Both the position numbers and the translations under genes were made by a program. Below are positions 1 to 64,000 of a stretch of 64,000 nt of DNA, piece by piece. The stretch covers positions 1 through 64,000 of IMG/VR virus record IMGVR_UViG_3300031413_000005. One strand, 5' to 3'. The notes beneath the pieces were generated by a model. It did not search any database and was not told the origin of the DNA. It saw only the letters and a list, made by a program, of their open reading frames with translations. How positions within the stretch are numbered: position 1 is the first letter of the stretch; each line of letters starts with the position of its first letter. Source of the DNA: a virus.

Positions 1-532
1 CGGTGGTCGCTTAAGCCATGATCGCTGTCTCTTTCGTAGCTCGCTGCACCGCTGCAACGCATGATCTAAATGCGCTCGATCGTGGTGGCATGCGAATGGC
101 TGATGCAGCGGCTCGAGCGGTCCCGAGCGAAACCCGAGCCGACTGTCACCGGGGAAGCCCATGGTTGCGCGAGGCAACGGGACGCCGCGCCTCACTTTAT
201 GCGTGGCACGAGAGGGAGACCATGGGTGCCCGCGGCTGGCGTGGCGCGTGGGAGTAGGCGTTGATGGTGGCTTGGCGCCCGCCGACCTCCCTACCTTCGA
301 TCACTCCCTCTCTACCCCTCTATGCGCTCTCTCCCTCTATACGTGCCTAGCCTACGTGCTCTCTGCCTCTCTATGCCTGCTGCCACTCCTCCTCCCGTAT
401 TCCGAGCCATTCCTTCTCATTCTCGAGCCATGCCGGTGTCTTGTTCTTGGTGCTGGGGTGGTGTGTCGCTTTTTGAGGATCTGGTTGCTGCAACCGTTTT
501 TGGGATGGGTTGGAGCCTGGTGTGTGGTGCTT

Positions 533-835
533 TTAGGTGTCGAGGTAGATGCTGGTGGTTCTGAACGTGATCCGCAGATTGTGGTATCCGCCTTGGCTCA
601 TGAAGTGGAAGTCCGGTTTGACGTGCCATTGCCCTTCGATGGTTTCGTCCTTGGAGCATTGCAGCAGGTAGTTCTGGTGCTTCCCATAGTGCTCCTCGAT
701 CGTAGCGAGGATCTCGTTCACGCCGTCGTCGCTGTATGCCTGTGCGATCCAGTCCAATGCACCTCCTGTGTCCGTGATGGTCACCGGTCGAGCGTTGGGG
801 TCTGCGAGCCATTCTGCGAAGGGTGGAGGTGTCAT
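533..835 (-). CDS. hypothetical protein
   Basis: ATG at 835 overlaps upstream stop (ATGA); GGAG SD. Confidence 0.55.
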   Translation of the reverse strand: MTPPPFAEWLADPNARPVTITDTGGALDWIAQAYSDDGVNEILATIEEHYGKHQNYLLQCSKDETIEGQWHVKPDFHFMSQGGYHNLRITFRTTSIYLDT

Positions 836-1026
836 TCGATCTCCTCGGTCATTGGGACGATGTCGCTGGGGTCGAGGGTTGCTGGTTCGATCTCCTGGAG
901 CATGCCGCGGCTCGTATAGGTGAACAGCTTGTCGTCGTGCTGATACACGTTGCCTGGGCTGTCGAGCTTGAGGTGGTCGATCCATCCCACCTGCTTGCCG
1001 GTGATGTCGATCATGGGGACGATCAT
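832..1026 (-). CDS. hypothetical protein
   Basis: ATGA-coupled small ORF MIVPMIDITGK. Confidence 0.55.
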   Translation of the reverse strand: MIVPMIDITGKQVGWIDHLKLDSPGNVYQHDDKLFTYTSRGMLQEIEPATLDPSDIVPMTEEIE

Positions 1027-1181
1027 GCTGGTGCCTTTCTGTTGCCGAGCATTACGATCGCCGCTCCTGCTGCGTAGAGCGCTGCTGGGCCGTATTCGCC
1101 TCTGGTGATCTCGACTACCGATGCCATTGTCACCAAGCCGGCCGCGAACCATGCTGCTCTATGGGCGATGAGGGTCGTCAT
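1023..1181 (-). CDS. small membrane protein
   Basis: Two hydrophobic segments; coupled overlaps on both sides. Confidence 0.55.
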   Translation of the reverse strand: MTTLIAHRAAWFAAGLVTMASVVEITRGEYGPAALYAAGAAIVMLGNRKAPA

Positions 1182-1483
1182 GGGGTTGGTGCCTTTGGGG
1201 TGCTCTTGATGATTGGCTCCTCGAACGCGCATATGTTCAGCTTGATGACGCGTGCCCTATGCCATGCCGGTTGCAGCTCTGCGAAGTCCCTGGCGTCCTT
1301 GTGGCATTGAAACCATAGGTTGCTGTCGGTCCACGCGGTCTGTCCGCTGGTGAGGTGGCTCTGGCTGGGATGCACATACCCGCCGATCGTGTCGACGAGG
1401 TAGATCAGCTGGGGACGGAAGCGCAGTGGTGCTTTGCGGAGCCTGAGCTTGCGTGCCCCTTCCATGAGTTCCGCGAGCTTCAC
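1178..1483 (-). CDS. hypothetical protein
   Basis: GTGA overlap with upstream gene. Confidence 0.55.
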   Translation of the reverse strand: MKLAELMEGARKLRLRKAPLRFRPQLIYLVDTIGGYVHPSQSHLTSGQTAWTDSNLWFQCHKDARDFAELQPAWHRARVIKLNICAFEEPIIKSTPKAPTP

Positions 1484-1890
1484 GGGTTGTTGCTCCAGGC
1501 GTCGTATTTGGCTTCGTCAACGATGGTGAAGCCGTCGTCTGGATTCATGCCACGCCGCTCGAACTCGCTATCTACCACGTCGATACCCGCTTCGAATGCC
1601 GCGATGGCCTCATCGTCGGAAGTCCTATTGCCGGTCATGCTGCTCGCCCCGACGTTTACCTCGAATATGCAGTTATCCAGATCGGTCTTGAGATCCATCA
1701 GGTGCTTGTTCTTGATGCCTACGAGGTCAGAGGGCTTTATCGCCTTGAGGTCCATGTGTGGTTCCGGTGGATGAGACATGATGAGCGTCAGTTCGCCATT
1801 CCTGATGCCATACCGGTCGAGCGTGCCGTCTGCGCGCAGCCCGATCCCTGCGAGCCATTTGATCTCGGTGCGATAGGTCGGCTCGGTCAT
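1480..1890 (-). CDS. hypothetical protein
   Basis: Start MTEPTY at 1890 overlaps upstream stop. Confidence 0.6.
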   Translation of the reverse strand: MTEPTYRTEIKWLAGIGLRADGTLDRYGIRNGELTLIMSHPPEPHMDLKAIKPSDLVGIKNKHLMDLKTDLDNCIFEVNVGASSMTGNRTSDDEAIAAFEAGIDVVDSEFERRGMNPDDGFTIVDEAKYDAWSNNP

Positions 1891-2177
1891 GCGGCTTCTT
1901 CCTCGGGCTCGGCGTAGGCGCTCTCGATCCGCTTGCTGGTGTGGTCGCAATAGAGGCTGGGGTTCTCCCAGTTCACGTCCATGCCGGTGACCATGAAGCC
2001 GCCCTGCCTATCGTCATCCTGGATCGCCTCACGAATGAGGTCCGCTTCCTGCTTGGCCGCGTCGAAGCTCAATGCCGCTCCATCTGCGGTGATGAAATAG
2101 TGGGGATAGCCACCTGGGAATGCGTAGAGGCCTGCTGCCAGTGCCTGCTCGAACTCGCCTACGGTCTTGATCTGCAT
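1887..2177 (-). CDS. hypothetical phage protein
   Basis: AAAGG SD; FPGGYP...DVNWE..LYCD motif. Confidence 0.7.
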   Translation of the reverse strand: MQIKTVGEFEQALAAGLYAFPGGYPHYFITADGAALSFDAAKQEADLIREAIQDDDRQGGFMVTGMDVNWENPSLYCDHTSKRIESAYAEPEEEAA

Positions 2178-2249
2178 GATGGGCCTTTCGTGTCACCGCA
2201 CCGCTGCGGTTGATTCTATGTAGCGGTGCTGGTGACGGCGATCGGGTGG

Positions 2250-2489
2250 CTACTGTACGGCGTTGTCACTGCCATTGAGGTATTCCGTCGATGCGACGGT
2301 TTCAAACTTCAACGTGGCGTTACCATTGTTGGGGGTTCGCATTACGTCGCCGGTCATTAGTGCGACGCCAAGCAGATATAGACCTTCCTGATTTGTCTCC
2401 TCGGTCATAGGGCGACCCGCAATCAGGCGTTCGGCCAGCTGCCGTGCTTCTTCATCGGTCATGGTCAGTTCGAGCTTCACGAGAGGCAT
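2250..2489 (-). CDS. hypothetical protein
   Basis: AAGGA SD, 79 aa. Confidence 0.55.
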   Translation of the reverse strand: MPLVKLELTMTDEEARQLAERLIAGRPMTEETNQEGLYLLGVALMTGDVMRTPNNGNATLKFETVASTEYLNGSDNAVQ

Positions 2490-2547
2490 AACGGCTTTCC
2501 TTTGTCTGGTTCAGGGGTGAACATCGAGCGGTCTACATCATCACCGG

Positions 2548-2922
2548 TCAAGATGGCTTTCTCGTTCTGATGACAACCACGTAAGCGTCACCCGTCTCCT
2601 CGACCTTCCACTGCTCGTGCTGCCTGGGGTTACCGATGACCCAGATCGTGTTGCTCCATTGATGGATCTCGCGGAACAGATCTTCCACGTCATCATCGTC
2701 GAGCTCGGTCGCCACCCAGGTCATAAGCGAGCCGTTGTCGGGAAAGCTCATGGGCTCGGGCTTTTCCGAGCGCAGCCATTTGCCGAACATGGGCCTAATT
2801 GGGAACGGATCGTCGACGCTTCCCATGACCCTATAGGCGGTGACGTCGGGATTATAGTCGTCGGGGTCCAGGCCAAGCTCCTCGATCAGCTCGGGTGAGG
2901 GTTGCCATTCCTTCTTCATCAT
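2548..2922 (-). CDS. hypothetical protein
   Basis: AGGAG SD before ATG 2922/2919. Confidence 0.6.
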   Translation of the reverse strand: MMKKEWQPSPELIEELGLDPDDYNPDVTAYRVMGSVDDPFPIRPMFGKWLRSEKPEPMSFPDNGSLMTWVATELDDDDVEDLFREIHQWSNTIWVIGNPRQHEQWKVEETGDAYVVVIRTRKPS

Positions 2923-2927
2923 CGCTC

Positions 2928-3587
2928 CTAAAACTGGCCCCAACCGGGGATGGTTTCTTCCTCCGTGTCACGCTTGGCTCGCGCGAGGTAGAGGGTTCGG
3001 TGATGGGCATAAAGGCCGCACCGCAGATGCTCGATCGCTTCCCAACCGGGGAGGGTCGGCTTGATCGTCCACTGAACCACATTGCCCGAGCCGTTCTTCT
3101 TGGTGCTGACACCTTCGACGAGGCTCTTGTCGAGCATCTCCTTCAGCCACGGGCCGATCCTCGTATAGGTCTGCTGCGCTGGGCGGTTGTCGGCGTAGGG
3201 CCAGGTCTCCAGCGTGTTGAGCGCTGATGGCGAGAGGTCGTCGATGACGAAGTGGAGAGGATTGCGAGGAAGCTCTACCATGCCGTCCTGCTTAGATAAC
3301 GCGGCCGGGGTGAGCGCGTCCATGGTCTCCTGCGTTACGACTTGCCCCGTGCCGGTATAGAGCGCCCAGCCCTTGTTCCTGGCGATGACGATGGGGATGC
3401 CGCGGTAGTGCGCGAGCCTGCCATCACCGGTGTAAGTGATGGCAGGCGCCATGCCCGCCTTCTCGTAAGCCTTCAGCGCGATGAACACCTCGTCGCTGAA
3501 GTCCCATGACCATTTGTTGGCGTCGGGTCGCTCGATGTGGTGCGAGGCGTATGTGCGCGCCCTTGCCAGCTGCGTGTCGAGGTTCAT
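2928..3587 (-). CDS. hypothetical protein with C-terminal PGWGQF motif
   Basis: 219 aa, ends EEETIPGWGQF. Confidence 0.7.
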   Translation of the reverse strand: MNLDTQLARARTYASHHIERPDANKWSWDFSDEVFIALKAYEKAGMAPAITYTGDGRLAHYRGIPIVIARNKGWALYTGTGQVVTQETMDALTPAALSKQDGMVELPRNPLHFVIDDLSPSALNTLETWPYADNRPAQQTYTRIGPWLKEMLDKSLVEGVSTKKNGSGNVVQWTIKPTLPGWEAIEHLRCGLYAHHRTLYLARAKRDTEEETIPGWGQF

Positions 3588-3790
3588 TCCGGTGCCAGCT
3601 CATACTGCACGTAGCCCAGGAGCAGCGTGCGGCGATCCTCGCGCGACAGCGGCGTCCAGTGCTCGATATGGCTGAAATACATCGACGCCCAACCGCCGTC
3701 GGTGACGCCCATCATCTGCTGAATGGGAATCACCGCCTCGTCGATCGTGTCGGCTTCGAGCGCAGTCTCGATCAGCGCCTTCATGCTCAT
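3584..3790 (-). CDS. hypothetical protein
   Basis: 68 aa, coupled to next gene. Confidence 0.6.
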   Translation of the reverse strand: MSMKALIETALEADTIDEAVIPIQQMMGVTDGGWASMYFSHIEHWTPLSREDRRTLLLGYVQYELAPE

Positions 3791-3805
3791 TCCGTTGAAC
3801 CCTTC

Positions 3806-3835
3806 GGTGACGCGAACACCTCTGTTCGCGTCACC
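3806..3835. other. perfect 13-bp stem hairpin
   Basis: GGTGACGCGAACA-cctc-TGTTCGCGTCACC, intergenic. Confidence 0.6.
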
Positions 3836-3858
3836 TGTTTGCGTCAGCGCCTGTAGGG

Positions 3859-4164
3859 CTACGAGTGGCTTGTGAGACCGAACGCGACGCCGCGCTCGAG
3901 TGCCGACGTCAGGTCATCATCCTGGATCACGGCGACGGTCACGCCTTCGCGATGAAGATGCACCCCGTCTTCCAAGATGATGATTCCGTCGAGCTGACTA
4001 AGCCAGGCACGCACGACCGCCCTCCCCGTCTCCATGTCCTTGCCCTGATAGTCCACGGTGACCGTGGGGGCTGGAGCATGCCGGGCCGATCGTCGTGCCT
4101 CGACGCGCCGATCGCGCATCTTCGTAATGGCCGTGGCAGGTTTGCGCTTATCGGTCAGTCGCAT
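3859..4164 (-). CDS. hypothetical protein
   Basis: GGAG SD before ATG 4164. Confidence 0.55.
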   Translation of the reverse strand: MRLTDKRKPATAITKMRDRRVEARRSARHAPAPTVTVDYQGKDMETGRAVVRAWLSQLDGIIILEDGVHLHREGVTVAVIQDDDLTSALERGVAFGLTSHS

Positions 4165-4499
4165 GGGTCGGTAGTCTCCAGATATGTGCCGACCATGGCT
4201 GACGTGATCGCCTCGCCTGATCCTCGGTAAATGAACCCGTTGCGCTCCTCGAACGCCGCGAGAAAGTCGTCCCATGCCCACGGGTCGGTAGCGCATGCGG
4301 GGCTATTGGGGTGGCGCTTCACGGCAGCATCGCGAAGGGAGACATACGCATCCCGCCTCTCGTCCTTTTGCTGGTCCGTGGACGTGTAGATGCCGATCCC
4401 CAGTTTGCGCATTGCCTTGGTGAGCATTGGCAAACTGGTTGATGGGTCTTTGGCAAGATCGAGAGCTGCCGCCAAATCGCTAGGGCCTGGATCTTTCAT
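4155..4499 (-). CDS. hypothetical protein
   Basis: GGAG SD before ATG 4499. Confidence 0.5.
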   Translation of the reverse strand: MKDPGPSDLAAALDLAKDPSTSLPMLTKAMRKLGIGIYTSTDQQKDERRDAYVSLRDAAVKRHPNSPACATDPWAWDDFLAAFEERNGFIYRGSGEAITSAMVGTYLETTDPCD

Positions 4500-4573
4500 T
4501 ACATCTCCATGTGCGGCGATACGCTCCGCATCGTATGTGTGTGGTCTGATATGCACCGCGAGGTGCGTTATGG

Positions 4574-4702
4574 CTAGTATGCTGCCGTTATCTTTGCATC
4601 TGGTGCGAGGAATTTCCCCGCAGCCTGCGATGCCTTCATGCACCCGATGATAAAGAGCACGGCGAGCAGCGCGATCATCGCGCGAATGGGCTTGTCCTGC
4701 AT
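4574..4702 (-). CDS. small membrane/lipoprotein-like protein
   Basis: GGAG SD; hydrophobic stretch ending FIIGC. Confidence 0.35.
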   Translation of the reverse strand: MQDKPIRAMIALLAVLFIIGCMKASQAAGKFLAPDAKITAAY

Positions 4703-5002
4703 GTCTCCACTTCTCGTTGACGGTCTACAAACAATACGCGTCAACACGGTGGAAGGTGCGCGGGCTTTAACCGGCATTTGCGCTCGTAGGGACGCATGTT
4801 TTAAGCGTCTCTAAACGACACTAAGCGGTCGCGCTGGTCGAGTTGCTGAATCTGCGAAATCGCGTCAGGTGATGCTTGCATGTCACATTCCATGCGTTGT
4901 GCATGCGTGTGGTTGCGGTTGCACATTGACGCTCAAAACGTGCAACTATCTGTAAACTATCCGCAACCGCCACGGCTCGGCATGGCGTATAAAATGCTGC
5001 AA

Positions 5003-5221
5003 TTACAGTGGGTTATGCGGTTCTTCTGGCTCGCTATCGAGATCGTCGCCAATGAGCGCTGCGCGGGCCACTTCATACTCGTCCAGGCCCTTCTGGATCC
5101 TCGCCTCGATCTTCGCCCAAAGCATCGGATTGGCGTCGATCGCGGGCTTCTCGGTGCGCACCGCGTTGATGAGGTTGTCGGCCGCGTCGATGAAACGCTG
5201 AATGTCTGTCATGTCAGCCAT
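5003..5221 (-). CDS. hypothetical protein
   Basis: GGAGG SD. Confidence 0.6.
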   Translation of the reverse strand: MADMTDIQRFIDAADNLINAVRTEKPAIDANPMLWAKIEARIQKGLDEYEVARAALIGDDLDSEPEEPHNPL

Positions 5222-5229
5222 GATGCCTC

Positions 5230-5493
5230 CTAGAATTGACCCCAGCCCGCGGGCTCATGCTGCTTCTGCACCACCATTGGCACCGCGTCATCCCAATCCC
5301 GCAGGGTGGGGAAGCCGTCATTGCGAATGACCATGCCGTCGACCCTGGGATCGCCATAGGGCGAGCCTTCGACGAAACCTGCCGGCAGCGTCTCGGGCCA
5401 TACCTTGACCCCACCTGGCGCATAGCTGATGTCGACGCGCGCGATCTGCGTGCCGTCTGCGAACTCGATGGGCTCGAACCAGTCGATCGTCAT
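5230..5493 (-). CDS. hypothetical protein with C-terminal GWGQF motif
   Basis: 87 aa, ends HEPAGWGQF. Confidence 0.7.
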   Translation of the reverse strand: MTIDWFEPIEFADGTQIARVDISYAPGGVKVWPETLPAGFVEGSPYGDPRVDGMVIRNDGFPTLRDWDDAVPMVVQKQHEPAGWGQF

Positions 5494-5639
5494 GCGGCTG
5501 TGACCATCTGCTTCACGCCGGCAAGCGTGTTGGCACGTACCTTGCGGCCGTCATCGTGTCGTGCGATCCACGGGGCGTCAGGGCCACCGGTGCGGCTCAG
5601 GTAGAAGCCCTTATACATGCGCGGCGCCGGGATCTTCAC
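5490..5639 (-). CDS. small hypothetical protein
   Basis: GTGA-coupled; ends AA. Confidence 0.5.
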   Translation of the reverse strand: MKIPAPRMYKGFYLSRTGGPDAPWIARHDDGRKVRANTLAGVKQMVTAA

Positions 5640-5932
5640 GGCATCACCTTTCGCACGCCGTTGCAGTAGCCGCCCATCATGCGCGGCGTCCCGTTGACCG
5701 GTGGGATGATCTCGCGCTCGATGATCTTCTGCTCGCCTTCCCAGACCTTGAACACCGCGGCGATGCGATAGCGCGGGCACCCCTCGAAATCGACGAGACC
5801 GATCACGGTCCCTTCGAGGTAGCAGTCGTCGCTGAACTCGAAATCGTAGGAGCGAACCAGGTCGCCAACCTCGATCTTCTCGGCGAGATCTGGATCCTGG
5901 AGGCGGAAGTTCGGGACGGGCTTAGCGATCAT
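5636..5932 (-). CDS. hypothetical protein (SH3-like beta barrel?)
   Basis: IEVGDLVRSYDF...YLEGTVIG pattern; GAGG SD. Confidence 0.55.
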   Translation of the reverse strand: MIAKPVPNFRLQDPDLAEKIEVGDLVRSYDFEFSDDCYLEGTVIGLVDFEGCPRYRIAAVFKVWEGEQKIIEREIIPPVNGTPRMMGGYCNGVRKVMP

Positions 5933-6182
5933 GACCTCGTGCCTCCAGTTCGTCCGTGCATGCTGCGATCGCGGCGCGGTTGTCTTCGGCGTCCTGCCCC
6001 ATCGCTGCATCCCAGGTCGCGATGTTGGCGGCATCGGGGAGCGTGGCGCGAATAGCGGTGTCGCTATCGAGGCGGAACTGCGCGATCTGGCGCAGGTTGC
6101 GCAGCGTGCCGCTATCGAGGTTTGCCACACCGAACTCGGCGAGGTGACGCTTGGGGTCGATACTCAAGCTACCAGCCTCCAC
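5922..6182 (-). CDS. hypothetical protein
   Basis: Fills gap in co-oriented gene string. Confidence 0.5.
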   Translation of the reverse strand: MEAGSLSIDPKRHLAEFGVANLDSGTLRNLRQIAQFRLDSDTAIRATLPDAANIATWDAAMGQDAEDNRAAIAACTDELEARGHDR

Positions 6183-6592
6183 TCACCACCTTCGGGCATC
6201 GCGAAGTCGCGGCGCTCGTGGTCGAGAAACAGGTCATAGATGTCACCTACGCCGACCCAGCCTCGTGCAATGTTCCAGCACTGGTTCAAGTCTTCGGTCT
6301 TATAAACGGCATACAAGGTCTCCGTCTTGCCTCCGAAGTCCACGATTTCGAGGAAGCCGGTGCGGTCCAGCTCGTCAGCGTCGTCGCCGGTCAACATGAA
6401 GCCCTCGGCGTCATCGCTCGGATCGTAGAGCACGAAGGCACCGGGAATCTGCGCCGCGCGCTTGACGATCAGTTCGTTCTGCTCAGCATTCGCGACCGTT
6501 GCGTCTTCGCCATAAGGCTCGATGCCTGGGCCTGCCATGAACTCGCTGCGAGCAACGATGCGGAAGCCATAGGTTTCGACCTTGTAGCTCAT
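6164..6592 (-). CDS. hypothetical protein
   Basis: ATGA overlap, 142 aa. Confidence 0.65.
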   Translation of the reverse strand: MSYKVETYGFRIVARSEFMAGPGIEPYGEDATVANAEQNELIVKRAAQIPGAFVLYDPSDDAEGFMLTGDDADELDRTGFLEIVDFGGKTETLYAVYKTEDLNQCWNIARGWVGVGDIYDLFLDHERRDFAMPEGGEWRLVA

Positions 6593-6999
6593 GCCGTCTC
6601 TGCCAGCGCATCGGCGTAGGCCTCGGCCGTCTTGAGTGCGGCCTCGAGGCTCGTCGAATAGTCCGAGATCAGGTCGTGACCTTCGTTGCCGTAGACCAGA
6701 TGCACCGCGCCGACCCGCTTCTGCGTCGTCGCGTTATAGGCGATGACGTAGTCCGAGTCCGTCGAGAACAGCGCGCCCATGATCGCGTTGACAGACGTGG
6801 AATGCTTGAGCACCGTCTCCTCGCCGTCGTTGACGCCGATCGTGAAGCCAGCATCGAGCAGCGCGTCCACAGTCTTGCGCGCGACCTTACCTTCCATCTC
6901 GATGCGCTTGATGAGGCTCTTGGTCGACGCGTCCTGCGGATCGTAGTGGTCGCCGCCCTTGATGCGCTCGATCGTCTGAGTGAATGCCGTCTTGTCCAT
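6589..6999 (-). CDS. hypothetical phage protein
   Basis: AAAGG SD; VNDGEE...LVYGNEG.D.ISDY motif. Confidence 0.7.
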   Translation of the reverse strand: MDKTAFTQTIERIKGGDHYDPQDASTKSLIKRIEMEGKVARKTVDALLDAGFTIGVNDGEETVLKHSTSVNAIMGALFSTDSDYVIAYNATTQKRVGAVHLVYGNEGHDLISDYSTSLEAALKTAEAYADALAETA

Positions 7000-7073
7000 C
7001 GTGAAACCTTTCTGTCACCGCACCGCTGCGGTGATTCTCTTTTGAACCTGTGCCTGCTGGGATGCGGGTGGCT

Positions 7074-7256
7074 TCAGAGCGCAGCGTCGAGGTCCGCGCG
7101 AATGCCGTCGATCTCGGGCTCCTCCTCGAACACCTTGTCCGTGCGATCGGTGAGCCAGTTGCCCAGCTCGGTGACCGCGGTCGCGATCGCGAGGCGCAGG
7201 CGCGCGTTCTCGGCGACCAGCTCCTTGCGGGAGGCATGCTCATGAAGCACACCCAT
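7074..7256 (-). CDS. hypothetical protein
   Basis: TGATG-coupled. Confidence 0.5.
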   Translation of the reverse strand: MGVLHEHASRKELVAENARLRLAIATAVTELGNWLTDRTDKVFEEEPEIDGIRADLDAAL

Positions 7257-7684
7257 CAGCCCTTCTCCCCGTTGCGCTCGTTCGTCAGGAGGATCGCTTC
7301 GTCAGCGCACCGCGCCCAAGGATCGTAGGGCAGCATGCTGCGGTTCATACCGTCGCGCTGATCCTGCGGCATGACCTTCACCAGCGCGGCGTACCGCTCA
7401 ATGGCGGTGAGCACGAACGCCTGCATCAGCGCGCCCTGGCGGCTGAACTCCATCATCCGCGTGACGAACTCGACGTTGGTCTCGGGCAGCTCAGGGTGCG
7501 GGTCGAGGCTGTCGCCCGGCACGAGGATCTCGCGATTGTCGGCCATCGACGTGACGACATACATATCCTCGTCGGCCCGACGCTCGTGTGCCCGCAAGAT
7601 GCGAACCTGCTGGCGTGGCATGTCGATCGTGCCGCCATAGGGGCGCTCGAACGTCCCGCCTTCAATCTCACTCGTCTTGCGCAT
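7256..7684 (-). CDS. hypothetical protein
   Basis: AAAGGA SD; TNVEFVTRMMEFS..GALMQAFV motif. Confidence 0.65.
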   Translation of the reverse strand: MRKTSEIEGGTFERPYGGTIDMPRQQVRILRAHERRADEDMYVVTSMADNREILVPGDSLDPHPELPETNVEFVTRMMEFSRQGALMQAFVLTAIERYAALVKVMPQDQRDGMNRSMLPYDPWARCADEAILLTNERNGEKG

Positions 7685-7765
7685 TCTCGGTCCTTTCGAT
7701 CAGCGCACCGCTGCGCTGCATCGTCTTTATGCTCGCACCGCCTGCGGGATGCGGGTGGGCAGTCG

Positions 7766-8257
7766 TCAGAATTGACCCCAACCGGGCAAAGCCTCGTCGT
7801 CCGCCTGGCGCTGTGCTTCGGCTTCCTCGCGCTGGCGCTTGGCTGCGGCGCGCTCCTTGCGTTCTTCGAGGTCGGCCTCGCGCTGGGCGGCTGCGTAAGC
7901 CGCCTGCTGCCCGGCGAGCGGATCGTAATCGATCGAGCCGTTGTCCTCTGAGTCGTCGAGGTCGACGCCAGTGGTCGAGACACCGCGCTTACCGCCCGCG
8001 GCCAATCGCACCGCGTTGTCGTAGCGGAGTTGGAACTCGTCGTAGGTGATGACGGTCACGCCAAGGTTGCGCGCTTCCCGAGCCTTCAAGGTGCTCCTGG
8101 TCGAAGCCACGAGAAAGCTGGTGAAGGCGTTGACCTTGGACACGGTCGACCAGCCCATCGATCTTGCCATGTTGGACCACACGTCCCGCGTGCGCAGCTG
8201 TGGCTGCGTCGAGTTGGTGTCCGTGTAGCCCTTGCCGGTGAAACAGACGCTCGTCAT
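7766..8257 (-). CDS. BRCT-domain protein with C-terminal PGWGQF motif
   Basis: VCFTG...V...T..LV...T.K...A..LGV.VITYDEF matches the ligase-type BRCT pattern; coiled linker; ends DDEALPGWGQF. Confidence 0.8.
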   Translation of the reverse strand: MTSVCFTGKGYTDTNSTQPQLRTRDVWSNMARSMGWSTVSKVNAFTSFLVASTRSTLKAREARNLGVTVITYDEFQLRYDNAVRLAAGGKRGVSTTGVDLDDSEDNGSIDYDPLAGQQAAYAAAQREADLEERKERAAAKRQREEAEAQRQADDEALPGWGQF

Positions 8258-8259
8258 CG

Positions 8260-8415
8260 TCAGGCTTCCTTGATCCTCGCGAGCGCCCAGCGCCGCGCAC
8301 GGCCGCGCGTGGACATCGGTGGGGAGATGTCGATGCAGGTGTTGTCAGCGCGCCAGCCGGCACCGTGGAAGGTGCCGTCAGGACAGACCGCGGTGGTGAC
8401 GTAAGGCTGCGGCAT
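8260..8415 (-). CDS. small hypothetical protein
   Basis: TGATG-coupled 51-aa ORF MPQPYVTT (not in ORF track). Confidence 0.4.
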   Translation of the reverse strand: MPQPYVTTAVCPDGTFHGAGWRADNTCIDISPPMSTRGRARRWALARIKEA

Positions 8416-9074
8416 CAGAAGATCGCCCGTGCCGCTGGGTCATCCATGTCGATCGCTTCGACATCATTCGCTGGTGCAAGCGCCTTCACGATCTCCTCGG
8501 GCGAGTTGTCATCGATCAGCGGCACGATGGCGACCGACGGCACCGTCACGGTATCTTCCCAGTTCTCGATACCGTCATTCCAGTCGACCGCGGCGAGGTC
8601 CGACAGCAGGTGCCAGTTCAGCTTGTCGGCATCGTCCACGTTGGTCTTGCAGCCGATCCAGGCCCCGCGCGTGTCGTCGTAGAGGTAGAAGTATTGCTCG
8701 GCCATGCCGGCGCCCATGAAGTCCTCGACCGACGCAAAGCTCTCGGGCGGGATAAAGTCGTCGCCGCGATCGCGGTGGTAGAACAGGCAGTAGGTCGAGC
8801 GCACGTCGTCGTGCTGGCGCTGGTGACACTCCTGCCAGGTCTCACCCGCAAGCTGCTCCATCTTCGAGGCCCAGCTGAAGTCGTGCTTTTCGCCGATGTT
8901 CTCGCGGAGCACCGACTGCATGCCCAGGTCGATCAGCTGCTGGACCTTCGAGCGGTCCTGATAGTGGGTATGCAGCAGCCGGCCATTCCAGCTGAAGTAA
9001 CCGTCGCTCTGGCAGTAGTGCGTGGTGATCGAGCCATCCCGGTGCAGGATGCCGATCTGTGAACGGGTGGACAT
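8415..9074 (-). CDS. hypothetical phage protein
   Basis: AGGAG SD; STRSQIG...YCQSDGY motif; ends DDPAARAIF. Confidence 0.75.
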   Translation of the reverse strand: MSTRSQIGILHRDGSITTHYCQSDGYFSWNGRLLHTHYQDRSKVQQLIDLGMQSVLRENIGEKHDFSWASKMEQLAGETWQECHQRQHDDVRSTYCLFYHRDRGDDFIPPESFASVEDFMGAGMAEQYFYLYDDTRGAWIGCKTNVDDADKLNWHLLSDLAAVDWNDGIENWEDTVTVPSVAIVPLIDDNSPEEIVKALAPANDVEAIDMDDPAARAIF

Positions 9075-9115
9075 GGTCAGGTCTCCTTGCGCGGTGTGCG
9101 CGTGAGTGTTGTCGC

Positions 9116-9541
9116 TTATGCAGCGATGGCAGTCGGGTGGGTTTCAGCCGGCATCTCGTAAGCCTCGCCGGCTTTGATGCAGTCCATTGCCGCACCCAGG
9201 CGATGCAGCAGCGCGTTGATTCCGCGCGCGAAGCCCATGCACTTAGCGCGGTGGAACGGGTTCACCTCGTCACCGACTGCTCGACCGAACGCCGCGGTCA
9301 TCTTCGCCTTGCTATAGAGGCCCGTGTTCCAGGGCATGCAGTAGTTGTCGACGATGGACGCCGGCTGGTCGCCGTCGAAGTCTATGCCGACGCGGAGCTC
9401 GCCCATCTCGATCTCGAGGCGGATCTCACGCGGGGAGAGCGGGTCAGGCCGGGTGCAGGTCGCACCCTTCTCGGCACAGAGCTTCTCCACCATTGCTGCG
9501 AGCTTCTCGCGGTCACCCTTGCGTCGTTCGGTCAACATCAC
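9116..9541 (-). CDS. hypothetical protein
   Basis: AGGAG SD. Confidence 0.65.
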   Translation of the reverse strand: MMLTERRKGDREKLAAMVEKLCAEKGATCTRPDPLSPREIRLEIEMGELRVGIDFDGDQPASIVDNYCMPWNTGLYSKAKMTAAFGRAVGDEVNPFHRAKCMGFARGINALLHRLGAAMDCIKAGEAYEMPAETHPTAIAA

Positions 9542-9567
9542 TTTTCTCCTGTTGAGTGTGTTGTCGA

Positions 9568-9999
9568 CTATGCAGCGTCGGCAGGCGAGTTGGCATACTC
9601 GTCGTGAATTTCGCCGACCGGAAGCTTCGGCGTGCAGAGGTCATGACCCAAGTCGCGAATGAACTGGTCCTGGCGGCACGCCGCGTTGATGAGGTGCGCG
9701 CACGGGCGGCAGTACCATGCGCGGGTCGAGTGGTTGAACCAGGTGGCACCGGGCGCCTGGCATGCCGTGCGGTTGCACGAGCCGTCCTCCAGGCCCTTGT
9801 CTGGCTTGTTGGGGCCGGTGTAGCCGCGGTCGACCGTGACGTGGTCCATGCGCCTCATACGGTGCGCTGCTACGGGAAGGCCGATGTCGGTGGCATAGGC
9901 GAGCTCAGAGGGCGTCAGCGGGGTGCGGTTGATAACCAGCTGTCCCGCTGCATACTCCCGACGGCGCGCGTCGCGCTTCATCTTGCGTTGGAGGCTCAT
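9568..9999 (-). CDS. Cys/His-rich (Zn-binding?) protein
   Basis: CNRTAC...FNH...YCRPCA. Confidence 0.6.
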   Translation of the reverse strand: MSLQRKMKRDARRREYAAGQLVINRTPLTPSELAYATDIGLPVAAHRMRRMDHVTVDRGYTGPNKPDKGLEDGSCNRTACQAPGATWFNHSTRAWYCRPCAHLINAACRQDQFIRDLGHDLCTPKLPVGEIHDEYANSPADAA

Positions 10000-10187
10000 C
10001 GACGTCGTATCCTGTTGGCTTTGCGCGCGGCCTTCGCCTTGGCGCGTCGGTTGAATTTCACGGCCGGCGCGAGGCGTTTGCGCTCGCTCACCGGCTTGTA
10101 GTTGGGGTCAATCCACGGACGATCGAACGCTTGATAGTCGATCCTCGTAAACGGCATCGTCAGCGCAAAAACGATCGCGGGGTTCAT
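9996..10187 (-). CDS. small basic protein
   Basis: ATGA-coupled, Arg/Lys-rich tail. Confidence 0.45.
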   Translation of the reverse strand: MNPAIVFALTMPFTRIDYQAFDRPWIDPNYKPVSERKRLAPAVKFNRRAKAKAARKANRIRRR

Positions 10188-10663
10188 TCGTCTGCGGCCG
10201 GCTGCGCGGCCAGCTCGGCCGCGCGCGCCTGGACCGAGCACTGCTTGGCGTGAGCGTATTCAGCAGCCAAGATAGCCACCGTCGCGTCGACGTTGAAGCT
10301 GATGACGCAACGTGCATCGCCGTGCGCCGTGATCGATGCGAGCTTGCTCTGAAGGCTTCGAGCGGCTTCCAGCGTAGCGCCGATGCGGAGCTCGGCGTTG
10401 AAGGTGTCGATGGTCTCGATCGACAGGCCCTGCGCGCTCTCGGGGATCAGGTGATGGCGCAGCCAGTCGATGCCGCTGTCATCGGTGAACAGCGCGACGC
10501 CGTCGATCGTCTGCGTGATGCTGCCATCCCAGTGCATCTTGGTGTCGCCGCAGTGCTCGAAACCGGGCTCGCCGTCACCGAAGGTGACGTAGCTGGAGCC
10601 GGGGACCAGTTCGTAGGTGCCCTGGATCTCGTCGCCGGTGGGGGATTTCAGCTCAACGTCCAT
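10184..10663 (-). CDS. hypothetical protein
   Basis: AAAGG SD, 159 aa. Confidence 0.7.
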   Translation of the reverse strand: MDVELKSPTGDEIQGTYELVPGSSYVTFGDGEPGFEHCGDTKMHWDGSITQTIDGVALFTDDSGIDWLRHHLIPESAQGLSIETIDTFNAELRIGATLEAARSLQSKLASITAHGDARCVISFNVDATVAILAAEYAHAKQCSVQARAAELAAQPAADE

Positions 10664-10826
10664 TTCAAACCTTTCTCGTCGCGATCACCGCTGACCGCGT
10701 GAGTGTTGTCTAACATGCACGACAGGCGTGCGAGTGGCTTCGACAAGCGAGAAAGGTTCCTACCGGGAGCAACTCAAACCGCCTGCATGTGTGGCGTTAG
10801 CCATGCGCAGGCGGGAGTGCAAGGGG

Positions 10827-11300
10827 CTATGCTTTACGCACAACCCACTCGCTGGTTTCGGCGTTATATTCGACCAGGCCGCACTCTGTTGCCGTAGCGA
10901 GAGCGCGGCGAAGGGAGCTGGCCTCCTCCTCAGAAAACTGATCCGAATCAGGGGTCAGCTCCGTGATCCGGCGAAATTTGCCGTTCCGAATGTGGCCCGC
11001 GGCCTCTGCGATTTTCTTTGCCGTGTCGCGATCGTGCGCAAAAACAAGGCGTATCGCATACGACCAGTTATAGAGGCAAAATAGGTGCATCCCATTGTTT
11101 TCCATAGCGGTTTGCGTCGACTCACTTTCCGATATGGACCATTCCGGCGACTGGCTACCCAGTACGCGAATTGCACTCATACGATCCCTTGTCGACTGCT
11201 GAAACCCGCCATCGCCCCGTCCTGCATCGCAGCTGGAATGGTGAGATGGCGGTATCGTAATCTGCATGTCTCTCCCCGTCATTAACACACGTTTCTCCAT
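10827..11300 (-). CDS. hypothetical protein, lower GC (true start may be near 11105)
   Basis: ORF in an AT-richer segment. Confidence 0.4.
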   Translation of the reverse strand: MEKRVLMTGRDMQITIPPSHHSSCDAGRGDGGFQQSTRDRMSAIRVLGSQSPEWSISESESTQTAMENNGMHLFCLYNWSYAIRLVFAHDRDTAKKIAEAAGHIRNGKFRRITELTPDSDQFSEEEASSLRRALATATECGLVEYNAETSEWVVRKA

Positions 11301-11313
11301 TTTGAAGTGCCCG

Positions 11314-12732
11314 TTATGCCCGCGGTGCCGTCAGCGTCACTAAGCAAGTGTTTACCATAGTGCCGCTCTCCTCAAATGAACCCGACGGTAGATCGTAAAT
11401 GCCTCCATGAAGTTTCTCGATAAGCTTGCGGAAAGCAACCGATTTCTTGTCCATCGCGAACTCCACACCGGCCGACATGACCGCTACGATCCTACCGCCA
11501 GGCCGCAAGAAGCGAACGGCGTGCGCAACATGATCTATGTCACGCCGCATGTCGAAAGGGGGATTCATCAGAATGCGGTCGAACGTCCCAAGATCGGTCA
11601 CGCTGCACCGCAGGAAGTCGTCTTGGACCACCCGTGATATACCTGGAATGCTTGCGAGCGTTGCAGCACGGTCGCCGTGGAGCTCGACACAGACGACCTC
11701 TGCTTCGGGACAACGGTTGATAGCGCCCAGGATGATTGCCCCCTCACCTGCTGACGGCTCGAGCACGCGTGGGTATTCGCCCTTGAAGCTTCTCGCATAG
11801 CTCAACTCGGCGCGATCCATGATGCGAGACACCACAGCCTCCGGCGTTGGGAACCACCCCATGTTCTTCGCCAGGCTGGTGTTAGGCCGGGACAGCGGAT
11901 CGTCCTCGACCGCGTCGCTGCCGGCGCCCAGTACCGCGCCGTAATGCTCTGCGAGGAGCTTGTTGATCCGCTCCAGCAGATCGTCCCGCTTGAACCAGAT
12001 GTGGCAGTTGCCGTTCTTGAATGCCTTCACGCGGAAATATTCGTTGTCGACCTCCCAAGCCGATCGTGACAGCGACGTGTGCCGCTTCTTCTCGTCGTCG
12101 ATCACACCGATGATGCCGGCATACCGATGCTCTGGCATCTCCTTCCCGTCGAGCCGCATGAAGGTGCGCTCGATGTCTCGGATCGTGTCGTCGTGCCGCG
12201 AGTGATGGTTCCACATTCCAAAGTCGTCGAAGGCCGATGATAGCACCACGCGCTCGCCGATCTTGAAGCCGTCGTGACTCCTGAAGCGGCGGTCGAGCTT
12301 CGAGAATGCGTTGGCGATACCGCGCCGGAAGATCTTCTCGGCGTCACCGACCAGCGTCGCGATCGTGGCCTCGGCGGTCTCGACGCTGACCTCGGGTGGG
12401 TCCTTGTCGAGCTGGGCGCGGAACTCCTCGTGAGCCTGTCTATCCATCAACTTGTCGAAGCCATAGCCGTTGACCAGGTGGGACCAGATGGTGCGGTCGG
12501 TCTGCTTGCGCAGGTATTCGAGGAAGTCGACGTGCCCGCGGTCGTAGCTGGAGAATGCCTGTTGCGACTTCTCGCGATCGACATAGAAACCCAGCCCGCC
12601 AGCCGCTTTCGAGGCAACCGCGAACGCTTCGTCCATCGCGGCCATCGCGATCGAGAACTTCTCGATGGCGAGGTTACGGTTGCCGACGATCTCGTCGATC
12701 GTGGCGCGTTGGATCAGTGCCGTGCCGGTCAT
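11314..12732 (-). CDS. DUF4942-like domain + amino-type (N6A/N4C) DNA methyltransferase
   Basis: WFPTP, VLEPSAGEG (motif I), LMNPPF (motif IV); N-terminal FKNGNCHIWF segment. Confidence 0.85.
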   Translation of the reverse strand: MTGTALIQRATIDEIVGNRNLAIEKFSIAMAAMDEAFAVASKAAGGLGFYVDREKSQQAFSSYDRGHVDFLEYLRKQTDRTIWSHLVNGYGFDKLMDRQAHEEFRAQLDKDPPEVSVETAEATIATLVGDAEKIFRRGIANAFSKLDRRFRSHDGFKIGERVVLSSAFDDFGMWNHHSRHDDTIRDIERTFMRLDGKEMPEHRYAGIIGVIDDEKKRHTSLSRSAWEVDNEYFRVKAFKNGNCHIWFKRDDLLERINKLLAEHYGAVLGAGSDAVEDDPLSRPNTSLAKNMGWFPTPEAVVSRIMDRAELSYARSFKGEYPRVLEPSAGEGAIILGAINRCPEAEVVCVELHGDRAATLASIPGISRVVQDDFLRCSVTDLGTFDRILMNPPFDMRRDIDHVAHAVRFLRPGGRIVAVMSAGVEFAMDKKSVAFRKLIEKLHGGIYDLPSGSFEESGTMVNTCLVTLTAPRA

Positions 12733-13316
12733 GCTGCGGCGACCTCACGAATGCAAACCAGCGCGATACCGTCCTCGTATCGCTCGACGACAACGCTGAC
12801 CTCGGCACGCGCGGGGATGATGGGCGTGATTGCCTCGGCCGCGTCGATGAAGAAGGTCTCCCAAGCCGTGTTGGTGACGGTGAAATTAAGACTGTCGCCC
12901 TCGAGCCTGGCGTCGAGCCGACCGATCAACAATCCCTGCTGACCGTCACCGAGCTCGAGCCAGTCGGCCTCCGTGTTAATGCGCGGCAGGTCCGCTTCGG
13001 TCGTCTTCGTCGTGAGCAACTCAATGATCTCATCGGCGAACGTGACAGCCTGGAGAATGCGCGGGTTGACGGCGGTGAAAACGCTATCGGCCGCGTCGCA
13101 CAGGCTGTCACCCTTGAACTCAAAACCGAACATTTTGGTCAGCGCTAGGCGTGCGAGCTGCTCGCGCTTACCCTTCACTTCGTCGACCATGGGGTTCTCA
13201 TCCCAGACCGTCGCGCTGTCGTCCGAGCCCTTGAAACGAATTTCGAGATACATGGCGGTGTCCTGATTATCCAGGACATCAACCACCTCGAACTCTGCCC
13301 AAACCTTCTTCTTCAC
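12729..13316 (-). CDS. hypothetical protein
   Basis: AGGAG SD before GTG 13316; alternative leaderless ATG at 13343. Confidence 0.65.
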   Translation of the reverse strand: MKKKVWAEFEVVDVLDNQDTAMYLEIRFKGSDDSATVWDENPMVDEVKGKREQLARLALTKMFGFEFKGDSLCDAADSVFTAVNPRILQAVTFADEIIELLTTKTTEADLPRINTEADWLELGDGQQGLLIGRLDARLEGDSLNFTVTNTAWETFFIDAAEAITPIIPARAEVSVVVERYEDGIALVCIREVAAA

Positions 13317-13349
13317 TGACCGCTCCTGTCGCGTCGTTTGCATGTGTGT

Positions 13350-13377
13350 TGTCTACCACACACCAAGAGACGAGCAA
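13350..13377 (-). promoter_or_regulatory. sigma70-type promoter overlapped by 25-bp operator motif
   Basis: TTGCTC-16-TAGACA (TGG extension). Confidence 0.55.
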
Positions 13378-13396
13378 GAGGCTCTTTGTCGGGAGG

Positions 13397-13594
13397 TTAC
13401 CGAACCATGTTGGCTTTGAGGTAGCTGCGCATGCGAGCCGGGCTCGGCGCTGGATAGGTGCGGTTGATACGCTCCTCCTGAACCGCGAGGAAGTCAGCGC
13501 GCGCGTCGCCCTCCAGGGCGCCGGCCAGCAGATCCGCGGCCATGCGCAGAAACTGTCGCTTCTTGATTACTGCGTCTGCGCCAAGGTCTTCCAT
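13397..13594 (-). CDS. hypothetical protein
   Basis: 65-aa ORF. Confidence 0.45.
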   Translation of the reverse strand: MEDLGADAVIKKRQFLRMAADLLAGALEGDARADFLAVQEERINRTYPAPSPARMRSYLKANMVR

Positions 13595-13644
13595 GGCTCA
13601 TGGATAAGCGCGTCAATCGAGGCCCGCAAGGGCGGACCTTCCCA

Positions 13645-14016
13645 TCAGGTGTCAGCGCGGTAGCCGAGATCTGAATTGCAGTCGTTGAAGCCAAGACCTT
13701 CCGGTGCGAACTCAAAGCTCGTGCCGCGTCGGTTGACGTAGGTCTGCTTGAACTGCTGCCAGCCGGCGTAACCGCCATAGCTATTCTTGGAGTTTACCCG
13801 GCCGCAGATGACCCAGCCCTTCTTGGTCTCGCGCCACCCCTCACCGCGCCACTGAAATTTGGCCGAGTCCTCGTCCTTCAGGTTCTCCTTCACCGTCTCT
13901 ATCGCGTTGACCTTCGCGCGCTCCCAATCAGGCTGCTCACCGATGTCGATCGGCTTCTTGGCAATGGAGGGGCTGGCGAGTGCCAAGGCGATAAGGGCGA
14001 AAGTGAATCGACTCAT
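13645..14016 (-). CDS. secreted/periplasmic protein
   Basis: Signal peptide; LKD..SAKF...VICGRVNSKNSYGGYAG motif. Confidence 0.75.
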   Translation of the reverse strand: MSRFTFALIALALASPSIAKKPIDIGEQPDWERAKVNAIETVKENLKDEDSAKFQWRGEGWRETKKGWVICGRVNSKNSYGGYAGWQQFKQTYVNRRGTSFEFAPEGLGFNDCNSDLGYRADT

Positions 14017-14058
14017 GCCCGCCAGATAACGCCCTATCGCAGGTTCGAAAAGTGGCTG

Positions 14059-14241
14059 TCAGTCGAGCCCGAGCTTCTGGGCCATCAGATGCAACACAGC
14101 TTTGACGTCGTGAATGTCCTCGATCTCCTCGATCCGCATGAACATCGACAGGTTCGCGACCCGCTGCTCCTCGATCTCACGCTCCCGGCACTGCTCCTCG
14201 AACTGCGCCTGGCGCTCGGCCTTCCGCTGCACGCTGCTCAC
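14059..14241 (-). CDS. hypothetical protein
   Basis: GTGA-coupled. Confidence 0.55.
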   Translation of the reverse strand: MSSVQRKAERQAQFEEQCREREIEEQRVANLSMFMRIEEIEDIHDVKAVLHLMAQKLGLD

Positions 14242-14462
14242 TTGTTGTGCAACGTGACGGCTAAGAGGTCTTCAGGGCGGCAGTAGGTTTGACCGTCGGT
14301 CCACGCTACGCAAACGAGCGAGGCGCCGCTCTCGAAAAGCCTGTCCAGCGAAGCGATCGGACCGCGCGCCTCTTGGTCACCGCGGATCTCGATGTAGACC
14401 TTCTTGCCCTCGTCGATCGCGCGAGAGGCCACCTTGAGCATCAGCTCCACGTCGCCCTTCAT
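14238..14462 (-). CDS. hypothetical protein
   Basis: ATGA-coupled. Confidence 0.55.
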   Translation of the reverse strand: MKGDVELMLKVASRAIDEGKKVYIEIRGDQEARGPIASLDRLFESGASLVCVAWTDGQTYCRPEDLLAVTLHNK

Positions 14463-14956
14463 TCCGCCTTCCCTGCCTCGAAGTTGTTGAAGGCTGCGAG
14501 CATCAGCATGCCCATGCCCTGCTCGACACGCTTGGCGCCGGGCGACCAGGCGTAGGTCTCCTTGGCGAACGCCGCCCAGCCCGCGGTGCCTGCAACCTCG
14601 GCCAAGCGAGGGATCGCGGACGTGAGCACCCGGATCAGCGACGCACCGTCCATCGTATCGATCAGGTTCTCGATCTGGCCGACGCTCGAGACTGTCGGCA
14701 CGGGCGTTGCAACCTCGACGATCTCGGGGATCACGAGCGGTTTCGTCTCGCCGGTAGCGGTGACGATCTCGACCGGCTCGGGCGCGGTGTCGCGCTTCGT
14801 GCGGAGCTCCGTGATCTTGTCCTGGAGCTTCTGAAGGAAAGGGATCAGGCTCGGCTTGTCGGTTGGGACCTCGATCGGGACGAACGTGTCGCCCGCGGCC
14901 TTTGCGTCAGCCTGGGTGCCGGTCCAGTGCTTCCCGTCGGTGAGGTAGAGTTTCAT
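14459..14956 (-). CDS. hypothetical protein
   Basis: Start MKLY at 14956; WTGTQADA...EVPTDK motif. Confidence 0.65.
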   Translation of the reverse strand: MKLYLTDGKHWTGTQADAKAAGDTFVPIEVPTDKPSLIPFLQKLQDKITELRTKRDTAPEPVEIVTATGETKPLVIPEIVEVATPVPTVSSVGQIENLIDTMDGASLIRVLTSAIPRLAEVAGTAGWAAFAKETYAWSPGAKRVEQGMGMLMLAAFNNFEAGKAE

Positions 14957-15135
14957 GCCGCTTTCGTCTCGTTGTCGTTGGTGGGCTCCGGCAGCACGAA
15001 GGGGTTGCCGATGTTGAGGTGCTTGAGGGCCATCTCCCCGACGACCCATGAGATCGTCTTCTGGCCTGGTCCAAGGTCGAGCGTGCGAATGCCGCACAGC
15101 ACGCCCCAGATGCGATAGATGTAACCTGGAACCAT
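14953..15135 (-). CDS. hypothetical protein
   Basis: Coupled; ends NDNETKAA. Confidence 0.5.
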   Translation of the reverse strand: MVPGYIYRIWGVLCGIRTLDLGPGQKTISWVVGEMALKHLNIGNPFVLPEPTNDNETKAA

Positions 15136-15365
15136 CAGTCGGCCTCCTCCACCTCGCTCAAGCCGTCGACCGAGAACCCGCCCGTCTTGTCGGGGTCGAT
15201 CCGGGGCGCGTTCGTCTCACCGCCAGCATTGTAGCCGACGATGTATTGATAGCCTGGCGACATTGCCTCGACGAAATTGTCACCAGCGACGCGCGCTGCG
15301 GCCTCGCTCTCGGCTTCGATCGCCACGTTGATGAACGCCTTCACGTCCACGGTGAACTTAGGCAT
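15135..15365 (-). CDS. hypothetical protein
   Basis: GGAGGT SD. Confidence 0.6.
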   Translation of the reverse strand: MPKFTVDVKAFINVAIEAESEAAARVAGDNFVEAMSPGYQYIVGYNAGGETNAPRIDPDKTGGFSVDGLSEVEEAD

Positions 15366-15624
15366 TGCCCATCACCTCCGCTTTTTCCTCGTCGTAGTGG
15401 TTCCGTGCGGAACCCATGATGTCGTCCGCGCTCCAGCCGTGCCGATCAGCCAGGTGCAGCAGGTCCGCGATCAGGTCGGTGACCATCGTGTAGGCGTCGT
15501 CACCCTTCTCCGGCTGCTCGACCACCGTGTCGGTGAACGTCCGCCCGCAGTACGTTTCCGCGGCGAAGACATTGACGGCATTCTCGGCCCAATCGGCGCG
15601 ATCGCTGTTTGCAGGTTCAGGCAC
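15358..15624 (-). CDS. hypothetical protein
   Basis: GAGGAG SD; DLIADLLHLAD motif. Confidence 0.7.
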   Translation of the reverse strand: MPEPANSDRADWAENAVNVFAAETYCGRTFTDTVVEQPEKGDDAYTMVTDLIADLLHLADRHGWSADDIMGSARNHYDEEKAEVMGNA

Positions 15625-15690
15625 TTCATTCTCCTCATTTCGTGAGTGTGTTGTCGACCATGCGCGACCGGCACACCACTGGCGTTTGCA

Positions 15691-15993
15691 TCAAAAGATA
15701 GGGACCAGCTCGTCTTCCGCTACGAAAGCCGGTTCGAGGGCCTTGCGCCGTGCGATGCTCTCGGCCGCGGTCATCATCGTCTTCTGCGTCGCCAGCGTGT
15801 AGCGACAGATGATCCTCGTATCCTCCAGAAACACGAACTTCGCGCCATTCGTCGACCGGCCCGGGTGCCCGCTCATCATCGGCCGCGCCGGATCGAGCTG
15901 CACCTCGTAGGCCAGGCCGTTGCAGTTGAATACGATGTCGCCGATCTTGAACCGTGGATCCAAGCCGACGATTTTGTCGGGGTCGCGAGCCAT
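15691..15993 (-). CDS. hypothetical protein
   Basis: TGATG-coupled; ends EDELVPIF. Confidence 0.6.
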   Translation of the reverse strand: MARDPDKIVGLDPRFKIGDIVFNCNGLAYEVQLDPARPMMSGHPGRSTNGAKFVFLEDTRIICRYTLATQKTMMTAAESIARRKALEPAFVAEDELVPIF

Positions 15994-16658
15994 CAGAACA
16001 TCGCCGGCATGGTGACGTCATCGGGCGTGATCGCCATGCGCGCCGACTTGTCCATCATCGCAGCATACTCGGCCGGGGTCATGAAGATGTCCTGGAGCCG
16101 ACGGCTGATCTGACACACCACGCCGTCCTCGCCAGCGAACCGCATCACGGGGTTCTTGGTCGCGCGGAAACGGCTAGTGCGCATGCGCTCGAAGACGACC
16201 GTGAACTTCTGGCGGTGCTGGCCGTCACCGAACCGCACCGGCTGGGGCAGGTAGACGACGTCGCCACGTTCGAGCTTCTTCGTCTTCGCGACCTTCTTGG
16301 CTGCGAGGTTGTCCCGGCAGCGCAGGCGCCAGTCTGCGGCGTACTTGTCGCTCCCGGTCGGGTCTGCGAGCGGCGTGAGCAGGTCGAGGATCTTCTTCGG
16401 GCACTTGGACTCGCAAGGCCCGGCGCTCTCGTCCATCGACTTCAGGAGGAACTCGCGCTGACCGCCATGCGACCCGATCTTGGTGAGAAAGATCGCCGCG
16501 AACACCTGGCCGCTGCGCTCGGGCGCGAGGTGCTTTACCGCCGCGTACCAGGTGCCACCCACCATGGAGTCCGCGAGCACCTCGTAATTTGCGCCCAGCT
16601 CGTTGCGGCAGAACTCCCGGCGATCTTCCGGGATTCTGCTCATACCAGTCCAGCCCAT
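15993..16658 (-). CDS. DUF6927-like protein
   Basis: MGW...KSMDESAGP...CPKKILDLL...WRLRC pattern. Confidence 0.65.
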   Translation of the reverse strand: MGWTGMSRIPEDRREFCRNELGANYEVLADSMVGGTWYAAVKHLAPERSGQVFAAIFLTKIGSHGGQREFLLKSMDESAGPCESKCPKKILDLLTPLADPTGSDKYAADWRLRCRDNLAAKKVAKTKKLERGDVVYLPQPVRFGDGQHRQKFTVVFERMRTSRFRATKNPVMRFAGEDGVVCQISRRLQDIFMTPAEYAAMMDKSARMAITPDDVTMPAMF

Positions 16659-16747
16659 CGTCTTATCTCCATGTCGGTTAATCTTCTAACCGATTTGTGC
16701 TTTCGATGATTTGTTGTCGCACCGATCATTGCGGCGGTCGGGTGGCT

Positions 16748-16906
16748 TCAGCGCTTGCGAGGTAACCGCCGCGTCCGCTGAATTGCCGGAGCGAAGACGA
16801 CCAAGGCCCCTGCCCCATCGCACCCGCTGCAACGCCAGTATTCCAGGCCGCGAGCGAACGTGACGATGTTGCCGGCGCCGCGGCATACAGGGCAGATGCC
16901 CGCCAT
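16748..16906 (-). CDS. small CxxCxGxG zinc-finger protein
   Basis: CPVCRGAG...CSGCDGAG. Confidence 0.55.
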   Translation of the reverse strand: MAGICPVCRGAGNIVTFARGLEYWRCSGCDGAGALVVFAPAIQRTRRLPRKR

Positions 16907-17550
16907 CAGAACATGAACGCCAGCGGGTGGTCTTCCAGCTCGCCGAAGACAGCGGTCGAAGCCGTCAGGTTGACCCGGTCCATCTCCTGCTGCGCGCGGA
17001 CGCTGGGGAGCATGCGCTGGCACCACTGCACCGCTTCCTCGCTCTCCCAGGGTTTGCCCACGAACCGCGGTGAATTGAGGCGCGGAAGATCTGGCTTGTC
17101 GAGCCAGGCGAGAGTGAAGGCGTCCTCCCCTCCCCGCTCGAACGTCAGGTCGATCAGGTGCTCACGGAATGAAGCGAACCGGACGAACGGCCGCGCTGCG
17201 CCTTTGGGCAGCAGCTGAAGGGTCTCGGTGTCGCTGGTCGATATGAACGGGAACAGCTGCTCGGCCGTCGGCTTGGTGAACCGAGTGGCGAACTTGTTCA
17301 CCTCCTCGATGTCTTTCCAGTACCGGCACATGCGGTAGCCGGCGCCATCCTTCAGCTTCACCAGCATACAGCCATTGCCGTTGCGGTGCGCGTAGATCAG
17401 CGGCGACTTCGCCCAGTTGCCCTCGATGTCGTAGTGCAGCAGATGCAGCGGCACCGGGGCCGTGCGATCGACCACGTCCGCGTAAGGCACGTCGACCGCA
17501 CGAACCGCGGCTTTGATTGCGTCGTAGTCGACGCCGTCGAAACTGTTCAC
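16906..17550 (-). CDS. hypothetical protein
   Basis: GGAG SD; ends EDHPLAFMF. Confidence 0.65.
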   Translation of the reverse strand: MNSFDGVDYDAIKAAVRAVDVPYADVVDRTAPVPLHLLHYDIEGNWAKSPLIYAHRNGNGCMLVKLKDGAGYRMCRYWKDIEEVNKFATRFTKPTAEQLFPFISTSDTETLQLLPKGAARPFVRFASFREHLIDLTFERGGEDAFTLAWLDKPDLPRLNSPRFVGKPWESEEAVQWCQRMLPSVRAQQEMDRVNLTASTAVFGELEDHPLAFMF

Positions 17551-17566
17551 CGCTTATCTCCCTGGA

Positions 17567-17830
17567 TCAGTGACGCCGGAAGTGCTCGCGCACCTGGCTG
17601 GTCGCTGCGTGCGACGCGCCCAGGCCGACCAAGCGCTCCAGCTCGTTGTCGTCGGTGCCCATCATGTAGAGCCCCAGGATCTGGAGCATGTGCTGGACGT
17701 GACGCCGGCCGATCTTCGGGTCCGACGCTTCTGCGGGGATTGCGCTGACGATCTGGTAGGTCCCGTCGTTGCGAAGGATGAGAGCGGTGTCCCCTGCATG
17801 GAGGTCACTGCTGTCTGCGAAAAGGCTCAA
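17567..17830 (-). CDS. hypothetical protein
   Basis: AGGAG SD + TTG. Confidence 0.6.
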   Translation of the reverse strand: MSLFADSSDLHAGDTALILRNDGTYQIVSAIPAEASDPKIGRRHVQHMLQILGLYMMGTDDNELERLVGLGASHAATSQVREHFRRH

Positions 17831-17896
17831 GTCTGTCTCCTGTCGTCGTGTGCGATGCGATTCTCTAGCATCGCTCTGTGACGGGTGCGTGTGGGT

Positions 17897-17924
17897 TGTC
17901 TACCATGCACCACCGGGGAAACAA
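17897..17924 (-). promoter_or_regulatory. sigma70-type promoter overlapped by 25-bp operator motif
   Basis: TTGTTT-16-TAGACA. Confidence 0.55.
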
Positions 17925-18070
17925 GCGGCATTTGCGGTGGTCATCTTCTGGTCGATCAGTCGGTTGATCGTTTTGTCGACGGGAGGTGCGATTTTTTGAC
18001 CGTACAGCGCAATCTGAGCGCTTCGCGACCGCTGACACCGGTTTGCGTCGAGCGGTCGCTGGTGAGCGTT

Positions 18071-18292
18071 TTAACCGATCAGGAGCTTGGCGAGCGCTGC
18101 GCCTGCCGCGATCAACGCGCCACTTGCGCCCGCACCCGCGGCGAGCATCGTGAACGGCGCGAACCTCGTATCCTGCTGGACCTTGAGCGTCTCGGCGAAG
18201 ATTTTCTGAAGCTCGGCCTGGGTCTTGTCGATGCGCGCGACTTGCTCGCGAATATCGAGGGGCTGGTCGTGATCTGGTGCGGCGGTAGCCAT
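18071..18292 (-). CDS. small coiled-coil + C-terminal TM protein
   Basis: GGAG SD; hydrophobic C-terminus. Confidence 0.65.
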   Translation of the reverse strand: MATAAPDHDQPLDIREQVARIDKTQAELQKIFAETLKVQQDTRFAPFTMLAAGAGASGALIAAGAALAKLLIG

Positions 18293-18357
18293 GCTCTATC
18301 TCCAATGGTTGATATAGCACCGACTAGCGCGTCATGCGAGGTCTGTCGGGTGGGAGG

Positions 18358-18615
18358 TCAGCCCCGCGAGGCGTTATACTCGTCCCACATCGCGTCCCAA
18401 TAGTCGTGATGCTGGCGGGCGTGCTCGCGGCATAGCATCAGACCGCGGTTCGGATCCTCGATGGACCCTGACTCGCCGTCGAAGTTATACGCGCTGCGAC
18501 CGGCCTCGAGCTCCACGCCTTCGGTCGAGCCGCAGTCCTCACAGCCTCCAGCCTTGCCGACCAGATAGGAGACTAGGCGATCTGTCGACATATCGACTTG
18601 AGGATTAGACGACAT
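18358..18615 (-). CDS. small Zn-binding protein
   Basis: CEDC...LCREH. Confidence 0.55.
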   Translation of the reverse strand: MSSNPQVDMSTDRLVSYLVGKAGGCEDCGSTEGVELEAGRSAYNFDGESGSIEDPNRGLMLCREHARQHHDYWDAMWDEYNASRG

Positions 18616-18814
18616 GGACGCCAGCAGCTTCTAGGATGCGTCGCGGCATGGTCTTCGGACCACCGAGCTTCATCGACTTGTGCCAGTAGGCGGAATGGTA
18701 GATCGCCTCGTATGGCTTTCCCGGAGCGTAGACCTTCCGCTCCTTGATTGAAGCGGGTCGACCGTCTGGGAGCAGCGTCACGGTGAACGTGCGGCCACCG
18801 ACACAGACTTTCAC
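18605..18814 (-). CDS. hypothetical protein
   Basis: GTGA-coupled at 18814. Confidence 0.55.
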   Translation of the reverse strand: MKVCVGGRTFTVTLLPDGRPASIKERKVYAPGKPYEAIYHSAYWHKSMKLGGPKTMPRRILEAAGVHVV

Positions 18815-19575
18815 GCAGCCTCCTTCAGCGGCTCGGGCTCGATCCCGGTGATCTGGGGCAGGTATTTGCCCGTCATCGACAGCGTGAAGCCGTGCTGCAC
18901 CTCCTTGGCGCACATGACCGAGTATGCGGTCGGCGCGAGCACCGCGGCGGTCTTGAGGTCGCCCTCGCTCGACATGATGCAGAAGCGGCAGCTTTTGCGC
19001 GTCATGCCCTTCTCGTAGATCCAGAACGGCTTCTCGTTCGCCAGCTTGATGAGGTGGAAGACGTGCGCGGTCGTCAGGTTGTGGATCGGGAGCCAGTCAT
19101 ACCACTCGCGACCGGCCTTGCTGTTGGCTTCCGAGTGCTTGAACGCGACGAGCTTCGAGCGGCCGGGCGACTCCCCTGCCCTCATGCCCATGCAATTCAC
19201 GATCAGCCCGCCAAACTCCGGGTGCGCCTTCAGATAGCGACGGATCTCGCGCTGGATCGGGCCGCGCTTGAGGTCTGACGTGCATTGCCGGTTCTTCGGT
19301 GACGGGAACATGCCGCGGTGGTCGACCATCTGGTAGAAGGTCTTGGTGCCGTGCGCGACGATCACCGGTATCCCGTCAGCGTAGCGCTCGACGTGCTCCA
19401 GCGTGCGATCCCACTCGACTTCGGGCAGGTGTGCGTGGATGATGAGAAGCTGACGCTTCGGGATCGTGCGCTTGAGCATGACCTTCATGGCCTGGCTGTC
19501 TTTGCCGCCACTGTCGTTGATGACGAACAGCGCGCCTCGATCGATCAGCTTTTGGATCTGTGGATTAGCCGACAT
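18811..19575 (-). CDS. phosphoadenosine phosphosulfate (PAPS) reductase family protein
   Basis: PP-loop SGGKDS, RQCTSDLK, GMRAGES, WLPI, SCRFC; likely start ATG 19575. Confidence 0.85.
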   Translation of the reverse strand: MSANPQIQKLIDRGALFVINDSGGKDSQAMKVMLKRTIPKRQLLIIHAHLPEVEWDRTLEHVERYADGIPVIVAHGTKTFYQMVDHRGMFPSPKNRQCTSDLKRGPIQREIRRYLKAHPEFGGLIVNCMGMRAGESPGRSKLVAFKHSEANSKAGREWYDWLPIHNLTTAHVFHLIKLANEKPFWIYEKGMTRKSCRFCIMSSEGDLKTAAVLAPTAYSVMCAKEVQHGFTLSMTGKYLPQITGIEPEPLKEAA

Positions 19576-19580
19576 ATGGA

Positions 19581-19811
19581 TTAGTCGGCTGTTGCGAGGG
19601 CTTCGAGGTTCGTGACCAACGTCGCTACGTTGGGCATGATCGCGCCAAGGTCGATCTTCCGATCGCGCCAGTCGATCGCGCGGTAAATGATGCCCTTGAC
19701 GACTTCCCGAGCCTTCACGCGGATAAACTCGGCGTCTGCGGCCTCCGCTGCCTCCTGAGTTTCGTGCGTGCCGCCCTGGTCGTCGAGCCAACCTGTGTAT
19801 TGTCTAGCCAT
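19581..19811 (-). CDS. hypothetical protein
   Basis: AGGA SD. Confidence 0.6.
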   Translation of the reverse strand: MARQYTGWLDDQGGTHETQEAAEAADAEFIRVKAREVVKGIIYRAIDWRDRKIDLGAIMPNVATLVTNLEALATAD

Positions 19812-19835
19812 TTGATGGTCCTGTCGATTAGTCGA

Positions 19836-20033
19836 TTAGTCCGTCACGCGCGGCGTGTCGCTGACGTAGTGGTCCTTGGAGAGGTTGGCGGTGTCGTCCT
19901 GGACCCACTCGACACCGTCCGCGCGCGAGGCGAGTAGCGCGAGTTCTTCGGCGTGCTCGGGGCTGTCTGCGGTGACGGTAATCTCTGCGCTCTCGGTCGT
20001 GTCCCGCGTGACCGCTACGGTGTATTCCTGCAT
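19836..20033 (-). CDS. hypothetical protein
   Basis: AGGAG SD; VTADSPEHAEELA motif. Confidence 0.65.
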   Translation of the reverse strand: MQEYTVAVTRDTTESAEITVTADSPEHAEELALLASRADGVEWVQDDTANLSKDHYVSDTPRVTD

Positions 20034-20100
20034 CGTAAAATGCTCCTGTCTTCTAGTTGCTTTGTCGATATATCGATTTGCAGACTAGCGGTCGGGTGGG

Positions 20101-20721
20101 CTATGCAGCCTGCACTGCGGGGAGACCGAGCGCCGCGTTCAGATCCTGCACCGGGATCGCCGGCACGTTGGACTTCGGGGCAGTCTTGATGAACTCCCTC
20201 GCGATCGGCATCACATCAGGCCACACCGCTTCGAGCTGCCCGTCCGTGCGCGTCTGATTCAACACGGCCATGATCTCGCAGCGGCGCGTGACGATCTCCT
20301 CTTTCAGGGCCTCGCGCTCGGTTGCCCAGTCCATGCAGCGCTGACCAAGGTTGTCGTCAGCCTCCAGCGAAAGCATGTTCCCATTGCGATGTTTGTCGAG
20401 GCAGGTGAATTGCGCGCACTGCTCACGCGGCACGAGGCGATCGACGTCGCACATGGTAAGCACGCTTTCGTCGCGCCGGGTACCAATGCTGAGCTGCATG
20501 CCGCCAATCGCGATCTTGAGAACGCGCCGATCGGTGAACTCCTCGTACTTGTCTTGGAGAAGCCGGATCGCTGCACGCTCTGCCCGCGAGTAGCACCGCT
20601 CGTAGATCTCTTTCGCAAGATCGTTGCCGATCACCGCGAGCTCCACGCACCGGTCGGTAAAGGCGTGCTTGATGACCGCGCCTGTAATGCGGCTTCGGGT
20701 CTCGTTCGTGATGATCGTCAT
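20101..20721 (-). CDS. Nmad5-like (nucleotide modification-associated) protein
   Basis: Helical; C-terminal T..QL..VWPD and LP...LN..LGL pattern. Confidence 0.55.
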   Translation of the reverse strand: MTIITNETRSRITGAVIKHAFTDRCVELAVIGNDLAKEIYERCYSRAERAAIRLLQDKYEEFTDRRVLKIAIGGMQLSIGTRRDESVLTMCDVDRLVPREQCAQFTCLDKHRNGNMLSLEADDNLGQRCMDWATEREALKEEIVTRRCEIMAVLNQTRTDGQLEAVWPDVMPIAREFIKTAPKSNVPAIPVQDLNAALGLPAVQAA

Positions 20722-20799
20722 GTCGTCTAGTCCGTTGATCGATTTATGAGTTAGCGGATGGCGTAGAGATTTGGTGCCGGCGCCGGGAGCCAGGAGGCG

Positions 20800-21549
20800 T
20801 TAGGCAGCGAGCTCGCGCAGCTTGGCGCCGAGCGCGGTGTTCGAGAGCTTGAACTTGCGACCGTCCTGGGAGACCAGACCGAACATGCGGAACAGCGATG
20901 TCATCTGCTGGCTCTGCGCACGAGCGGTGCCCATACCGAGACCGGCGTCGGTGTAGACCTTCACCAAGTCCGTGCTGGTGATCTCGCCGACCTTCACGAG
21001 CTCGGTGACTGCCAGCGACGTGAAGCGCGACAGCTTCTTACCGGTGTTGACCGCGGCCATTGCGTTATCAGCCTTCTCGCGTACCTTCTTGGCAGCGTCG
21101 TCCAGCCGACTCGAGAGAGCAGCGCGGTCGATCTCGCTCAGCAGAGCGGCGAAGGCGACCGGATCGGTCGCTGGGGCAGGGGAGGGGGTAGCTACCGGGG
21201 CATGGAGGGGGTCTTCTGCCCCGGTAGCAGCACCGACGGGTTGAGGATCAACCGCCGACGCATCTGGGAAACTGGTGGGAGCCTTGCGCTTGCGAGCGGG
21301 CTTCGTGATAACCTGGGGAGCAGCCGAAGGTTCCGGCGCGGTCGACCCGGCGTTGTTGATTTCTGCAAGGATCGCATCGACGTCGATCGTGACGGCGTCG
21401 AGCGGAGCCTCCATCGGCAAATCGATCTGCGGATTTGTCGACACGATGATCTGCGGATTTGTCGACGAGCCATTCGCGATCGCGATGATGGCGTCGATGT
21501 CGTCCAGGTTGAGCTGCTCGGTCGCTGCGGTGTTCGTCTGCTGGTTCAT
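20800..21549 (-). CDS. hypothetical protein, C-terminal winged-helix-like
   Basis: GAGGAG SD; GTARAQSQQM..LF..FG motif. Confidence 0.7.
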   Translation of the reverse strand: MNQQTNTAATEQLNLDDIDAIIAIANGSSTNPQIIVSTNPQIDLPMEAPLDAVTIDVDAILAEINNAGSTAPEPSAAPQVITKPARKRKAPTSFPDASAVDPQPVGAATGAEDPLHAPVATPSPAPATDPVAFAALLSEIDRAALSSRLDDAAKKVREKADNAMAAVNTGKKLSRFTSLAVTELVKVGEITSTDLVKVYTDAGLGMGTARAQSQQMTSLFRMFGLVSQDGRKFKLSNTALGAKLRELAA

Positions 21550-21630
21550 GATAATCTCCTCGATTTCGGTGCAGCGTTGTTCGCTGCGGTGATTATGAAA
21601 TAGCAGCGACCGAGACGGGGTCCGCTTGGC

Positions 21631-22137
21631 TTACGAAGCGGTCTTGGTGGCTTTCGGTGCGCGCTTACGCGGGGCAGGGGCGGGGACAGCCTCGGGCTCC
21701 GCTGCGATCTTGACCACGGGCGTCGGCGTGGGCGTTGCGATGACCGCCTGATAGTCGCGCGTCAGCTCGTCGACCGCGACGGCGAGGTAGCTCGCTGCGT
21801 AATTCAGGAGATACGAGCGATCGTCATCCGACTCCTTGTCGGCAGCGTCGCGCAGCGCCTGGTGATTGTCGACCGCGCGCTGGAGGGCATCGTTCGGCGT
21901 CATGCCGGTGTATTCGAACGAGAGCGTGTGCTGCTCGATCGTGATGCCGGTCAGGATGCCCAGCGGGATTGCAAAATCGAACGCCTTCTTGGCGTCGATG
22001 CCGATCGAAATGCTACGCGTCATGTCTTCTAGTCCTCTTGCTGATTTGTCGATTTGTTGACTGGTTGATAACCGTGCGGCGTCATAGCGGGCAGCGATGA
22101 TCTTGATCTCGGCAATCATTGCCCGCGACAGGAACAC
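21631..22137 (-). CDS. hypothetical protein
   Basis: ORF; true start may be ATG 22023. Confidence 0.55.
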   Translation of the reverse strand: MFLSRAMIAEIKIIAARYDAARLSTSQQIDKSARGLEDMTRSISIGIDAKKAFDFAIPLGILTGITIEQHTLSFEYTGMTPNDALQRAVDNHQALRDAADKESDDDRSYLLNYAASYLAVAVDELTRDYQAVIATPTPTPVVKIAAEPEAVPAPAPRKRAPKATKTAS

Positions 22138-22683
22138 CTACGCGAGCCCTGCGATCTGAAACTGACCGATCCGGCGAGCCTCGAAGAAGCACTGCGCCAT
22201 GACACCGACGTCGTACTCCGCTGAGTGAGCGAGAGCCGGATCGTATGGGACGTCGAGGCATTGGCAGAGTTCGCCCAGTCGCGGGATCTTGCCGTTGCCC
22301 GTAGCCCACCGCGCGCCTGCCATAGTGTCGAAGGTTCGCTTAAACGTGAACAAATGGCCGACGCGTGCGAGCTCCCGGATCGTGAACGGAAAATCGAAGA
22401 AATCCCCGTTATGCGCACACACCAAATCGCCGCGGCGAAGGCGCTCGATCACCTCGGGTGCGAGGACGTCGAACGTCGGCTCGTTCTCCAGCTCCGCAAG
22501 CGTGATGCCGTGAACCTGCTGTGCCTTCGCGTCGATCCGGCGCAGCGGGTTGCAGCGCCGGGTCCACGTTTCGATGTGTGCGCCGGTCGCGAGGTCGAAG
22601 TCCATGATCGTGAACTCGACGAAGCGATGCTCCGGTTCGTTCTTGCCCGTCGTCTCCGTGTCGTAGAAGCTGACGATCGTCAT
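22138..22683 (-). CDS. DEDDh 3'-5' exonuclease (DnaQ-like)
   Basis: YDTETTG, AHNGDFFD, AHSAEYD. Confidence 0.9.
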   Translation of the reverse strand: MTIVSFYDTETTGKNEPEHRFVEFTIMDFDLATGAHIETWTRRCNPLRRIDAKAQQVHGITLAELENEPTFDVLAPEVIERLRRGDLVCAHNGDFFDFPFTIRELARVGHLFTFKRTFDTMAGARWATGNGKIPRLGELCQCLDVPYDPALAHSAEYDVGVMAQCFFEARRIGQFQIAGLA

Positions 22684-22820
22684 AAGGCCCCGCAGACCCG
22701 CGCGATGACGAAGCACACCACGGCTGCATAAACCGTCAGGAATATGAAGCCGCTACGCCGAGCCCGCATACGCTGGGAGATGGTCGGCTCTGGATCTGCC
22801 CAGCCGATGTGCGTCGCCAT
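22680..22820 (-). CDS. small membrane protein
   Basis: Coupled 46-aa ORF MATHIGW...FIFLTVYAAVVCFVI. Confidence 0.45.
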   Translation of the reverse strand: MATHIGWADPEPTISQRMRARRSGFIFLTVYAAVVCFVIARVCGAL

Positions 22821-23044
22821 CACAAACGGTTCCCGTTGATTGCAGCCAGGCGCAGGCCCGATGGGGGAGGGGGCGCGACGATGGTCGCCTGCGCACCCTT
22901 CAACATGACCTGCTTGCCGTCAGGGCGAAGACCGATGATGGCGCCGATCGTCATGCCGTCCGCAAGGCCGGCGCCCATCTCCTTGAGTGCGGCTTCGACA
23001 CCGGCCTTCAGAAGGGCTTCGGGGATGAAAATCTGGTTGCTCAT
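22820..23044 (-). CDS. hypothetical protein
   Basis: ATGA-coupled. Confidence 0.55.
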   Translation of the reverse strand: MSNQIFIPEALLKAGVEAALKEMGAGLADGMTIGAIIGLRPDGKQVMLKGAQATIVAPPPPSGLRLAAINGNRL

Positions 23045-23229
23045 GCCGCCACGAAGACCTTCTTGTGACCCTGCATGACGATGAACTTGGTGCCAGGGTG
23101 GAGCCGTGCGAGCCGCTCGGCTTCAGTGGTCGCCGCGCCCTCGTCTGCATGGACGAACACCGGCTTGCGACCGCGCTTGGTCCATACGAACCAGCCGTCC
23201 TTCTTCTCGGTGATGATTTCCTGCTGCAT
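23041..23229 (-). CDS. hypothetical phage protein
   Basis: EAERLARLHPG.KF motif. Confidence 0.65.
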   Translation of the reverse strand: MQQEIITEKKDGWFVWTKRGRKPVFVHADEGAATTEAERLARLHPGTKFIVMQGHKKVFVAA

Positions 23230-23259
23230 TTCGTCTCGTCTTTCTGTGCGTGTGGTCGA

Positions 23260-23856
23260 CTATGCAGCGCGCTGGTGCGGAAACCGAGCGGCTACAAAGT
23301 CGAGGCATGCGGCGATGCGATCATGCCGGTCGATGTTCGTGCGGAGCAGCTGCCCCTTGGTGATCTCGATCTCGTCGTCGAACAGCATGCCGCGGATCAG
23401 CATGTGCAGGTGCTCCTGATACGCCACGTTCAGCGGAGGCTTGCCTGGGGCTTCCTCGAACTCGATTGCAGGCGGGACCAGGATCACGACGTCGAACAAG
23501 CGAGCCGTATTGACCATGGCCTTCTCGACGTACCGAACCACGGTCTCGTAACAGTGCGGGTTTCCTGCGGACGCGGTCGCGTCGGCCAAGAGGTAGGCAG
23601 CTGCATCGAGCGGCGTGCGGTCGCTGACGAAGCCAGCGGGGTTCGCTTCCAGGTTGCCGAGCATGTCGAGCATCTGGTCGACCTGCATCGTCAGCCCGTT
23701 CAAGGTCAGCCGGTTGTCCTTCGCCATGTCGAAACCGTGCTCCGCTGCTACGGTGCTTGCGCGGCACGACACGAGGGGAAGTTTGTGAACCCGCGCGATG
23801 GAGCGGGCGAGGGTGCTCTTACCTGTGCGGTGAGCGCCCGTGAAACCAATACGAAT
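23260..23856 (-). CDS. P-loop NTPase (NadR/AAA_28-like nucleotide kinase), non-canonical ATT start
   Basis: In-frame IRIGFTGAHRTGKST lies upstream of the track start; VSDRTPLD motif; GGAG SD 7 nt before ATT 23856. Confidence 0.75.
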   Translation of the reverse strand: MRIGFTGAHRTGKSTLARSIARVHKLPLVSCRASTVAAEHGFDMAKDNRLTLNGLTMQVDQMLDMLGNLEANPAGFVSDRTPLDAAAYLLADATASAGNPHCYETVVRYVEKAMVNTARLFDVVILVPPAIEFEEAPGKPPLNVAYQEHLHMLIRGMLFDDEIEITKGQLLRTNIDRHDRIAACLDFVAARFPHQRAA

Positions 23857-23879
23857 GATGCTTCTCCGCGGATGGGGTA

Positions 23880-23905
23880 GGCTCCCGGCGCCGGCGCCGG
23901 GAGCC
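23880..23905. repeat. perfect 26-bp palindrome (partial copy at 20776-20794)
   Basis: GGCTCCCGGCGCC|GGCGCCGGGAGCC. Confidence 0.8.
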
Positions 23906-23911
23906 AGGGTG

Positions 23912-24412
23912 TCATTCTGCGACGAGGCCGAGCTGGTCGGACAGGAACTGAACGATCGCGCGCTGGCCGATCAGATCATTGTTCATGTCGCTGATGAGCT
24001 GAAGCGGGCAGACCATGCCGTCGTCGGTCTCGATCATGTGGCTCTCGCCCATCGCCTCGATCTGCTTGCGCAGCGCGAGGATCTCGTACTTCTGCTCCAG
24101 CAGGATGCGCGTCGCGGTTACCGCGGGGTTGTCCTCGCCGTCGGGTACGGAGAGTCGCTCGGGCATCTCGTTCAGCAGCACGGAGCCAAGCGCGTGAACC
24201 GAGCGCAGGATCGTGAGATTGCGATCCTCGGACGGTGCTTCTGCCTTGCAGTTATCCGCCTCCGGGGCAGGCGAGGGCTGGTCGGTGCGGTCCCGCTGAA
24301 GCGCGCTCGCCAGAATGATCGCCAGAAGCCTGCCAATCGAGTTGCTGTCTGCTGCCTTGCGTCCAGCGTTCTTAGCGTCGTCAAAAGCGGCTGAATTGGT
24401 CGGTGCGTTCAT
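23912..24412 (-). CDS. hypothetical protein
   Basis: ATG is inside a 25-bp motif copy. Confidence 0.6.
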   Translation of the reverse strand: MNAPTNSAAFDDAKNAGRKAADSNSIGRLLAIILASALQRDRTDQPSPAPEADNCKAEAPSEDRNLTILRSVHALGSVLLNEMPERLSVPDGEDNPAVTATRILLEQKYEILALRKQIEAMGESHMIETDDGMVCPLQLISDMNNDLIGQRAIVQFLSDQLGLVAE

Positions 24413-24445
24413 GTGTGTTGTCTCCTATGCACACAATAGAAAGGG

Positions 24446-25105
24446 TTAGGCGGGCAGGAGGGTCCGAAGAACCATCTCAGTCCACCCCTCGAGGTTCAGC
24501 GTGCCAGCTGCGTTGCGGTCGAGCAGCGATTGCGGCGTCTCCCACTCAGCATTGGCGATCGCGTCCTCGAACGTGAAATCGTGAGCGGCGAGCATACCGG
24601 TGTCGATCACGATAACGAAACCGATATGAACTGCATCAACGGGTGTCGCCTGGCTCTGAATCACATGCGTGATGTCCCAGATAGCCGCTGCGGTCTCGCT
24701 ATCCACCTCGCTCGCGGTCGGCAGACTTAGGTCAACCTCCTCCTCGAGCTCGCGGGCTGCGGACACGACCAGCGTTTCCAGCAGCGCGATCGCGCCGTTG
24801 TCGTCGATCACGACGTCAGCGACATCGACGTGCCCACCCAGGCCGACCGAGATCTTGTCGTGAAGCCGTGCCTCGTTGCCGGCGTTCGCTCGCTTGTAGG
24901 CCAGAACCTTATCGCCCTTGCGCAGGACGATGTAGGGGATTGGCTGCACGAAGCGCGCGTCCATCTCCAGGAGGGGCCGAGGCCCCACCCAGACGATGCT
25001 GCGCTTCAAGATGCCGTCGATCACCTTGCGCTCGCCGGTGATACCGAAGCCCGTCACGCCGATCGAGGACGTGTCGAGGGCGAGAATGTGCGCAAGCTTG
25101 CTCAC
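24446..25105 (-). CDS. NUDIX-like phosphoesterase
   Basis: QPIPY, EARLHDKISVGLGGH, ARELEEEV. Confidence 0.85.
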   Translation of the reverse strand: MSKLAHILALDTSSIGVTGFGITGERKVIDGILKRSIVWVGPRPLLEMDARFVQPIPYIVLRKGDKVLAYKRANAGNEARLHDKISVGLGGHVDVADVVIDDNGAIALLETLVVSAARELEEEVDLSLPTASEVDSETAAAIWDITHVIQSQATPVDAVHIGFVIVIDTGMLAAHDFTFEDAIANAEWETPQSLLDRNAAGTLNLEGWTEMVLRTLLPA

Positions 25106-26001
25106 TTGCTACCCACCGCTGCGATCTTGTTGAGCTGGTCGACGACGTCGCCACCGAAGCGGGCGAGCGTGGCCTGGCCCGAGAAGTCGATGTCAGCGAA
25201 GATCAGCGGCGCATAGTCCCGAGCGTGCGGGAGCAGGTCATGTGCGAACATACGGATCTCAGCGTCCGCGTGGACGCTGCCGCGCATGAACAGAATATGC
25301 CGGAGCTCGCGCATGTTGCAGGTGAACGTCAGCCGCGTCTCGGCTGCGGACGGCAGGTTGTAGCGCGCCGCCTCGTTGACCCGCTTCTTGAGCTCGCGGC
25401 GATCGGTGACGCCATGCTCGATGAGGAACGCACGATAGTCGTCCTGCATGGCGACATAGGTTTCGAGGTCACGCGAGCAGGACGCAGCGAAGCGCTGGAA
25501 CGCCGGGTGCATGTAGACTTCTTCCGGCGAGAGGCCGGCGACGATGTCACGAAGGAGGGGAGGGACCACGAACATCATGTCCTTGGCGTCGACGTACCGC
25601 TGACTTTCCTGGCTGTAGGCCGTGCCGACACGATGCCGAATCAGTTCGTGCGTGAGGTTGCGGCTAACGCCTGCAATCTGGAAGACGAGCGAGCTGTGCT
25701 CCAGGACGGAGCCGTGCCCTTCGGCCTTGATGTTGGCGATATACTCGTCGGCCGGGCGCCCCGCGCCGAACGAACGATAGCATTGACGGCCGGCATATTC
25801 GGCGATGTCATCGCCATTGCCGAAGCCGTTCTCGAGCACGCGGCCGACGAGCTCGTTTAGCGGCGAGCGGTCCTTCTCGGCAGCGTCCTGCGCACCGATT
25901 GCGTCGATTGAACTTTCGATATTTTCAAAGGTCATCACCGTTTGACCGGTTACGGATACGGAACACTGGAACACGAAGCGCTCGATGGGCAACATCTTCA
26001 A
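25102..26001 (-). CDS. thyX: FAD-dependent thymidylate synthase
   Basis: GHGSVLEH, RHR-x7-S (RHRVGTAYSQESQRY), HADAEIR. Confidence 0.95.
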   Translation of the reverse strand: MKMLPIERFVFQCSVSVTGQTVMTFENIESSIDAIGAQDAAEKDRSPLNELVGRVLENGFGNGDDIAEYAGRQCYRSFGAGRPADEYIANIKAEGHGSVLEHSSLVFQIAGVSRNLTHELIRHRVGTAYSQESQRYVDAKDMMFVVPPLLRDIVAGLSPEEVYMHPAFQRFAASCSRDLETYVAMQDDYRAFLIEHGVTDRRELKKRVNEAARYNLPSAAETRLTFTCNMRELRHILFMRGSVHADAEIRMFAHDLLPHARDYAPLIFADIDFSGQATLARFGGDVVDQLNKIAAVGSK

Positions 26002-26081
26002 TTTCGGCCTTTCAATTCGTTACAGACCACCCCGACGCGCTCGCTTCAATATGTGTGCAAGCGGTGCGGTGCGATGTGTGT

Positions 26082-26110
26082 TGTCTACCCTGCACCTCTA
26101 CGTCTCGCAA
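26082..26110 (-). promoter_or_regulatory. thyX promoter with two operator copies (26074-26095, 26116-26136)
   Basis: TTGCGA-17-TAGACA. Confidence 0.55.
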
Positions 26111-26135
26111 GCGAAATGTATGTGGTCGACTATGC

Positions 26136-26164
26136 AAAAAAAGGCGGGGAATCACCCCCGCCTT
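26136..26164 (-). terminator. rho-independent terminator after nrdB
   Basis: AAGGCGGGG-loop-CCCCGCCTT followed by T tract. Confidence 0.85.
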
Positions 26165-26169
26165 AAATA

Positions 26170-26185
26170 GTTAACAAATAGTTAA
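26170..26185 (-). promoter_or_regulatory. CtrA-type box
   Basis: TTAA-CTATTTG-TTAAC. Confidence 0.55.
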
Positions 26186-26195
26186 TTTGGTTTCG

Positions 26196-27149
26196 TTAAT
26201 CGTCCCAGTCGCCCTTCGCAGCCGCCTTAGAATATTCGGTGGCCTTCTGTTCGAAGAAGTTGGCGTGCTCCTGACCGAACGCCATCACGTAGACCCACGG
26301 CAGGGGATCTTCGGTGACGTCAGCGTAGATGTCCCAGTAGCCGAGCTCGCGCATGCGCTGGTTCGCGATCCACCGAATGTACCGCTTGAGCTCCGCGGCG
26401 GTCATGCCGGGAACGTCGCCAGCGGCGAACACGAGGTCGATGAACTTGTCCTCGTGGTGGACAGCCTCGCGTGCGATCTCCTCGATGCGCACCTTCAGCT
26501 TGGCGCGGTCGATCTCGGGATGCTCGCGCAGCCAAGTGTGGAACACCTTCATCATGCCCTGACAGTGGAGCGTCTCGTCACGCACCGACCACGACACGAT
26601 CTGCCCCATGCCCTTCATCAGGTTCTGGCGGGGGAGGTTCATGAGGAAGGCGAACGAGCCGAACAGCTTCAGCCCCTCGCCGAAGCCCGACACCGCCGCG
26701 AGTGTCTCTGCGACCTTGAAGGCGTCGGTGGGCTCGAAGGATCGGAACCAGTCGGCCGCGTCGACCATCTCCTGGTATTCCTTGAAGGCGTGGGCCTGCT
26801 CGGAAGGGATGCCCAGCGTGTCGAGCAAGTGCCGGTACGCGTGGACGTGAATGGTCTCCATGTTGGAGAACGCCGACAGCATCATCTTGACCGACACCGG
26901 CTTGAAGACGGCGCTGTACCGCTGGTGGTAGCAGTCCTGCACCTCGACGTCGGCCTGGGTGAAGAACAGGAAGATCATGTCGATCGCGGAGCGCATGCGC
27001 GGGTTGAGCGTCTTATACTGCTTCACGTCGTCGCCCATCGGGACTTCGTCAGCGAGCCAGTGCATTTGCTGGGCGCGCTTCCAGAAATCCATCGCCCAGG
27101 GGTACGGGTCTTCTGCGCCGAAGATCATCTCTGCGTTGTCGAGTGCCAT
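26196..27149 (-). CDS. nrdB: ribonucleotide reductase class I beta subunit
   Basis: FFTQAD, ETIH..AY, EG..LF.SF, RDETLH, NFFEQKATEY; start MALDN at 27149. Confidence 0.95.
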   Translation of the reverse strand: MALDNAEMIFGAEDPYPWAMDFWKRAQQMHWLADEVPMGDDVKQYKTLNPRMRSAIDMIFLFFTQADVEVQDCYHQRYSAVFKPVSVKMMLSAFSNMETIHVHAYRHLLDTLGIPSEQAHAFKEYQEMVDAADWFRSFEPTDAFKVAETLAAVSGFGEGLKLFGSFAFLMNLPRQNLMKGMGQIVSWSVRDETLHCQGMMKVFHTWLREHPEIDRAKLKVRIEEIAREAVHHEDKFIDLVFAAGDVPGMTAAELKRYIRWIANQRMRELGYWDIYADVTEDPLPWVYVMAFGQEHANFFEQKATEYSKAAAKGDWDD

Positions 27150-27163
27150 GTGTGTGTTACTTT

Positions 27164-27793
27164 CTATGCACCGGGCGCGCGAAGCGGCCGTGCATCTCGT
27201 GGGTGAATGTATCGGATGGTGGGGAAGGCGTCGGTGGGCTTCGACCAGTCCCAGAAATACCACGCGAAGCTGAAGCGCGGGGACTTGTCCCCCTTCTTCT
27301 TGGCGAACCACCGCGGCCTCTCGGTCACGATCAGCTTCATGCAGTAGGCCGGGTGCCCTTCGAACAGATCCGGCCGGTCCTTTGATGACGTGTCCCAGTC
27401 GGTGCGCAGGAACATCGCGACCTTACCGCCGACCGCCTTGGTGTGCTCCAGGGCCGCGCGAACGAAAGGCTCGGCCATGTCGCCATAGGGCGGGTTGGTG
27501 ATGATCGCGGTAACGCCACGCGGCGCCGTGGTTGCAGCAAGGAAGTCCACCGGGGCGGTGCCAAAGCCGCGGTTGATGAGGTCGGTGCTGTAGACCCGCG
27601 CGCCCAGCTCACGCATGCGCTTCGAGAGATGTCCCTCACCACACGCCGGCTCCCAGACAACCATGTCGTGCATCGCGATGAAGTGCGCGAGGCAGTCGAA
27701 GTAGCGGGGAGGGGTCGGATAAAAATCATTCTCGATGCGCTCGTATCCCGAAGGACCCAGCATAGCCGGGTCCTTCATCGTACTGTCGCTCAC
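27164..27793 (-). CDS. amino-type DNA methyltransferase
   Basis: DFYPTP, VWEPACGEG, IITNPPY. Confidence 0.85.
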   Translation of the reverse strand: MSDSTMKDPAMLGPSGYERIENDFYPTPPRYFDCLAHFIAMHDMVVWEPACGEGHLSKRMRELGARVYSTDLINRGFGTAPVDFLAATTAPRGVTAIITNPPYGDMAEPFVRAALEHTKAVGGKVAMFLRTDWDTSSKDRPDLFEGHPAYCMKLIVTERPRWFAKKKGDKSPRFSFAWYFWDWSKPTDAFPTIRYIHPRDARPLRAPGA

Positions 27794-29793
27794 TGGCAGG
27801 CCAGGCATTCGGGCTCTGCATCGTAGAGCGGGCCGGATGCGAAGGTCGGCTCGGGCATGTCACCGGGCGCATGGCCCATCGTCGGTGCCTGGGCGATCGA
27901 CTTCGAGCGCAGGTAGTAAAGGCTCTTGAGCCCCATCTCCCACGCAAGGACGTGCAGGGCTTCGAGATCCTTCTTGTGGACGTCGGCCGGGATGAACAGG
28001 TTCGTCGACTGGGCCTGGCAGACGTAAGCCGTCCGGTCCTTCGAGTGACGGAGCAACCATCGCTGATCCATCTCGAACGCGGTCTTGTAGCAAGCCTTCT
28101 CCATGCTCGTCAGGAACGGCAGGGTCTGGACCGAACCACCGTGCGCGACGATCGTCTGGATGATGCCCTGGATCCAGTCTTCCTTACCCATGTTCTGTGC
28201 GCCGCTGGTGATGCCAGTCTCTCGCAGGAGGGCGAACAGGACAGACGTGCCGTTGTCGGCCAGCTCGTCGTAGCGCTTCTCCAGCAACGCGCGGAGGTGA
28301 CGGTTGATGCGCGTCGTCGTGCCGGTCAGCGTCTTCTGGTTGAACACGTTGCCAACGTCAGGCTCGCCACAGGCCGAGACCTCGCCGCAGATGACCGAGA
28401 TCGACGCGGTGGGAGCGATTGCGAACTTGTGCGTGAAGCGATCCTCCATGCCGCATTCGAGCGCGTCGAGGCACGGACCACGCTCGCGGCCCAGCTCGAT
28501 GCTGATGACGTCCGCGGTCTCGCGCAGCCACTTCCAGGTGCGCACGTTGATGCCCGCAGCCTGCTCGCTCTCGAATGGGATGCCGAGCATCTGGAGCATG
28601 CTGGCAAAGCCCATCATGCCGACACCAACCGAGCGCTCGCGACGTGCGCTGTAGACGGCGCGCTCGAAGCCTTTGACGCCGTCGGCGATGTCGATGAAGT
28701 TTTCCATGACGTTGTCGACGAACCGGAAGACGTCGCGCAGGAAGTCCTCGTCACCGAACCACTCGTGGCCCTTCTCCATGTTGAGCGACGACAGGCAGCA
28801 GACGGCGGTGCGCTCGTTGCCCAGGTGGTCGGGGCCGGTGGTCTCGACGATCTCGCTGCACAGGTTCGAGGTGCTGACCATCAGGCCGAGCTTCTTGTAG
28901 GTCTCGGGACGGCCGCGCTCGACTGCGTCCGAGAAGACGATGTAGGGCTCGCCCTCCTCAAGGCGCTTGATGAGCAGCTTGCGCCACAAAGTCTTGGCGT
29001 CGACCGTCTCACGGACAGAGCCGTCCTTCGGGCTCAGCAGCGCCCAGTCTTCACCGTTCTTGCGCGCTTCCATGAACGCATCGCTGACCATCAGGCCGTG
29101 ATGCAGGTTCGGCGCGCGGCGCATGTGGTCGCCCTTCTTGTCGCGGAGCTCGATGAACTCCTCGATCTCGGGGTGACGGTCGTCGAGATATGCAGCGGCC
29201 GAACCGCGACGCAGCGAGCCCTGGCTGATTGCGAGGGTCTGTGCGCCCATCCAGTGCAGGAAGGGGATGATGCCGCTGGTCTCGCCGAGCGGTTCGCCGG
29301 TTGCTTCGTCGGTGCCAATCGTCTCGCCGACAGCTCGCACAGGCGACCACGACGTACCGATGCCACCACCGCGGCAGGCCAGCCAGATGTTCTCGTTCAC
29401 GGTCTCCGCGATCGAATCCATGTTGTCCTGGACGGTGTTCAGGAAGCAGCTGATCGGCATGCCGCGCTTGGTGCCGCTGTTCGACAGCACGGGCGTCGCC
29501 GGCATGAACCACAGGTTGGAGATGGCGTCGTAGATGCGCTGCGCGTGGCCGTTGTCGAGGCCGTGAACGATCTCGTCCGAGTTCGAGCACGCGACGCGAG
29601 CCAACAGCTGCTGAATGCTCTCGCCTGGGAGCAGGTAGCGGTCGCGCAGGGTTTCCTGACCGAACGGGGTGATCTTGTCGTCGCGCGCGTCGTCGATCTG
29701 GATCGTGACGGTCCGACTGCGACGATCGCAGAAGTACGTGTGCGGTCGCGTTGTCGCGGCCGGGGATGGCTGTGCCATCTCGGTCATGGGCAT
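27790..29793 (-). CDS. nrdA: ribonucleotide reductase class I alpha subunit (no ATP cone)
   Basis: PATPVL, SCF, NLCSE, APTAS, KSLYY, C-terminal CLAC. Confidence 0.95.
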   Translation of the reverse strand: MPMTEMAQPSPAATTRPHTYFCDRRSRTVTIQIDDARDDKITPFGQETLRDRYLLPGESIQQLLARVACSNSDEIVHGLDNGHAQRIYDAISNLWFMPATPVLSNSGTKRGMPISCFLNTVQDNMDSIAETVNENIWLACRGGGIGTSWSPVRAVGETIGTDEATGEPLGETSGIIPFLHWMGAQTLAISQGSLRRGSAAAYLDDRHPEIEEFIELRDKKGDHMRRAPNLHHGLMVSDAFMEARKNGEDWALLSPKDGSVRETVDAKTLWRKLLIKRLEEGEPYIVFSDAVERGRPETYKKLGLMVSTSNLCSEIVETTGPDHLGNERTAVCCLSSLNMEKGHEWFGDEDFLRDVFRFVDNVMENFIDIADGVKGFERAVYSARRERSVGVGMMGFASMLQMLGIPFESEQAAGINVRTWKWLRETADVISIELGRERGPCLDALECGMEDRFTHKFAIAPTASISVICGEVSACGEPDVGNVFNQKTLTGTTTRINRHLRALLEKRYDELADNGTSVLFALLRETGITSGAQNMGKEDWIQGIIQTIVAHGGSVQTLPFLTSMEKACYKTAFEMDQRWLLRHSKDRTAYVCQAQSTNLFIPADVHKKDLEALHVLAWEMGLKSLYYLRSKSIAQAPTMGHAPGDMPEPTFASGPLYDAEPECLACQ

Positions 29794-29859
29794 TCCTTCT
29801 AGGGGTTGTGGGTCGGGGCAGATCTTACCCCGACCGCATGTGTGTTGTCTACTATGCAG

Positions 29860-30462
29860 CTACGCCAAAGACAACATCATTCCTGCGAGCTGCCGAAATT
29901 GCTCGGACTTGATTGCTGCGTGCGTGACCGCGACCGCGTCGGCCTGGTGCTCGACACCAAGGACGATGTATTCGCCGTTGGGCTGGACGATGCCCCAGTC
30001 GTTGGCTTTCTTGCCGGTCTGCCACTCGATCGGGCTGTCGGCGGTGTTCGCGAGCACCCAACGCACGATGTCTTCCTTGTCCGCGGTCTTCGTGCCGTGG
30101 GTAGCCAACTTGGTCTCGCTAGGCATAACCTCGATGAGGGGGATCTTCAGCGATGCGAGGATGCCGACTGCGATACCGAACGACAGGGCGGCGCGGGCTG
30201 ACTGCGCACCGGAGGGTATCTCGCTGGCGCCGAACCGAATGTCGTGCTTGGCGATGACGTCGTTGATGGTGTTGACGATCGAGCGCGCGCGAAACAGGTC
30301 GTCGCTGTTACGCCGCACTTGCTTGGTCTTTTCAGGGGCAGTTATCACCGTGCCCCATTCGAGCACCTTGACGATGCGACGGTTGACGATGTCGATTTCA
30401 GATACGGCCCAGCCGGTGTGTGTAAGGCTCGGGTCCAGCCCGAGCATAGTGATGGTTTTCAT
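29860..30462 (-). CDS. ruvC: RuvC-like Holliday junction resolvase
   Basis: LGLDPS..TGW, SEIP, P...K, HQADA. Confidence 0.85.
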   Translation of the reverse strand: MKTITMLGLDPSLTHTGWAVSEIDIVNRRIVKVLEWGTVITAPEKTKQVRRNSDDLFRARSIVNTINDVIAKHDIRFGASEIPSGAQSARAALSFGIAVGILASLKIPLIEVMPSETKLATHGTKTADKEDIVRWVLANTADSPIEWQTGKKANDWGIVQPNGEYIVLGVEHQADAVAVTHAAIKSEQFRQLAGMMLSLA

Positions 30463-31088
30463 GCGTGTGTTGTCGAGCATGCACGTTCGACATGACTCGA
30501 CCCTTTCTTTAGGTTGTCCTGCCACCAGAGCGGTTGCAGGTTGGTGTAATGACAGGCTTGCAGGAATTGCTCGCGGTCGGTGAGGTCGAAGCTGGCGAGA
30601 GGCTTGATGTGGTCGATGTGCCAACCGTATAGACCGCGGTTGTCCCAGGTCATGCCGGGCGTGAACAGTGCTTCAAGATATGCCATCAACTCTGGCACCG
30701 AACATCCTAGATCAGCTATCGCTGACCCTACCTTCTGTTGCCCCCTAATAGCATAAGACATGCGGGCTCTTATTGTGTCGCGTAAACGCCGTTGAGGGTC
30801 GTCCCTTCTGGCTCTACGGTCTCGCTCGATTTGAGCGGCTATCAGTTCATCCTTGTTTTTAAGGTAGTAGCTCCTGGCGTAATTGGCTTTCTTTGTTTTA
30901 TCTCGCGATCGGTCCAAAGCTCGACGCCTATCAGGGTTGTCCCTGCGCCATTTAACTGCGGCATCTCTATCTTCACGACGTCGTCGCTCAAGATGTTTGT
31001 TGCGTGATCTGCGCCCCTTTTCACGACGCTTTTCTATCCTCGCCTGCTCCTCAATCGGCAGGTGCGAGATGTCGCGCTTCGCTGGCAT
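30459..31088 (-). CDS. HNH (homing) endonuclease
   Basis: WHIDHIKPL...HYTNLQPLW..DN; Arg-rich N-terminus; lower GC than flanks. Confidence 0.85.
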   Translation of the reverse strand: MPAKRDISHLPIEEQARIEKRREKGRRSRNKHLERRRREDRDAAVKWRRDNPDRRRALDRSRDKTKKANYARSYYLKNKDELIAAQIERDRRARRDDPQRRLRDTIRARMSYAIRGQQKVGSAIADLGCSVPELMAYLEALFTPGMTWDNRGLYGWHIDHIKPLASFDLTDREQFLQACHYTNLQPLWWQDNLKKGSSHVERACSTTHA

Positions 31089-31223
31089 CCGGGGTTTTCC
31101 GTGTGTTATTCGCCGGTCGTCGGCAGGGTTGTTGTCGGCCCATGATCGTCGGGGCCATGCAGACGTCCGAGCAGTGACAGCCCGGTGGTGCGTGTGCGGT
31201 TGGCTCGCGCAGCAGGCGCCGCA

Positions 31224-32018
31224 TCAGAACTGCCCGAAGCCCGGCAGAGCTTCCTCGAATGCGTGATGCGCATTCTTGGCACCCTCGGCGAACGCGCGCT
31301 CGAACCCCGTCGTCAGGATCTTGTGCATGCTCGGGTTGGCGTTGATCGTGGCCTTCAGGCGATTGTTCACCTCCTGGACCAGCTTGCCGGATGCCTGGAG
31401 GCGGGCGTCGAAGTCGTCAGCCAGGTCGCCGAACGCGTTGACCACGTCGTCGAACTCCAGCTCGATCCACGCCGGGTTGTCCTTGTCTGCGACGGGCTCT
31501 GCGGTGGGCTTGAAGCAGAACAGAAGCCCGGCCTTCTTGCCCATCGTGATCTTGTCGACGTTGAACTGCGCGCCGGCCTTGATGGAGATCTTGCGGTAGC
31601 CATTCTTCTCGGTGACGAAGCCCTGCACCAGCTGGGGCAGGGTGACCGTGAACGGCCCGTTGATACCGGCTTCACCGAACACGCGGGCAACGGTCAGCAG
31701 GTCTCGCATGAAACTGCTCTGCGACGCCTGCGCGATCTGCGCCTCGGTCGGTGGTGGTGGGGGAGGGGCCTTAGCCATTTCGTCCTTTGCTTTCATCTTG
31801 AGTGCGCACGCCTGACAGTTGAAGGCGTACTTGTCGGAATTGCTGATGCTCGAATTGCAGTTCAGGCAGGTGGTGTAATAGTGGCCTTCGCAACAGCCAT
31901 ACTTTCGAAGGTCTTCGACCAGCCCGGTGCCCTTGCAGAGGAAGCAATCGGGCCGGTCCGCGTCCACGTCCTTGCAGATGCGACACGGCTTGAGGTGGTC
32001 GAAGTCCTCGTGATTCAC
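31224..32018 (-). CDS. Zn-finger protein with C-terminal PGFGQF motif
   Basis: Four CxxC pairs at N-terminus, poly-Pro linker, ends EEALPGFGQF. Confidence 0.7.
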   Translation of the reverse strand: MNHEDFDHLKPCRICKDVDADRPDCFLCKGTGLVEDLRKYGCCEGHYYTTCLNCNSSISNSDKYAFNCQACALKMKAKDEMAKAPPPPPPTEAQIAQASQSSFMRDLLTVARVFGEAGINGPFTVTLPQLVQGFVTEKNGYRKISIKAGAQFNVDKITMGKKAGLLFCFKPTAEPVADKDNPAWIELEFDDVVNAFGDLADDFDARLQASGKLVQEVNNRLKATINANPSMHKILTTGFERAFAEGAKNAHHAFEEALPGFGQF

Positions 32019-34015
32019 GCCGTCCGCACCGTGCTGACGTTGTTCTTCTTCGTGACGATCATCGTGTTGCGGCAGTAGGCGCCGATGTCGTTGTGGCTGA
32101 TGACCATGACGGTGCCGCGGTCGCGCGCCTTCTCCTCGAGCACGCCCATGAGGCGCTCGAGCCCGGCGTCGTCGAGCGCGTCGTCGATCTCGTCACCGAC
32201 GAACAGTTCGAGGGACTTGGTCGCGCGGCTGGCGACAAGATCCTGGAGCGCGAGGAAGCAGGACAGACGCACCTTGCGCTTCTCGCCGCCCGACAGGTTC
32301 TTGAACGACGGTGCGGAGCCTTGCTTCTCGACGGCGATCGAGAACCGCTCTTGTAGATCCTTGCCGCTCTTGGAGAGGGTGAGGGTGGTCCAATAGGCTT
32401 CGATGATGCCGTCGGTCAGCGAGCCCAGATAATGCGCGGTGCGTTCGTTGAGGAACGGGGTCGCTTCATCGAGACGATGCGCGCGGACGCCGGCAGGCGC
32501 GAAGACATCGACGACGGCGCTGGCATAGCTCACCGCGACATCGGCTTCCTTCACGGCTTCGAGCGCCTCCTTTTGAGCGGCCGCAAACTTTACGAGCTCC
32601 GCGTCGAGCTGGGTCAGCATGTCGACGTAAGGGTTGGTCTCGGCGCCGATGCGCTTGAAGTCCTCGTTGAGCTGGCGAGCGGCGACGATCATGCGCTCGA
32701 CCTCGCGATGCTTGTGCTGCACGAGCTGGAGCTCGCGCTGGAGCGAGGCGAGCCGGTCATTCTCCATCGAGATGTCCGTCATCGACGTGCGGTGATCGGT
32801 GAGGGCCTTCTCAGCTGCGGTGAGGAGCTTGTCGACCTGCGGGACTTTCTTGGCCGTCGCGTCGCGCGCGACAACCGCCTCTGCGTGCGCCGTCTCTGCC
32901 TGCGTCACGGCATTCTTTGCCACTTCGACCTTTGCCACTGCGTTCGCGATCGCGGTGTTCAGGTGGGCAGCTTCGAGCGGTCGACCGCAATCGTCGCACG
33001 GACGTCCGACGCCGGCCTTCACCTGCTCGACGTAGCGCTCGGCCGAGGTGACCTGAGCCTTCGCGTTGTCGATCATGCGGAGCCGCATCACGACCGTCGA
33101 CTCCTGACCGGCGAGGGCTTGGGCAACGGAGCTCTTTGCCGCGACCACACGCTGCACGTCCCCGGCCAGCTCACGCTCGCGCACCTGCTCACCAGCGACG
33201 GCGTTGATCGCGCTGCGTGCTGCTCCCATCGCGGTTTCGATCCCGGCGATCTCGTTCGGGTCGAGCTTCTTGTTCTCGGCCGCTGCGTTGGTGGCTGCGT
33301 CGATCGCCGCCTGACGTGCGTTCGCGATGCGCGGAACCTGCTCGTCATCCCAGGCTTCGCGGGAGACGGTCTGTCGAGCGATATGGTCGCGTGTCTGCGC
33401 GTGACGGTCGGTCGCGCGGTCGAGCGTCATTTGCGCGTCAGCGCGCTTGAGAGACGCGTCCCGCATGCGCTCGCGTGCGGTCTCGTATGCTCGCGCGAGC
33501 ACGTCGACCCCGGCAGCTTGCTCCACCAGCGTCTTGAGGTTCTTGTCCGTCATGCCGGGCAGGTCTGGCATTGCCTCCTGGCCTGCATACACCGCGGCGT
33601 TGAACACCTCCTCCGAGCAGCCCAGGATCTTCTCGATCAGCTTCTGGGTCTCGGGCGTGGTGCCCTTGGTGATCTCGTTGCCATTGGCGAACACCTGGAG
33701 GGCGTTCTTCAGCTTGGGGAACTTGCGGTGACGGATGATCTCGTAGACGTCCGCGCCGTCAAACAGCTTCCATGCGACCCTCGTGCCCTTGCCGAGCGAG
33801 GTGTTGACGACGTCGTCGCCGCTCACGTCGCGTGCGGTCGTGCCCCACAGACACCATGCGAGCGCGTCACCGATCGAGCTCTTGCCCGCACCGTTTGAGT
33901 CAGCGGCGGTCTCGTCGCTTTCACCGGAGATGTGGACCAGGCCGCGCCCGTCGAGGTTTACCTTGGCGTGACCGATGGTCAGGAACGCGTCGATCTCGCC
34001 GTCACCGAACCGCAT
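32015..34015 (-). CDS. sbcC: SbcC/Rad50-like ATPase
   Basis: SNGAGKS, coiled coil, CDDC hook, LSGGE, DE.DD. Confidence 0.9.
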   Translation of the reverse strand: MRFGDGEIDAFLTIGHAKVNLDGRGLVHISGESDETAADSNGAGKSSIGDALAWCLWGTTARDVSGDDVVNTSLGKGTRVAWKLFDGADVYEIIRHRKFPKLKNALQVFANGNEITKGTTPETQKLIEKILGCSEEVFNAAVYAGQEAMPDLPGMTDKNLKTLVEQAAGVDVLARAYETARERMRDASLKRADAQMTLDRATDRHAQTRDHIARQTVSREAWDDEQVPRIANARQAAIDAATNAAAENKKLDPNEIAGIETAMGAARSAINAVAGEQVRERELAGDVQRVVAAKSSVAQALAGQESTVVMRLRMIDNAKAQVTSAERYVEQVKAGVGRPCDDCGRPLEAAHLNTAIANAVAKVEVAKNAVTQAETAHAEAVVARDATAKKVPQVDKLLTAAEKALTDHRTSMTDISMENDRLASLQRELQLVQHKHREVERMIVAARQLNEDFKRIGAETNPYVDMLTQLDAELVKFAAAQKEALEAVKEADVAVSYASAVVDVFAPAGVRAHRLDEATPFLNERTAHYLGSLTDGIIEAYWTTLTLSKSGKDLQERFSIAVEKQGSAPSFKNLSGGEKRKVRLSCFLALQDLVASRATKSLELFVGDEIDDALDDAGLERLMGVLEEKARDRGTVMVISHNDIGAYCRNTMIVTKKNNVSTVRTA

Positions 34016-34187
34016 GCTTAATCTCCTTGATGTCTTTGTGGGTCGCGAACAGCATGGCGACCGCGAGGCAGGTGAAGACCAGCCACATGAGGTGGTCTTC
34101 CAATTCGAATGAGAGCCACGCGAGATAGACATTCGCGAACGCGAACAGGATCTCGAGCACGGCCCAGAACAGGTGCCGACCGATCAT
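34002..34187 (-). CDS. small membrane protein
   Basis: Two TM segments, coupled. Confidence 0.55.
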   Translation of the reverse strand: MIGRHLFWAVLEILFAFANVYLAWLSFELEDHLMWLVFTCLAVAMLFATHKDIKEIKHAVR

Positions 34188-35233
34188 GCGGTGATGGTCT
34201 CGCGCAGCACGTCGAGCGCCATGGTGGCGACGCGGTCGCGGTCGAGCGTGGTGTTGAGGTGATCGCGTGCATAGGACGTGATCGCGGCTTCGAGCGTCGT
34301 GTTGGGGGCGACGTTGGTCGCACCGCGCACGGTCGGGCGTTTCTTCGACGAGTGGTCGACGAGGCCGATCGCGCCAGCATTCTCGAGCGACGATCGCGTG
34401 GCCTTGATGACCGCTTCCTCTGCGTCCTGAAGGCGCATGCGCACGTAATTGCCGAAGATGCCCGGCATGGTTGCGTCGGGGACGGTGACACCGTGGTCGA
34501 GGTTAACGAACTTGGGCGCGTTGCTCTCGACGAACTCGGTCTTGTTCGCATCCTCCAGCATGATGAAGCCCGCCTTGGTGCCGGGGTCGCTCCACGTCTG
34601 CATGCTGCTTGCGCCGATCGAGAATACGCCGTGCGAGAAGTTGACATGGTTGTGATAGTGGCCGGCGAGCACGCGGTTGTAGCCGAGAGCGATCAGCTCG
34701 TCGGCTTCGAGACCGTGGTCTGGAATGCCCTTGATGACGCCGTTGACCGGTGCGTGAATGATGAGGTCGAGGTGCGGGCTCGCGTTGACCTTCATGACCT
34801 TGCGCAGCTCGTCCAGATCCTGGATCCACGGCAACAGGAACACGCCGTCCTTGATCGTCGGTTCGGTGATCGCGGTGAAGCCTGGGATCTCGTCGAGCGC
34901 CTGCATCGAGTTGCCCAGCTTGTTCGCGACGATGTCTTCGAGGTCGTGGTTGCCGGCGATCGCGTCGACTTCGAGGCCCATCGCGCTGATCGCCTTGAAG
35001 GTCGCGATCGTGGGGTTGAGCACCGACGGCTCGATCTTGCCGCGGACGTGAAAGAGGTCGCCGCCCAGGATCATGCGCTTCCAGCCGCGCTTCTTCGTCA
35101 TCTCGGCCTGGCGCAGCAGCTCATCGAGGATGATGCGGAGACGGCTGTTCACGCCGTCCTCGTTCACACGCGAGAACTGCGACCATGAATGGCAGTGGTG
35201 GTCTGACGAAAGAGAATAGGGAGGAATCATCAA
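34184..35233 (-). CDS. sbcD: SbcD/Mre11-like metallophosphoesterase nuclease
   Basis: SDHH, GDLFH, GNHD, GHYH. Confidence 0.9.
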   Translation of the reverse strand: MMIPPYSLSSDHHCHSWSQFSRVNEDGVNSRLRIILDELLRQAEMTKKRGWKRMILGGDLFHVRGKIEPSVLNPTIATFKAISAMGLEVDAIAGNHDLEDIVANKLGNSMQALDEIPGFTAITEPTIKDGVFLLPWIQDLDELRKVMKVNASPHLDLIIHAPVNGVIKGIPDHGLEADELIALGYNRVLAGHYHNHVNFSHGVFSIGASSMQTWSDPGTKAGFIMLEDANKTEFVESNAPKFVNLDHGVTVPDATMPGIFGNYVRMRLQDAEEAVIKATRSSLENAGAIGLVDHSSKKRPTVRGATNVAPNTTLEAAITSYARDHLNTTLDRDRVATMALDVLRETITA

Positions 35234-35263
35234 CGCTCCTGACGTGTGCGTGTGTGTTGTTGA

Positions 35264-35722
35264 CTATGCAATATCGCGCACCTTGCGCTTGCGCAAGGGC
35301 GGCGTGAGATGCCGGTGATGGAAACGACCGTAGGGCAAGATCCTGATCGCTCGACCGCGGTAATTGGCGCGGGTGCGGGTAAGGTTCGGATCGAAGAACT
35401 CGGCGATCGGCACGACCGAAAGGCGGGCGAGCTCCTCCACGACGATCGCGACGACTTTGCACTCTGCCTTGATCGCGCGCTGGAGCACGACGTTGTCGAC
35501 GCCGAGTCCTGCGGTGCCCATCTGAAGCGCCTCGTCGATGCTCTTTGCACCACCGCGCCAGATGTCTTTGCCCTTGGTCTCGATGATAAGCATCTTCACG
35601 CCGGGATCTTCGAGGTCGAGCGGATTGAGCTTGGTGATGACCTTGCCCTTCACGCCCGGCGCCGCGACGATCTCAGCTTCCCGTCGAGCCGCTTTCAGCA
35701 GGGGACGGAGCAGCTTGTTCAT
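35264..35722 (-). CDS. hypothetical phage protein
   Basis: ATG 35722. Confidence 0.6.
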   Translation of the reverse strand: MNKLLRPLLKAARREAEIVAAPGVKGKVITKLNPLDLEDPGVKMLIIETKGKDIWRGGAKSIDEALQMGTAGLGVDNVVLQRAIKAECKVVAIVVEELARLSVVPIAEFFDPNLTRTRANYRGRAIRILPYGRFHHRHLTPPLRKRKVRDIA

Positions 35723-36227
35723 GCTCGCGGAGAAGGTAGATGGCCGTGAGCTTGGACTGCGGGTTGATGATGCGCGGGCCATAGTTTCTCCGAAGCCAGG
35801 TGGCGAGTTCGCGGGCAGCGTCTGCGATCAGCGTGCCCAGCATGAGGTGATTGGCGTGCGCATGGTCGCGAAGAATGCGGCCGATGCCACCACCGTCGAC
35901 GTGAATGACGCGGGAGTATCCGAAGACGGTCTCGGTCTTGGTGTTGTAGAGGCCGACCCGGTCACCGACGCGCAAGCGATCGACCCATGCCGACCCCACG
36001 CGGAAGGTGTTCGCGAGATGGGACAGGCCCGTCTCGTCCTGGAACGACAAAGCCGGCACCGTGACATTGCACGAGGCCGGCTGCTGCGCGAACGCGGCGC
36101 AACTCGATTGGAGGGCACAATACTCGCATGGCGAGTGCTGCGATCCGGCCGACCACGAGAGGTCAGGCATGCGACGCAGTGGTCGCGTGTTCGTGTTGAT
36201 ACCGGTCAAGATTGGTTCTGCGATCAT
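35673..36227 (-). CDS. hypothetical phage protein
   Basis: CEYC..C cluster; NTFR.G..W, HA..NH motifs. Confidence 0.65.
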   Translation of the reverse strand: MIAEPILTGINTNTRPLRRMPDLSWSAGSQHSPCEYCALQSSCAAFAQQPASCNVTVPALSFQDETGLSHLANTFRVGSAWVDRLRVGDRVGLYNTKTETVFGYSRVIHVDGGGIGRILRDHAHANHLMLGTLIADAARELATWLRRNYGPRIINPQSKLTAIYLLREHEQAAPSPAESGSTGS

Positions 36228-36237
36228 GTGACGCTTT

Positions 36238-36283
36238 TACCGTCGAGCGAGCACCGAAGCTCTTGGCGCTTTGCTCGACGGTA
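36238..36283. other. long intergenic hairpin
   Basis: TACCGTCGAGC ... GCTCGACGGTA. Confidence 0.6.
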
Positions 36284-36290
36284 TCGGCTT

Positions 36291-36632
36291 TTACAGGTTG
36301 ATCTTGTTCGCGGCGACGACCGCCTTGAGAGGTGCGACCGTGTCAGGCGCGTACCGCTCGGCGTAAGCGACCATCCCGCGTATGGCCTGGAGAGCTACGC
36401 GACGACGATCGACCTCCTCGGTGATGACGTCCTGTAATTCCTGAACGCGGGCGACGAGGCGGGTACGCTCGCTGTTGCTGAACACCGCGACGCGCGCGGC
36501 GACGCTGTCAGCGAACTCATCGACCATGAAGTCCTCACCGACGCCCAGCTCGATCAGGCATGCGGCCACGGTTTCCCGCGCCTTCTTGGAAGGACGCGGG
36601 TTGCGCAGGCGGTAGAGCAGCTTGGCGATCAT
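36291..36632 (-). CDS. hypothetical protein
   Basis: ATGA-coupled to recA. Confidence 0.6.
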   Translation of the reverse strand: MIAKLLYRLRNPRPSKKARETVAACLIELGVGEDFMVDEFADSVAARVAVFSNSERTRLVARVQELQDVITEEVDRRRVALQAIRGMVAYAERYAPDTVAPLKAVVAANKINL

Positions 36633-37732
36633 GCGGCGTCTGCCACGGGAGCGAGAGCGGCGAGGGCGTCAGCGACGGCGTTGTCGTCTTCCTCCTCGAT
36701 CGCACCGACGACCGAACCGTTCTCGGCCAGGTCGAGCAGCACTTCCATGATGTCAGGCACGCCCTGGAGCATCGGGGTGAGCTGGCTCTGGTAATATTTC
36801 TTGCCGCCCCAAACGATATAGGCGCCCGCGGTCTCAAGCTTGCCCTTCGACTTGAGGTGCGTCAGCATCGTGTCGATCGTGTCGATGTAGCCCGTGCCGT
36901 CCTCGTTGAACTTGAACTCAAACGCCGTCTTCATGAAGGGGCGATAGGTCTTGTTCTTGATGCACTCGAGGCGGATCGTCTGGCCGGTGACCTCCTTCGT
37001 GTCCTTCTTGTTGTCCTTGTTCATGGACCGGGCGAGGTAGATCTTGACGGCGTCGTAATAGAACATCGCCTCGCCGCCTGGCGTGTAGCGCGGATCGCCA
37101 TGGAGAACGCCGGGCTTGAGGCGCATCTGGTTGAGGAAGATCGCGAGAATGTTGTTCTCGACGACGAACTGGTTGAACGCCGGGAGCTCCTGCGAGAACG
37201 CGGTTGCGAGCGCCAGCTTGTCGCGCATGTTGAGCGCTTCCCCCGGCTTGCGGGGCTCGAGCTTGGCAGCAGGAACCATTGCGGCTGCGGAGTCGAACAC
37301 GCACACCAGCGGCGCAGAGAAGGGGATGACGTCTGCCTTGCGGATAACGCTCATCCAGTCGATCGCCTGATCGAACGATTCCTCCAGGCTGCGCGGCCGG
37401 CGATAGGTCCACAGGCCCGGCTCGATCGAACCACCGAAGCGATTGAACAGCGACGGGACGAACGTGCGCTCGTGGTCGTGGAATGCGCCGGCGCCGCCTG
37501 CGTTCTGCGCTTCCTTAATGACGTGCTGCGCGAGCAGCGTCTTACCGGCCGACGCCGGGCTTGCGATCTCGACGATGCGCGAGGACTTCAGGCCACCACC
37601 GCGGTACTTGCCGGAGATGGCGTGGTCGACGTTCGGGATGCCCGTCGAGAGATGGAGGCCGTCATCGTGGATCGTGTCCGACGTGACCTTGCCCTTGGAC
37701 AAAGCGCCAGCGAGCTTGTTGGCGAGACTCAT
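36629..37732 (-). CDS. recA: RecA/UvsX-like recombinase
   Basis: STG..NVD, SPASAGKT, DHE, VFDS, NQMR, TPGG, KNK. Confidence 0.93.
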   Translation of the reverse strand: MSLANKLAGALSKGKVTSDTIHDDGLHLSTGIPNVDHAISGKYRGGGLKSSRIVEIASPASAGKTLLAQHVIKEAQNAGGAGAFHDHERTFVPSLFNRFGGSIEPGLWTYRRPRSLEESFDQAIDWMSVIRKADVIPFSAPLVCVFDSAAAMVPAAKLEPRKPGEALNMRDKLALATAFSQELPAFNQFVVENNILAIFLNQMRLKPGVLHGDPRYTPGGEAMFYYDAVKIYLARSMNKDNKKDTKEVTGQTIRLECIKNKTYRPFMKTAFEFKFNEDGTGYIDTIDTMLTHLKSKGKLETAGAYIVWGGKKYYQSQLTPMLQGVPDIMEVLLDLAENGSVVGAIEEEDDNAVADALAALAPVADAA

Positions 37733-38700
37733 GCGGTTACCTCTTGGGTCTGGGTGAATGGTTTCATCCACGCCTCTGCGTCGCGAAGGATCGAGCTGAA
37801 GGAGAGCTCGGCACAGAAGTTGCGGAAGGCCGGCACGTCGACATCGCAGCGGGTTGCGCGAATGTTGATCGGTGCGGGGATTGAGGGATGGGAGAGATCC
37901 ATCAGCTCGAGCGCGAACTCGAACCGCTGTTTGACTTCGGGATCGTCACGGAGGTTTTGGTATTTGGTCGGCAGCAGGGTCGGTTGACCCTTCTTCGCCT
38001 TCGGGCAGGTCTGGCCGGCAGCTACCCAGCGCGCGACCGCTTCTTCCTGCGTGATGCGCTGGAGCTCGTGGACGTCGTCGAAGACGGACAAGAGCAATTC
38101 TGCCCCATCACCACCAACACCCGTGCGCGGCTTGATGTTGTCGCCCGTGTCGCCCTGGAGGGCCTTGGAGTGGACGAACGCTCGCTGCGTCTTGTAGCCG
38201 GTGAAGCCCTTGAACGTCGCCGCGGTGCATTTCTTCGCAGCGCGGTGGTCGCTCCACACGACGCCCGGCTCGACCAGCTGGCACCAATCCTGATCGCCCG
38301 TTTCGAGCATGACCGAGTCACCGTTTGCCAGTGCTCGACGCGTCATGATCGCCGCGAGATCGTCGGCCTCCATGTTGCCGGCGATGATCTGCGGAACGCC
38401 AAGGTAATGCAGACCACGAACGATGAACTGCTTCTGCGCCTTGTATTTGGCGCGCTCGTTGATCTGCTCCTGGGTCTTCTGTCGCGTGCCCTTGTATTCG
38501 GGGTAGCGATCGTAGCGCCAGGACCGCCCGTCCCACAGCACGACCGGCTTGGTCATGGTGGACTCGAGCATCTTACGGATCGTACCCAGAGCGCCATAGA
38601 TCGCGGTGGTCTCCTGACCGCCCGCCACCAGTGGTTTGCCCTTGCGAGCCGACGCAGCGAAACCAACGCTGTTTCCGTCAATGTAAGTGCGCATCGTCAT
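37729..38700 (-). CDS. 5'-3' exonuclease (FEN/T4 RNase H-like)
   Basis: IDGN, WDG, YPEYK..R, EADD, TGDQD, GDTGDNI. Confidence 0.9.
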   Translation of the reverse strand: MTMRTYIDGNSVGFAASARKGKPLVAGGQETTAIYGALGTIRKMLESTMTKPVVLWDGRSWRYDRYPEYKGTRQKTQEQINERAKYKAQKQFIVRGLHYLGVPQIIAGNMEADDLAAIMTRRALANGDSVMLETGDQDWCQLVEPGVVWSDHRAAKKCTAATFKGFTGYKTQRAFVHSKALQGDTGDNIKPRTGVGGDGAELLLSVFDDVHELQRITQEEAVARWVAAGQTCPKAKKGQPTLLPTKYQNLRDDPEVKQRFEFALELMDLSHPSIPAPINIRATRCDVDVPAFRNFCAELSFSSILRDAEAWMKPFTQTQEVTA

Positions 38701-38752
38701 GTGTGTCGTCTACCATGCACGACGCACGAGGTTCGATTGGGAACCTCGTGCG

Positions 38753-38790
38753 AGAACAAGACGCCGGGGAAAGGAGGCTACCCCGGCGTC
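38753..38790 (-). terminator. terminator after SSB gene
   Basis: GACGCCGGGG-11-CCCCGGCGTC then TTGTTCT. Confidence 0.65.
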
Positions 38791-38797
38791 TAACTTA

Positions 38798-39889
38798 TCA
38801 ATCGAGCGATGCGAGGATCGCGTCGATGTCCGCGCTGTTCGCGGGCGGCACGTCTGCCTTGGGAGGCGTCGGTGCCGGGGTCGGTGCTGCGACCTGCTGG
38901 ACCGGTGCCTGGACCGGAGCGACAGTCTCGACGACCGGTGCTGCGGTGCCGTTGATCGCGGCGAGAGCTGCCTCGATCGGATCGACCGGCGTATCGACGA
39001 CCGGCGTATAAACCGCGTCTTCGATCACGGGCGCACCAGCTGCGGGGCCACCGGCGTCGGTCGGGAGGCTGTCATCGAGAACCGACGTGACAGCCGCGGT
39101 CGAGATGTTCGTCACCGGAGGAGCCGTCAGTGCAGCGTTCGCGCTGCCTGCGCCGCCCGTGAGAACCGCTGCGACCGAACCTGCGCCGGCCGTGTTGATG
39201 CCCAGCTTGCCGAGCACGCCCAGAGCCTTCTGCTCCTTCGCTTCGAACAGTGCGGTGACCCAACCGTCGAGGTCGTGCGCCTTGTCGAGGATCGCAGCAC
39301 CGAGCGGTGCGGGCTTCGGCGTTGCGAGGAACGTGTATTTGGTGTCGTTCTTGCCCGTGCCGGTGCGGCTGCACTGGAACACATGACCGCGCGTCAGCGA
39401 GGCCAGGTCATGCGACGGATCGACGTCGAGATAGATCATGAACTGCGCCAGGATCATATCGAACTGCGTCTCGGACAGCTCGACCAGCACCGGCTCACCT
39501 GCCGGCTGCTCCTTGTCGTTCAGGATCAGTGCGTTGAAGATCACGCGCGGACCGCCGAGCATTTCCTTGAAATGGTCCTTGACGTCTTCCGACGGCGCAC
39601 GCTTCATGCCGTCGAACACCATCTCGCGCAGCGGGTCTTCCTGACCATAGGTCAAGAACTTGTCGCCGATGACCACGAGGTCGGCGCCGTCGAACGACTT
39701 GAGATACAGCTGACCGAAACGACGGTCCCAGTCTGCGTTCGGATCCTTGTCGGGCAGGATGCGGAACAGCGTGTCGCCGACCTTGAACTTGTAGGGGCGG
39801 AGACCCTTGCTCTTGCCAGCTGCGATGTCGCCGCGCTTTGCAGCGATACGATCGCGAAGGCTCAATGCAGTCGTCATGTCGAAATTCAC
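38798..39889 (-). CDS. single-stranded DNA-binding protein (gp32-like)
   Basis: FRILP, RTGTG..TKY, Pro/Ala linker, acidic-hydrophobic end DIDAILASLD. Confidence 0.7.
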   Translation of the reverse strand: MNFDMTTALSLRDRIAAKRGDIAAGKSKGLRPYKFKVGDTLFRILPDKDPNADWDRRFGQLYLKSFDGADLVVIGDKFLTYGQEDPLREMVFDGMKRAPSEDVKDHFKEMLGGPRVIFNALILNDKEQPAGEPVLVELSETQFDMILAQFMIYLDVDPSHDLASLTRGHVFQCSRTGTGKNDTKYTFLATPKPAPLGAAILDKAHDLDGWVTALFEAKEQKALGVLGKLGINTAGAGSVAAVLTGGAGSANAALTAPPVTNISTAAVTSVLDDSLPTDAGGPAAGAPVIEDAVYTPVVDTPVDPIEAALAAINGTAAPVVETVAPVQAPVQQVAAPTPAPTPPKADVPPANSADIDAILASLD

Positions 39890-39961
39890 TCCTTGTTGTG
39901 TTGTCTGCTATGCACGAACGTCGTGCGAAAAACTCTTGGCACTTACGGTTAGAGAGGTGGC

Positions 39962-40474
39962 TTATGCTCCCGGTGGTGCATCTGCGGTGCCAGTGCGAAC
40001 CGCGGACGCATCGCGACGGGCGCGGTAGCTTTCGGCTGACTGGCGTGCGGTCTGCACGGTCTGGTTGTTCTGCATCTGGGCGCGGGACAGATGCCCCAAG
40101 CCGGTCAGCATTTCAGTGCGCGTGCGGAAAGCGAAATACGCCATCTTGGTGATGGTCTCGATTTCCTCGGCATCGATCAGGAGGAGGGCGGTTGTCTTCA
40201 CCACGCCATCCAAGTCGACGGTGTCGCGAACGAGGTCCGCGGTCGCCTTCTCACCAGCGTTCACAAGCTCCGTGCGCACCCGCTTGGCGACCGACGCTCG
40301 CGTCGTCTTATCCAAGAGCTTGATACGTGCGGCCTGCTTCTGTGCGCCGGCATGCTTGATGCCGTAGAAGGCGCACATCTGCGTTTGCGTTCGCATGGCC
40401 TCCGAAATGTCGTCCTGATGGGCGGCGATGTCCTTGAGGAAGGTATCGACGTCCATGAATTGTTCTAGCTGCAA
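39962..40474 (-). CDS. helical protein, possible UvsY-like recombination mediator
   Basis: All-helical 170 aa next to SSB; function inferred from context only. Confidence 0.5.
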   Translation of the reverse strand: MQLEQFMDVDTFLKDIAAHQDDISEAMRTQTQMCAFYGIKHAGAQKQAARIKLLDKTTRASVAKRVRTELVNAGEKATADLVRDTVDLDGVVKTTALLLIDAEEIETITKMAYFAFRTRTEMLTGLGHLSRAQMQNNQTVQTARQSAESYRARRDASAVRTGTADAPPGA

Positions 40475-40515
40475 GATCCTTTTCCTTCAGTGCGTCCCTT
40501 CGACTGCATGTGTGT

Positions 40516-40543
40516 CGTCTACCATGCACTTGCGGGATTGCAA
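40516..40543 (-). promoter_or_regulatory. promoter/operator at 3' end of dnaE
   Basis: TTGCAA-16-TAGACG within motif 40505-40529. Confidence 0.55.
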
Positions 40544-43500
40544 GCGTCATTATCGACCAATTTCGCAGCGTCCCTAAAAAGATTGGTGAGCGTCTCCCGC
40601 TTTGCCTCGTCGTGGTAGATCTGGGTCGGGTTGAAACCGATGATGACGGTCGCATCCATCTCGGACGAGTAGGACATCTTGCCGCAATGCTCGGCCATGC
40701 CGCCCTTCAGGTCGGGGAAGAACGCGCGCGTGGCGTTGGCACCCAGCGTGATGATGACCGGTGGCTTCAGGATCTCGATCTCGCGCTTCAGGAACGGCTG
40801 CGCGGCCATGACCTCGTCGCGCGGGACTTCCTTCTCGCCCTTGCGCTTCGGCCGGCGTGCGCACCACGTCCAGTAGGCGTGCTCGACATGCAGCCCGCTC
40901 TCGACGAGCGACGGGCGAATGAACTGCTCGAAGCTGAAGGTCTGAGGCAGGGTCTGGTAATCGTTCAGCGGGTGATCGAGCACCACCATGATGCGCGGGT
41001 CGTTCCCGGCGTAGCCCTCCATCGCTGCGCTCCCCAGCGCTGCCTTCATCTCGGTGATGAGGCGATCGAGGGCATCGGCCGTCAGATCGTCCTGGGGGAT
41101 GACGCGCTCGGCTGACACGCCCTGGTCCATCACGCCGGGCATGAGTGCGATCTGGTCGCGCTTGCGGCACTCGTCGGTTGCGGCCGGCTGGCCGGGCTCG
41201 ATGCGCGAGAACGCGCCAACCTTGTCGAGGTTCTCCATGCCGCGGCTGGTCAGGAGCTTGCCTGGGATGCGGTTGCGCACGTCCTCCATCGAGACGAAGC
41301 GGCCCGGCCCCCACTGGTGCTTGAACACCTCGCGCGCTTTACCGCGCTTACCGTTGCTGCTCTCGGTGAAGACCGGTTCCGTCGTCGTGCGAGCTTCTAT
41401 GATCGCAGCCGCACCATTCGCAGATACGTGCATGACCGACGACAGCGGTGCGCACAGCACGGTGTCGTTGAGCGGCTCGAAGCGTGCCGTCGACACGTTG
41501 ATGTCAGGCGGGATCACCGTGATGCCGTCTTCCTTCGCCTGCTTGATGAGGCCGGGGAGCTTGTCAGGATGCACGACCGTCATTGCCGCGGCGTAGAACT
41601 CGATCTTGTAATTGGCCTTCAGATACGCGGCCTGGTACGAGATCAGCGTGTATTCGACCGCGTGGCTGCGGTTGAAAGCGTAGCCCGCGAACTTCTCAAT
41701 GCCGTCGAACAGCGCACCGGCTGGTATCGCGTCCATGCCTGCGACCTTGAAGGCGCCATCGACGAACTTGTCGCGCTGCTCGGCCATCATGTCCGCGTCC
41801 TTTTTGCCCATCGCCTTGCGGAGGACGTCTGCCTCGCCCGGCGTGAAGCCGCACAGCGCGCGCGCCACGAGCATCACCTGCTCCTGGTAGGTGACGACGC
41901 CGAAGGTCGTGTTGAGGACTGGCTCGACCAGCGGATTCACATAGCTGACGGCACGATTGCCGGCGCGACGCTCGATGTATTCCTCGCACAGACCTGCATC
42001 GAGAGGCCCTGGGCGGTTGAGCGCGTTGAGCGCCACAAGATCTTCAAACGAGAGAGGACCGCCGCGTGCCATCTGCTTGAGCAGACGACGCACGCTGGCG
42101 CCCTCGAACTGGAAGATACCGCTGGTGCGTGCGGAGGTGAAAACGTCGAGCGTCTTTTCATCGTAGAGGTCCAGGCTGTTGAGGTCGATCGTGACGCCGT
42201 GCCGCTGCTTGATGAGGCGCAGCGCGTAATCGAAGACGTCGAGCGTCGAGAGGCCGAGCACGTCGAGTTTCACGAGGCCCTGATCCTCGGACACGCGCTT
42301 GTCCCAGTTGATGACGCGACCACCGTTGCGGCGTTCGAGCACGGCGCGCTCCTCCAGATCCACGCCCGCGACGACGACGCCGGCTGCGTGCTGACCGAAG
42401 GTGCGCATCTTGCCTTCGAGCGCGACGGCATGGCTCCAGGCCAGCGGTTCGGCTTCAGCGAATGCGGCAACCTCGGGCGCGGCCTCGCGGCTGTCTTCGA
42501 GGCTCATGGCTTCACCGTGAACATCGCCGACAAACTTGGTGACGCCCGCCTGATCGCCCTTGTCATGGATGCGCAGCACGGAGCGAAGCGCGTCCTTCGC
42601 GCCCATCGAGTTGTAGTTGACGATGCCCGCCACGCGCGCGGCGCCATACTTGCCGGTGAGATACTCGACGACCTCGCCACGGCGCGAGGACATGAAGTCG
42701 AGATCGGCGTCGGGAAGATCGAGGCGGTCGGGGTTGATGAAGCGCTCGAACAGCAGGTTGAAGCGGATCGGGTCAACGTCGGTGATGCCCATCAGGTACG
42801 CGACGAGGCTACCGCCCACCGAACCGCGGCCTGGGCCGACGAGGATGCCTTGCGCCTTCGACCACCGCACGAGGTCGGACACGAGCAGGAAGTATTGCGA
42901 GAAGCCCAGCGTCTTGAGAACGCCCAGCTCGAACTTGAGGCGCGGCAGGTAATCGCTTGCGAGCTCGGCCGGGGTTGGCTGGTGACCGAACACGGGCGCG
43001 GTGAAGCGCTCGCTCCAGCCCCGCTTGCACGCGTCGGTCAGCGCCTGGTCGCAATCGACCTCGACGATCGGCAGTGAGGGGTCTTGCTTCGACCACCGGT
43101 AGGCGCACAAGCTCACGAGGCGCTCGGTATTGCGCAAGCCTGTCTGGAACAGCGGCTTTGCCTGGGTGCCGTAGCGCTGCTCGATCTGGAGCGCGGTCTC
43201 GACGGACTTGCTGACCAGCGCGGGGAGGGTGAGGGGCACGAACTCGGACGCCGGCCGCAGATAGTCGAAGTACGGGCGGTTCTCGGCGATCGAGGCGTTG
43301 ATCGAGTAGACCAGCTCGTTGCCTTCGAGCCAGAACATCGGCTGGATCACGATCGGCTCGGCCTTGGCAGCGGTGCCCCACTTGATCGCGCGGTTGTTGA
43401 TGCGCGTGAAATACGGTGTCGGTGACGGGATGAGCTCGTAAAAGACCGCTGCGAACTGGCAGCTGGTGACAAGCTTGGTGAGACCTGCTGCGCTTTCCTT

Positions 43501-43923
43501 GCGCTGTAGCGCGCTATCGAGGTCACCGGTGGTCAGCACAAGATGCGCAGGGTCGACCAGCTCGCGAATGTCGTCCCAGGTGACGCGCGCGACATAGTAG
43601 AAGCGATCCTCCTGAAAGCCGCGGGAGATCAGGCGGTAGAGGCTCTGGAGCCCTTCGACGCTGGTAGGCCACAGTTTGATGTAGCTGGCGCTCGCTTCCT
43701 TGGTGACTTCCTCGATCACACGGATGCGCGCACCGATCATAACCTGCTTGTCGGCCTTTTTGAACGCCTTGGTGGCGTCGATCAGCGAGGACACTGACAT
43801 CGTGTCGCAGATCCCGACGATGTCGGTGTCGAGCGTGGTGGCGACGTCGATCAGGTTCGATACGGCGAGCGTCGACTCTCCCAGCGAGAAATCGGTGCGG
43901 GCGCCAAGGGCAGGGTAGATCAT
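40519..43923 (-). CDS. dnaE: DNA polymerase III alpha (family C) with C-terminal UDG-like domain
   Basis: PHP-like N-terminus, GPGRGS, FERF..P, PDADLDF, KLDVLGL, YQEQ, FNRSH; last ~170 aa has PFLKREIEILKP..IITLG. Confidence 0.93.
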   Translation of the reverse strand: MIYPALGARTDFSLGESTLAVSNLIDVATTLDTDIVGICDTMSVSSLIDATKAFKKADKQVMIGARIRVIEEVTKEASASYIKLWPTSVEGLQSLYRLISRGFQEDRFYYVARVTWDDIRELVDPAHLVLTTGDLDSALQRKESAAGLTKLVTSCQFAAVFYELIPSPTPYFTRINNRAIKWGTAAKAEPIVIQPMFWLEGNELVYSINASIAENRPYFDYLRPASEFVPLTLPALVSKSVETALQIEQRYGTQAKPLFQTGLRNTERLVSLCAYRWSKQDPSLPIVEVDCDQALTDACKRGWSERFTAPVFGHQPTPAELASDYLPRLKFELGVLKTLGFSQYFLLVSDLVRWSKAQGILVGPGRGSVGGSLVAYLMGITDVDPIRFNLLFERFINPDRLDLPDADLDFMSSRRGEVVEYLTGKYGAARVAGIVNYNSMGAKDALRSVLRIHDKGDQAGVTKFVGDVHGEAMSLEDSREAAPEVAAFAEAEPLAWSHAVALEGKMRTFGQHAAGVVVAGVDLEERAVLERRNGGRVINWDKRVSEDQGLVKLDVLGLSTLDVFDYALRLIKQRHGVTIDLNSLDLYDEKTLDVFTSARTSGIFQFEGASVRRLLKQMARGGPLSFEDLVALNALNRPGPLDAGLCEEYIERRAGNRAVSYVNPLVEPVLNTTFGVVTYQEQVMLVARALCGFTPGEADVLRKAMGKKDADMMAEQRDKFVDGAFKVAGMDAIPAGALFDGIEKFAGYAFNRSHAVEYTLISYQAAYLKANYKIEFYAAAMTVVHPDKLPGLIKQAKEDGITVIPPDINVSTARFEPLNDTVLCAPLSSVMHVSANGAAAIIEARTTTEPVFTESSNGKRGKAREVFKHQWGPGRFVSMEDVRNRIPGKLLTSRGMENLDKVGAFSRIEPGQPAATDECRKRDQIALMPGVMDQGVSAERVIPQDDLTADALDRLITEMKAALGSAAMEGYAGNDPRIMVVLDHPLNDYQTLPQTFSFEQFIRPSLVESGLHVEHAYWTWCARRPKRKGEKEVPRDEVMAAQPFLKREIEILKPPVIITLGANATRAFFPDLKGGMAEHCGKMSYSSEMDATVIIGFNPTQIYHDEAKRETLTNLFRDAAKLVDNDACNPASAW

Positions 43924-44459
43924 GCGAGCTCCAGATGGGGGCCGCGAAAGCGTGCGCGGCCGGCAGAAATGAGAAGTGAAACCTCGCGCGTCGCGGTTCG
44001 TGCGGCGCTGCTGTAGGTCAGGTTTGAGCGCTCTTGCAGAGCGTCGGCTATCTCTTTGCGTGTCGATGGTGCTTCACCGATCAGCGAGACGATGGTGCGC
44101 ATGTGCTTCGACAAGCCGCCCAGTTCATCGGCAGAGCAGGTGCGCGGATCGACTTTGGTGCGAGCCGCGCGCGCGAGCGTCGCGGTGTTGCGCACATCGC
44201 CCACCTCGAGAGCCATCGTGACCAGGCCGTCGTCGAGCTGTGCCTGCTTGGCCTTCTTGCGCTCGGTCTTGGTGAGCCATGCGTAGCTCATCTCGCGACC
44301 AGTTGTGCCGTCGGTGAAGCGATCCAGCAGCGCGAGAACGCGCGGCCTGATCTCGTTCACGCGAGCTTGGCATTCGACATGCGCAGGGCACGCTTGGCAC
44401 ATTGGCTCTTTGTGGTCGTAGGAGATCATGGAGCCGAAGCATCCGGGGGCGGTGTGCAT
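43920..44459 (-). CDS. hypothetical protein (N-terminal Cys cluster, C-terminal HTH-like)
   Basis: PGCFG...CQAC....EC. Confidence 0.65.
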   Translation of the reverse strand: MHTAPGCFGSMISYDHKEPMCQACPAHVECQARVNEIRPRVLALLDRFTDGTTGREMSYAWLTKTERKKAKQAQLDDGLVTMALEVGDVRNTATLARAARTKVDPRTCSADELGGLSKHMRTIVSLIGEAPSTRKEIADALQERSNLTYSSAARTATREVSLLISAGRARFRGPHLELA

Positions 44460-44496
44460 GTGTGTCGTCTACCACAAGGGCCGGGAACGGAAAACC

Positions 44497-44529
44497 AAAA
44501 AATGGGCGACCGATTGCTCGATCGCCCCA
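44497..44529 (-). terminator. rho-independent terminator after cobS-like gene
   Basis: GGGCGATCGA-GCAA-TCGGTCGCCC then ATTTTTT. Confidence 0.85.
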
Positions 44530-44574
44530 GTTTGAGGAGGAGGACTTCAGAGCAGGCCCTCGGCGCTCATCTCG

Positions 44575-45840
44575 TTATCCGAAGACGCGCTGTGCGGCCT
44601 GGCGCACCGCTTCGCCTTCGATCTTGCCCAAGCGATTGACGTAGTTGAGGTCGAGCCCATGCCGGTAGCGACCACCGGTTGCGACGCCTTTGCGAGCAGC
44701 ACCGAGCAGCTCGCGCGGGGAGATGGGGAGGCTGATCTCGCCCGCCTCATACATCGTGCGAACGCGGGTCGCGAAGTCGACCAGCTTGGCGGCGACATCG
44801 ATCTTGATGCCGATCCGCTTCACGATCATCGCCTTTTCGATCTCGTTCGAGGGATAGTCGACGCGGATCGAGGTGCCGAAGCGCGAGTAATTCGCGGCGT
44901 TACCGACCTTGGTGCCGCTATACAGACCGGTGTCGTCGCCCGACCCGTTGGTGTTGCCTGTTGCGAAGAAGCGAAAGTTGGGGTGCGGCTTCACGCGACG
45001 CATCGAGGGCGGCGCCTCCTTGATATACAGATCCTTGCCCTCGAGGACCGGCTGGTAGACCGAGAGCACGCCGGCGTGGGCGACGTCGTATTCGTCGGCC
45101 AGATAGACCCAGCCATTGAGCATCGCTTCGGCGAGCGGGCCGTAATCGAACTCGGTAGCGCCGTTACGCACGACCATCTGACCGACGATGTGGCTTTCTT
45201 CGGTCGTGTCGGTGTGCTGGACGCGCAGCATCGGGCGCTTCGTGCGGGCGCACGCCTGCTCGACGACCGTCGTCTTGCCCGTGCCGTGCGAGCCGAAGAC
45301 ATAGCAGTTATCGTTGAGCGCCAGCGACATCAGCATGTCCTTGAGCTCGTCGACGCGGAACACGTAATCGTTGTCGATCTCCGGGACCGCCTCGAGATCT
45401 GCGGGGCTGTGGTTCTGGAGGACGTCGATCTGGATCACGTCACCTTCCGTGCGACCGCGGCGCGGTGCGGTGCGGGTGGACTCGTTGAGCTCCAGGCCGA
45501 AGACCTCCCACATCGGCAGCTTGATCGCCATGCCGGGGCCGACCTCTGCGATCAGCTTTGCCTGGCGCTCGTTCTGAAGGCGCTCCTCGTTCTTGCGCGC
45601 GGTCTCGCGATCGATGTGCTGGCGCATCGCTGCGTCGTATGCGGCCGACGTCAGCGGTGCGTCGGGAAACTGCTTGCGATACTCACCAACGAGAACCTCG
45701 GGGTCGGCCGCGCCGAGCTCACCGGTCTGCTGGAGGTGCTTGCCGATGTGGTGGCTGGCGGCGCCGCACATGCGGCAAACGACCTGCCCATCGGGCGCGA
45801 GGTCGGTAGAAACTGGCTTGGTCATCGTTGCGGTCGACAT
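44575..45840 (-). CDS. cobS: CobS/MoxR-like AAA+ ATPase with N-terminal Zn finger
   Basis: GSHGTGKT, LADEYD, ATGNTNGSGD, SPRE; CxxC..H..H at N-terminus. Confidence 0.85.
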   Translation of the reverse strand: MSTATMTKPVSTDLAPDGQVVCRMCGAASHHIGKHLQQTGELGAADPEVLVGEYRKQFPDAPLTSAAYDAAMRQHIDRETARKNEERLQNERQAKLIAEVGPGMAIKLPMWEVFGLELNESTRTAPRRGRTEGDVIQIDVLQNHSPADLEAVPEIDNDYVFRVDELKDMLMSLALNDNCYVFGSHGTGKTTVVEQACARTKRPMLRVQHTDTTEESHIVGQMVVRNGATEFDYGPLAEAMLNGWVYLADEYDVAHAGVLSVYQPVLEGKDLYIKEAPPSMRRVKPHPNFRFFATGNTNGSGDDTGLYSGTKVGNAANYSRFGTSIRVDYPSNEIEKAMIVKRIGIKIDVAAKLVDFATRVRTMYEAGEISLPISPRELLGAARKGVATGGRYRHGLDLNYVNRLGKIEGEAVRQAAQRVFG

Positions 45841-45938
45841 TCTGGTAACTCCTCGTGAACCGTCTTGCGCGGTGCATTCTCTCTAGCAGCGTTTTGAGCG
45901 CTTGTGCATGGGTGTTGTTGACCATGCACAAAGAGCCG

Positions 45939-47255
45939 TCATTGAATCAAGAATTTTTTCAGCACGCCCATCAGCTTTGCGGGCATCTCGGCCACCTCGT
46001 TGATGACGAGCGAGTTAGGATAATAGCCCTGCACGCCAGCGTATTTGATCCCGACACCGACCACATCGATCCCGGCCGCGGTGACCTCACGGACCATCTC
46101 GCCGGCATGCTGCTGGTAGGGGTGCGTCGCGGGATTGACGCCGCGGTTCTTCTTGGGGTCAGCCTTGAGCGCAGCAGCGTCGGGGTGGAACACAGGCCCC
46201 ATTGGTTTGCCGTCCGACATGACGATAAGCATTTTGCGCTTCTGCGGTTGGGCGAGAAGACGGCGCGCTGCAAACTCGACCGAGCAGCCCTCGATCGTTC
46301 CGTTCATCGTGATGGCGCTGCGAGAGTCGTGAACGGCAGCAAAGCGGCGCTGGACATCGAGATTGAAGGGCTCGTGAAATTCCTTGAAGCGGGGATACTC
46401 GAGCGGCGTCCAGCGCGTGATCGGCGCGATGTCGTGCGCGCGCTGAACCTCGGCCTGATAGTCCGCGGTCGGCTGGAAAGTCATCGCGGTGGTATAGCCG
46501 ACAACCTCGAAAGGGACGCCCACGCGCGTCAGCACAGATCCGAGCGCGTAAGCGGCGCGGACCGCAAGCGACATGGCTGACTGGTCCCAAGTGGACTGAC
46601 CGCCGTTCTGCATCGAGCCCGAGCAGTCCAGCAGCAGCGTGATCGCGGTGTCGAGGGCAGGGGCCTCTTGCTTGCGGCTGAATACGCGATCGTCACCCGA
46701 GAGGACGCGATGCAGGTTCGGCGCGTGAATGCGACCGCGGCGCTGACCGGGCAGGCGAACCGATTGCGTCTTGGCGGCGATCAGTCGCGTGATGTCTTTC
46801 TGAAGCGGACCGACCGCGGTTGCCGTTGCCGCCTGGATCTTGTCGAGCGTGACGCCGCGAGTGTTAATGTCGACGAGCTTGTCCAAGTCTTTCGTGAACA
46901 CGCGGTAGGCGTGACTGCGATCCGAGAGCTGACGCTCGATGAACACGGACAGCATGTCGTCCATGTCGACCACGTCGGCTGCGCTGAACTCGATCGGCGT
47001 CTCGGGCGCATCATCGGCCCCGCCACCAGAGCCGCCCTCGTCCTCGATGTCGACACCGTCGTCAGCTTCCTCCCACGCGCTCAGCTGGTCCTCGAGCTCG
47101 CGCATCTCCTTGAGGTGATCCGCGAACGCGGTGCTGGATTTCTCAAGCGCCTTGAGCGCGGGCTTCTGCGCTTCAGGCCAGTCTTTCGAGTAAGGTCCGA
47201 ACGTGTCGACGAGGTCGATTGCGGCGTCGATTGCGATATTGAGGCTCACCGTCAT
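45939..47255 (-). CDS. CobT-like C-terminal vWA-domain protein
   Basis: RGRIH, DCSGS MIDAS, YTT, SDGKP, GVGI. Confidence 0.85.
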   Translation of the reverse strand: MTVSLNIAIDAAIDLVDTFGPYSKDWPEAQKPALKALEKSSTAFADHLKEMRELEDQLSAWEEADDGVDIEDEGGSGGGADDAPETPIEFSAADVVDMDDMLSVFIERQLSDRSHAYRVFTKDLDKLVDINTRGVTLDKIQAATATAVGPLQKDITRLIAAKTQSVRLPGQRRGRIHAPNLHRVLSGDDRVFSRKQEAPALDTAITLLLDCSGSMQNGGQSTWDQSAMSLAVRAAYALGSVLTRVGVPFEVVGYTTAMTFQPTADYQAEVQRAHDIAPITRWTPLEYPRFKEFHEPFNLDVQRRFAAVHDSRSAITMNGTIEGCSVEFAARRLLAQPQKRKMLIVMSDGKPMGPVFHPDAAALKADPKKNRGVNPATHPYQQHAGEMVREVTAAGIDVVGVGIKYAGVQGYYPNSLVINEVAEMPAKLMGVLKKFLIQ

Positions 47256-48586
47256 TCCTTCATCAGCTTGGCGAGACCACGACGGGCCTCGCGCAACATT
47301 TCTTCCACTCGGTCAGCGCTCACGTTCAATTCGCTCGCGATCTCGGTGACCGATTTCTTGCGTTTCTTATGCAAGAAAAGAGCGCGTCGAAGGGTGGGAT
47401 CAAGCAACCCCAGCGCTTCCGTCATCGTGCGGTTGCGTTTCCCACCTTCGCCTGGGGCTGCGTCGTCTTCGGCGTCGGGCTCGTCGGCATCGTCTGGACG
47501 ATCGCCCTCGTCGCGATCGCTGTCGGCATCAGGAACAGGCTTGTCGCCTGGCTGATCGCTGGCTTCAGGTTCGCCTTCGTCACCGTCGCTATCGCCAGGC
47601 TCGTCATCGCCAGCATCATCAGCAGGATCGTCACCAGAACCGTCACCTTCCTCTGTGGCGTCAGCGTTATCGTCCCCAGCGGCGTCTGAATCATCTCCGG
47701 CATCGTCGTCGTCCTCATTGGTGGGCGAGCCGTCCTCGCCCTCGTCTGTATCATCGTCGCTCACGTCATCGCCGGGCTCAGAGCCTTCGGCGTCTTCGTC
47801 TTCGGAAGGCTCGGTCTCGCTCGGCTCGTCGTCATGCGTGCCTTCGCTGTCGTCCTCATCAGATCCCTCGCCGGGATCTTGTGAGTCCTCGTCGGCCTCC
47901 GGCTCGGGTTCGGGCTCTGGCGGGGCTGGAGGGGCCGGTGGGGGAGGCGGGGGCGTCAGCGCTTCCTTCAGCTTCTCCACGCACGCCAGCACGTCGTCGT
48001 AGGTCTCCATCGCGGCAACCTGCGCCCCAAAGCCAGGCAGTCGCTGCATCAGCGGCTCAACGATCGACCAGTAGCCCTTTTCGTCCATCAGCTGCTGGAA
48101 CACCTTCTGCCCGCCAAGCGCGCGCATGGTCGGCATGAGCAACGCGGAGATCATGCGCTTCGGGTCACCAGACTTTGCGACGTCGTCGAGCATTGGCTGC
48201 ACGATCAGCGGGAGCCAGTTGACATACATGCGCTCAAGATTGTCCTTCGTCCCGGGCAGGTCGCGGGGCAGGAGCTTCTCGAGACGAATGTCCTCGAAGA
48301 TGTTCGCGAAGGCGCCGCGTTCGGCGTCGACCCGGCGATCTGGGATCTTGTCGAACGGCGTGTAGAAGATGTGGCCGACCTCGTGATCGAGGTAACCTTG
48401 GAGCGCATCGACGAGCAGCGCAGGGGCCTCGTCGGGGATCTCGGGCAGATTGAGACGCACGACCTTGCCCGTGTGTGGGTCAGCCGCCACAAACGGAGTT
48501 GCACCACGAAAGGTGACGGCTGTGCCCTCGTTCGTCAGCAGTCGCACGGTCCGTGCAAGTGCGTCCTTTCTCGATTGTGCCTTCAC
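47252..48586 (-). CDS. CobT-like N-terminal (HExxH) protein, acidic linker, C-terminal HTH
   Basis: GYLDHEVGH, NIFEDIRLE, D/E-rich region, SVTEIASELNVSADRV. Confidence 0.8.
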   Translation of the reverse strand: MKAQSRKDALARTVRLLTNEGTAVTFRGATPFVAADPHTGKVVRLNLPEIPDEAPALLVDALQGYLDHEVGHIFYTPFDKIPDRRVDAERGAFANIFEDIRLEKLLPRDLPGTKDNLERMYVNWLPLIVQPMLDDVAKSGDPKRMISALLMPTMRALGGQKVFQQLMDEKGYWSIVEPLMQRLPGFGAQVAAMETYDDVLACVEKLKEALTPPPPPPAPPAPPEPEPEPEADEDSQDPGEGSDEDDSEGTHDDEPSETEPSEDEDAEGSEPGDDVSDDDTDEGEDGSPTNEDDDDAGDDSDAAGDDNADATEEGDGSGDDPADDAGDDEPGDSDGDEGEPEASDQPGDKPVPDADSDRDEGDRPDDADEPDAEDDAAPGEGGKRNRTMTEALGLLDPTLRRALFLHKKRKKSVTEIASELNVSADRVEEMLREARRGLAKLMKE

Positions 48587-48676
48587 CGTATTCTCCGCTG
48601 CATGTGTGTCGTTACCTATGCACGTCTTAGCAGACGAGACCGCTCGCGCAAGTTGGCGGGCGGTCTCGATCGGTGG

Positions 48677-48853
48677 CTATAGAGGTTGGTGCGTGACGCG
48701 AATGCACACGCCGCCTGGTGAACGGTAAATCAACCCCTTGGGGTAGTGAATCGCCACGCCTCCATCGCCCATCACCTGCCGGTGAAGATTCGATGCTGCG
48801 GCTTGTTCGTCTATCTCAGCAAACTCATCGATCGAGATGGCGTCAAGCGCCAT
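48677..48853 (-). CDS. small protein downstream of a LexA box (candidate antirepressor)
   Basis: 58 aa from ATG 48853; function speculative. Confidence 0.4.
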   Translation of the reverse strand: MALDAISIDEFAEIDEQAAASNLHRQVMGDGGVAIHYPKGLIYRSPGGVCIRVTHQPL

Positions 48854-48941
48854 GCCGGCTTCCCATCGACCAAAAGACTCCTGCACCCGCGACTCCTTCC
48901 AAGGGGTCGAGACGATGCAGGAGTTGAGGGAGGATTGCAAC

Positions 48942-48956
48942 GAACAAAACGGGAAC
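48942..48956 (-). promoter_or_regulatory. alphaproteobacterial LexA (SOS) box
   Basis: GTTC-CCGTTTT-GTTC immediately upstream of TTGCAA -35. Confidence 0.7.
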
Positions 48957-48966
48957 GAGTGTTCCT

Positions 48967-49566
48967 TTAGAGGTCCATAATCGCTTGCTTGAGAGCCTTG
49001 CGCTGCACCATCGACAGCCCGTTCTTGTTGATCTCGGGACGCTCGCTCCGAATCATGTCGAGCACGCCCATTTCCGGGACGCTGGCCCAGCGCCGCACTG
49101 CATTCCGATCGGCCGCTGCCTCACGGACTACCGCGAACTGCTCAGCAGGCATGTCAGCGAGCGGAGCGCCGGATGCGGACTGGAGATCCTCGATCATCAG
49201 AGTTTCCTCGTCAACCCGGCCAGAGCGCGTCTTGGGGTCGCCTGCTGCCTTAGACAGCATGCGCCCGAAAGGTATCTGGGGGAAACGCTGTTCGAGCACG
49301 GCGAGCAGAAACTCGGGCGCATCGAGACGCAGCGTGCGAACGAAGTCCATTGCCCGCTCGACAGGGATTGGTGCTCGTCCGCTTGCCATGTGGCTAATGA
49401 CCACCGACGACTTGTAGCCGAGCATGCCAGCTACGGTGCGCTGGCTAGTCCCGCTCTCTCGCTCGATGCGGTCGAGCCCAGCCGCGAACATACGGCAAGC
49501 CCGCGTGTTTGCGAGAGGGTAAGAACCCTCGTCTCGTTGTTCTGCCTTCAGCACTTTCGCTACCAT
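48967..49566 (-). CDS. XRE-family HTH regulator (candidate phage repressor)
   Basis: SQRTVAGMLGYKSSVVISHMASGRAPIP; AAGGAG SD. Confidence 0.8.
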   Translation of the reverse strand: MVAKVLKAEQRDEGSYPLANTRACRMFAAGLDRIERESGTSQRTVAGMLGYKSSVVISHMASGRAPIPVERAMDFVRTLRLDAPEFLLAVLEQRFPQIPFGRMLSKAAGDPKTRSGRVDEETLMIEDLQSASGAPLADMPAEQFAVVREAAADRNAVRRWASVPEMGVLDMIRSERPEINKNGLSMVQRKALKQAIMDL

Positions 49567-49716
49567 GATCGTTACGTCGCTCCTTTTCTTCTTCTTGTTG
49601 TGTTGTACGCTATGCACCTGCTTGTTAGCTAATCAACACACACCGCGCAAGACGGCTCACATGACAAATGGTTCAGTTTATCGATAAGCCAATCGACAAA
49701 TCGACCACAAAAACCA

Positions 49717-49731
49717 GAACGTATAGAGAAC
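49717..49731 (-). promoter_or_regulatory. LexA box overlapping an inverted operator copy
   Basis: GAAC-GTATAGA-GAAC on + strand. Confidence 0.6.
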
Positions 49732-49884
49732 AACACACACTGGTATCGCAGGAATGCGATAGTTTACCGTTCTTCCCGAACGGCAAGTCCATGGTGATGA
49801 ATTTCTGTGATCGAGATAATCGTCTGCTTCCCCAGCGAGGCGCGTGGAGCCCCGTAGGGGTGGAGCGCAGCGCGCCTCGCCCGT

Positions 49885-49960
49885 TAGAGAGAATCTGTTA
49901 TTGATTCTGTTAAGTAAGTTAAGGTCAAAATCGGCTTGCAAAATCAGTCACTTACAAGGG
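49885..49960. other. AT-rich DNA-unwinding element of origin
   Basis: AT-rich tract with CTGTTA repeats and GAATC/GATTC, adjacent to iterons. Confidence 0.6.
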
Positions 49961-49964
49961 TTTC

Positions 49965-50100
49965 TGTAAGCGATAGACGAGTCAATGGAAGCGATAGACG
50001 AGCCGAATGCAAGCGATAGACGAGTCGATATGCAAGCGAAAGACGAGTCGATCTGGCAAATGTAAGCGATAGACGAGTCGATGTAAGCGAAACGCGTCTC
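49965..50100 (+). repeat. iteron cluster (5 copies + 1 degenerate), TGYAAGCGATAGACGAGTC
   Basis: Copies at 49965, 49986, 50008, 50031, 50061, 50082. Confidence 0.9.
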
Positions 50101-51169
50101 ACTGCGGCTCGGAGGCTCCCTTTTTGGCAACCAGCGACTTCACGAGGTCAGGGAATGAGGCAAAATCGGCCGCGGTGACCGGATCGTCGATATGCTCAGG
50201 CGCAAAACGCGGTTCGACTCGTCTTTCGCTTACATTCGGGGCCGTCTCGACTCGTGTATCGCTTGCAATCTGAGCCGTGCGACGGGTGACTCGTCTATCG
50301 CTTGCGTTGGCTCGACGATGGAAGACAACCTTGAGTGCCTTCAGCCCGCGGACCAGCTTAGCATCGACCAGCGCGGTGTCGCTCTTGTCGCCAGCAAGGG
50401 ACAGTGAGATCTGATACTCTGGCAGGTCATTTGCCTGAACGATGTCCAGCACCACCTGCTTGAAGTAGCGAGTGTTCTTATCCTCGTACCCGATCTTTTC
50501 CGCCAAACGCAGCAGGTTGATCGACCAGGTAGGTTGAGTGCCGCAGTGTTTGCGCGCCAGCTCGTAGACCCGACGAGCGATCCCCGAGGTAAGCTTGAAA
50601 TAACCGGCGTCGATTGAGAGGATCGTTCTGTCTTCGACGATCTGGCGCCAAAGCCAGTCCTCCATCTCGACCTCGACCATGCCGGTCACTTTGCGGCCGT
50701 TAGGCAGCTCGCGTTCTGTCAGTTTCCCCGACTTGATCCACGAGAAGAATCCTTTTTCGTTGGTCGATGCGCCGGTCTTGATGTTGGTTCGGATCGTGGT
50801 CGACTGGAGCCGGTCGAGCGCAGCTTCGAGATCCTGATAAGCTCGACCTCCCGTGGACCGGCCGCAGCTGACGAAGAAGTCGTGGGCGTGGAAGCGAACG
50901 CGCTGGGAAACGGGCACTCCCTCATTCATGCAGCGGTTAATGTGGCTCGCGACGAAGATCAGGAGATCCTTGTCCCAGATCGTAGCGAGTCCCTCGGGTC
51001 CAGGCCGCACCTCGAACCTGACTTTACCGTCGTCGTAGATCCGCTTCTCCATCACCTTCGTCTTGGAGATTGAGAAAAAGGGGAACTCCATCAGGTTCGT
51101 GATGTCTCGGAAGCTGACGCGATCCTGGCGATCCAGAAAGAGGTCAGGCGTTTCAACGATCTGGTTCAC
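50099..51169 (-). CDS. repA: plasmid replication initiator (RPA family)
   Basis: LMEFPFFSISK, GLATIWDKDLLI, GGRAY..L..ALDRL, YF.L..GIARR.YE.ARKHCG; GGGAG SD + GTG 51169. Confidence 0.92.
   Translation of the reverse strand: MNQIVETPDLFLDRQDRVSFRDITNLMEFPFFSISKTKVMEKRIYDDGKVRFEVRPGPEGLATIWDKDLLIFVASHINRCMNEGVPVSQRVRFHAHDFFVSCGRSTGGRAYQDLEAALDRLQSTTIRTNIKTGASTNEKGFFSWIKSGKLTERELPNGRKVTGMVEVEMEDWLWRQIVEDRTILSIDAGYFKLTSGIARRVYELARKHCGTQPTWSINLLRLAEKIGYEDKNTRYFKQVVLDIVQANDLPEYQISLSLAGDKSDTALVDAKLVRGLKALKVVFHRRANASDRRVTRRTAQIASDTRVETAPNVSERRVEPRFAPEHIDDPVTAADFASFPDLVKSLVAKKGASEPQ
50216..50306 (-). repeat. three inverted iterons inside repA 3' end
   Basis: 50216-50234, 50249-50267, 50288-50306. 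Confidence 0.85.
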
Positions 51170-51181
51170 GGGCGCTCCCAA

Positions 51182-51277
51182 TGCAAGCGATAGACGAGCG
51201 GGCCTAGCGCGAATGCAAGGGATAGACGAGCCCTAAATGCAAGCGATAGACGAATCTTTGCAAGGGATAGACGACTG
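51182..51277 (+). repeat. four iterons upstream of repA
   Basis: TGCAAGSGATAGACGA at 51182, 51214, 51238, 51259. Confidence 0.9.
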
Positions 51278-51330
51278 AGGTCCGGGTTCGATAAGAGAGA
51301 TTATGTGAAATTGATCTATGGACTGGCCGA

Positions 51331-51810
51331 TTAGCCGTCTAGCTCACACGACCCGTGCTTGATCGCCTTGGACGACACCAGCTTCGCATTCTCGATCCCG
51401 AGCCCCAGGAAATTGTGGTTGCCATAGTCATGAGCGACAATGCGGCCGTCAAGCATGCCGAAGTTCGAGGGCTTCAGGTCGGCAAGGAACGCCGGCACGC
51501 GCTTTAGCTCGTTCCACTGCTCGCGCGTTGGCGGCATCGTGCGGTGCTGGACCAAGACAGCGCCGTAGCCGTCGATCGAGACGCACGGTGCGAACCACTT
51601 CTCCCACTTGGTCCCCTGGACCTCTTGCCAGATGCTCCACTCGTGGGCGTTCGAGAACGTCATCCCGCGAGCTTCGATCTTGAGGACCAGGTGATCGGCG
51701 TGGCGCATCCGGTAGACGTCGCGATAAGCCCCAGAGCCGACGAACGCGCCGGTCAGCGCCGACAGCGCGCAGTCCTTCAGCTTCTCGTGGTAGCTCCAGA
51801 TGGTGCTCAC
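51331..51810 (-). CDS. minimal protein kinase-like protein
   Basis: VGSGAYRDVY, VLK, E, DLKPSN, DYG. Confidence 0.8.
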   Translation of the reverse strand: MSTIWSYHEKLKDCALSALTGAFVGSGAYRDVYRMRHADHLVLKIEARGMTFSNAHEWSIWQEVQGTKWEKWFAPCVSIDGYGAVLVQHRTMPPTREQWNELKRVPAFLADLKPSNFGMLDGRIVAHDYGNHNFLGLGIENAKLVSSKAIKHGSCELDG

Positions 51811-52892
51811 TTGTAGGGGTTCCTGATCTTGATCTTCATGGCGAGGGAGCGGCTGTAGGATCGCGCGTTGGCGATCGCGTACCGGACGACATGCGGCTCG
51901 ACTTCGTTGGGGTCGCAGCCCTTCGGGAGGAAGGCGATGCGCATGGCAAAGCCGTAGCGGGTGAGCTGTTCGGCTGCGTTGAGAGCTGCGGTCAGAGCAT
52001 CGGGCGTTCCGTCCCAGATGATCGTGATGATCTTGAGACCGGCGTCGCGCAGCGCGAGCAGCGCGGTGAGCTGGTTCGGCCCCTCGCCGGTCAGCGTCAG
52101 GTTTTTGCCGAACGAGCCGACGGGGATGATCGAGCGCATGGTGTGGTCCTGGTCGAGCGCCGCCTTGGTGGCGATGACGTCGAACGCGCCCTCCCCCATG
52201 GCTATGTGACTCGCCCCAACCGCGTTGTGCCCGTTGTAGAGGAAGCGTGCGGTGCCAGGCAGGCGCTTGGGGAACAGGTATTTGCGATCAGTCTCGAGCG
52301 TCGGTAGCGCGCGGCCCTGGAACGTGACCAGCGTGCGATCGAGATCCCAGATGGGGATCAGGATGCGCCCCGAAAACACCGTGCGGCGCTTCTCTCCTGC
52401 CTCGTCGTTGTAGAAGAACGCGCCGTCATGGCAGTAGCGCAGGCCGAAATAGCGCGCGAGGTCGTTCGAGATGTTGCGCTCGACGAGATAGGGCAGCGTG
52501 CGGCCGTCAGGCGTCGGGAGCTCGATCGAGTTGGGGAGCTTTACCGCGCCGTCGAGCGCTGGCGCCGAGATGCGCTTCTCGCGGCGCTTGGGCTTCCAGC
52601 CGCCCAGGCCGGCGATCTCGTCGAAGCTCTTGCCGATCGTCTTGCTATCGTCGGTCCCCAGCAGCGCCTTGACGAAGCTCCACATATTGTAGGGGCCGCA
52701 TTTGAAGCAGTTGCCCAGGCCGGTGTCCTCGCCGAGGTAGACCTTCCAGTCGCTCGTGCCACAGCGCGGGCAGGACTTGATGTTGAACTGCGGGCCAGAG
52801 CGGCCCGACACGGGACCGCGGTACTCGATGCCGTGATGGTCGAGCATCTCCACGCACGAGACCTGGTCATAGCCGCGATCGGGGTTCGTCAC
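51807..52892 (-). CDS. DNA primase (Zn finger + TOPRIM)
   Basis: CPRC..CFKC, GRI.IP, GEGAFD, WDG..D, DPNE. Confidence 0.88.
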   Translation of the reverse strand: MTNPDRGYDQVSCVEMLDHHGIEYRGPVSGRSGPQFNIKSCPRCGTSDWKVYLGEDTGLGNCFKCGPYNMWSFVKALLGTDDSKTIGKSFDEIAGLGGWKPKRREKRISAPALDGAVKLPNSIELPTPDGRTLPYLVERNISNDLARYFGLRYCHDGAFFYNDEAGEKRRTVFSGRILIPIWDLDRTLVTFQGRALPTLETDRKYLFPKRLPGTARFLYNGHNAVGASHIAMGEGAFDVIATKAALDQDHTMRSIIPVGSFGKNLTLTGEGPNQLTALLALRDAGLKIITIIWDGTPDALTAALNAAEQLTRYGFAMRIAFLPKGCDPNEVEPHVVRYAIANARSYSRSLAMKIKIRNPYK

Positions 52893-53053
52893 GCGTGCGC
52901 CACCCGGTAGCCCTCACCTGGCGGCGAGCAGCATGGGCATGGCTCGATCGACATATCATAATGCGACCCGATCACCCCGCGACCGCCGCAACGGATGCAG
53001 TGTCCGAACACCAGCGAGACGAGCTGAATTAGTGCATGTGTTACGTTCACCAT
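52889..53053 (-). CDS. small Zn-finger protein
   Basis: 54 aa CIRCGGRG...CPCC, coupled at both ends (not in ORF track). Confidence 0.5.
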   Translation of the reverse strand: MVNVTHALIQLVSLVFGHCIRCGGRGVIGSHYDMSIEPCPCCSPPGEGYRVAHA

Positions 53054-54391
53054 TCACTCCTTGCCAACGAAACTGGTGATGAATCGCATGCAGTCGATTT
53101 GCTGATTGAACCGCAGCCGCAGCCCGCCCTCGGTGTTTCGCATTTCTGAGAAGTAGAGGACGACCTCACCGTTCTGCTTTTCCTCCGGGCTCGCGTTGAT
53201 CGTGATGAGCACGTCGGCCAGTCGAACCTTGTCGTAATCCTCCGCAGCGTCCGTGCCGTCGGTGACGTTCTTTGCGGCCTTCTTGGTGCCCTCTCGGTTC
53301 GTCTGCGTGGCGGTCAGCAGCGCGACGTTGAAGTCCTTGGCGAGCGCGCGCAGGTCGCGGAAGATCTGCGACAGCTCGTGGCGCTTGTCGCTCTCGCGGC
53401 GCTCGGAACACATGATGTCGCCGTAGTCGACCACGACCAGATCGAAGATGATCCCGTCGGCCTCGAAGCGCTTCAGGATGCGGCGCAGCTCGGAGACCTT
53501 GAGGGTGCCGGTTGCGAAATCCTGGATCTCGAGCTCGCCGGCGCCGATCGCCCAGCGCGATACCGACGCGTCGACCTCGCTGCTGCGGGAGCGGAGCTCC
53601 TTGACCGGGACGCCCGATACGTTGGCGTCAGCGCGGTCCTCGATGATCTCCTTGGACACTTCGCACGAGGCGTAGAATACGTTCTTGCCCGATGCAGCCG
53701 CGCCCACGGCGAAGCCGACCATCGCCGCGGTCTTGCCCGACTTCGGCGGTCCCATGAGGATCGACATCTCCTTGCGCCCCCAGCCGTTGTGCGGGAACAG
53801 AAACTTGTCCAGGTCAGCGTTGCCGGTGCTGATGCCAGTCGGGACCGCGGTGCCGGCGAGCAGCGCTGCGCGGTTCGCGGTACGCTCCTGCCGGCGCTTG
53901 GCGAAGTTGTTCGAGCGCGCGACGTCGGCCGCACCGACCTGGAACGCGTTGGTCATCTGGACCGCGCCCTTCTCGATCTCAGCCTGCTTGCCGTCGACCA
54001 GCGCGTCAGCCATCACCATCGTCGCGTTCTCGATCGCCTTGGTGCGGGCGAACTCTGCGATCTTGTCGATGACGAACGGGCGATCGTTAGGGTCGCACGA
54101 ACCCGCGCCGTAGAGCACGCCGAGCAGACGCTTGGCTTCTGCAGGGTCGGCGATTTGGATCTGCTTCTTGGCGACCGCGTCCTTATACGCCTGGACGTAT
54201 GCGGTCAGCGTGGGGCACGCGCGATACCGGGTCCAATAATCCTTCTGGACCCATACGAGCTGCTGGAGCGTCTCGTTCTCGAAATAGGCCGGCTCGATGA
54301 GGCCCTCGATCGTGTGACCGAAGGCGTCGTCGCGCAGGTAAAAGGATGCTACCTTCTCTTGGAAGGCAGCGTCGAACGTGTAGGCCATCAA
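53054..54391 (-). CDS. replicative helicase (DnaB/gp41-like)
   Basis: GISTG, GPPKSGKT, SCE, VVDY, TATQTNR. Confidence 0.92.
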   Translation of the reverse strand: MMAYTFDAAFQEKVASFYLRDDAFGHTIEGLIEPAYFENETLQQLVWVQKDYWTRYRACPTLTAYVQAYKDAVAKKQIQIADPAEAKRLLGVLYGAGSCDPNDRPFVIDKIAEFARTKAIENATMVMADALVDGKQAEIEKGAVQMTNAFQVGAADVARSNNFAKRRQERTANRAALLAGTAVPTGISTGNADLDKFLFPHNGWGRKEMSILMGPPKSGKTAAMVGFAVGAAASGKNVFYASCEVSKEIIEDRADANVSGVPVKELRSRSSEVDASVSRWAIGAGELEIQDFATGTLKVSELRRILKRFEADGIIFDLVVVDYGDIMCSERRESDKRHELSQIFRDLRALAKDFNVALLTATQTNREGTKKAAKNVTDGTDAAEDYDKVRLADVLITINASPEEKQNGEVVLYFSEMRNTEGGLRLRFNQQIDCMRFITSFVGKE

Positions 54392-54443
54392 TGCCCCTGC
54401 ATGTGTGTTGTTGACTATGCACTAGCGCCCAAGGTTGGGGCGG

Positions 54444-55274
54444 TCAAGCTGCGAGCGATTTGGCTCTGCGAATGACGCTGGCGTCAAAGGTCTGCTCGGC
54501 GAGCGCGAGCGGGAGCTGGGGCTTGTCGAACAACACGATCGACAGCGGGATCGCGATGTCGTCGACACGCCGCATGATCTGTTTCACGAGATACGCGTGA
54601 TAGTCGTCCTGCGCCGGGTGTCCGACGTAGTGCTCGATCGAGTAGAACGGGTGCTTGGCAGCGACCAGGCGCTGGCTCGTATGCGCGTCCCAGAGATTGA
54701 TCGTCTCTGCGGCCAGCTTCTCGCCGTATAAATTGCTTGGCTGTGGAACGCGCGTCCAGTTTGCTTCCATCGCCTGACGGATCGCGAGCGAGCAGAACAG
54801 GTCGTAGGGCATGCCGAACATATCGGCGACCGTCATGGCCTTGAACAGGCCGACGATGTATCGCGTGTCGCGCTCCCAGATGTCGGCCTCGGTCTGCTTC
54901 GTGAACGTCGCGCCGTAGAGCTTCATGTGGCTGGCGACCTGAGCGCGCGTCATCACCTTGCCGGTCTTGGTGCGCATCGGGCCGCGGCTGTTGATGAAGT
55001 CGCGGGCGCCGCGCTGCATGGCGGTCAGGTACTCCCGCGAGAACAGCATGAAGCTGTGACCGAACGGCAGGCGTCGGTAATCGAACCAGCGGCTCGCATA
55101 GCAGTTCACCGCCCCGGCGAAGTGCTGGCGCTTGACGTGCGCCATGAGCAAAGCCTCAATACGACTCGAGGGGGCGTTAACCCCCTCGAACGTACCGAAC
55201 AAACTGACGTTCAGCGACCAGTCGTCATGCGGCTTGTCGAACTGGAAGGCCGGTGCGGGGATCGGTGTAAGCAT
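54444..55274 (-). CDS. hypothetical protein (possible helicase loader by position)
   Basis: WFDYR..P motif; adjacent to helicase. Confidence 0.6.
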   Translation of the reverse strand: MLTPIPAPAFQFDKPHDDWSLNVSLFGTFEGVNAPSSRIEALLMAHVKRQHFAGAVNCYASRWFDYRRLPFGHSFMLFSREYLTAMQRGARDFINSRGPMRTKTGKVMTRAQVASHMKLYGATFTKQTEADIWERDTRYIVGLFKAMTVADMFGMPYDLFCSLAIRQAMEANWTRVPQPSNLYGEKLAAETINLWDAHTSQRLVAAKHPFYSIEHYVGHPAQDDYHAYLVKQIMRRVDDIAIPLSIVLFDKPQLPLALAEQTFDASVIRRAKSLAA

Positions 55275-56025
55275 TGTCGTTGTGGCTCTGTTTGCTGTAG
55301 CGCTCGATCACGGCACGGCACATGCCAGACCGGACGATGTCGTCGGTGGTGAACTGGTGGTGTGCGACCGACTTGACGCCCATCATGCGCTGCACGGCAT
55401 CAGCGAGACCGTCGGCCTGATCCCCGAACCTCTGACGGCTGTCACCGCAGACGACGATCTTGGTCTCCTCGCCGATGCGAGTGAGAAACATCTCCATCTC
55501 GCGCGGCGACATATTCTCGGCTTCGTCCAGGATCACGAACGCGTCCTCGAAGGTCGAGCCCTGAAGGAACGGGACGGGGGCGATCTCGATCTTGCCGTTG
55601 GCGATGTATGCCTCGACGGTCGCCTTCCCCAGGATCTTCTCGAAGATCGTGCGGACCGGCTTGAAGTACGGCTCGAACTTCTCGGTCATGTCGCCCTTCA
55701 GGAAGCCCATCGGGGTGCCCGCTTCGACGTTGGGGCGGCAGACGACGACGCGCTGAACGATCTTGTCGCGGAGTGCGAGCGCGGCTGGAGCGGCGCCGCA
55801 GTGGGTCTTGCCGGTGCCGGCCGGGCCGGTCAGGAACGTCAGCTGGTTTGCCATGACCTTCGCATGCGCGAGGCGCTGCGCGTCGTTCTTGGGCTTGAAC
55901 TCTCCGGTGCCGCGAGCGCGCGGGCCGGTGTCGAGGAGCGCGTCGGTAGGCAGCGGAACCTGTCGAGCTGCTGCTCGGCTACGCTTGCCGTCACGCTGGG
56001 GACGGTTCGAACGATCCTTGGTCAT
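55225..56025 (-). CDS. phoH: PhoH-family ATPase
   Basis: GPAGTGKT, RP.VE, GFLKG, LDEAEN, LTRIG, GD..Q, DIVRS. Confidence 0.92.
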   Translation of the reverse strand: MTKDRSNRPQRDGKRSRAAARQVPLPTDALLDTGPRARGTGEFKPKNDAQRLAHAKVMANQLTFLTGPAGTGKTHCGAAPAALALRDKIVQRVVVCRPNVEAGTPMGFLKGDMTEKFEPYFKPVRTIFEKILGKATVEAYIANGKIEIAPVPFLQGSTFEDAFVILDEAENMSPREMEMFLTRIGEETKIVVCGDSRQRFGDQADGLADAVQRMMGVKSVAHHQFTTDDIVRSGMCRAVIERYSKQSHNDNAYTDPRTGLPVRQAA

Positions 56026-56050
56026 TGGTCACTCCGGTTTGCATGTGTGT

Positions 56051-56078
56051 CGTCTACCATGCACGCGGTTTGATGCAA
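56051..56078 (-). promoter_or_regulatory. promoter/operator of phoH-helicase-primase operon
   Basis: TTGCAT-16-TAGACG within motif 56040-56064. Confidence 0.6.
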
Positions 56079-56110
56079 GAGTGAATTTGCGCGCACGGTC
56101 AGTGGAAATG

Positions 56111-56141
56111 AAAAGACCGCCCCTCACGAGGAGGGACGGTC
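56111..56141 (-). terminator. terminator after lysis genes
   Basis: GACCGTCCCTC-5-GAGGGGCGGTC-TTTT. Confidence 0.8.
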
Positions 56142-56247
56142 GGATAGAGGATTAATTAACGGATGGGCTTGCCGATGGGCCAATAGCGCATGGAGTCTCT
56201 CCTTTCTGTGTTGCTGAAGTGGTTAGGAAACCGGTGCCGGCGGTCGA

Positions 56248-56733
56248 CTACGCGACCAGCTCGAAATGCGGGCTGTCAGTCTCGCCCTTCTCGCGGGGCT
56301 TGCCGTTCGCGTTCCAGTCAGCGCCCCAGCGGATCGCGACCTTCTCGAGCTTCGCGGCTTCGAGCACCAACCTCGCCATGGCGTCGAAGCGCTTCAGGTT
56401 GTTCCAGTCGACGGGATACGGGACGATGTCGACCGCGTGACCGTAACCCGACGCCTGCTTGACGTGCTTCGAGTTGAGCGGGTTCTTGAGCCAGGTGACC
56501 TTCGAGAGGTTGGGCTTGGCGTGGCTGGCTGGGGCGCCCGCTGCGATGCACTGTGCGGCTGTGCGGCCCTTGCCAAAGTTCACGAAGCACTGCTCGGGCG
56601 AGCGCACGCCTTCGATCACCGTGAAGTCGAGATCCGGGGTCGCCATCTCGGCCGCGCGCTTCAGGACGCGGATGAGATCGGGATGGACCCCTACGAGGTT
56701 CGCAAGCGAACGGGCACCAAACTGGATAGCCAA
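56248..56733 (-). CDS. endolysin, M15-family peptidase
   Basis: EGVR, SKH, GHAVD, WGADW, DSPHFEL; AGGAG SD + TTG 56733. Confidence 0.9.
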   Translation of the reverse strand: MAIQFGARSLANLVGVHPDLIRVLKRAAEMATPDLDFTVIEGVRSPEQCFVNFGKGRTAAQCIAAGAPASHAKPNLSKVTWLKNPLNSKHVKQASGYGHAVDIVPYPVDWNNLKRFDAMARLVLEAAKLEKVAIRWGADWNANGKPREKGETDSPHFELVA

Positions 56734-56856
56734 AGCAACTCTCCTATTGTGTGTGTGGTTTACCATGCACTGCGGCGAAATGCAATCGCGGTGCGTTCGG
56801 GATGGACTTGCCGGGAGTGAGCAGCGCCAGGAAGGTCGCGAGGATTAGCTTGCGCA

Positions 56857-57228
56857 TCAGTCTGCCTTCTTGCCGAAGCCGGGAATGCTGGGCAGCAGAT
56901 CCTTGAGAAACGTTCCGAGCGTTGCGAACGGGCTGTCGCGGAAGTTCTCGGATGCCTTCACGAAGCCCATGACGATGTTCTCGGTCATGACGGCCGCAAT
57001 CCCTGCCCCACCGAGCATCCAGGCAGTGCCCCAGCCCTCCAGGGCGAGCCCTGCGACCAGTGCGCCGATGCCCCCGAAGATGCAGCCGGCGAACAGCTTG
57101 AGCGCGGTGCGCCGCGTGACGTCGAAGATCGAGACCAGCAGCGTGATGAGCGTGCCGCCGACGAAGAAGAACAGATGCCCGACATAGGCAACGTAGGCGT
57201 TGGTGAACGTGATCGTGTTCGTCGGCAT
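56857..57228 (-). CDS. holin-like membrane protein
   Basis: Three hydrophobic helices, upstream of endolysin. Confidence 0.6.
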   Translation of the reverse strand: MPTNTITFTNAYVAYVGHLFFFVGGTLITLLVSIFDVTRRTALKLFAGCIFGGIGALVAGLALEGWGTAWMLGGAGIAAVMTENIVMGFVKASENFRDSPFATLGTFLKDLLPSIPGFGKKAD

Positions 57229-57581
57229 CAGCCATTACCCCAGAGGTACGAAGGTGCGCGATCCCGCGAGTTCTCGATCTTCGCTTTGATGAACAGGTGT
57301 GCGGTGAGAAACAGCAGACCCATGGCGGCGTGAAAGCTCATCCACATGGTCGTGTGTTGCTCGCCGACGATTGCAGGACCGCCGATCCAGATCCAGAACC
57401 CGATGACCGCGGAATGGGAAATGCTGAAGATCGTCGACAGCGTGACCCAGATATAGGCGATGGCGTTTTCACGACCGCGAGCGATGTCGCGGGTGCTAAA
57501 GTGCCAGTCCTTCCCGCTGCCGATCGCCAGGAGCCCCGACAGAAACGCGGCGAGAGAACAGACCAGAGCGATGTAGATCAT
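57228..57581 (-). CDS. membrane protein (lysis cassette)
   Basis: Three TM segments from ATG 57581. Confidence 0.6.
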   Translation of the reverse strand: MIYIALVCSLAAFLSGLLAIGSGKDWHFSTRDIARGRENAIAYIWVTLSTIFSISHSAVIGFWIWIGGPAIVGEQHTTMWMSFHAAMGLLFLTAHLFIKAKIENSRDRAPSYLWGNG

Positions 57582-57582
57582 G

Positions 57583-57753
57583 TTACTTCGACGTCTGCTG
57601 CGGCGGGCGATTGTTGCCGCCCATTCCACCAAAACCACCGCCAACGCCGGGGATGGTTTCTGGCGTCGGCGCGGTCGCGCGAAGGCGACTCCGAACGACC
57701 AGAACTGCCACGACCACCACGAGGGCAATCATGACGAAAAATACAGGATTCAT
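57583..57753 (-). CDS. small single-TM protein
   Basis: MNPVFFVMIALVVVVAVLVV. Confidence 0.5.
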   Translation of the reverse strand: MNPVFFVMIALVVVVAVLVVRSRLRATAPTPETIPGVGGGFGGMGGNNRPPQQTSK

Positions 57754-57827
57754 TGGAACAAGCCTCGTGCAAGTGTGTTGCTTGCCATGCAGTATAGCAC
57801 GCAGGCAACACACCGGCAACGATGGCC

Positions 57828-58154
57828 TTAGACCGTCGCCGTCTCCGGCAGCGGGATCGGCGTCGAAAGCAGCTCGATCTGCTGCGCTACGGGCATCGCG
57901 TCGTAGCGCATAATCGATACCAGGCGTTCGAGCCGCTGGTAAGTCTCACGGTCGACATTCGGCATAACCGCGGCGATTGCTTCAATCTGAGCGGTTACGT
58001 GACGAACCGAGAGCAAATCCTTGAGCGGCTCGTAGATTTTCAGCTTGGCGAGGCGCTCGGTTTCACGCGCGTTCCAGTTCTGCTTGGCCTTCTTGGCTTG
58101 CAGCGAGGCGAGGAGCGCTAGTTCTTCGCTCGTGAGGTCATCTTCGAGGTCCAT
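57828..58154 (-). CDS. hypothetical protein
   Basis: GGAG SD; follows tail genes. Confidence 0.6.
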   Translation of the reverse strand: MDLEDDLTSEELALLASLQAKKAKQNWNARETERLAKLKIYEPLKDLLSVRHVTAQIEAIAAVMPNVDRETYQRLERLVSIMRYDAMPVAQQIELLSTPIPLPETATV

Positions 58155-58238
58155 AGGCTCTCCATAGGCAAATGCGGTGGGTATGTGTGTGGCGATGATA
58201 ACACATGGTAGGCATTCGCTCCACCCGGTTTCGATGGC

Positions 58239-58982
58239 TTAGTGGCCCGTGACGTCGAGCACGAGCACCGGTCCCATTGGCCTGCTCCACGTTGCGTTTG
58301 CCGGAATTGTCGGCGGGAACCGACTGTTGCCGAGCGAGCGAGCGACATCGTCATAGCTGACAAGTCCCGTCGACACGGTCGCCCCAGAAGCGGCGGTCCC
58401 ATTGAGCTTACCGTCGTTGTTGTAGGTCCAATTTCCGGCCGTGTTTCCGCTGTCGCCAGGTTCGTAAAGTCGACCGTCCTTGTAGAGCTGTCCGTTGTTA
58501 CGAGAGCGACCAGTCCATTCCTGTGCAGCGAGAGCGTAGGAACGCCCCGCCGAAAGGGTCGCGCTTTGCGTAGCGCCGTCAAGAACCGCGGCGATCGTCG
58601 CAACAGGGCGAGAGGACGAGTAGGTTAGATTGCCGGCAGTATCGAACAGCTCCAGGCCAACGCCGGTAGGCGGAAACCTGTTCGACTGTCCATACAGCCA
58701 ATAATTCACCGGCTGATTGACGTCTGCCCCCGATACGAAATGCGCGACGGCTTGTGCGCCGTTCATGTAGCGGCCCGCGCGCGCGCAATAGAAAGGGCTT
58801 TGGACTGCGAGAATGATCGGCGATGTCAGGTCAGGAAGCGGCACGAGGACGCTACTCTTGGTAGTAGTTCCCGAAAGTCGGGCTTGGGTAAAAACTGTCC
58901 CCTTGCCGATTAGAGCCATTGTCATCAGCCCGGCATCGAACTGAAGGGCACCATCGCTCCGAAAAGTCTGAAACGTCGCCAT
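58239..58982 (-). CDS. tail protein
   Basis: FQTFRSDGALQFD and GLELFDTAGNLTYSS repeats typical of genes after gpJ. Confidence 0.7.
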   Translation of the reverse strand: MATFQTFRSDGALQFDAGLMTMALIGKGTVFTQARLSGTTTKSSVLVPLPDLTSPIILAVQSPFYCARAGRYMNGAQAVAHFVSGADVNQPVNYWLYGQSNRFPPTGVGLELFDTAGNLTYSSSRPVATIAAVLDGATQSATLSAGRSYALAAQEWTGRSRNNGQLYKDGRLYEPGDSGNTAGNWTYNNDGKLNGTAASGATVSTGLVSYDDVARSLGNSRFPPTIPANATWSRPMGPVLVLDVTGH

Positions 58983-58983
58983 G

Positions 58984-59295
58984 TCAAAACGTCCCATACA
59001 TAATTGTAGCCCGCGGCCGGTCGCTTTCGTAGGTCGCCTCCGCCGAAGGGTAGCTCCACGATACGCCGTTTGCAGACGTAGTTATTATGGCCTCCTTGTT
59101 GTCTGCGCCGGGGATGCCACCGAGGAGCTGAAACGCAAATGGGCGACCGTTGCCGAGCCGAGCGTCGGTGATCGAGCCTGACTGCGCAGAACCCGCTCCT
59201 CCGATCGCGAAGGTGCCGAGTATTAGCGCGACGCTGCTCGTGGTATCGATCAACAAGGTGCCATTCTGAGCCCAGACTTGCAGTCCTGTTGCCAT
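58984..59295 (-). CDS. small tail protein
   Basis: MATGLQVWAQNGTLLID...YGTF. Confidence 0.7.
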   Translation of the reverse strand: MATGLQVWAQNGTLLIDTTSSVALILGTFAIGGAGSAQSGSITDARLGNGRPFAFQLLGGIPGADNKEAIITTSANGVSWSYPSAEATYESDRPRATIMYGTF

Positions 59296-59296
59296 G

Positions 59297-62200
59297 TTAG
59301 ATCCCCAGCCTGACGGCGCGTTGACCGTTAGAATAGTAAACGTCGACCCCAGCGGCGCCGATGGTCGTCGATCCGTTCCCGTTAGCCCCGGTGATGCGGA
59401 CGTCACCAATGATGTCGACGCCAGCGCCGGCATTCGCATCTGCCCAGACCCGCATCTGCGCGCGGTTGTTGCCGGCGACCGACTGCACCTGCCAATAGGC
59501 GGACGCGCGGCCCTTGAGATCTGCAACCGCGCCCTCTGCGGTGGTCACGCGCGCGAGGAGGTTCGACTGCTCGACCTTCTTGGACGCGATCTCGCCTGCG
59601 GTGGATGGACGCATGACGATGCGGTGCCAGATCGTGCGCAGGAAGCCATAGCCGCCCGCGCCGGTAAAGCCCGTCCACCCGGCCATCAGATAGAGGTTCA
59701 CGCCCGGCGACTGCGCGCCGTTGTAAAACATGAAAGTGAACTTGCGCTGGGCATTGCCGATATTGCCGATGCGGTCAGCGGTATCCGCGTTGTTGTGGAA
59801 GCCGTATTCGACCGAGTATCCGTTGTTGAACTGGCAATGGACGCCCGCACCGGACCAGTTGCCATCCTGGCCCTCGACATCGACCTCAAAGGTGTACCAG
59901 CCGGGAGGCATCTTGCCCAACGCCTGCGTCAGCCCGTTCTGGTTTCCCTGACGGTCGATTTGGAGTGGATAGCGCGCGCCATACTGGGAACCGCCTGCCC
60001 CATACGGCCCGTAATACGCGTTTGCGTCCTGCGCCCACATCGACCAGCCTTGAGGCATGTGCCAGCCGCCATCATAGATCCAGTTCACGTCGGGCTGGGT
60101 GAACGTCCCGTTGCGCACGAGATTGTTGCTGTCGTAGCCCACCGACGCCTCGACGATCGACGTGCGGCCGGCTGCGACGCTATCCGCATTCGCGCGGGCG
60201 ACGGCCTCGTTGTAGATCCGCGTGTTGAGCTCGCTGTCCTGCGCACCGCGAAGCTGAGCCTCAACAGTGTCGGCGCGGGTAGCGAGAGCGCTGTCACGCG
60301 CGAGGCGGGTGTCTTCTTCGGTTTTCACGCGAGCGGTGAGCGACACGACGCTCGCTGCCGCCTTGCCAGCTTCGATCTCGCCGACACTTGCCGGGCGAAG
60401 TGTAAGTCGACCCCACTTGATATACTTCGACGCACGGTAGCGGCCGAACCCGGTCCAGCTGTGCATGCAGTGCAGGTTCATTTCGCTGTAGGCCCCGATG
60501 TCGATCATCTTGGTCCACGTCCGAATTTCCATGTTCGCGCTGTCGCCCACGCGCCCAGTCGTGTCCGGGTCGGAGAGGAAGTCGAGGTTGTAGACGCCGC
60601 TCAGCGTGACGCCAGCACCCGACAGGCTACCGGAGACGCGCTGTGCGGTCACCTCGATGACCCACTTGCCCGCATGGACGGGGACGGTCTGGTAGATGCC
60701 GCACTCTGCGTTTTCGATGTTCGTCGTGTAGGCCGCGTAGGGACTGCCAACCATGCCGCCTGGCTCGCGGCCGATACCCCACTGGCCTTCCGTGACCCAC
60801 GCCGCCCATCCGGTCGGGTAGACCTGACCGTAGGGCCAGATCGCGAACTTGTCGTTTTTGCCTGTGCCCGATCCGATCGTCGCCGTGCTCTCGATCCCCG
60901 ACACACGGTTCCCCATCGTCACGTCCGCATCGGTTCGCGCGATCGTCTCGTTGTAGATGCGGGTGTTGAGCTCGCTGTCACGAGCGCCGCGAAGCTGCGC
61001 CTCGATCACGTCGGAACGCGATGCGAGCGCACGGTTGGCGTCCGCTGCGGTCGTGGCGTTCTCGATGATCGTGGCGTTGAGCTTGGTCTGCTCGGCCACA
61101 TTGCTGCCCGGCGTGTAAGGCACGGCCTCGGTGATACCGGGGCGGATTTTCACTAGCTGCGGGCGCAAGAACCAAGCGTAGCTGTTACCACCGGACGTCG
61201 TGCCGTGCTTCATCAGGTATATGCGGACCCAAGAATATCCGGCCGGCACAGTGAACGTGACTACGGTGCGCTTGTAGGTGCTCAACAGCTTGGCGTCGGC
61301 ATCCAGAGGCACAGTCACCTTTTCCCCGAGGAACAAGCCAGCGTTAGCTGGCGTGAAACCGTCGATGTAGATGCCCGTGTTGCATCGGTGAGAGTATGAG
61401 TAGACCGTCGCCTGATAGGTCGCCCCCGGCTCCAGGCCATGCACGTCTTGCGACCAGTGCCCCGCGCGCGCGGTGCTCGCATTTTCCTGCCCGATGACGA
61501 GCGCGTTCATGTTGTTGGGCCACCAAATATTGGCGGTGATACCGTTGCGCGCGCCAATGGAGCCTGCTTCCGGCGTAAAGCCCCAGCCCTCGTTGCCGGT
61601 GGTCCATTCGGTATTCGACAGAAGGTTGGAGCTGGTGCCCGCGCTCGCCTCGATAACGGAGGTCCGACCGGCCAGAACGCGATCGGCTTCCGCGAGCGTG
61701 CTGCGGTTCTCCTCGATCTTGGCCGACATCGGCGACGCGGTGGTCATGGCGACCTTGCTCTCGAGCGACGTGGTCCGATCCGCTACGGCTTTGGTCGCCG
61801 CGGCGGACACGATCGAGCTGTCCGTGATTGCTGCGTTTGCGGCTGCGATCGCGAACTTCTCGGAGCCCGGCGAGTAAGGTATCCACCCGGTCTGGCCTTC
61901 ATTGGCGACACCAATGAACGGGCGCCAGATCCAGACGTACGTGTCATTCAGACCGGTGCCATAGGTGCGAAGGCAGATCCGGGCCGAGACCGTGTTTGGC
62001 GGTGCTTTTACCGACTTTACGCCAGTCTGGTCCCATTGCTTGGGATCCTTGCCGCCTGCATCGACGCGCGCTCCGACGTTCTCGCCACCGTAGCCGGTGA
62101 AGGCCCCGTTTACGTCGTAGAACATGATGGAGACCCAAGCACGGCTTCGGTGGCTCGCGGTCATGGCGTAACACTGGTAGAACTCGCCCGCGCTGACCGG

Positions 62201-63568
62201 GATCGGTTCGCTGACGACTTCCATGATGCTGCCGGTCGGCGCTTTGCTTTGGCGCATCGCGAGGGCGTTTTCACCGATTGGGTGCCAGTCATCGCTAGGC
62301 GCGTTGATGACAATCACGCCACCATTAGGATTGTTGGTGATCGAGTAGCCGCGCAGGGTCTCAAAGGCGGTGTTCTGCAAGAGGTTACCACCACCCGTTG
62401 CCCGCGCCTCGAGAGCAGCCGTGCGGCCGGCGATCGCCCGCGTCGCATCTGCCGCGGCGGTCGATGCGTCACGAATGCTTGCCGCAAGCGGGCTGTCTTG
62501 TTTGCCGTCCAGCTTCGCCTCGACGACGCTCGTCCGGTTCGCGACCGCCGATACGGTCGTCGCGCGCACCGCCTTTTCGTCCTCGATCGCAGCCGCGTTG
62601 CTCGAAACGTCTTTCTGGACGAGTGCCTGCTTGTCGCGCAGCACCGCATCCTCTCCAGTTGAGCGCGCAATCTCGTTGGCGAGGTTGTTGCGAACGCCCG
62701 CCAAGTCGCCTTCCAGCTCGGTGCGCGCGTCAGTCAGATCCTGATTTGCCTGATCGATCTCGAGACCAGCTGCTGCTGCGGCCGCGCGCGCCTGGCGAGC
62801 CTCCTGAAATGCCTTGGCGACTTCCGCCATCGCTTCGGAAATGCGAACCTGTGCGTCGGTGAGCTCCTCGACGATCTCGACCGCGGGCTTGCCGCCAACG
62901 GCGTTCGTGTCCTTCGAGGTGTTGTCGCCGGTGACGTCTGCGTTGTCGTCAGGCTTGTTTGCGCCGGTGACGCCGTCCCACTTCGCGAGCTGGGCGGCGC
63001 GATCGGCGATCATGGCGTCGAGATCGGCCAGCGCCGACACGGCTGCTGCGTAAGAGGTCTGGAAGGTCGCGGCGTTGATCGGCGTGTCCTTCGACATATC
63101 GTTATACGCCGGGACGAGGCTCACGATATAGTCGGTCCACGCCTTCGTCGCGACGTTGGAGGCGTCGATGTAGGCGTCGATCCCGCCCAGCTGTCGCGCT
63201 TTCGCGGCCGAAGCCGACGACGAGGCCAGCAGCTGCGAATGCACCAGCGAAAGCTGCGGCTTTTCTGCACGCGACAGTATGTTGTCGGCCGTCATCCCGC
63301 GAATGTCCGAGATGACCTGGCTCGCCGCGACGTCCATAATCGTGCCGGTGATGTTGCCGTTGAACGACACCCGCACGCTGGGCCGGTAGCGCGTGTTCTT
63401 CGCTGGCGTGAGCGGCGAGTAGACGACGCCGTCGGCGTTGATGTCAGAGTCGACCCGGCGATATGCGCGCACGCTGAAGTCGTAAAAGCGGTCTGCCGCC
63501 ATGCCGGGCAGGATGACAGACCGCTTGTTCGGCTGGATGAAAACGCTGGTATCGGTGGGATTTGCCAT
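59297..63568 (-). CDS. central tail fibre, C-terminal part (gpJ-like; carbohydrate-binding-like repeats)
   Basis: Half-FN3 N-terminus, coiled coils alternating with four NLL.N..F beta domains, VRLG end; start 63568 or 63592. Confidence 0.8.
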   Translation of the reverse strand: MANPTDTSVFIQPNKRSVILPGMAADRFYDFSVRAYRRVDSDINADGVVYSPLTPAKNTRYRPSVRVSFNGNITGTIMDVAASQVISDIRGMTADNILSRAEKPQLSLVHSQLLASSSASAAKARQLGGIDAYIDASNVATKAWTDYIVSLVPAYNDMSKDTPINAATFQTSYAAAVSALADLDAMIADRAAQLAKWDGVTGANKPDDNADVTGDNTSKDTNAVGGKPAVEIVEELTDAQVRISEAMAEVAKAFQEARQARAAAAAAGLEIDQANQDLTDARTELEGDLAGVRNNLANEIARSTGEDAVLRDKQALVQKDVSSNAAAIEDEKAVRATTVSAVANRTSVVEAKLDGKQDSPLAASIRDASTAAADATRAIAGRTAALEARATGGGNLLQNTAFETLRGYSITNNPNGGVIVINAPSDDWHPIGENALAMRQSKAPTGSIMEVVSEPIPVSAGEFYQCYAMTASHRSRAWVSIMFYDVNGAFTGYGGENVGARVDAGGKDPKQWDQTGVKSVKAPPNTVSARICLRTYGTGLNDTYVWIWRPFIGVANEGQTGWIPYSPGSEKFAIAAANAAITDSSIVSAAATKAVADRTTSLESKVAMTTASPMSAKIEENRSTLAEADRVLAGRTSVIEASAGTSSNLLSNTEWTTGNEGWGFTPEAGSIGARNGITANIWWPNNMNALVIGQENASTARAGHWSQDVHGLEPGATYQATVYSYSHRCNTGIYIDGFTPANAGLFLGEKVTVPLDADAKLLSTYKRTVVTFTVPAGYSWVRIYLMKHGTTSGGNSYAWFLRPQLVKIRPGITEAVPYTPGSNVAEQTKLNATIIENATTAADANRALASRSDVIEAQLRGARDSELNTRIYNETIARTDADVTMGNRVSGIESTATIGSGTGKNDKFAIWPYGQVYPTGWAAWVTEGQWGIGREPGGMVGSPYAAYTTNIENAECGIYQTVPVHAGKWVIEVTAQRVSGSLSGAGVTLSGVYNLDFLSDPDTTGRVGDSANMEIRTWTKMIDIGAYSEMNLHCMHSWTGFGRYRASKYIKWGRLTLRPASVGEIEAGKAAASVVSLTARVKTEEDTRLARDSALATRADTVEAQLRGAQDSELNTRIYNEAVARANADSVAAGRTSIVEASVGYDSNNLVRNGTFTQPDVNWIYDGGWHMPQGWSMWAQDANAYYGPYGAGGSQYGARYPLQIDRQGNQNGLTQALGKMPPGWYTFEVDVEGQDGNWSGAGVHCQFNNGYSVEYGFHNNADTADRIGNIGNAQRKFTFMFYNGAQSPGVNLYLMAGWTGFTGAGGYGFLRTIWHRIVMRPSTAGEIASKKVEQSNLLARVTTAEGAVADLKGRASAYWQVQSVAGNNRAQMRVWADANAGAGVDIIGDVRITGANGNGSTTIGAAGVDVYYSNGQRAVRLGI

Positions 63569-63575
63569 GGCGCGG

Positions 63576-63612
63576 ATAATACCAGATTGCATGTGTGTTA
63601 TCTACCATGCAC
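63576..63612 (-). promoter_or_regulatory. promoter + operator between the two tail genes
   Basis: TAGATA-17-(TGG)TATTAT; ATG 7 nt downstream; motif at 63588-63612. Confidence 0.6.
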
Positions 63613-64000
63613 TTAGGACGCCGTGCTCCTCCAGGTAACCTCGAAGCCGTCGATCGTCGCTTCGTCGCCGCCCCACCCGAACTCGAAGCTGATGTCTGCC
63701 GAGCCGTCGGTGTTGATGACGTGCTCGACATCGGTAGCGGCATCGGTTGTCGGCGCGACGATCGGGTCAGGGTTCCGATTATTCCACTTCGAGAAATCCT
63801 GCATGTTCGTAGGCGCAACCGCGATGGTGAACTCCTTCGTCACCCAAGGCGAGATCGAGTTTTCCGCGACCGCGCGCACCTGAACGACATAGGCTCCCGT
63901 CTGAAGACCGTTCATTGCGCACCGCGTCTGGGTGTGGCTCCCAAGGCTCAACCATTCGGTCTCGACCTTGCGCCGATACTGAGCCTCGTAACCGGTCACC
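63613..64000 (-). CDS. tail tip protein (gpJ-like, FN3 repeats), 5' truncated by window
   Basis: GYEAQYR...GLQTGAYVVQVRAV FN3 motif. Confidence 0.75.
   Translation of the reverse strand, partial: VTGYEAQYRRKVETEWLSLGSHTQTRCAMNGLQTGAYVVQVRAVAENSISPWVTKEFTIAVAPTNMQDFSKWNNRNPDPIVAPTTDAATDVEHVINTDGSADISFEFGWGGDEATIDGFEVTWRSTAS

Follow-up and report, generated by a model that had tools for sequence, protein, structure and literature searches.

Short C-terminal peptides that bring proteins of DNA metabolism together are known from several systems. The tip of bacterial SSB, D-D-D-[IL]-P-F-COOH, is a hub linking many DNA-metabolism proteins. In phage T7, the gp2.5 SSB and the gp4 helicase-primase have acidic C-terminal tails ending in Phe, with which they dock on the gp5 polymerase, and in T4 and RB69 the C-termini of gp43, gp33 and gp55 bind the gp45 sliding clamp. 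Eukaryotic examples are the F-x-x-A motif of BRC on RAD51 and the N-F-K-x-F-x-K motif of Nbs1 on Mre11. Hence, shared C-terminal docking tails are already known as a principle from T4, T7 and SSB, and the motif reported here is apparently undescribed, since we found no published description of it in the literature searched.

We analysed a window of 64,000 nucleotides (positions 1 to 64,000 of IMG/VR virus record IMGVR_UViG_3300031413_000005), which belongs to a 109-kb SSU5-like phage with four tagged early proteins. In a six-frame scan of the window, G[WF]GQF ends four stop-to-stop frames and no more, each on the minus strand, and neither GWGQF nor GFGQF occurs inside any frame; the six frames of the whole 109,429-bp genome hold no further copies. 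The four ORFs (2928..3587, 5230..5493, 7766..8257 and 31224..32018) end in TIPGWGQF, EPAGWGQF, ALPGWGQF and ALPGFGQF, encoded as GGT TGG GGC CAG TTT TAG, GGC TGG GGT CAA TTC TAG, GGT TGG GGT CAA TTC TGA and GGC TTC GGG CAG TTC TGA, respectively. When the four proteins were compared with the whole proteome by blastp, the tails alone aligned and the bodies were unrelated. From the proteome composition, about 5e-5 such endings are expected by chance among 143 genes, and four are observed. Hence, scan, codons and blastp agree with the initial annotation, which had noticed near-identical C-terminal ends, written in different codons, on four non-homologous ORFs.

The first two tagged ORFs, of 219 aa (PGWGQF at 2931-2948, stop codon at 2928-2930) and 87 aa (AGWGQF at 5233-5250), belong to no known family. 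The third (163 aa; PGWGQF at 7769-7786) consists of a putative BRCT-like domain (approximately residues 1-87), a disordered stretch, a long single helix (residues 113-155) and the tail. We found several concordant matches for the BRCT call made earlier, although each is individually weak: the PHROG NAD-ligase C-terminus (E 1.3e-4), the ligase BRCT domain of PDB 1l7b (E 0.15, weak), BRCT domains as the top Foldseek rows for an AF2 model with a domain pLDDT of 47-82 (E 0.1-0.5, weak), and a tagged BRCT protein of the relative G002, ending in GWGMF (33% identity, E 4e-10). This G002 orthologue itself matches Pfam PTCB-BRCT (E 2.6e-4) but does not reach the curated cut-off. The BRCT carrier is common to this phage and G002, and its tail in each follows that genome's own wording. 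The RcZahn homologue is without linker and tail.

The fourth tagged ORF (264 aa; PGFGQF at 31227-31244) directly follows an SbcC-like gene (32015-34132, minus strand; Pfam SMC_N and AAA_23), the stop of which its start overlaps by 4 nt, and it belongs to what we call the after-SbcC family (33 members by jackhmmer). Its core comprises residues 81-264. The region formerly described as a zinc finger (residues 1-80) is indeed Cys-rich, but it is an N-terminal extension peculiar to this genome with an AF2 pLDDT of about 40, and the relatives all start with M-A-x-P-P-P-P. Residues 85-257 were modelled by AF2 with pLDDT >90. For this fold, Foldseek gave no PDB match at E<=0.001, VIA-align reached at best Z 4.0, in a tie of unrelated rows that include Rad50/SMC head fragments, and the ESM Atlas held no informative neighbour. 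A scan of metagenomes for the family returned no match, and a scan of IMG/VR returned one 80-kb relative, G001, with the early region missing.

The surrounding genes are those of replication and recombination. Beside SbcC lies an SbcD-like gene (34184-35233, minus strand, 349 aa), which matches phage metallophosphoesterase/SbcD-like exonuclease genes by tblastn, has at least 150 homologues and gave no Pfam match; on the other side of the after-SbcC gene is a RuvC-like resolvase gene (29860..30462, minus strand; Pfam RuvC), with M55 of the long ORF as its true start, judging from relatives. The SbcC/SbcD synteny with the after-SbcC carrier recurs in RHEph10, nickie, SSU5 and about 47 IMG/VR loci, and in most relatives the carrier abuts the RuvC-like resolvase gene. 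Also present are a RecA/UvsX-like recombinase (36629..37771, minus strand; Pfam RecA, E 1.7e-32), a gp32-like SSB (38798-39889), an ORF at 39962-40474 for which the ESM Atlas gave a UvsY lead only, and a DnaE polymerase (40519..43923, minus strand; Pfam DNA_pol3_alpha and UDG) with a UDG-like domain at about residues 940-1134.

Looking beyond this genome, we found that the PGWGQF-type tail is the local form of a group-wide motif, (N/D)-P-x-[WFY]-G-x-[WF]-COOH, and that it is private to the SSU5-like group of approximately 100-120-kb DnaE/CobST phages and phage-plasmids. The acidic run that had been noted ahead of the tail is a feature of this genome that the group does not share as a whole. 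The tag sits at the free C-terminus here, but some lineages have one small residue after the last aromatic. Among cultured relatives, RHEph10 has six carriers of the type N-P-N-[FY]-G-R-F, nickie at least six (G[WFY]G[AL]F[GA] and [FI]GGW[AS]) and SSU5 at least two ([GT]WATW); a few paralogue pairs excepted, their bodies are unrelated by blastp, and 20 carriers of cultured relatives had no annotation in Pfam or PHROGs. The complete IMG/VR relatives G002, G003 and G004 have 6-7 tags each, with the wordings WG[LMI]F, WG[VILM]F and WG[AS]W[SA], respectively, and none in the structural module; there, as in this genome, all tagged ORFs lie in the replication, recombination or early arms. Domains found on carriers in relatives are BRCT, WGR and ExoX-like_C, and BRCT and WGR modules in other proteins bind DNA ends and nicks.

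The motif is also biased by strand and by position. We surveyed 84 sequences, namely 80 IMG/VR loci around RecA homologues and four reference stretches, and found the tail on 72 of 6349 gene-strand ORFs vs 5 of 7470 opposite-strand ORFs. Of 71 tagged ORFs that were placed, 47 lie between SbcC and RuvC and 16 between RecA and SbcD, with the region upstream of RecA free of tags; the after-SbcC carrier directly follows SbcC in about 44 of 47 lineages. In IMG/VR, the DNA pattern of PGWGQF plus stop matched non-coding frames and the internal PGWGQFW of unrelated tail-like proteins, and nothing else. Orthologues retain the tail: those of the after-SbcC protein end in PGFGQF (three times), PGAGMF and PGWGAF, and those of the first tagged ORF, at 66-97% identity, in IPGWGQF or IPGWAQF. 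The in-group provirus G008 keeps a single degenerate copy, NPHFGILKL, and hence the tail system can decay.

Tails resemble each other more within genomes than between them. Within-genome identity was 0.36 vs 0.12 shuffled for the residue before the last aromatic (position -2), 0.77 vs 0.50 for the last aromatic and 0.83 vs 0.60 for the extra residue, and none of 10000 shuffles reached any of these values. On the RecA tree the -2 class changes at least 7 times, even between close sisters: the residue is Q in this phage and M in G001 (87% RecA identity), and within the same clade it is S in L034 and L, M or I in G002. Wording also varies by host (enterobacterial WATW, Pseudomonas WGAFG/FGGWA, Rhizobium FGRF). 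That wording is alike within genomes and different between them points to one co-evolving reader. Uniformity is imperfect, however, as L090 mixes WGAF, WGGF, FGSF and FGSW and this phage has both W and F at -4; such mixing suggests that the putative pocket is tolerant, and it weakens the argument from co-evolution.

We therefore propose, with a probability of roughly 0.55 and from sequence comparison, that the tail is a C-terminal docking motif with which the carriers of one genome dock onto a single phage-encoded replication or recombination partner. The core of the motif is a pair of aromatics, spaced by three positions with a glycine in between and usually a Pro ahead, at the extreme C-terminus. 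Accessory proteins that are otherwise unrelated and belong to the replication/recombination arm carry it as an appendage, often after a linker that is helical or disordered; among them are the after-SbcC protein, BRCT-like and WGR modules and small proteins of no known fold. The partner of the motif would be phage-encoded, with a pocket that co-evolves with the tail, and interchangeable DNA-end or repair modules could thereby be recruited to the same enzyme. The earlier suggestion of a common hub for diverse cargo is in keeping with this tag-like behaviour, in that orthologues keep the tail and its wording is genome-specific, but not as regards the hub it named, CobS/CobT.

Compared with the described systems, the closest likeness is in principle. 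Like the tails of this genome, the SSB tip has an acidic stretch, a Pro and a terminal Phe whose carboxylate is free, and the initial annotation had drawn this comparison; the principle holds, but the topology is reversed, since SSB is one carrier with many readers and here many carriers would share one reader, the tag is on four non-SSB proteins, and the phage's own SSB ends in DIDAILASLD. In T7, too, unrelated replication proteins share a C-terminal tail, the last aromatic of which is essential, and the acidic run in this window adds to the likeness. Differences from T7 are that it has two carriers vs 4-7 here, that the motif here is Pro-x-aromatic-Gly-x-aromatic with an acidic run that is not general, and that the carriers here belong mostly to the accessory proteins rather than to the core replisome. 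In T4/RB69 and with the beta-clamp, unrelated proteins likewise bear short C-terminal peptides, hydrophobic or aromatic, that are read by a single hub, as we infer here. BRC and Nbs1 have the same aromatic spacing, the carriers here adjoin RecA and Mre11/Rad50 homologues, and one carrier, like Nbs1, joins a BRCT-like module, a long linker and a C-terminal motif; however, neither motif is homologous to the tail.

The tail does not fit the beta-clamp motif (QL[SD]LF or QLxLxL), as it is without Gln at position 1 and without a hydrophobic residue at position 4. Across the group, the last aromatic is preceded by Q, R, S, T, A, G or a hydrophobic residue, and no starting Gln is conserved. Moreover, the phage DnaE has its own canonical clamp-binding pentapeptide, QIALM (residues 924-928; 41140-41154), and 5 of 5 aligned phage DnaEs keep Q-x-[AE]-L-[LM] where E. 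coli has its internal motif. Hence, the tail is not a beta-clamp motif, and the host clamp is apparently addressed by a motif other than the tail. A phage-encoded clamp was rejected as reader as well, since PF00712 and PF02916 had no match in the genome.

For the identity of the reader, we weighed the core enzymes. The UDG-like domain of DnaE or the DnaQ polymerase core is a tentative candidate, and the RuvC-like resolvase, DnaG, SSB or the UvsY-like protein, taken jointly, are about as possible; the RecA-like recombinase seems an improbable reader, and SbcCD slightly more so. All tag-bearing genomes tested have the UDG part of DnaE, which the tag-less G007 lacks, and co-occurrence weakly favours the DnaE UDG-like domain, DnaQ, DnaG or the RuvC-like resolvase as the possible reader. 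We found no outlier when the -2 class (hydrophobic vs other) was tested for association with columns of DnaE, UvsY-like, SSB, exonuclease, RecA, SbcD, SbcC and RuvC in about 42 loci (best p 1e-4 in about 3300 columns), and the eight proteins all behaved alike. A complex was predicted from four chains with separate alignments, namely RecA (residues 38-340), SbcD, the RuvC-like protein and the C-terminal 70 residues of the after-SbcC protein; the prediction gave no verdict on binding either way (ipSAE 0.00, no controls run). The C-terminus of the DnaQ-like protein, ...RRIGQFQIAGLA, looked tag-like at first sight and was dropped because the DnaQ tails of relatives ignore the wording of their genomes.

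The reader could instead be a host protein, either a protease or unfoldase for which the tail would be a degron that times when early proteins are removed, or a factor of host replication or repair that is recruited or blocked. This is unlikely, although the tail is exposed, C-terminal and hydrophobic, as in degrons, lineages on different hosts differ in wording, and a fast-evolving host target could in principle give concerted wording. Known C-terminal degrons end in small non-polar residues, and the tail differs from LAA-type tags. Close relatives differ in wording, while phages of very different G+C agree, as do the distant G002 (48% G+C) and G003 (61%), both with WG-hydrophobic-F; hence, a phage-borne reader fits better than a conserved host machine.

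It is also quite improbable that the tail has no protein reader and that the aromatic pair stacks on ssDNA or DNA ends or caps the preceding helix. Aromatics do stack on bases, the carriers are DNA-metabolism proteins, and in the AF2 model of the after-SbcC protein the tail has a pLDDT of about 83 without any partner, but so generic a role leaves the genome-specific -2 and extra-residue wording unexplained.

The hub named by the initial annotation consists here of a CobS-like AAA+ protein (44575-45840, minus strand; Pfam AAA_5) and a split CobT (minus strand; vWA half at 45939-47255 and N-terminal half at 47252-48586; Pfam CobT_C and CobT). The tail would target its carriers to this MoxR-type AAA+/vWA pair, the MIDAS site or AAA+ ring gripping the C-terminus. 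Capture of C-terminal or acidic peptides by vWA domains is an established idea, and CobS and CobT are present, inside the replication module, in every tag-bearing genome tested. However, a check of co-occurrence found three phages outside the group, ICP2, CRP-810 and the complete 114.5-kb G007, with CobS/CobT homologues and no such tail family, and the genomes surveyed had no tagged gene beside cobS or cobT. Hence, CobS/CobT is unsupported as the hub, and we consider it very improbable. An equally improbable capsid packaging signal would have the carriers injected with the DNA, DNA-end binders such as the BRCT module protecting it, in the style of encapsulin cargo peptides, which are short C-terminal tags on unrelated proteins bound by an HK97-fold shell; but the tagged genes are coupled to SbcC, RuvC, RecA or primase genes with none in or beside the head genes, and the capsid protein is among the group's most conserved (52-55% identity) vs the fast-changing tail wording.

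Returning to a docking tail with a phage-encoded partner, a more specific version is doubtful but would have wide consequences: free-standing sensors of DNA ends or nicks, such as BRCT, WGR and the after-SbcC protein, may plug into one part of the phage replisome with a private code per lineage, the dock most likely being the probably inactive UDG-like domain of DnaE or its DnaQ partner. If true, this would be a prokaryotic-virus counterpart of eukaryotic PIP-box/BRCT scaffolding, and it would explain why DnaE has a UDG-like domain.

SSU5-like elements are widespread phage-plasmids, some of which carry resistance genes in Enterobacteriaceae (PMC9600943, PMC7969092). Accessory genes of these elements are mostly without known function, and the shared tail provides a handle on 2-7 such proteins per genome: it predicts a common process for the carriers at the replication/recombination machinery, and a 10-residue peptide offers a direct route to the partner. 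If the UDG-like domain of the polymerase or another core enzyme proves to be the reader, phage DNA metabolism would gain a new case of modular factor recruitment, and the lineage-specific interaction code of the tail could be used to type or perturb SSU5-like elements.

We found exactly four reading frames ending in G[WF]GQF in a six-frame scan of the window, all on the minus strand and at the coordinates given in the initial annotation (2928-3587, 5230-5493, 7766-8257 and 31224-32018), and no internal copy; the remainder of the single 109,429-bp virus record, whose first 64 kb make up the window, held no further such ending. The peptide is alike and the DNA is not, as the codons vary among the four tails, and the carriers (the proteins ending in the tail) are non-homologous, as blastp alignments among the four proteins cover the tails only. 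The shared tail of these ORFs is genuine and far exceeds what chance would give. The acidic run that had been described before the tail is present in this genome but is not a general part of the motif. Similarly, the Cys-rich N-terminus of the 31224-32018 protein exists but is a private extension, since every homologue begins at the Pro-rich stretch. This extension (residues 1-80; 31779-32018, minus strand) has about 10 Cys in CxxC-like pairs without counterpart in any homologue, and the related genome G001 has a separate 98-aa ORF at its place; the extension may have arisen by gene fusion or from read-through of a small gene upstream.

The window has a G+C content of about 62%, and nearly all of its genes are on the minus strand. 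Using Pfam and PHROGs, we identified in the window a DnaE polymerase with a C-terminal UDG-like domain (40519-43923), a gp32-like SSB (38798-39889), a RecA-like recombinase (36629-37771), SbcD (34184-35233), SbcC (32015-34132), CobS (44575-45840), a split CobT (45939-48586) and a RepA-type initiator (50099-51181), along with a 5'-3' exonuclease, a RuvC-like resolvase, a class I ribonucleotide reductase, ThyX, DnaG and DnaB. DnaE places the phage in the SSU5-like group, with 34-41% identity by tblastn to group members; the matches are Salmonella phage SSU5, Klebsiella and E. coli phage-plasmids, Pseudomonas phage nickie, Stenotrophomonas phages and Rhizobium phage RHEph10. Gene order is common to this phage, RHEph10 and nickie. 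An ATP-dependent DNA ligase (PF01068, E 3.6e-14) lies on the other arm, outside the window (97022-98209, plus strand); in relatives, the ligase is directly downstream of the tagged genes that follow the primase gene.

Orthologues preserve the tail. The 31224-32018 protein has five metagenomic homologues (57-75% identity), which end in PGFGQF (three), PGAGMF (one) or PGWGAF (one), with no variation in the Pro, the two Gly or the last Phe of the tail. Three homologues of the 2928-3587 protein (66-97% identity) end in PGWGQF or PGWAQF. Comparable endings characterize the group as a whole: six unrelated RHEph10 proteins end in [HN]-P-[NM]-[FY]-G-R-F, three nickie proteins end in G[WFY]G[AL]F[GA] and another three in [FI]GGW[AS], and SSU5 has [GT]WATW on SSU5_042 and SSU5_076. 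The carrier bodies are mutually unrelated except for the orthologue pair of RHEph10 gp068 and the 31224-32018 protein and one paralogue pair. Scanning IMG/VR with a RecA alignment gave 80 loci, which with four reference stretches made 84 sequences; here, of 6349 gene-strand ORFs, 72 had the motif ending, versus 5 of 7470 on the opposite strand. By position, 47/71 tagged ORFs were in the SbcC-RuvC interval, 16/71 in the RecA-SbcD interval and none of the 71 upstream of RecA, and about 44 of the 47 loci where the SbcC-RuvC interval is complete had a carrier there. A jackhmmer search joined 33 SbcC-RuvC carriers, including the 31224-32018 protein and RHEph10 gp068, into one family. Three complete relatives have 6-7 tags each, none in the structural module, worded W/F-G-[LMI]-F (G002; G+C 48%), W-G-[VILM]-F (G003; 61%) and W-G-[AS]-W-[SA] (G004; 43%). 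The in-group provirus G008 (95% complete; loci L138-L143) has no tail family, and its gene after SbcC (20220-21086) is the sole remnant, with the degenerate ending NPHFGILKL; tblastn found no ligase match in G008.

The wording of the tail (the residues used by a given genome) was far closer within than between genomes when identity was compared with 10000 shuffles of the tails. Within-genome identity was 0.36 at position -2 (the residue just before the last aromatic), 0.77 at the last aromatic and 0.83 for the optional extra residue, versus shuffled means of 0.12, 0.50 and 0.60, respectively, and no shuffle reached these values; at position -4, it was 0.65 versus 0.46 (reached by 3 of 10000 shuffles). 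Position -2 varies even among close sisters (Q in this phage, M in G001, S in locus L034 and L/M/I in G002), and the RecA tree gives at least seven origins of the hydrophobic class at this position. Because the carrier families are unrelated and their codons differ, the simplest reading is that the wording is under selection by one reader per genome, i.e. a partner protein that binds the tail. The uniformity is imperfect, with W-G-x-F and F-G-x-W mixed in some genomes. Hence, the putative pocket must take the aromatics in either order.

We infer that a docking tag on a common partner is the best explanation of the tail, with odds slightly better than even (roughly 0.55). T7 acidic tails, T4 clamp-binding tails and the SSB tip work on the same principle; however, motif, carriers and phage group differ. 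The likeness to the SSB tail that was first drawn therefore stands for the principle and not for the topology, which is the reverse of the SSB hub. Our literature search found no published description of the tail.

Co-occurrence with the tail suggests candidate readers. In our small sample, the DnaE UDG-like domain, DnaQ, this DnaG family, the RuvC-like resolvase and the reductase were confined to tail-bearing genomes, in a comparison that left out the SSB and UvsY-like proteins as too divergent to score. The tail-less genome G007 has homologues of RecA, SbcC, SbcD, DnaB and ligase, its DnaE has no UDG-like part, and DnaG, DnaQ and RuvC-like homologues were not detectable in it. Since homologues at 26-40% identity may differ in the pocket and there is one informative outgroup, co-occurrence is a lead only; an association test of tail class against neighboring core proteins gave no outlier. 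The hub proposed initially, the CobS/CobT machine, is not supported, since the pair is present without the tail family in ICP2, CRP-810 and the complete 114.5-kb G007. We rejected the tail as a beta clamp motif, since the canonical Q-x-[AE]-L-[LM] is retained at its expected place in 5/5 aligned DnaEs.

The clamp-binding pentapeptide of DnaE follows the HhH region (QIALM, 41140-41154, minus strand; QLELL, QKELL and QAELM in relatives). As DnaE carries this motif and no phage clamp gene was detected in the genome, use of the host clamp is implied. The UDG-like domain (residues ~940-1134; 40519-41104, minus strand) is conserved across the group and has D-x-P and G-F-N-P at the sites of the family-4 motifs GEAPG and HPS. 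Judging from these replacements, the domain may lack catalytic activity and have a different function.

Other minus-strand genes were also of note. Between DnaE and SSB, 39962-40474 encodes a 170-aa helical-hairpin protein that may be a recombination mediator; among its nearest ESM Atlas feature clusters is one with Pfam UvsY in 17% of members. Between the 31224-32018 ORF and the RuvC-like gene, which starts at 30462 rather than 30624, a 209-aa ORF (30459-31088) with the HNH-like signature GWHIDHIKPL...N shares 4 nt with the start of the RuvC-like gene; relatives have no gene at that place, suggesting that a homing-type endonuclease gene was inserted here. A further four proteins have tails made up of an acidic stretch, hydrophobic residues and a C-terminal Phe: 8415-9074 (DDPAARAIF, kept in G001 as DEDDLAARAIF), 15691-15993 (EDELVPIF, resembling the bacterial SSB tip), 15993-16658 (DDVTMPAMF) and 16906-17550 (EDHPLAFMF). 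These tails may form a second class or mimic host SSB. Downstream of a 1431-aa tail-fibre-like gene, a small ORF (58984-59290) ends in IMYGTF, which fits a loose motif but is probably chance given its late-region location and lack of Pro-Gly context, and a 123-aa protein adjoining the endolysin (56857-57228) ends in SIPGFGKKAD, i.e. a tag-like PGFG and four further residues.

As to what the carriers are, in the AlphaFold2 model of the 7766-8257 protein a BRCT-like domain is followed by a disordered stretch, a single helix of 40 residues and then the tail. The BRCT-like assignment comes from several individually weak but concordant matches; the protein shares 33% identity with a G002 protein that carries the tag and matches Pfam BRCT models at 2.6e-4. 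Its homologue in Rhodobacter phage RcZahn, where we found no tail family, ends after the domain, with neither linker nor tail. The model of the 31224-32018 carrier, encoded right after SbcC, is confident, has pLDDT >90 over residues 85-257 and matched no solved fold. In relatives, the G004 carrier after the primase has a WGR domain, and four carriers located after RecA have an ExoX-like_C motif. BRCT and WGR modules of other proteins bind DNA ends and nicks. Hence, the carriers fit a role in bringing DNA-end recognition to an enzyme.

What the first reader, a model, noticed from the sequence alone, without database searches (positions are those of the whole stretch)
63400..63800. A fibronectin-III domain split between two tail genes, with an operator and leaderless promoter in the gap
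Seen: the upstream tail-tip ORF stops at ...SADISFEFGW...IDGFEVTWRSTAS* (FN3 strands A-B-C). The next ORF, in a different frame, begins MANPTDTSVFIQPNKRSVILPGMAADRFYDFSVRAYR...GVVYS (strands C'-E-F-G, with the L.G....Y.F.VRA signature). The 44-nt gap holds a full 25-bp motif and TAGATA-17-TGG-TATTAT, with an ATG 7 nt later. The downstream protein ends like a gpJ C-terminus. Inference: the central fibre is made as two chains rejoined by FN3 fragment complementation, a natural split-domain connector allowing separate control and swapping of the receptor-binding half.
Basis: partly seen in the sequence, partly recalled or inferred. Interest (0 to 1): 0.75.

Follow-up and report, generated by a model that had tools for sequence, protein, structure and literature searches.

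The report
Tail fibre joined by split domain
In this Sphingomonas-type phage and its relatives, one small fibronectin-like domain is encoded half at the end of the tail-hub gene and half at the start of the next fibre gene, with a promoter between them, so the two proteins most likely fasten together by rebuilding that domain.

Summary
The gpJ-like hub gene (63613..67269, minus strand) ends with positions 2-63 of Pfam DUF7359, an FN3-like domain. The next gene (59297..63568) begins with positions 79-123. No other copy exists in the 109-kb genome. Two independent metagenome assemblies bridge the junction without indels, so it is not an assembly error.

The cut is conserved. Five related loci, two of them from Sphingomonas genomes, three further hub proteins and 20 further fibre protein clusters are cut in the same C-C' loop. 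Distant relatives, including single gpJ-like proteins, carry the domain whole. The split proteins group together on a tree, and both halves are equally conserved.

An AlphaFold model of a relative's two halves, read through its single in-frame stop, gives one FN3 fold (Z 11, rmsd about 2 A over 93-99 residues). Its alignment was mostly fused homologues, so it shows compatibility, not binding.

The 44-nt gap holds a genome-wide 24-nt element, an extended -10 box and the ATG 7 nt later. The same layout occurs in relatives and before two other late genes, which suggests a leaderless late promoter.

Not supported: any likeness of the fibre's C-terminus to lambda gpJ. Physical complementation and the transcription start are untested. 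This scan has noted split FN3 fibre joints in other phages.

The parts
63613..64000 (-). 3' end of the tail-hub gene. The whole gene is 63613..67269, 1218 aa, and runs beyond the window. It is gpJ-like with a gpI-like N-terminal region.
   Evidence: phrog_31 central tail fiber J 7.7e-105, phrog_32 tail assembly protein 2.2e-12, PF24801 and PF00041; lambda J residues 153-526 align at 1e-11.
63619..63795 (-). N-terminal half of the DUF7359/FN3-like domain (strands A, B, C). It ends 3-5 residues before the stop.
   Evidence: PF24058 profile positions 2-64, E 6.5e-11; own HMM positions 2-57.
63613..63615 (-). TAA stop of the hub gene, 1 nt before the 24-nt element.
63588..63611 (-). 24-nt element TGCATG-N12-CATGCA. 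It is oriented with transcription and has 37 copies in the genome.
   Evidence: The same element lies in the orthologous gap of L005, L006 and L007.
63576..63584 (-). Extended -10-like box TGGTATTAT. With TAGATA (63604-63599) 17 nt upstream it fits a sigma-70 pattern.
   Evidence: The same TGGTATGAT box follows the element at 67662 and 85494. Relatives have TATAAT, TATACT or GATAAT 6-7 nt before the start codon.
63566..63568 (-). ATG start of the fibre gene, 7 nt after the -10 box, with no Shine-Dalgarno sequence.
   Evidence: Database gene call P0004 and 7 homologues start at this residue.
63416..63550 (-). C-terminal half of the DUF7359/FN3-like domain (strands C', E, F, G).
   Evidence: PF24058 profile positions 79-123, E 1.3e-12; own HMM positions 72-118.
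62840..63568 (-). Conserved N-terminal anchor region of the fibre protein (about 243 aa). It is shared by all split-type relatives.
   Evidence: 35-55% identity over query residues 9-250 in 20 cluster representatives that begin here.
59297..63568 (-). Distal fibre gene (1423 aa from ATG 63568). Long alanine-rich stretches alternate with repeated segments, including one duplicated stretch.
   Evidence: translation; no PDB or lambda J similarity.

Best explanation
The central tail fibre is made from two gene products. The hub protein (gpI/gpJ-like, 1218 aa) ends with strands A-B-C of an FN3-like DUF7359 domain. The distal fibre protein (1423 aa) begins with strands C'-E-F-G. After translation the halves most likely interdigitate into one beta-sandwich. 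By the canonical FN3 topology, each of its two sheets would hold strands from both chains. That would fasten three fibre chains to the three hub chains without a covalent link.

The cut lies in the C-C' surface loop. About 14 profile positions, including a conserved YxFG motif, have been replaced by a stop codon, a 24-nt regulatory element, an extended -10 box and a start codon. The fibre gene would therefore also be transcribed from its own late promoter as a leaderless or nearly leaderless mRNA.

The conserved 240-residue N-terminus would act as a standard plug, and the rest of the fibre varies freely.

Shown: the split, its conservation, its probable single origin, the fused ancestral-type form, and the cassette layout. 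Inferred: co-folding of the two chains, promoter activity, and the leaderless start.
For: - One Pfam domain is divided between the two ORFs, and the genome holds only this one pair.
- The same cut occurs in L004/L084 (Sphingomonas sp. NFR04), L085 (a Sphingomonas MAG), L005, L006 and L007.
- It also occurs in three more hub proteins and in 20 further fibre cluster representatives that begin at HMM positions 72-90.
- 89 other proteins with the domain, and every other domain-bearing locus, carry it whole.
- Single-chain equivalents exist, such as P0144: FNIII-A_GpJ + Phage-tail_3 + nearly whole DUF7359 (profile 13-123) + fibre-like region.
- The 20 split proteins form one group on a maximum-likelihood tree (85/69), made of two strongly supported subclades with end branches of 0.06-0.7.
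- The two halves are equally conserved: pairwise identity 39-77% for the N-half and 43-75% for the C-half.
- The AF2 model of the L084 read-through gives pLDDT 85-94 for most of the N-half and 77-93 for the C-half, with a disordered linker at 47-50. The model matches complete FN3 domains across both halves: Z 11.0-11.7, rmsd 2.1 A, for example 93 of 93 residues of 2rb8. Foldseek's listed matches are FN3 domains or FN3-bearing receptors.
- Independent assemblies reproduce the junction.
- The cassette layout (element, then -10 box, then 6-8 nt, then ATG or GTG) is conserved in the orthologous gaps. It also stands before the portal and gpK-like genes of this phage.
Against: - No experiment shows that the halves bind.
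- The confident AF2 model used an alignment made mostly of fused homologues, so it shows compatibility rather than independent co-folding. The single-sequence run was uninformative (mean pLDDT 47.7).
- The model is of a relative (48-57% identical in the two half-domains), not of this phage, whose two ORFs are in different frames.
- No RNA data were found, so the promoter and the leaderless start rest on sequence pattern alone.
- The spacing between the 24-nt element and the -10 box varies from 0 to 6 nt among relatives. The element's own role is therefore unclear.
Confidence: 0.75

Rival explanations
1. The gene really is split, but the halves do not rebuild one domain. The hub's three C-terminal strands would be a tolerated remnant, or would pair with something else. 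The fibre would attach through other contacts, for example through its conserved residues 60-240.
For: Binding is untested. The conserved YxFG loop was lost. Residues 60-240 of the fibre are also conserved and could carry the attachment. In T5 the hub and fibre are joined only by loops between whole FN3 domains (PMC10038345).
Against: A useless remnant should decay or be trimmed. Instead, every hub protein of the lineage found here keeps the N-half, ending 3-9 residues after strand C. It is as conserved as the C-half, and each half still scores above Pfam's cut-off. Only one pair exists in the genome. The linked model folds as one FN3.
Confidence: 0.15
2. A single polypeptide is made by recoding, either translational bypass of the gap (as in T4 gene 60) or stop-codon read-through.
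For: In this phage the last sense codon TCC, then TAA, is followed 29 nt later by an in-frame TCT. The gap element has inverted arms. A hop would restore roughly the right loop length (reading). In L084 and L007 the two ORFs are in one frame, separated by a single TAA.
Against: Frame offsets among six lineages are 0, 0, 0, 1, 2, 2, close to what chance gives, and L085 has two stops in frame. Gap lengths vary from 41 to 66 nt. A -1 shift runs into TAG. What is conserved is a start codon at a fixed distance from a -10 box. The predicted fold of the gap RNA is no more stable than shuffles (z -0.38). The same cassette separates unrelated genes.
Confidence: 0.03
3. Recent disruption, pseudogene or assembly error.
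For: The two ORFs are in different frames, and a repeated element sits exactly at the break.
Against: Two independent metagenome assemblies carry the same junction with no indels. The cut is shared by relatives only 35-55% identical over the fibre's conserved N-terminal region. Both flanking ORFs are long and intact.
Confidence: 0.01

Closest known systems
Lactococcus phage Tuc2009 baseplate tripod, BppU C-terminal hairpin with BppA domain 2 (crystal structure, PMC4742702)
   Same: Two separate phage adhesion-device proteins share one small beta-sandwich. The 25-residue C-terminal hairpin of BppU completes a sheet of BppA, and the composite domain resembles a titin domain.
   Different: There, 2 strands are donated to an almost complete domain of an accessory protein. 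Here the cut is mid-domain (3 + 4 strands) and lies between the gpJ-like hub and the central fibre. It has an evident fused ancestral form and a promoter in the gap. The present case is not structurally solved.
Phage T5 central fibre, BHP pb3 and pb4 (PMC10038345)
   Same: A siphophage hub protein ends in FN3 domains, and a second protein continues the FN3 string to form the central fibre, in three parallel strings.
   Different: In T5 the boundary lies between whole FN3 domains (2 + 3). Contact is through loops and the pb4 N-terminus. Here the boundary runs through one domain.
Phage lambda gpJ and other single-chain gpJ-like proteins, such as database protein P0144
   Same: The hub region is homologous. 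Single-chain relatives carry hub, whole DUF7359 and the same post-domain region in one protein.
   Different: Those are one polypeptide. Lambda J itself shows no detectable similarity to the distal fibre protein.
Insulin receptor FnIII-2 domain (two-chain FN3 after furin cleavage of the insert domain)
   Same: An FN3 domain whose first and last strands end up on two polypeptides. The model aligns to IR residues 594-809 across a large insertion. The furin site at 720-723 lies inside that span (PMC7039211). That the insert sits in the C-C' loop is from my own knowledge (McKern et al. 2006).
   Different: It is made as one chain that folds and is then cleaved, and the chains are also disulfide-linked. 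Here there are two genes and two translations, so the domain must assemble in trans.
Donor-strand complementation in chaperone-usher and type V pili (own knowledge)
   Same: An incomplete Ig-like fold in one subunit is completed by strands from another, which gives very stable non-covalent joints.
   Different: Pili donate a single strand and polymerise. Here half a domain is contributed by each of two different proteins, once.

Membership tests
Pfam DUF7359 (PF24058), FN3-like domain of phage tail proteins | Match above the curated gathering score | tested here: met
   Hub protein 34.2 bits and fibre protein 41.4 bits against a cut-off of 27.5; 38.7 and 44.1 bits in the genome search.
Pfam DUF7359 (PF24058), FN3-like domain of phage tail proteins | The whole 123-position domain lies in one polypeptide | tested here: not met
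   Positions 2-63 lie in one ORF and 79-123 in the next. Positions 64-78 have no counterpart.
Fibronectin type III fold | Seven-strand beta-sandwich that superposes on solved FN3 domains | tested here: met
   Tested for a relative (L084), with the halves linked through the gap. Strands at 42-46, 51-57, 69-78 | 107-112, 117-124, 127-139, 148-150. Z 10.3-11.7, rmsd about 2 A, 90-111 residues aligned across model 29-165. Not modelled for this phage itself.
Lambda gpJ-like tail tip / hub protein | Homology of the upstream protein to the gpJ hub domains | tested here: met
   phrog_31 7.7e-105, PF24801 5.2e-11; PF13550 only weakly (14.5 bits, below its cut-off of 23); lambda J 153-526, E 1e-11.
Lambda gpJ-like tail tip / hub protein | The downstream protein carries a gpJ-like C-terminal receptor-binding region | tested here: not met
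   Best BLASTP segment against lambda J has E 2.1 and is not at the C-terminus. No Pfam or PDB sequence match. Similarity of fold was not tested.
T5-type two-protein FN3 central fibre | The hub ends and the fibre begins with complete FN3 domains that touch through loops | tested here: not met
   The hub has one whole fn3 (residues 1061-1142) followed by half a domain. The fibre starts with the other half.
Composite two-chain beta-sandwich joints (Tuc2009 BppU/BppA type) | Strands of one protein complete a sheet of a domain in another protein, as seen in a structure | not testable with these tools
   Only a linked single-chain AF2 model of a relative could be made. No multimer prediction or structure is available.
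Leaderless sigma-70-type promoter | A -10 box 6-8 nt upstream of the start codon, with no Shine-Dalgarno sequence | tested here: met
   TGGTATTAT + 7 nt + ATG. The same layout occurs in 5 related gaps and at 67618 and 85450.
Leaderless sigma-70-type promoter | Transcript 5' end at the start codon | not testable with these tools
   No RNA run holds this sequence.
Programmed translational bypass (T4 gene 60 type) | Matched take-off and landing codons, and a reading-frame relation conserved among relatives | tested here: not met
   Frame offsets 0, 0, 0, 1, 2, 2 and gaps of 41-66 nt. Take-off and landing codons were read only in this phage (TCC ... TCT); the relatives were not examined for matched codons.

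The most novel reading that the evidence does not exclude
The mid-domain cut was made by the phage's own 24-nt element and promoter cassette landing in a permissive surface loop. On this reading the cassette, which brings a stop codon, a -10 box and a start codon, can move or be copied between gene junctions and can split a gene where the protein tolerates it. The resulting two-chain FN3 would also be more than a passive joint. It could serve as an assembly checkpoint, or as a force-sensitive link that parts or rearranges when the fibre binds its receptor, passing the signal to the hub. Evidence that leaves this open: the cassette copies at 63611 and 67662 are identical at 36 of 37 positions, while the orthologous copies in relatives differ. 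About 14 domain positions are replaced by the cassette. Nothing here tests movement of the cassette or the mechanics of the joint.
Probability: 0.15. Interest if true: 0.85.

Novelty: new variant of a known kind. Interest (0 to 1): 0.62.

Why it matters
Gene fission normally falls between domains. Here a cut through the middle of a small domain has been kept across a phage lineage that has diverged to 35-55% identity. That implies the two halves find each other and fold together after separate translation.

If confirmed, this would be a natural, compact (about 55 + 50 residues) split-FN3 plug and socket. It would link the conserved tail hub to an exchangeable receptor-binding fibre.

This matters for three reasons:
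- It bears on how siphophage tail tips assemble and how host range evolves.
- It suggests a way to engineer fibres, by keeping the plug and swapping the rest.
- It offers a possible protein-joining tool.

It also gives a clear case where a regulatory cassette sits inside what was once a coding loop. The short strand donation seen in Tuc2009 is the nearest solved precedent. This scan has noted split FN3 fibre joints in other, unrelated phages, so the principle may be widespread.

Tried and rejected
The genomic context of the database proteins, including the odd P0029, could not be fetched.
- A single-protein search of viral contigs found no relative. blastn and tblastn of the junction region against cultured phages found nothing. 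The nearest cultured hub proteins are from Pseudomonas phage nickie and its relatives, at 31% identity, and do not reach the split domain.
A smaller one worked.
- Single-sequence AF2 gave mean pLDDT 47.7, which is uninformative.
- The two ORFs of this phage are in different frames, so its own halves could not be linked and modelled.
- No RNA holder was listed among sequencing runs, so there is no expression or start-site data.
- The RNA fold of the gap is no better than shuffles, which does not support a special hairpin.
- Simple -1 or +1 frameshifting is rejected, because the -1 frame carries TAG at 63604-63602 and the other frame is not the fibre's. Bypass and read-through are rejected as general mechanisms.
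- Literature searches for DUF7359 and for split or complemented domains in tail fibres found no paper describing this. A search for leaderless transcripts in Sphingomonas found nothing useful.
- PDB sequence search with the fibre protein found no match.
Full report
**What is there**

The window is the first 64 kb of a single 109,429-bp virus record, rated 98% complete.

On the minus strand, a 1218-aa ORF (63613..67269) ends ...ISFEFGWGGDEATIDGFEVTWRSTAS-TAA. After a 44-nt gap, a second ORF in another frame reads MANPTDTSVFIQPNKRSVILPGMAADRFYDFSVRAYRRVD....

The first protein is a gpJ-like tail hub with a gpI-like N-terminal region:
- phrog_31 at 7.7e-105 and phrog_32 at 2.2e-12
- PF24801
- a whole fn3 domain at residues 1061-1142
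- lambda J residues 153-526 at 1e-11

The gene order around it is: tape measure, two small genes (the second a gpL-like minor tail protein), a gpK-like gene, hub, fibre, two small genes, three more small ORFs and then the endolysin.

**The split domain is real**

Pfam places residues 1159-1216 of the hub on positions 2-63 of DUF7359 (PF24058, 123 positions). It places residues 15-59 of the fibre on positions 79-123. Both matches are above the curated cut-off.

A six-frame search of the whole genome finds exactly these two partial matches and no other.

Contigs of two independent metagenome runs from other studies bridge the junction with one or two substitutions and no indels. Assembly error is therefore excluded.

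**Comparative evidence**

A phmmer search of 1.84 billion representatives with the first 251 residues of the fibre ORF found 751 relatives.
- Seven of them, 49-55% identical, begin at the residue matching ATG 63568, with M-x-x-P-x-E-T-S-F-Y....
- A dozen more distant ones (35-41%) begin within a few residues of it.

I built a 122-position HMM from 15 loci that carry the domain whole. Of 112 proteins with the domain:
- 89 carry complete internal copies.
- 22, two of them self, begin with HMM positions 72-90 within their first 12 residues.
- The hub covers positions 2-57.

At the DNA level, the same arrangement is present in five related loci: L004/L084 (a roughly 110-kb element in Sphingomonas sp. 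NFR04), L085 (a Sphingomonas MAG), L005, L006 and L007. In each, the hub ORF ends 3-9 residues after ...IDGF-x-(V/I)-x-(V/I/W/L), a 41-66-nt gap follows, and the next ORF starts at the C' strand. Three further hub proteins end at the same place.

All more distant loci that carry the domain, including Bacillus prophages, have it uninterrupted. Single-chain equivalents exist. P0144 has FNIII-A_GpJ, Phage-tail_3, a nearly whole DUF7359 (profile 13-123) and then the region homologous to the fibre's N-terminus.

The alignment shows that the cut lies in the C-C' loop. The fused ...GFxVYxYxxxxxxxYxFG|(S/T)xPxxE(T)xxY... corresponds to ...GFEVTWRSTAS* | MANPTDTSVF. About 14 positions, including the conserved YxFG, are lost.

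On a maximum-likelihood tree of the shared region, the 20 split-type proteins form one group (85/69). It consists of two strongly supported subclades. This fits one origin followed by long retention. Pairwise identities of the two halves are alike: 39-77% and 43-75%.

**Do the halves fit one fold?**

In L084 the two ORFs happen to be in one frame with a single TAA between them. I read that stop as Gly and modelled the 210-residue stretch with an alignment of 24 sequences.
- The two halves are confident: pLDDT 85-94 and 77-93.
- The translated gap is disordered: pLDDT 47-50.
- Strands fall at 42-46, 51-57, 69-78 | 107-112, 117-124, 127-139, 148-150.

Foldseek's listed matches are FN3 domains or FN3-bearing receptors. 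VIA-align gives Z 10.3-11.7 at about 2 A over 90-111 residues, spanning model residues 29-165. One example is 93 of 93 residues of a tenascin FN3.

In canonical FN3 topology (sheets A-B-E and C'-C-F-G, established knowledge), each sheet would hold strands from both chains. That would make an interlocked joint.

Three caveats apply. The alignment is mostly fused homologues. A single-sequence run was uninformative. No multimer prediction was possible.

**The gap**

The 24-nt element TGCATG-N12-CATGCA occurs 37 times in the genome and always points with transcription; shuffles give none.

At three sites it is followed by ATCTGGTAT(G/T)AT, then 7-8 nt, then ATG. These sites precede the portal gene (85450), the gpK-like gene (67618) and the fibre gene (63568). 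In each case the upstream stop codon lies 1-4 nt before the element. The copies at 63611 and 67662 are identical at 36 of 37 positions.

The consensus scan calls TAGATA-17-TATTAT with a TG extension.

In all five related gaps, a TATAAT, TATACT or GATAAT box lies 6-7 nt before the ATG or GTG. None has a Shine-Dalgarno sequence there. L005, L006 and L007 carry the same 24-nt element, and L084 and L085 carry a variant.

A leaderless or nearly leaderless late transcript is the simplest reading, but no RNA data exist. What the 24-nt element itself does is unresolved: it could be an operator, a promoter element or an RNA signal. Its distance to the -10 box varies from 0 to 6 nt among relatives, and its RNA hairpin is not unusually stable.

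**Rivals**

- Recoding is unlikely. Frame offsets among lineages are 0, 0, 0, 1, 2, 2, gap lengths vary, L085 has two in-frame stops, and the -1 frame here is closed by TAG.
- A vestigial N-half cannot be excluded without a binding test. It is hard to reconcile with the half's retention and conservation in every hub of the lineage found here.
- Recent disruption and assembly error are refuted.

**Comparison with known systems**

- T5 splits hub and fibre between whole FN3 domains (PMC10038345).
- Tuc2009 shows in a crystal structure that a C-terminal hairpin of BppU completes a sheet of BppA, giving a composite titin-like domain (PMC4742702).
- The insulin receptor's FnIII-2 becomes a two-chain FN3, but by cleavage after folding (and my own knowledge).

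I found no paper describing a mid-domain, two-gene FN3 between a gpJ-like hub and its fibre. Earlier notes of this scan report split FN3 joints in other phage lineages. Those notes are unchecked leads; I used one of them to reach the Tuc2009 paper, which I read.

The fibre protein shows no detectable likeness to lambda gpJ at its C-terminus or elsewhere.

**Host and habitat**

The closest relatives lie in Sphingomonas genomes. Contigs from leaf-litter metagenomes (X2, X3) reproduce the stretch when laid on it. A straw metagenome (X5) covers part of it, and the phyllosphere run X1 may be its source.

Noticed in passing
genome 66733-67092 (beyond the window; L001:9733-10092), residues 60-179 of the hub protein: The hub ORF begins with a region matching lambda gpI-type tail assembly proteins (phrog_32, 2.2e-12), fused in frame to the gpJ-like part. 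Hub proteins of relatives have the same length (1210-1242 aa). So I and J appear fused in this lineage, while J is split further on.
   Followed up: partly
window 63576-63612; genome 67627-67663 and 85459-85495: Three cassettes share the 24-nt element plus ATCTGGTAT(G/T)AT, then 7-8 nt, then ATG. Two are identical at 36 of 37 positions, while the orthologous cassettes in relative L005 differ from each other. This suggests copying or gene conversion between junctions within this genome.
   Followed up: partly
whole genome, 37 sites (window examples 56063-56040, 40528-40505, 13362-13339): The 24-nt element falls into two classes. Many copies have CTTGC(A) about 17 nt upstream of the element's TAGAC, which looks like a -35 box. 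The late-gene copies instead have a -10 box just downstream. The core GAC(A/G)ACACAC is shared with phages only 40-50% identical in protein.
   Followed up: partly
genome about 91405 (-) and 91533 (+), beyond the window: At the point where gene orientation switches, two divergent ORFs (233 and 522 aa) each have a TAT(C/G)AT box 7 nt before their ATG. These are two more candidate leaderless starts.
   Followed up: no
window about 61030-60960 and 60300-60230 (fibre residues about 855-880 and 1098-1122): The fibre protein contains a near-identical internal repeat (...EAQLRGA(R/Q)DSELNTRIYNE...). It also has four segments of the type R-T-S-(V/I)-(I/V)-E-A, each followed by a Trp/Gly/Tyr-rich stretch that was not examined further. 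This points to internal duplication of a fibre module.
   Followed up: no
L084:4938-5000 and L007:1863-1913: In two relatives the hub and fibre ORFs are in the same frame, separated by a single TAA, so read-through would give a fused chain. This is not conserved in the other four lineages.
   Followed up: yes
database protein P0029 (4145 aa): This protein starts about 27 residues earlier than the other split-type proteins and still carries the YxFG loop. It lies apart from them on the tree. It may be a second, different cut or a miscalled start.
   Followed up: no
L005:6983-7003, L084:4985-5003: In the fibre's reading frame, the -10 box of some relatives translates as Y-N-A-G or Y-T-P-R, exactly where fused homologues have Y-x-F-G. 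The box may have arisen from those codons, or this may follow by chance from the fixed 6-nt spacing.
   Followed up: no
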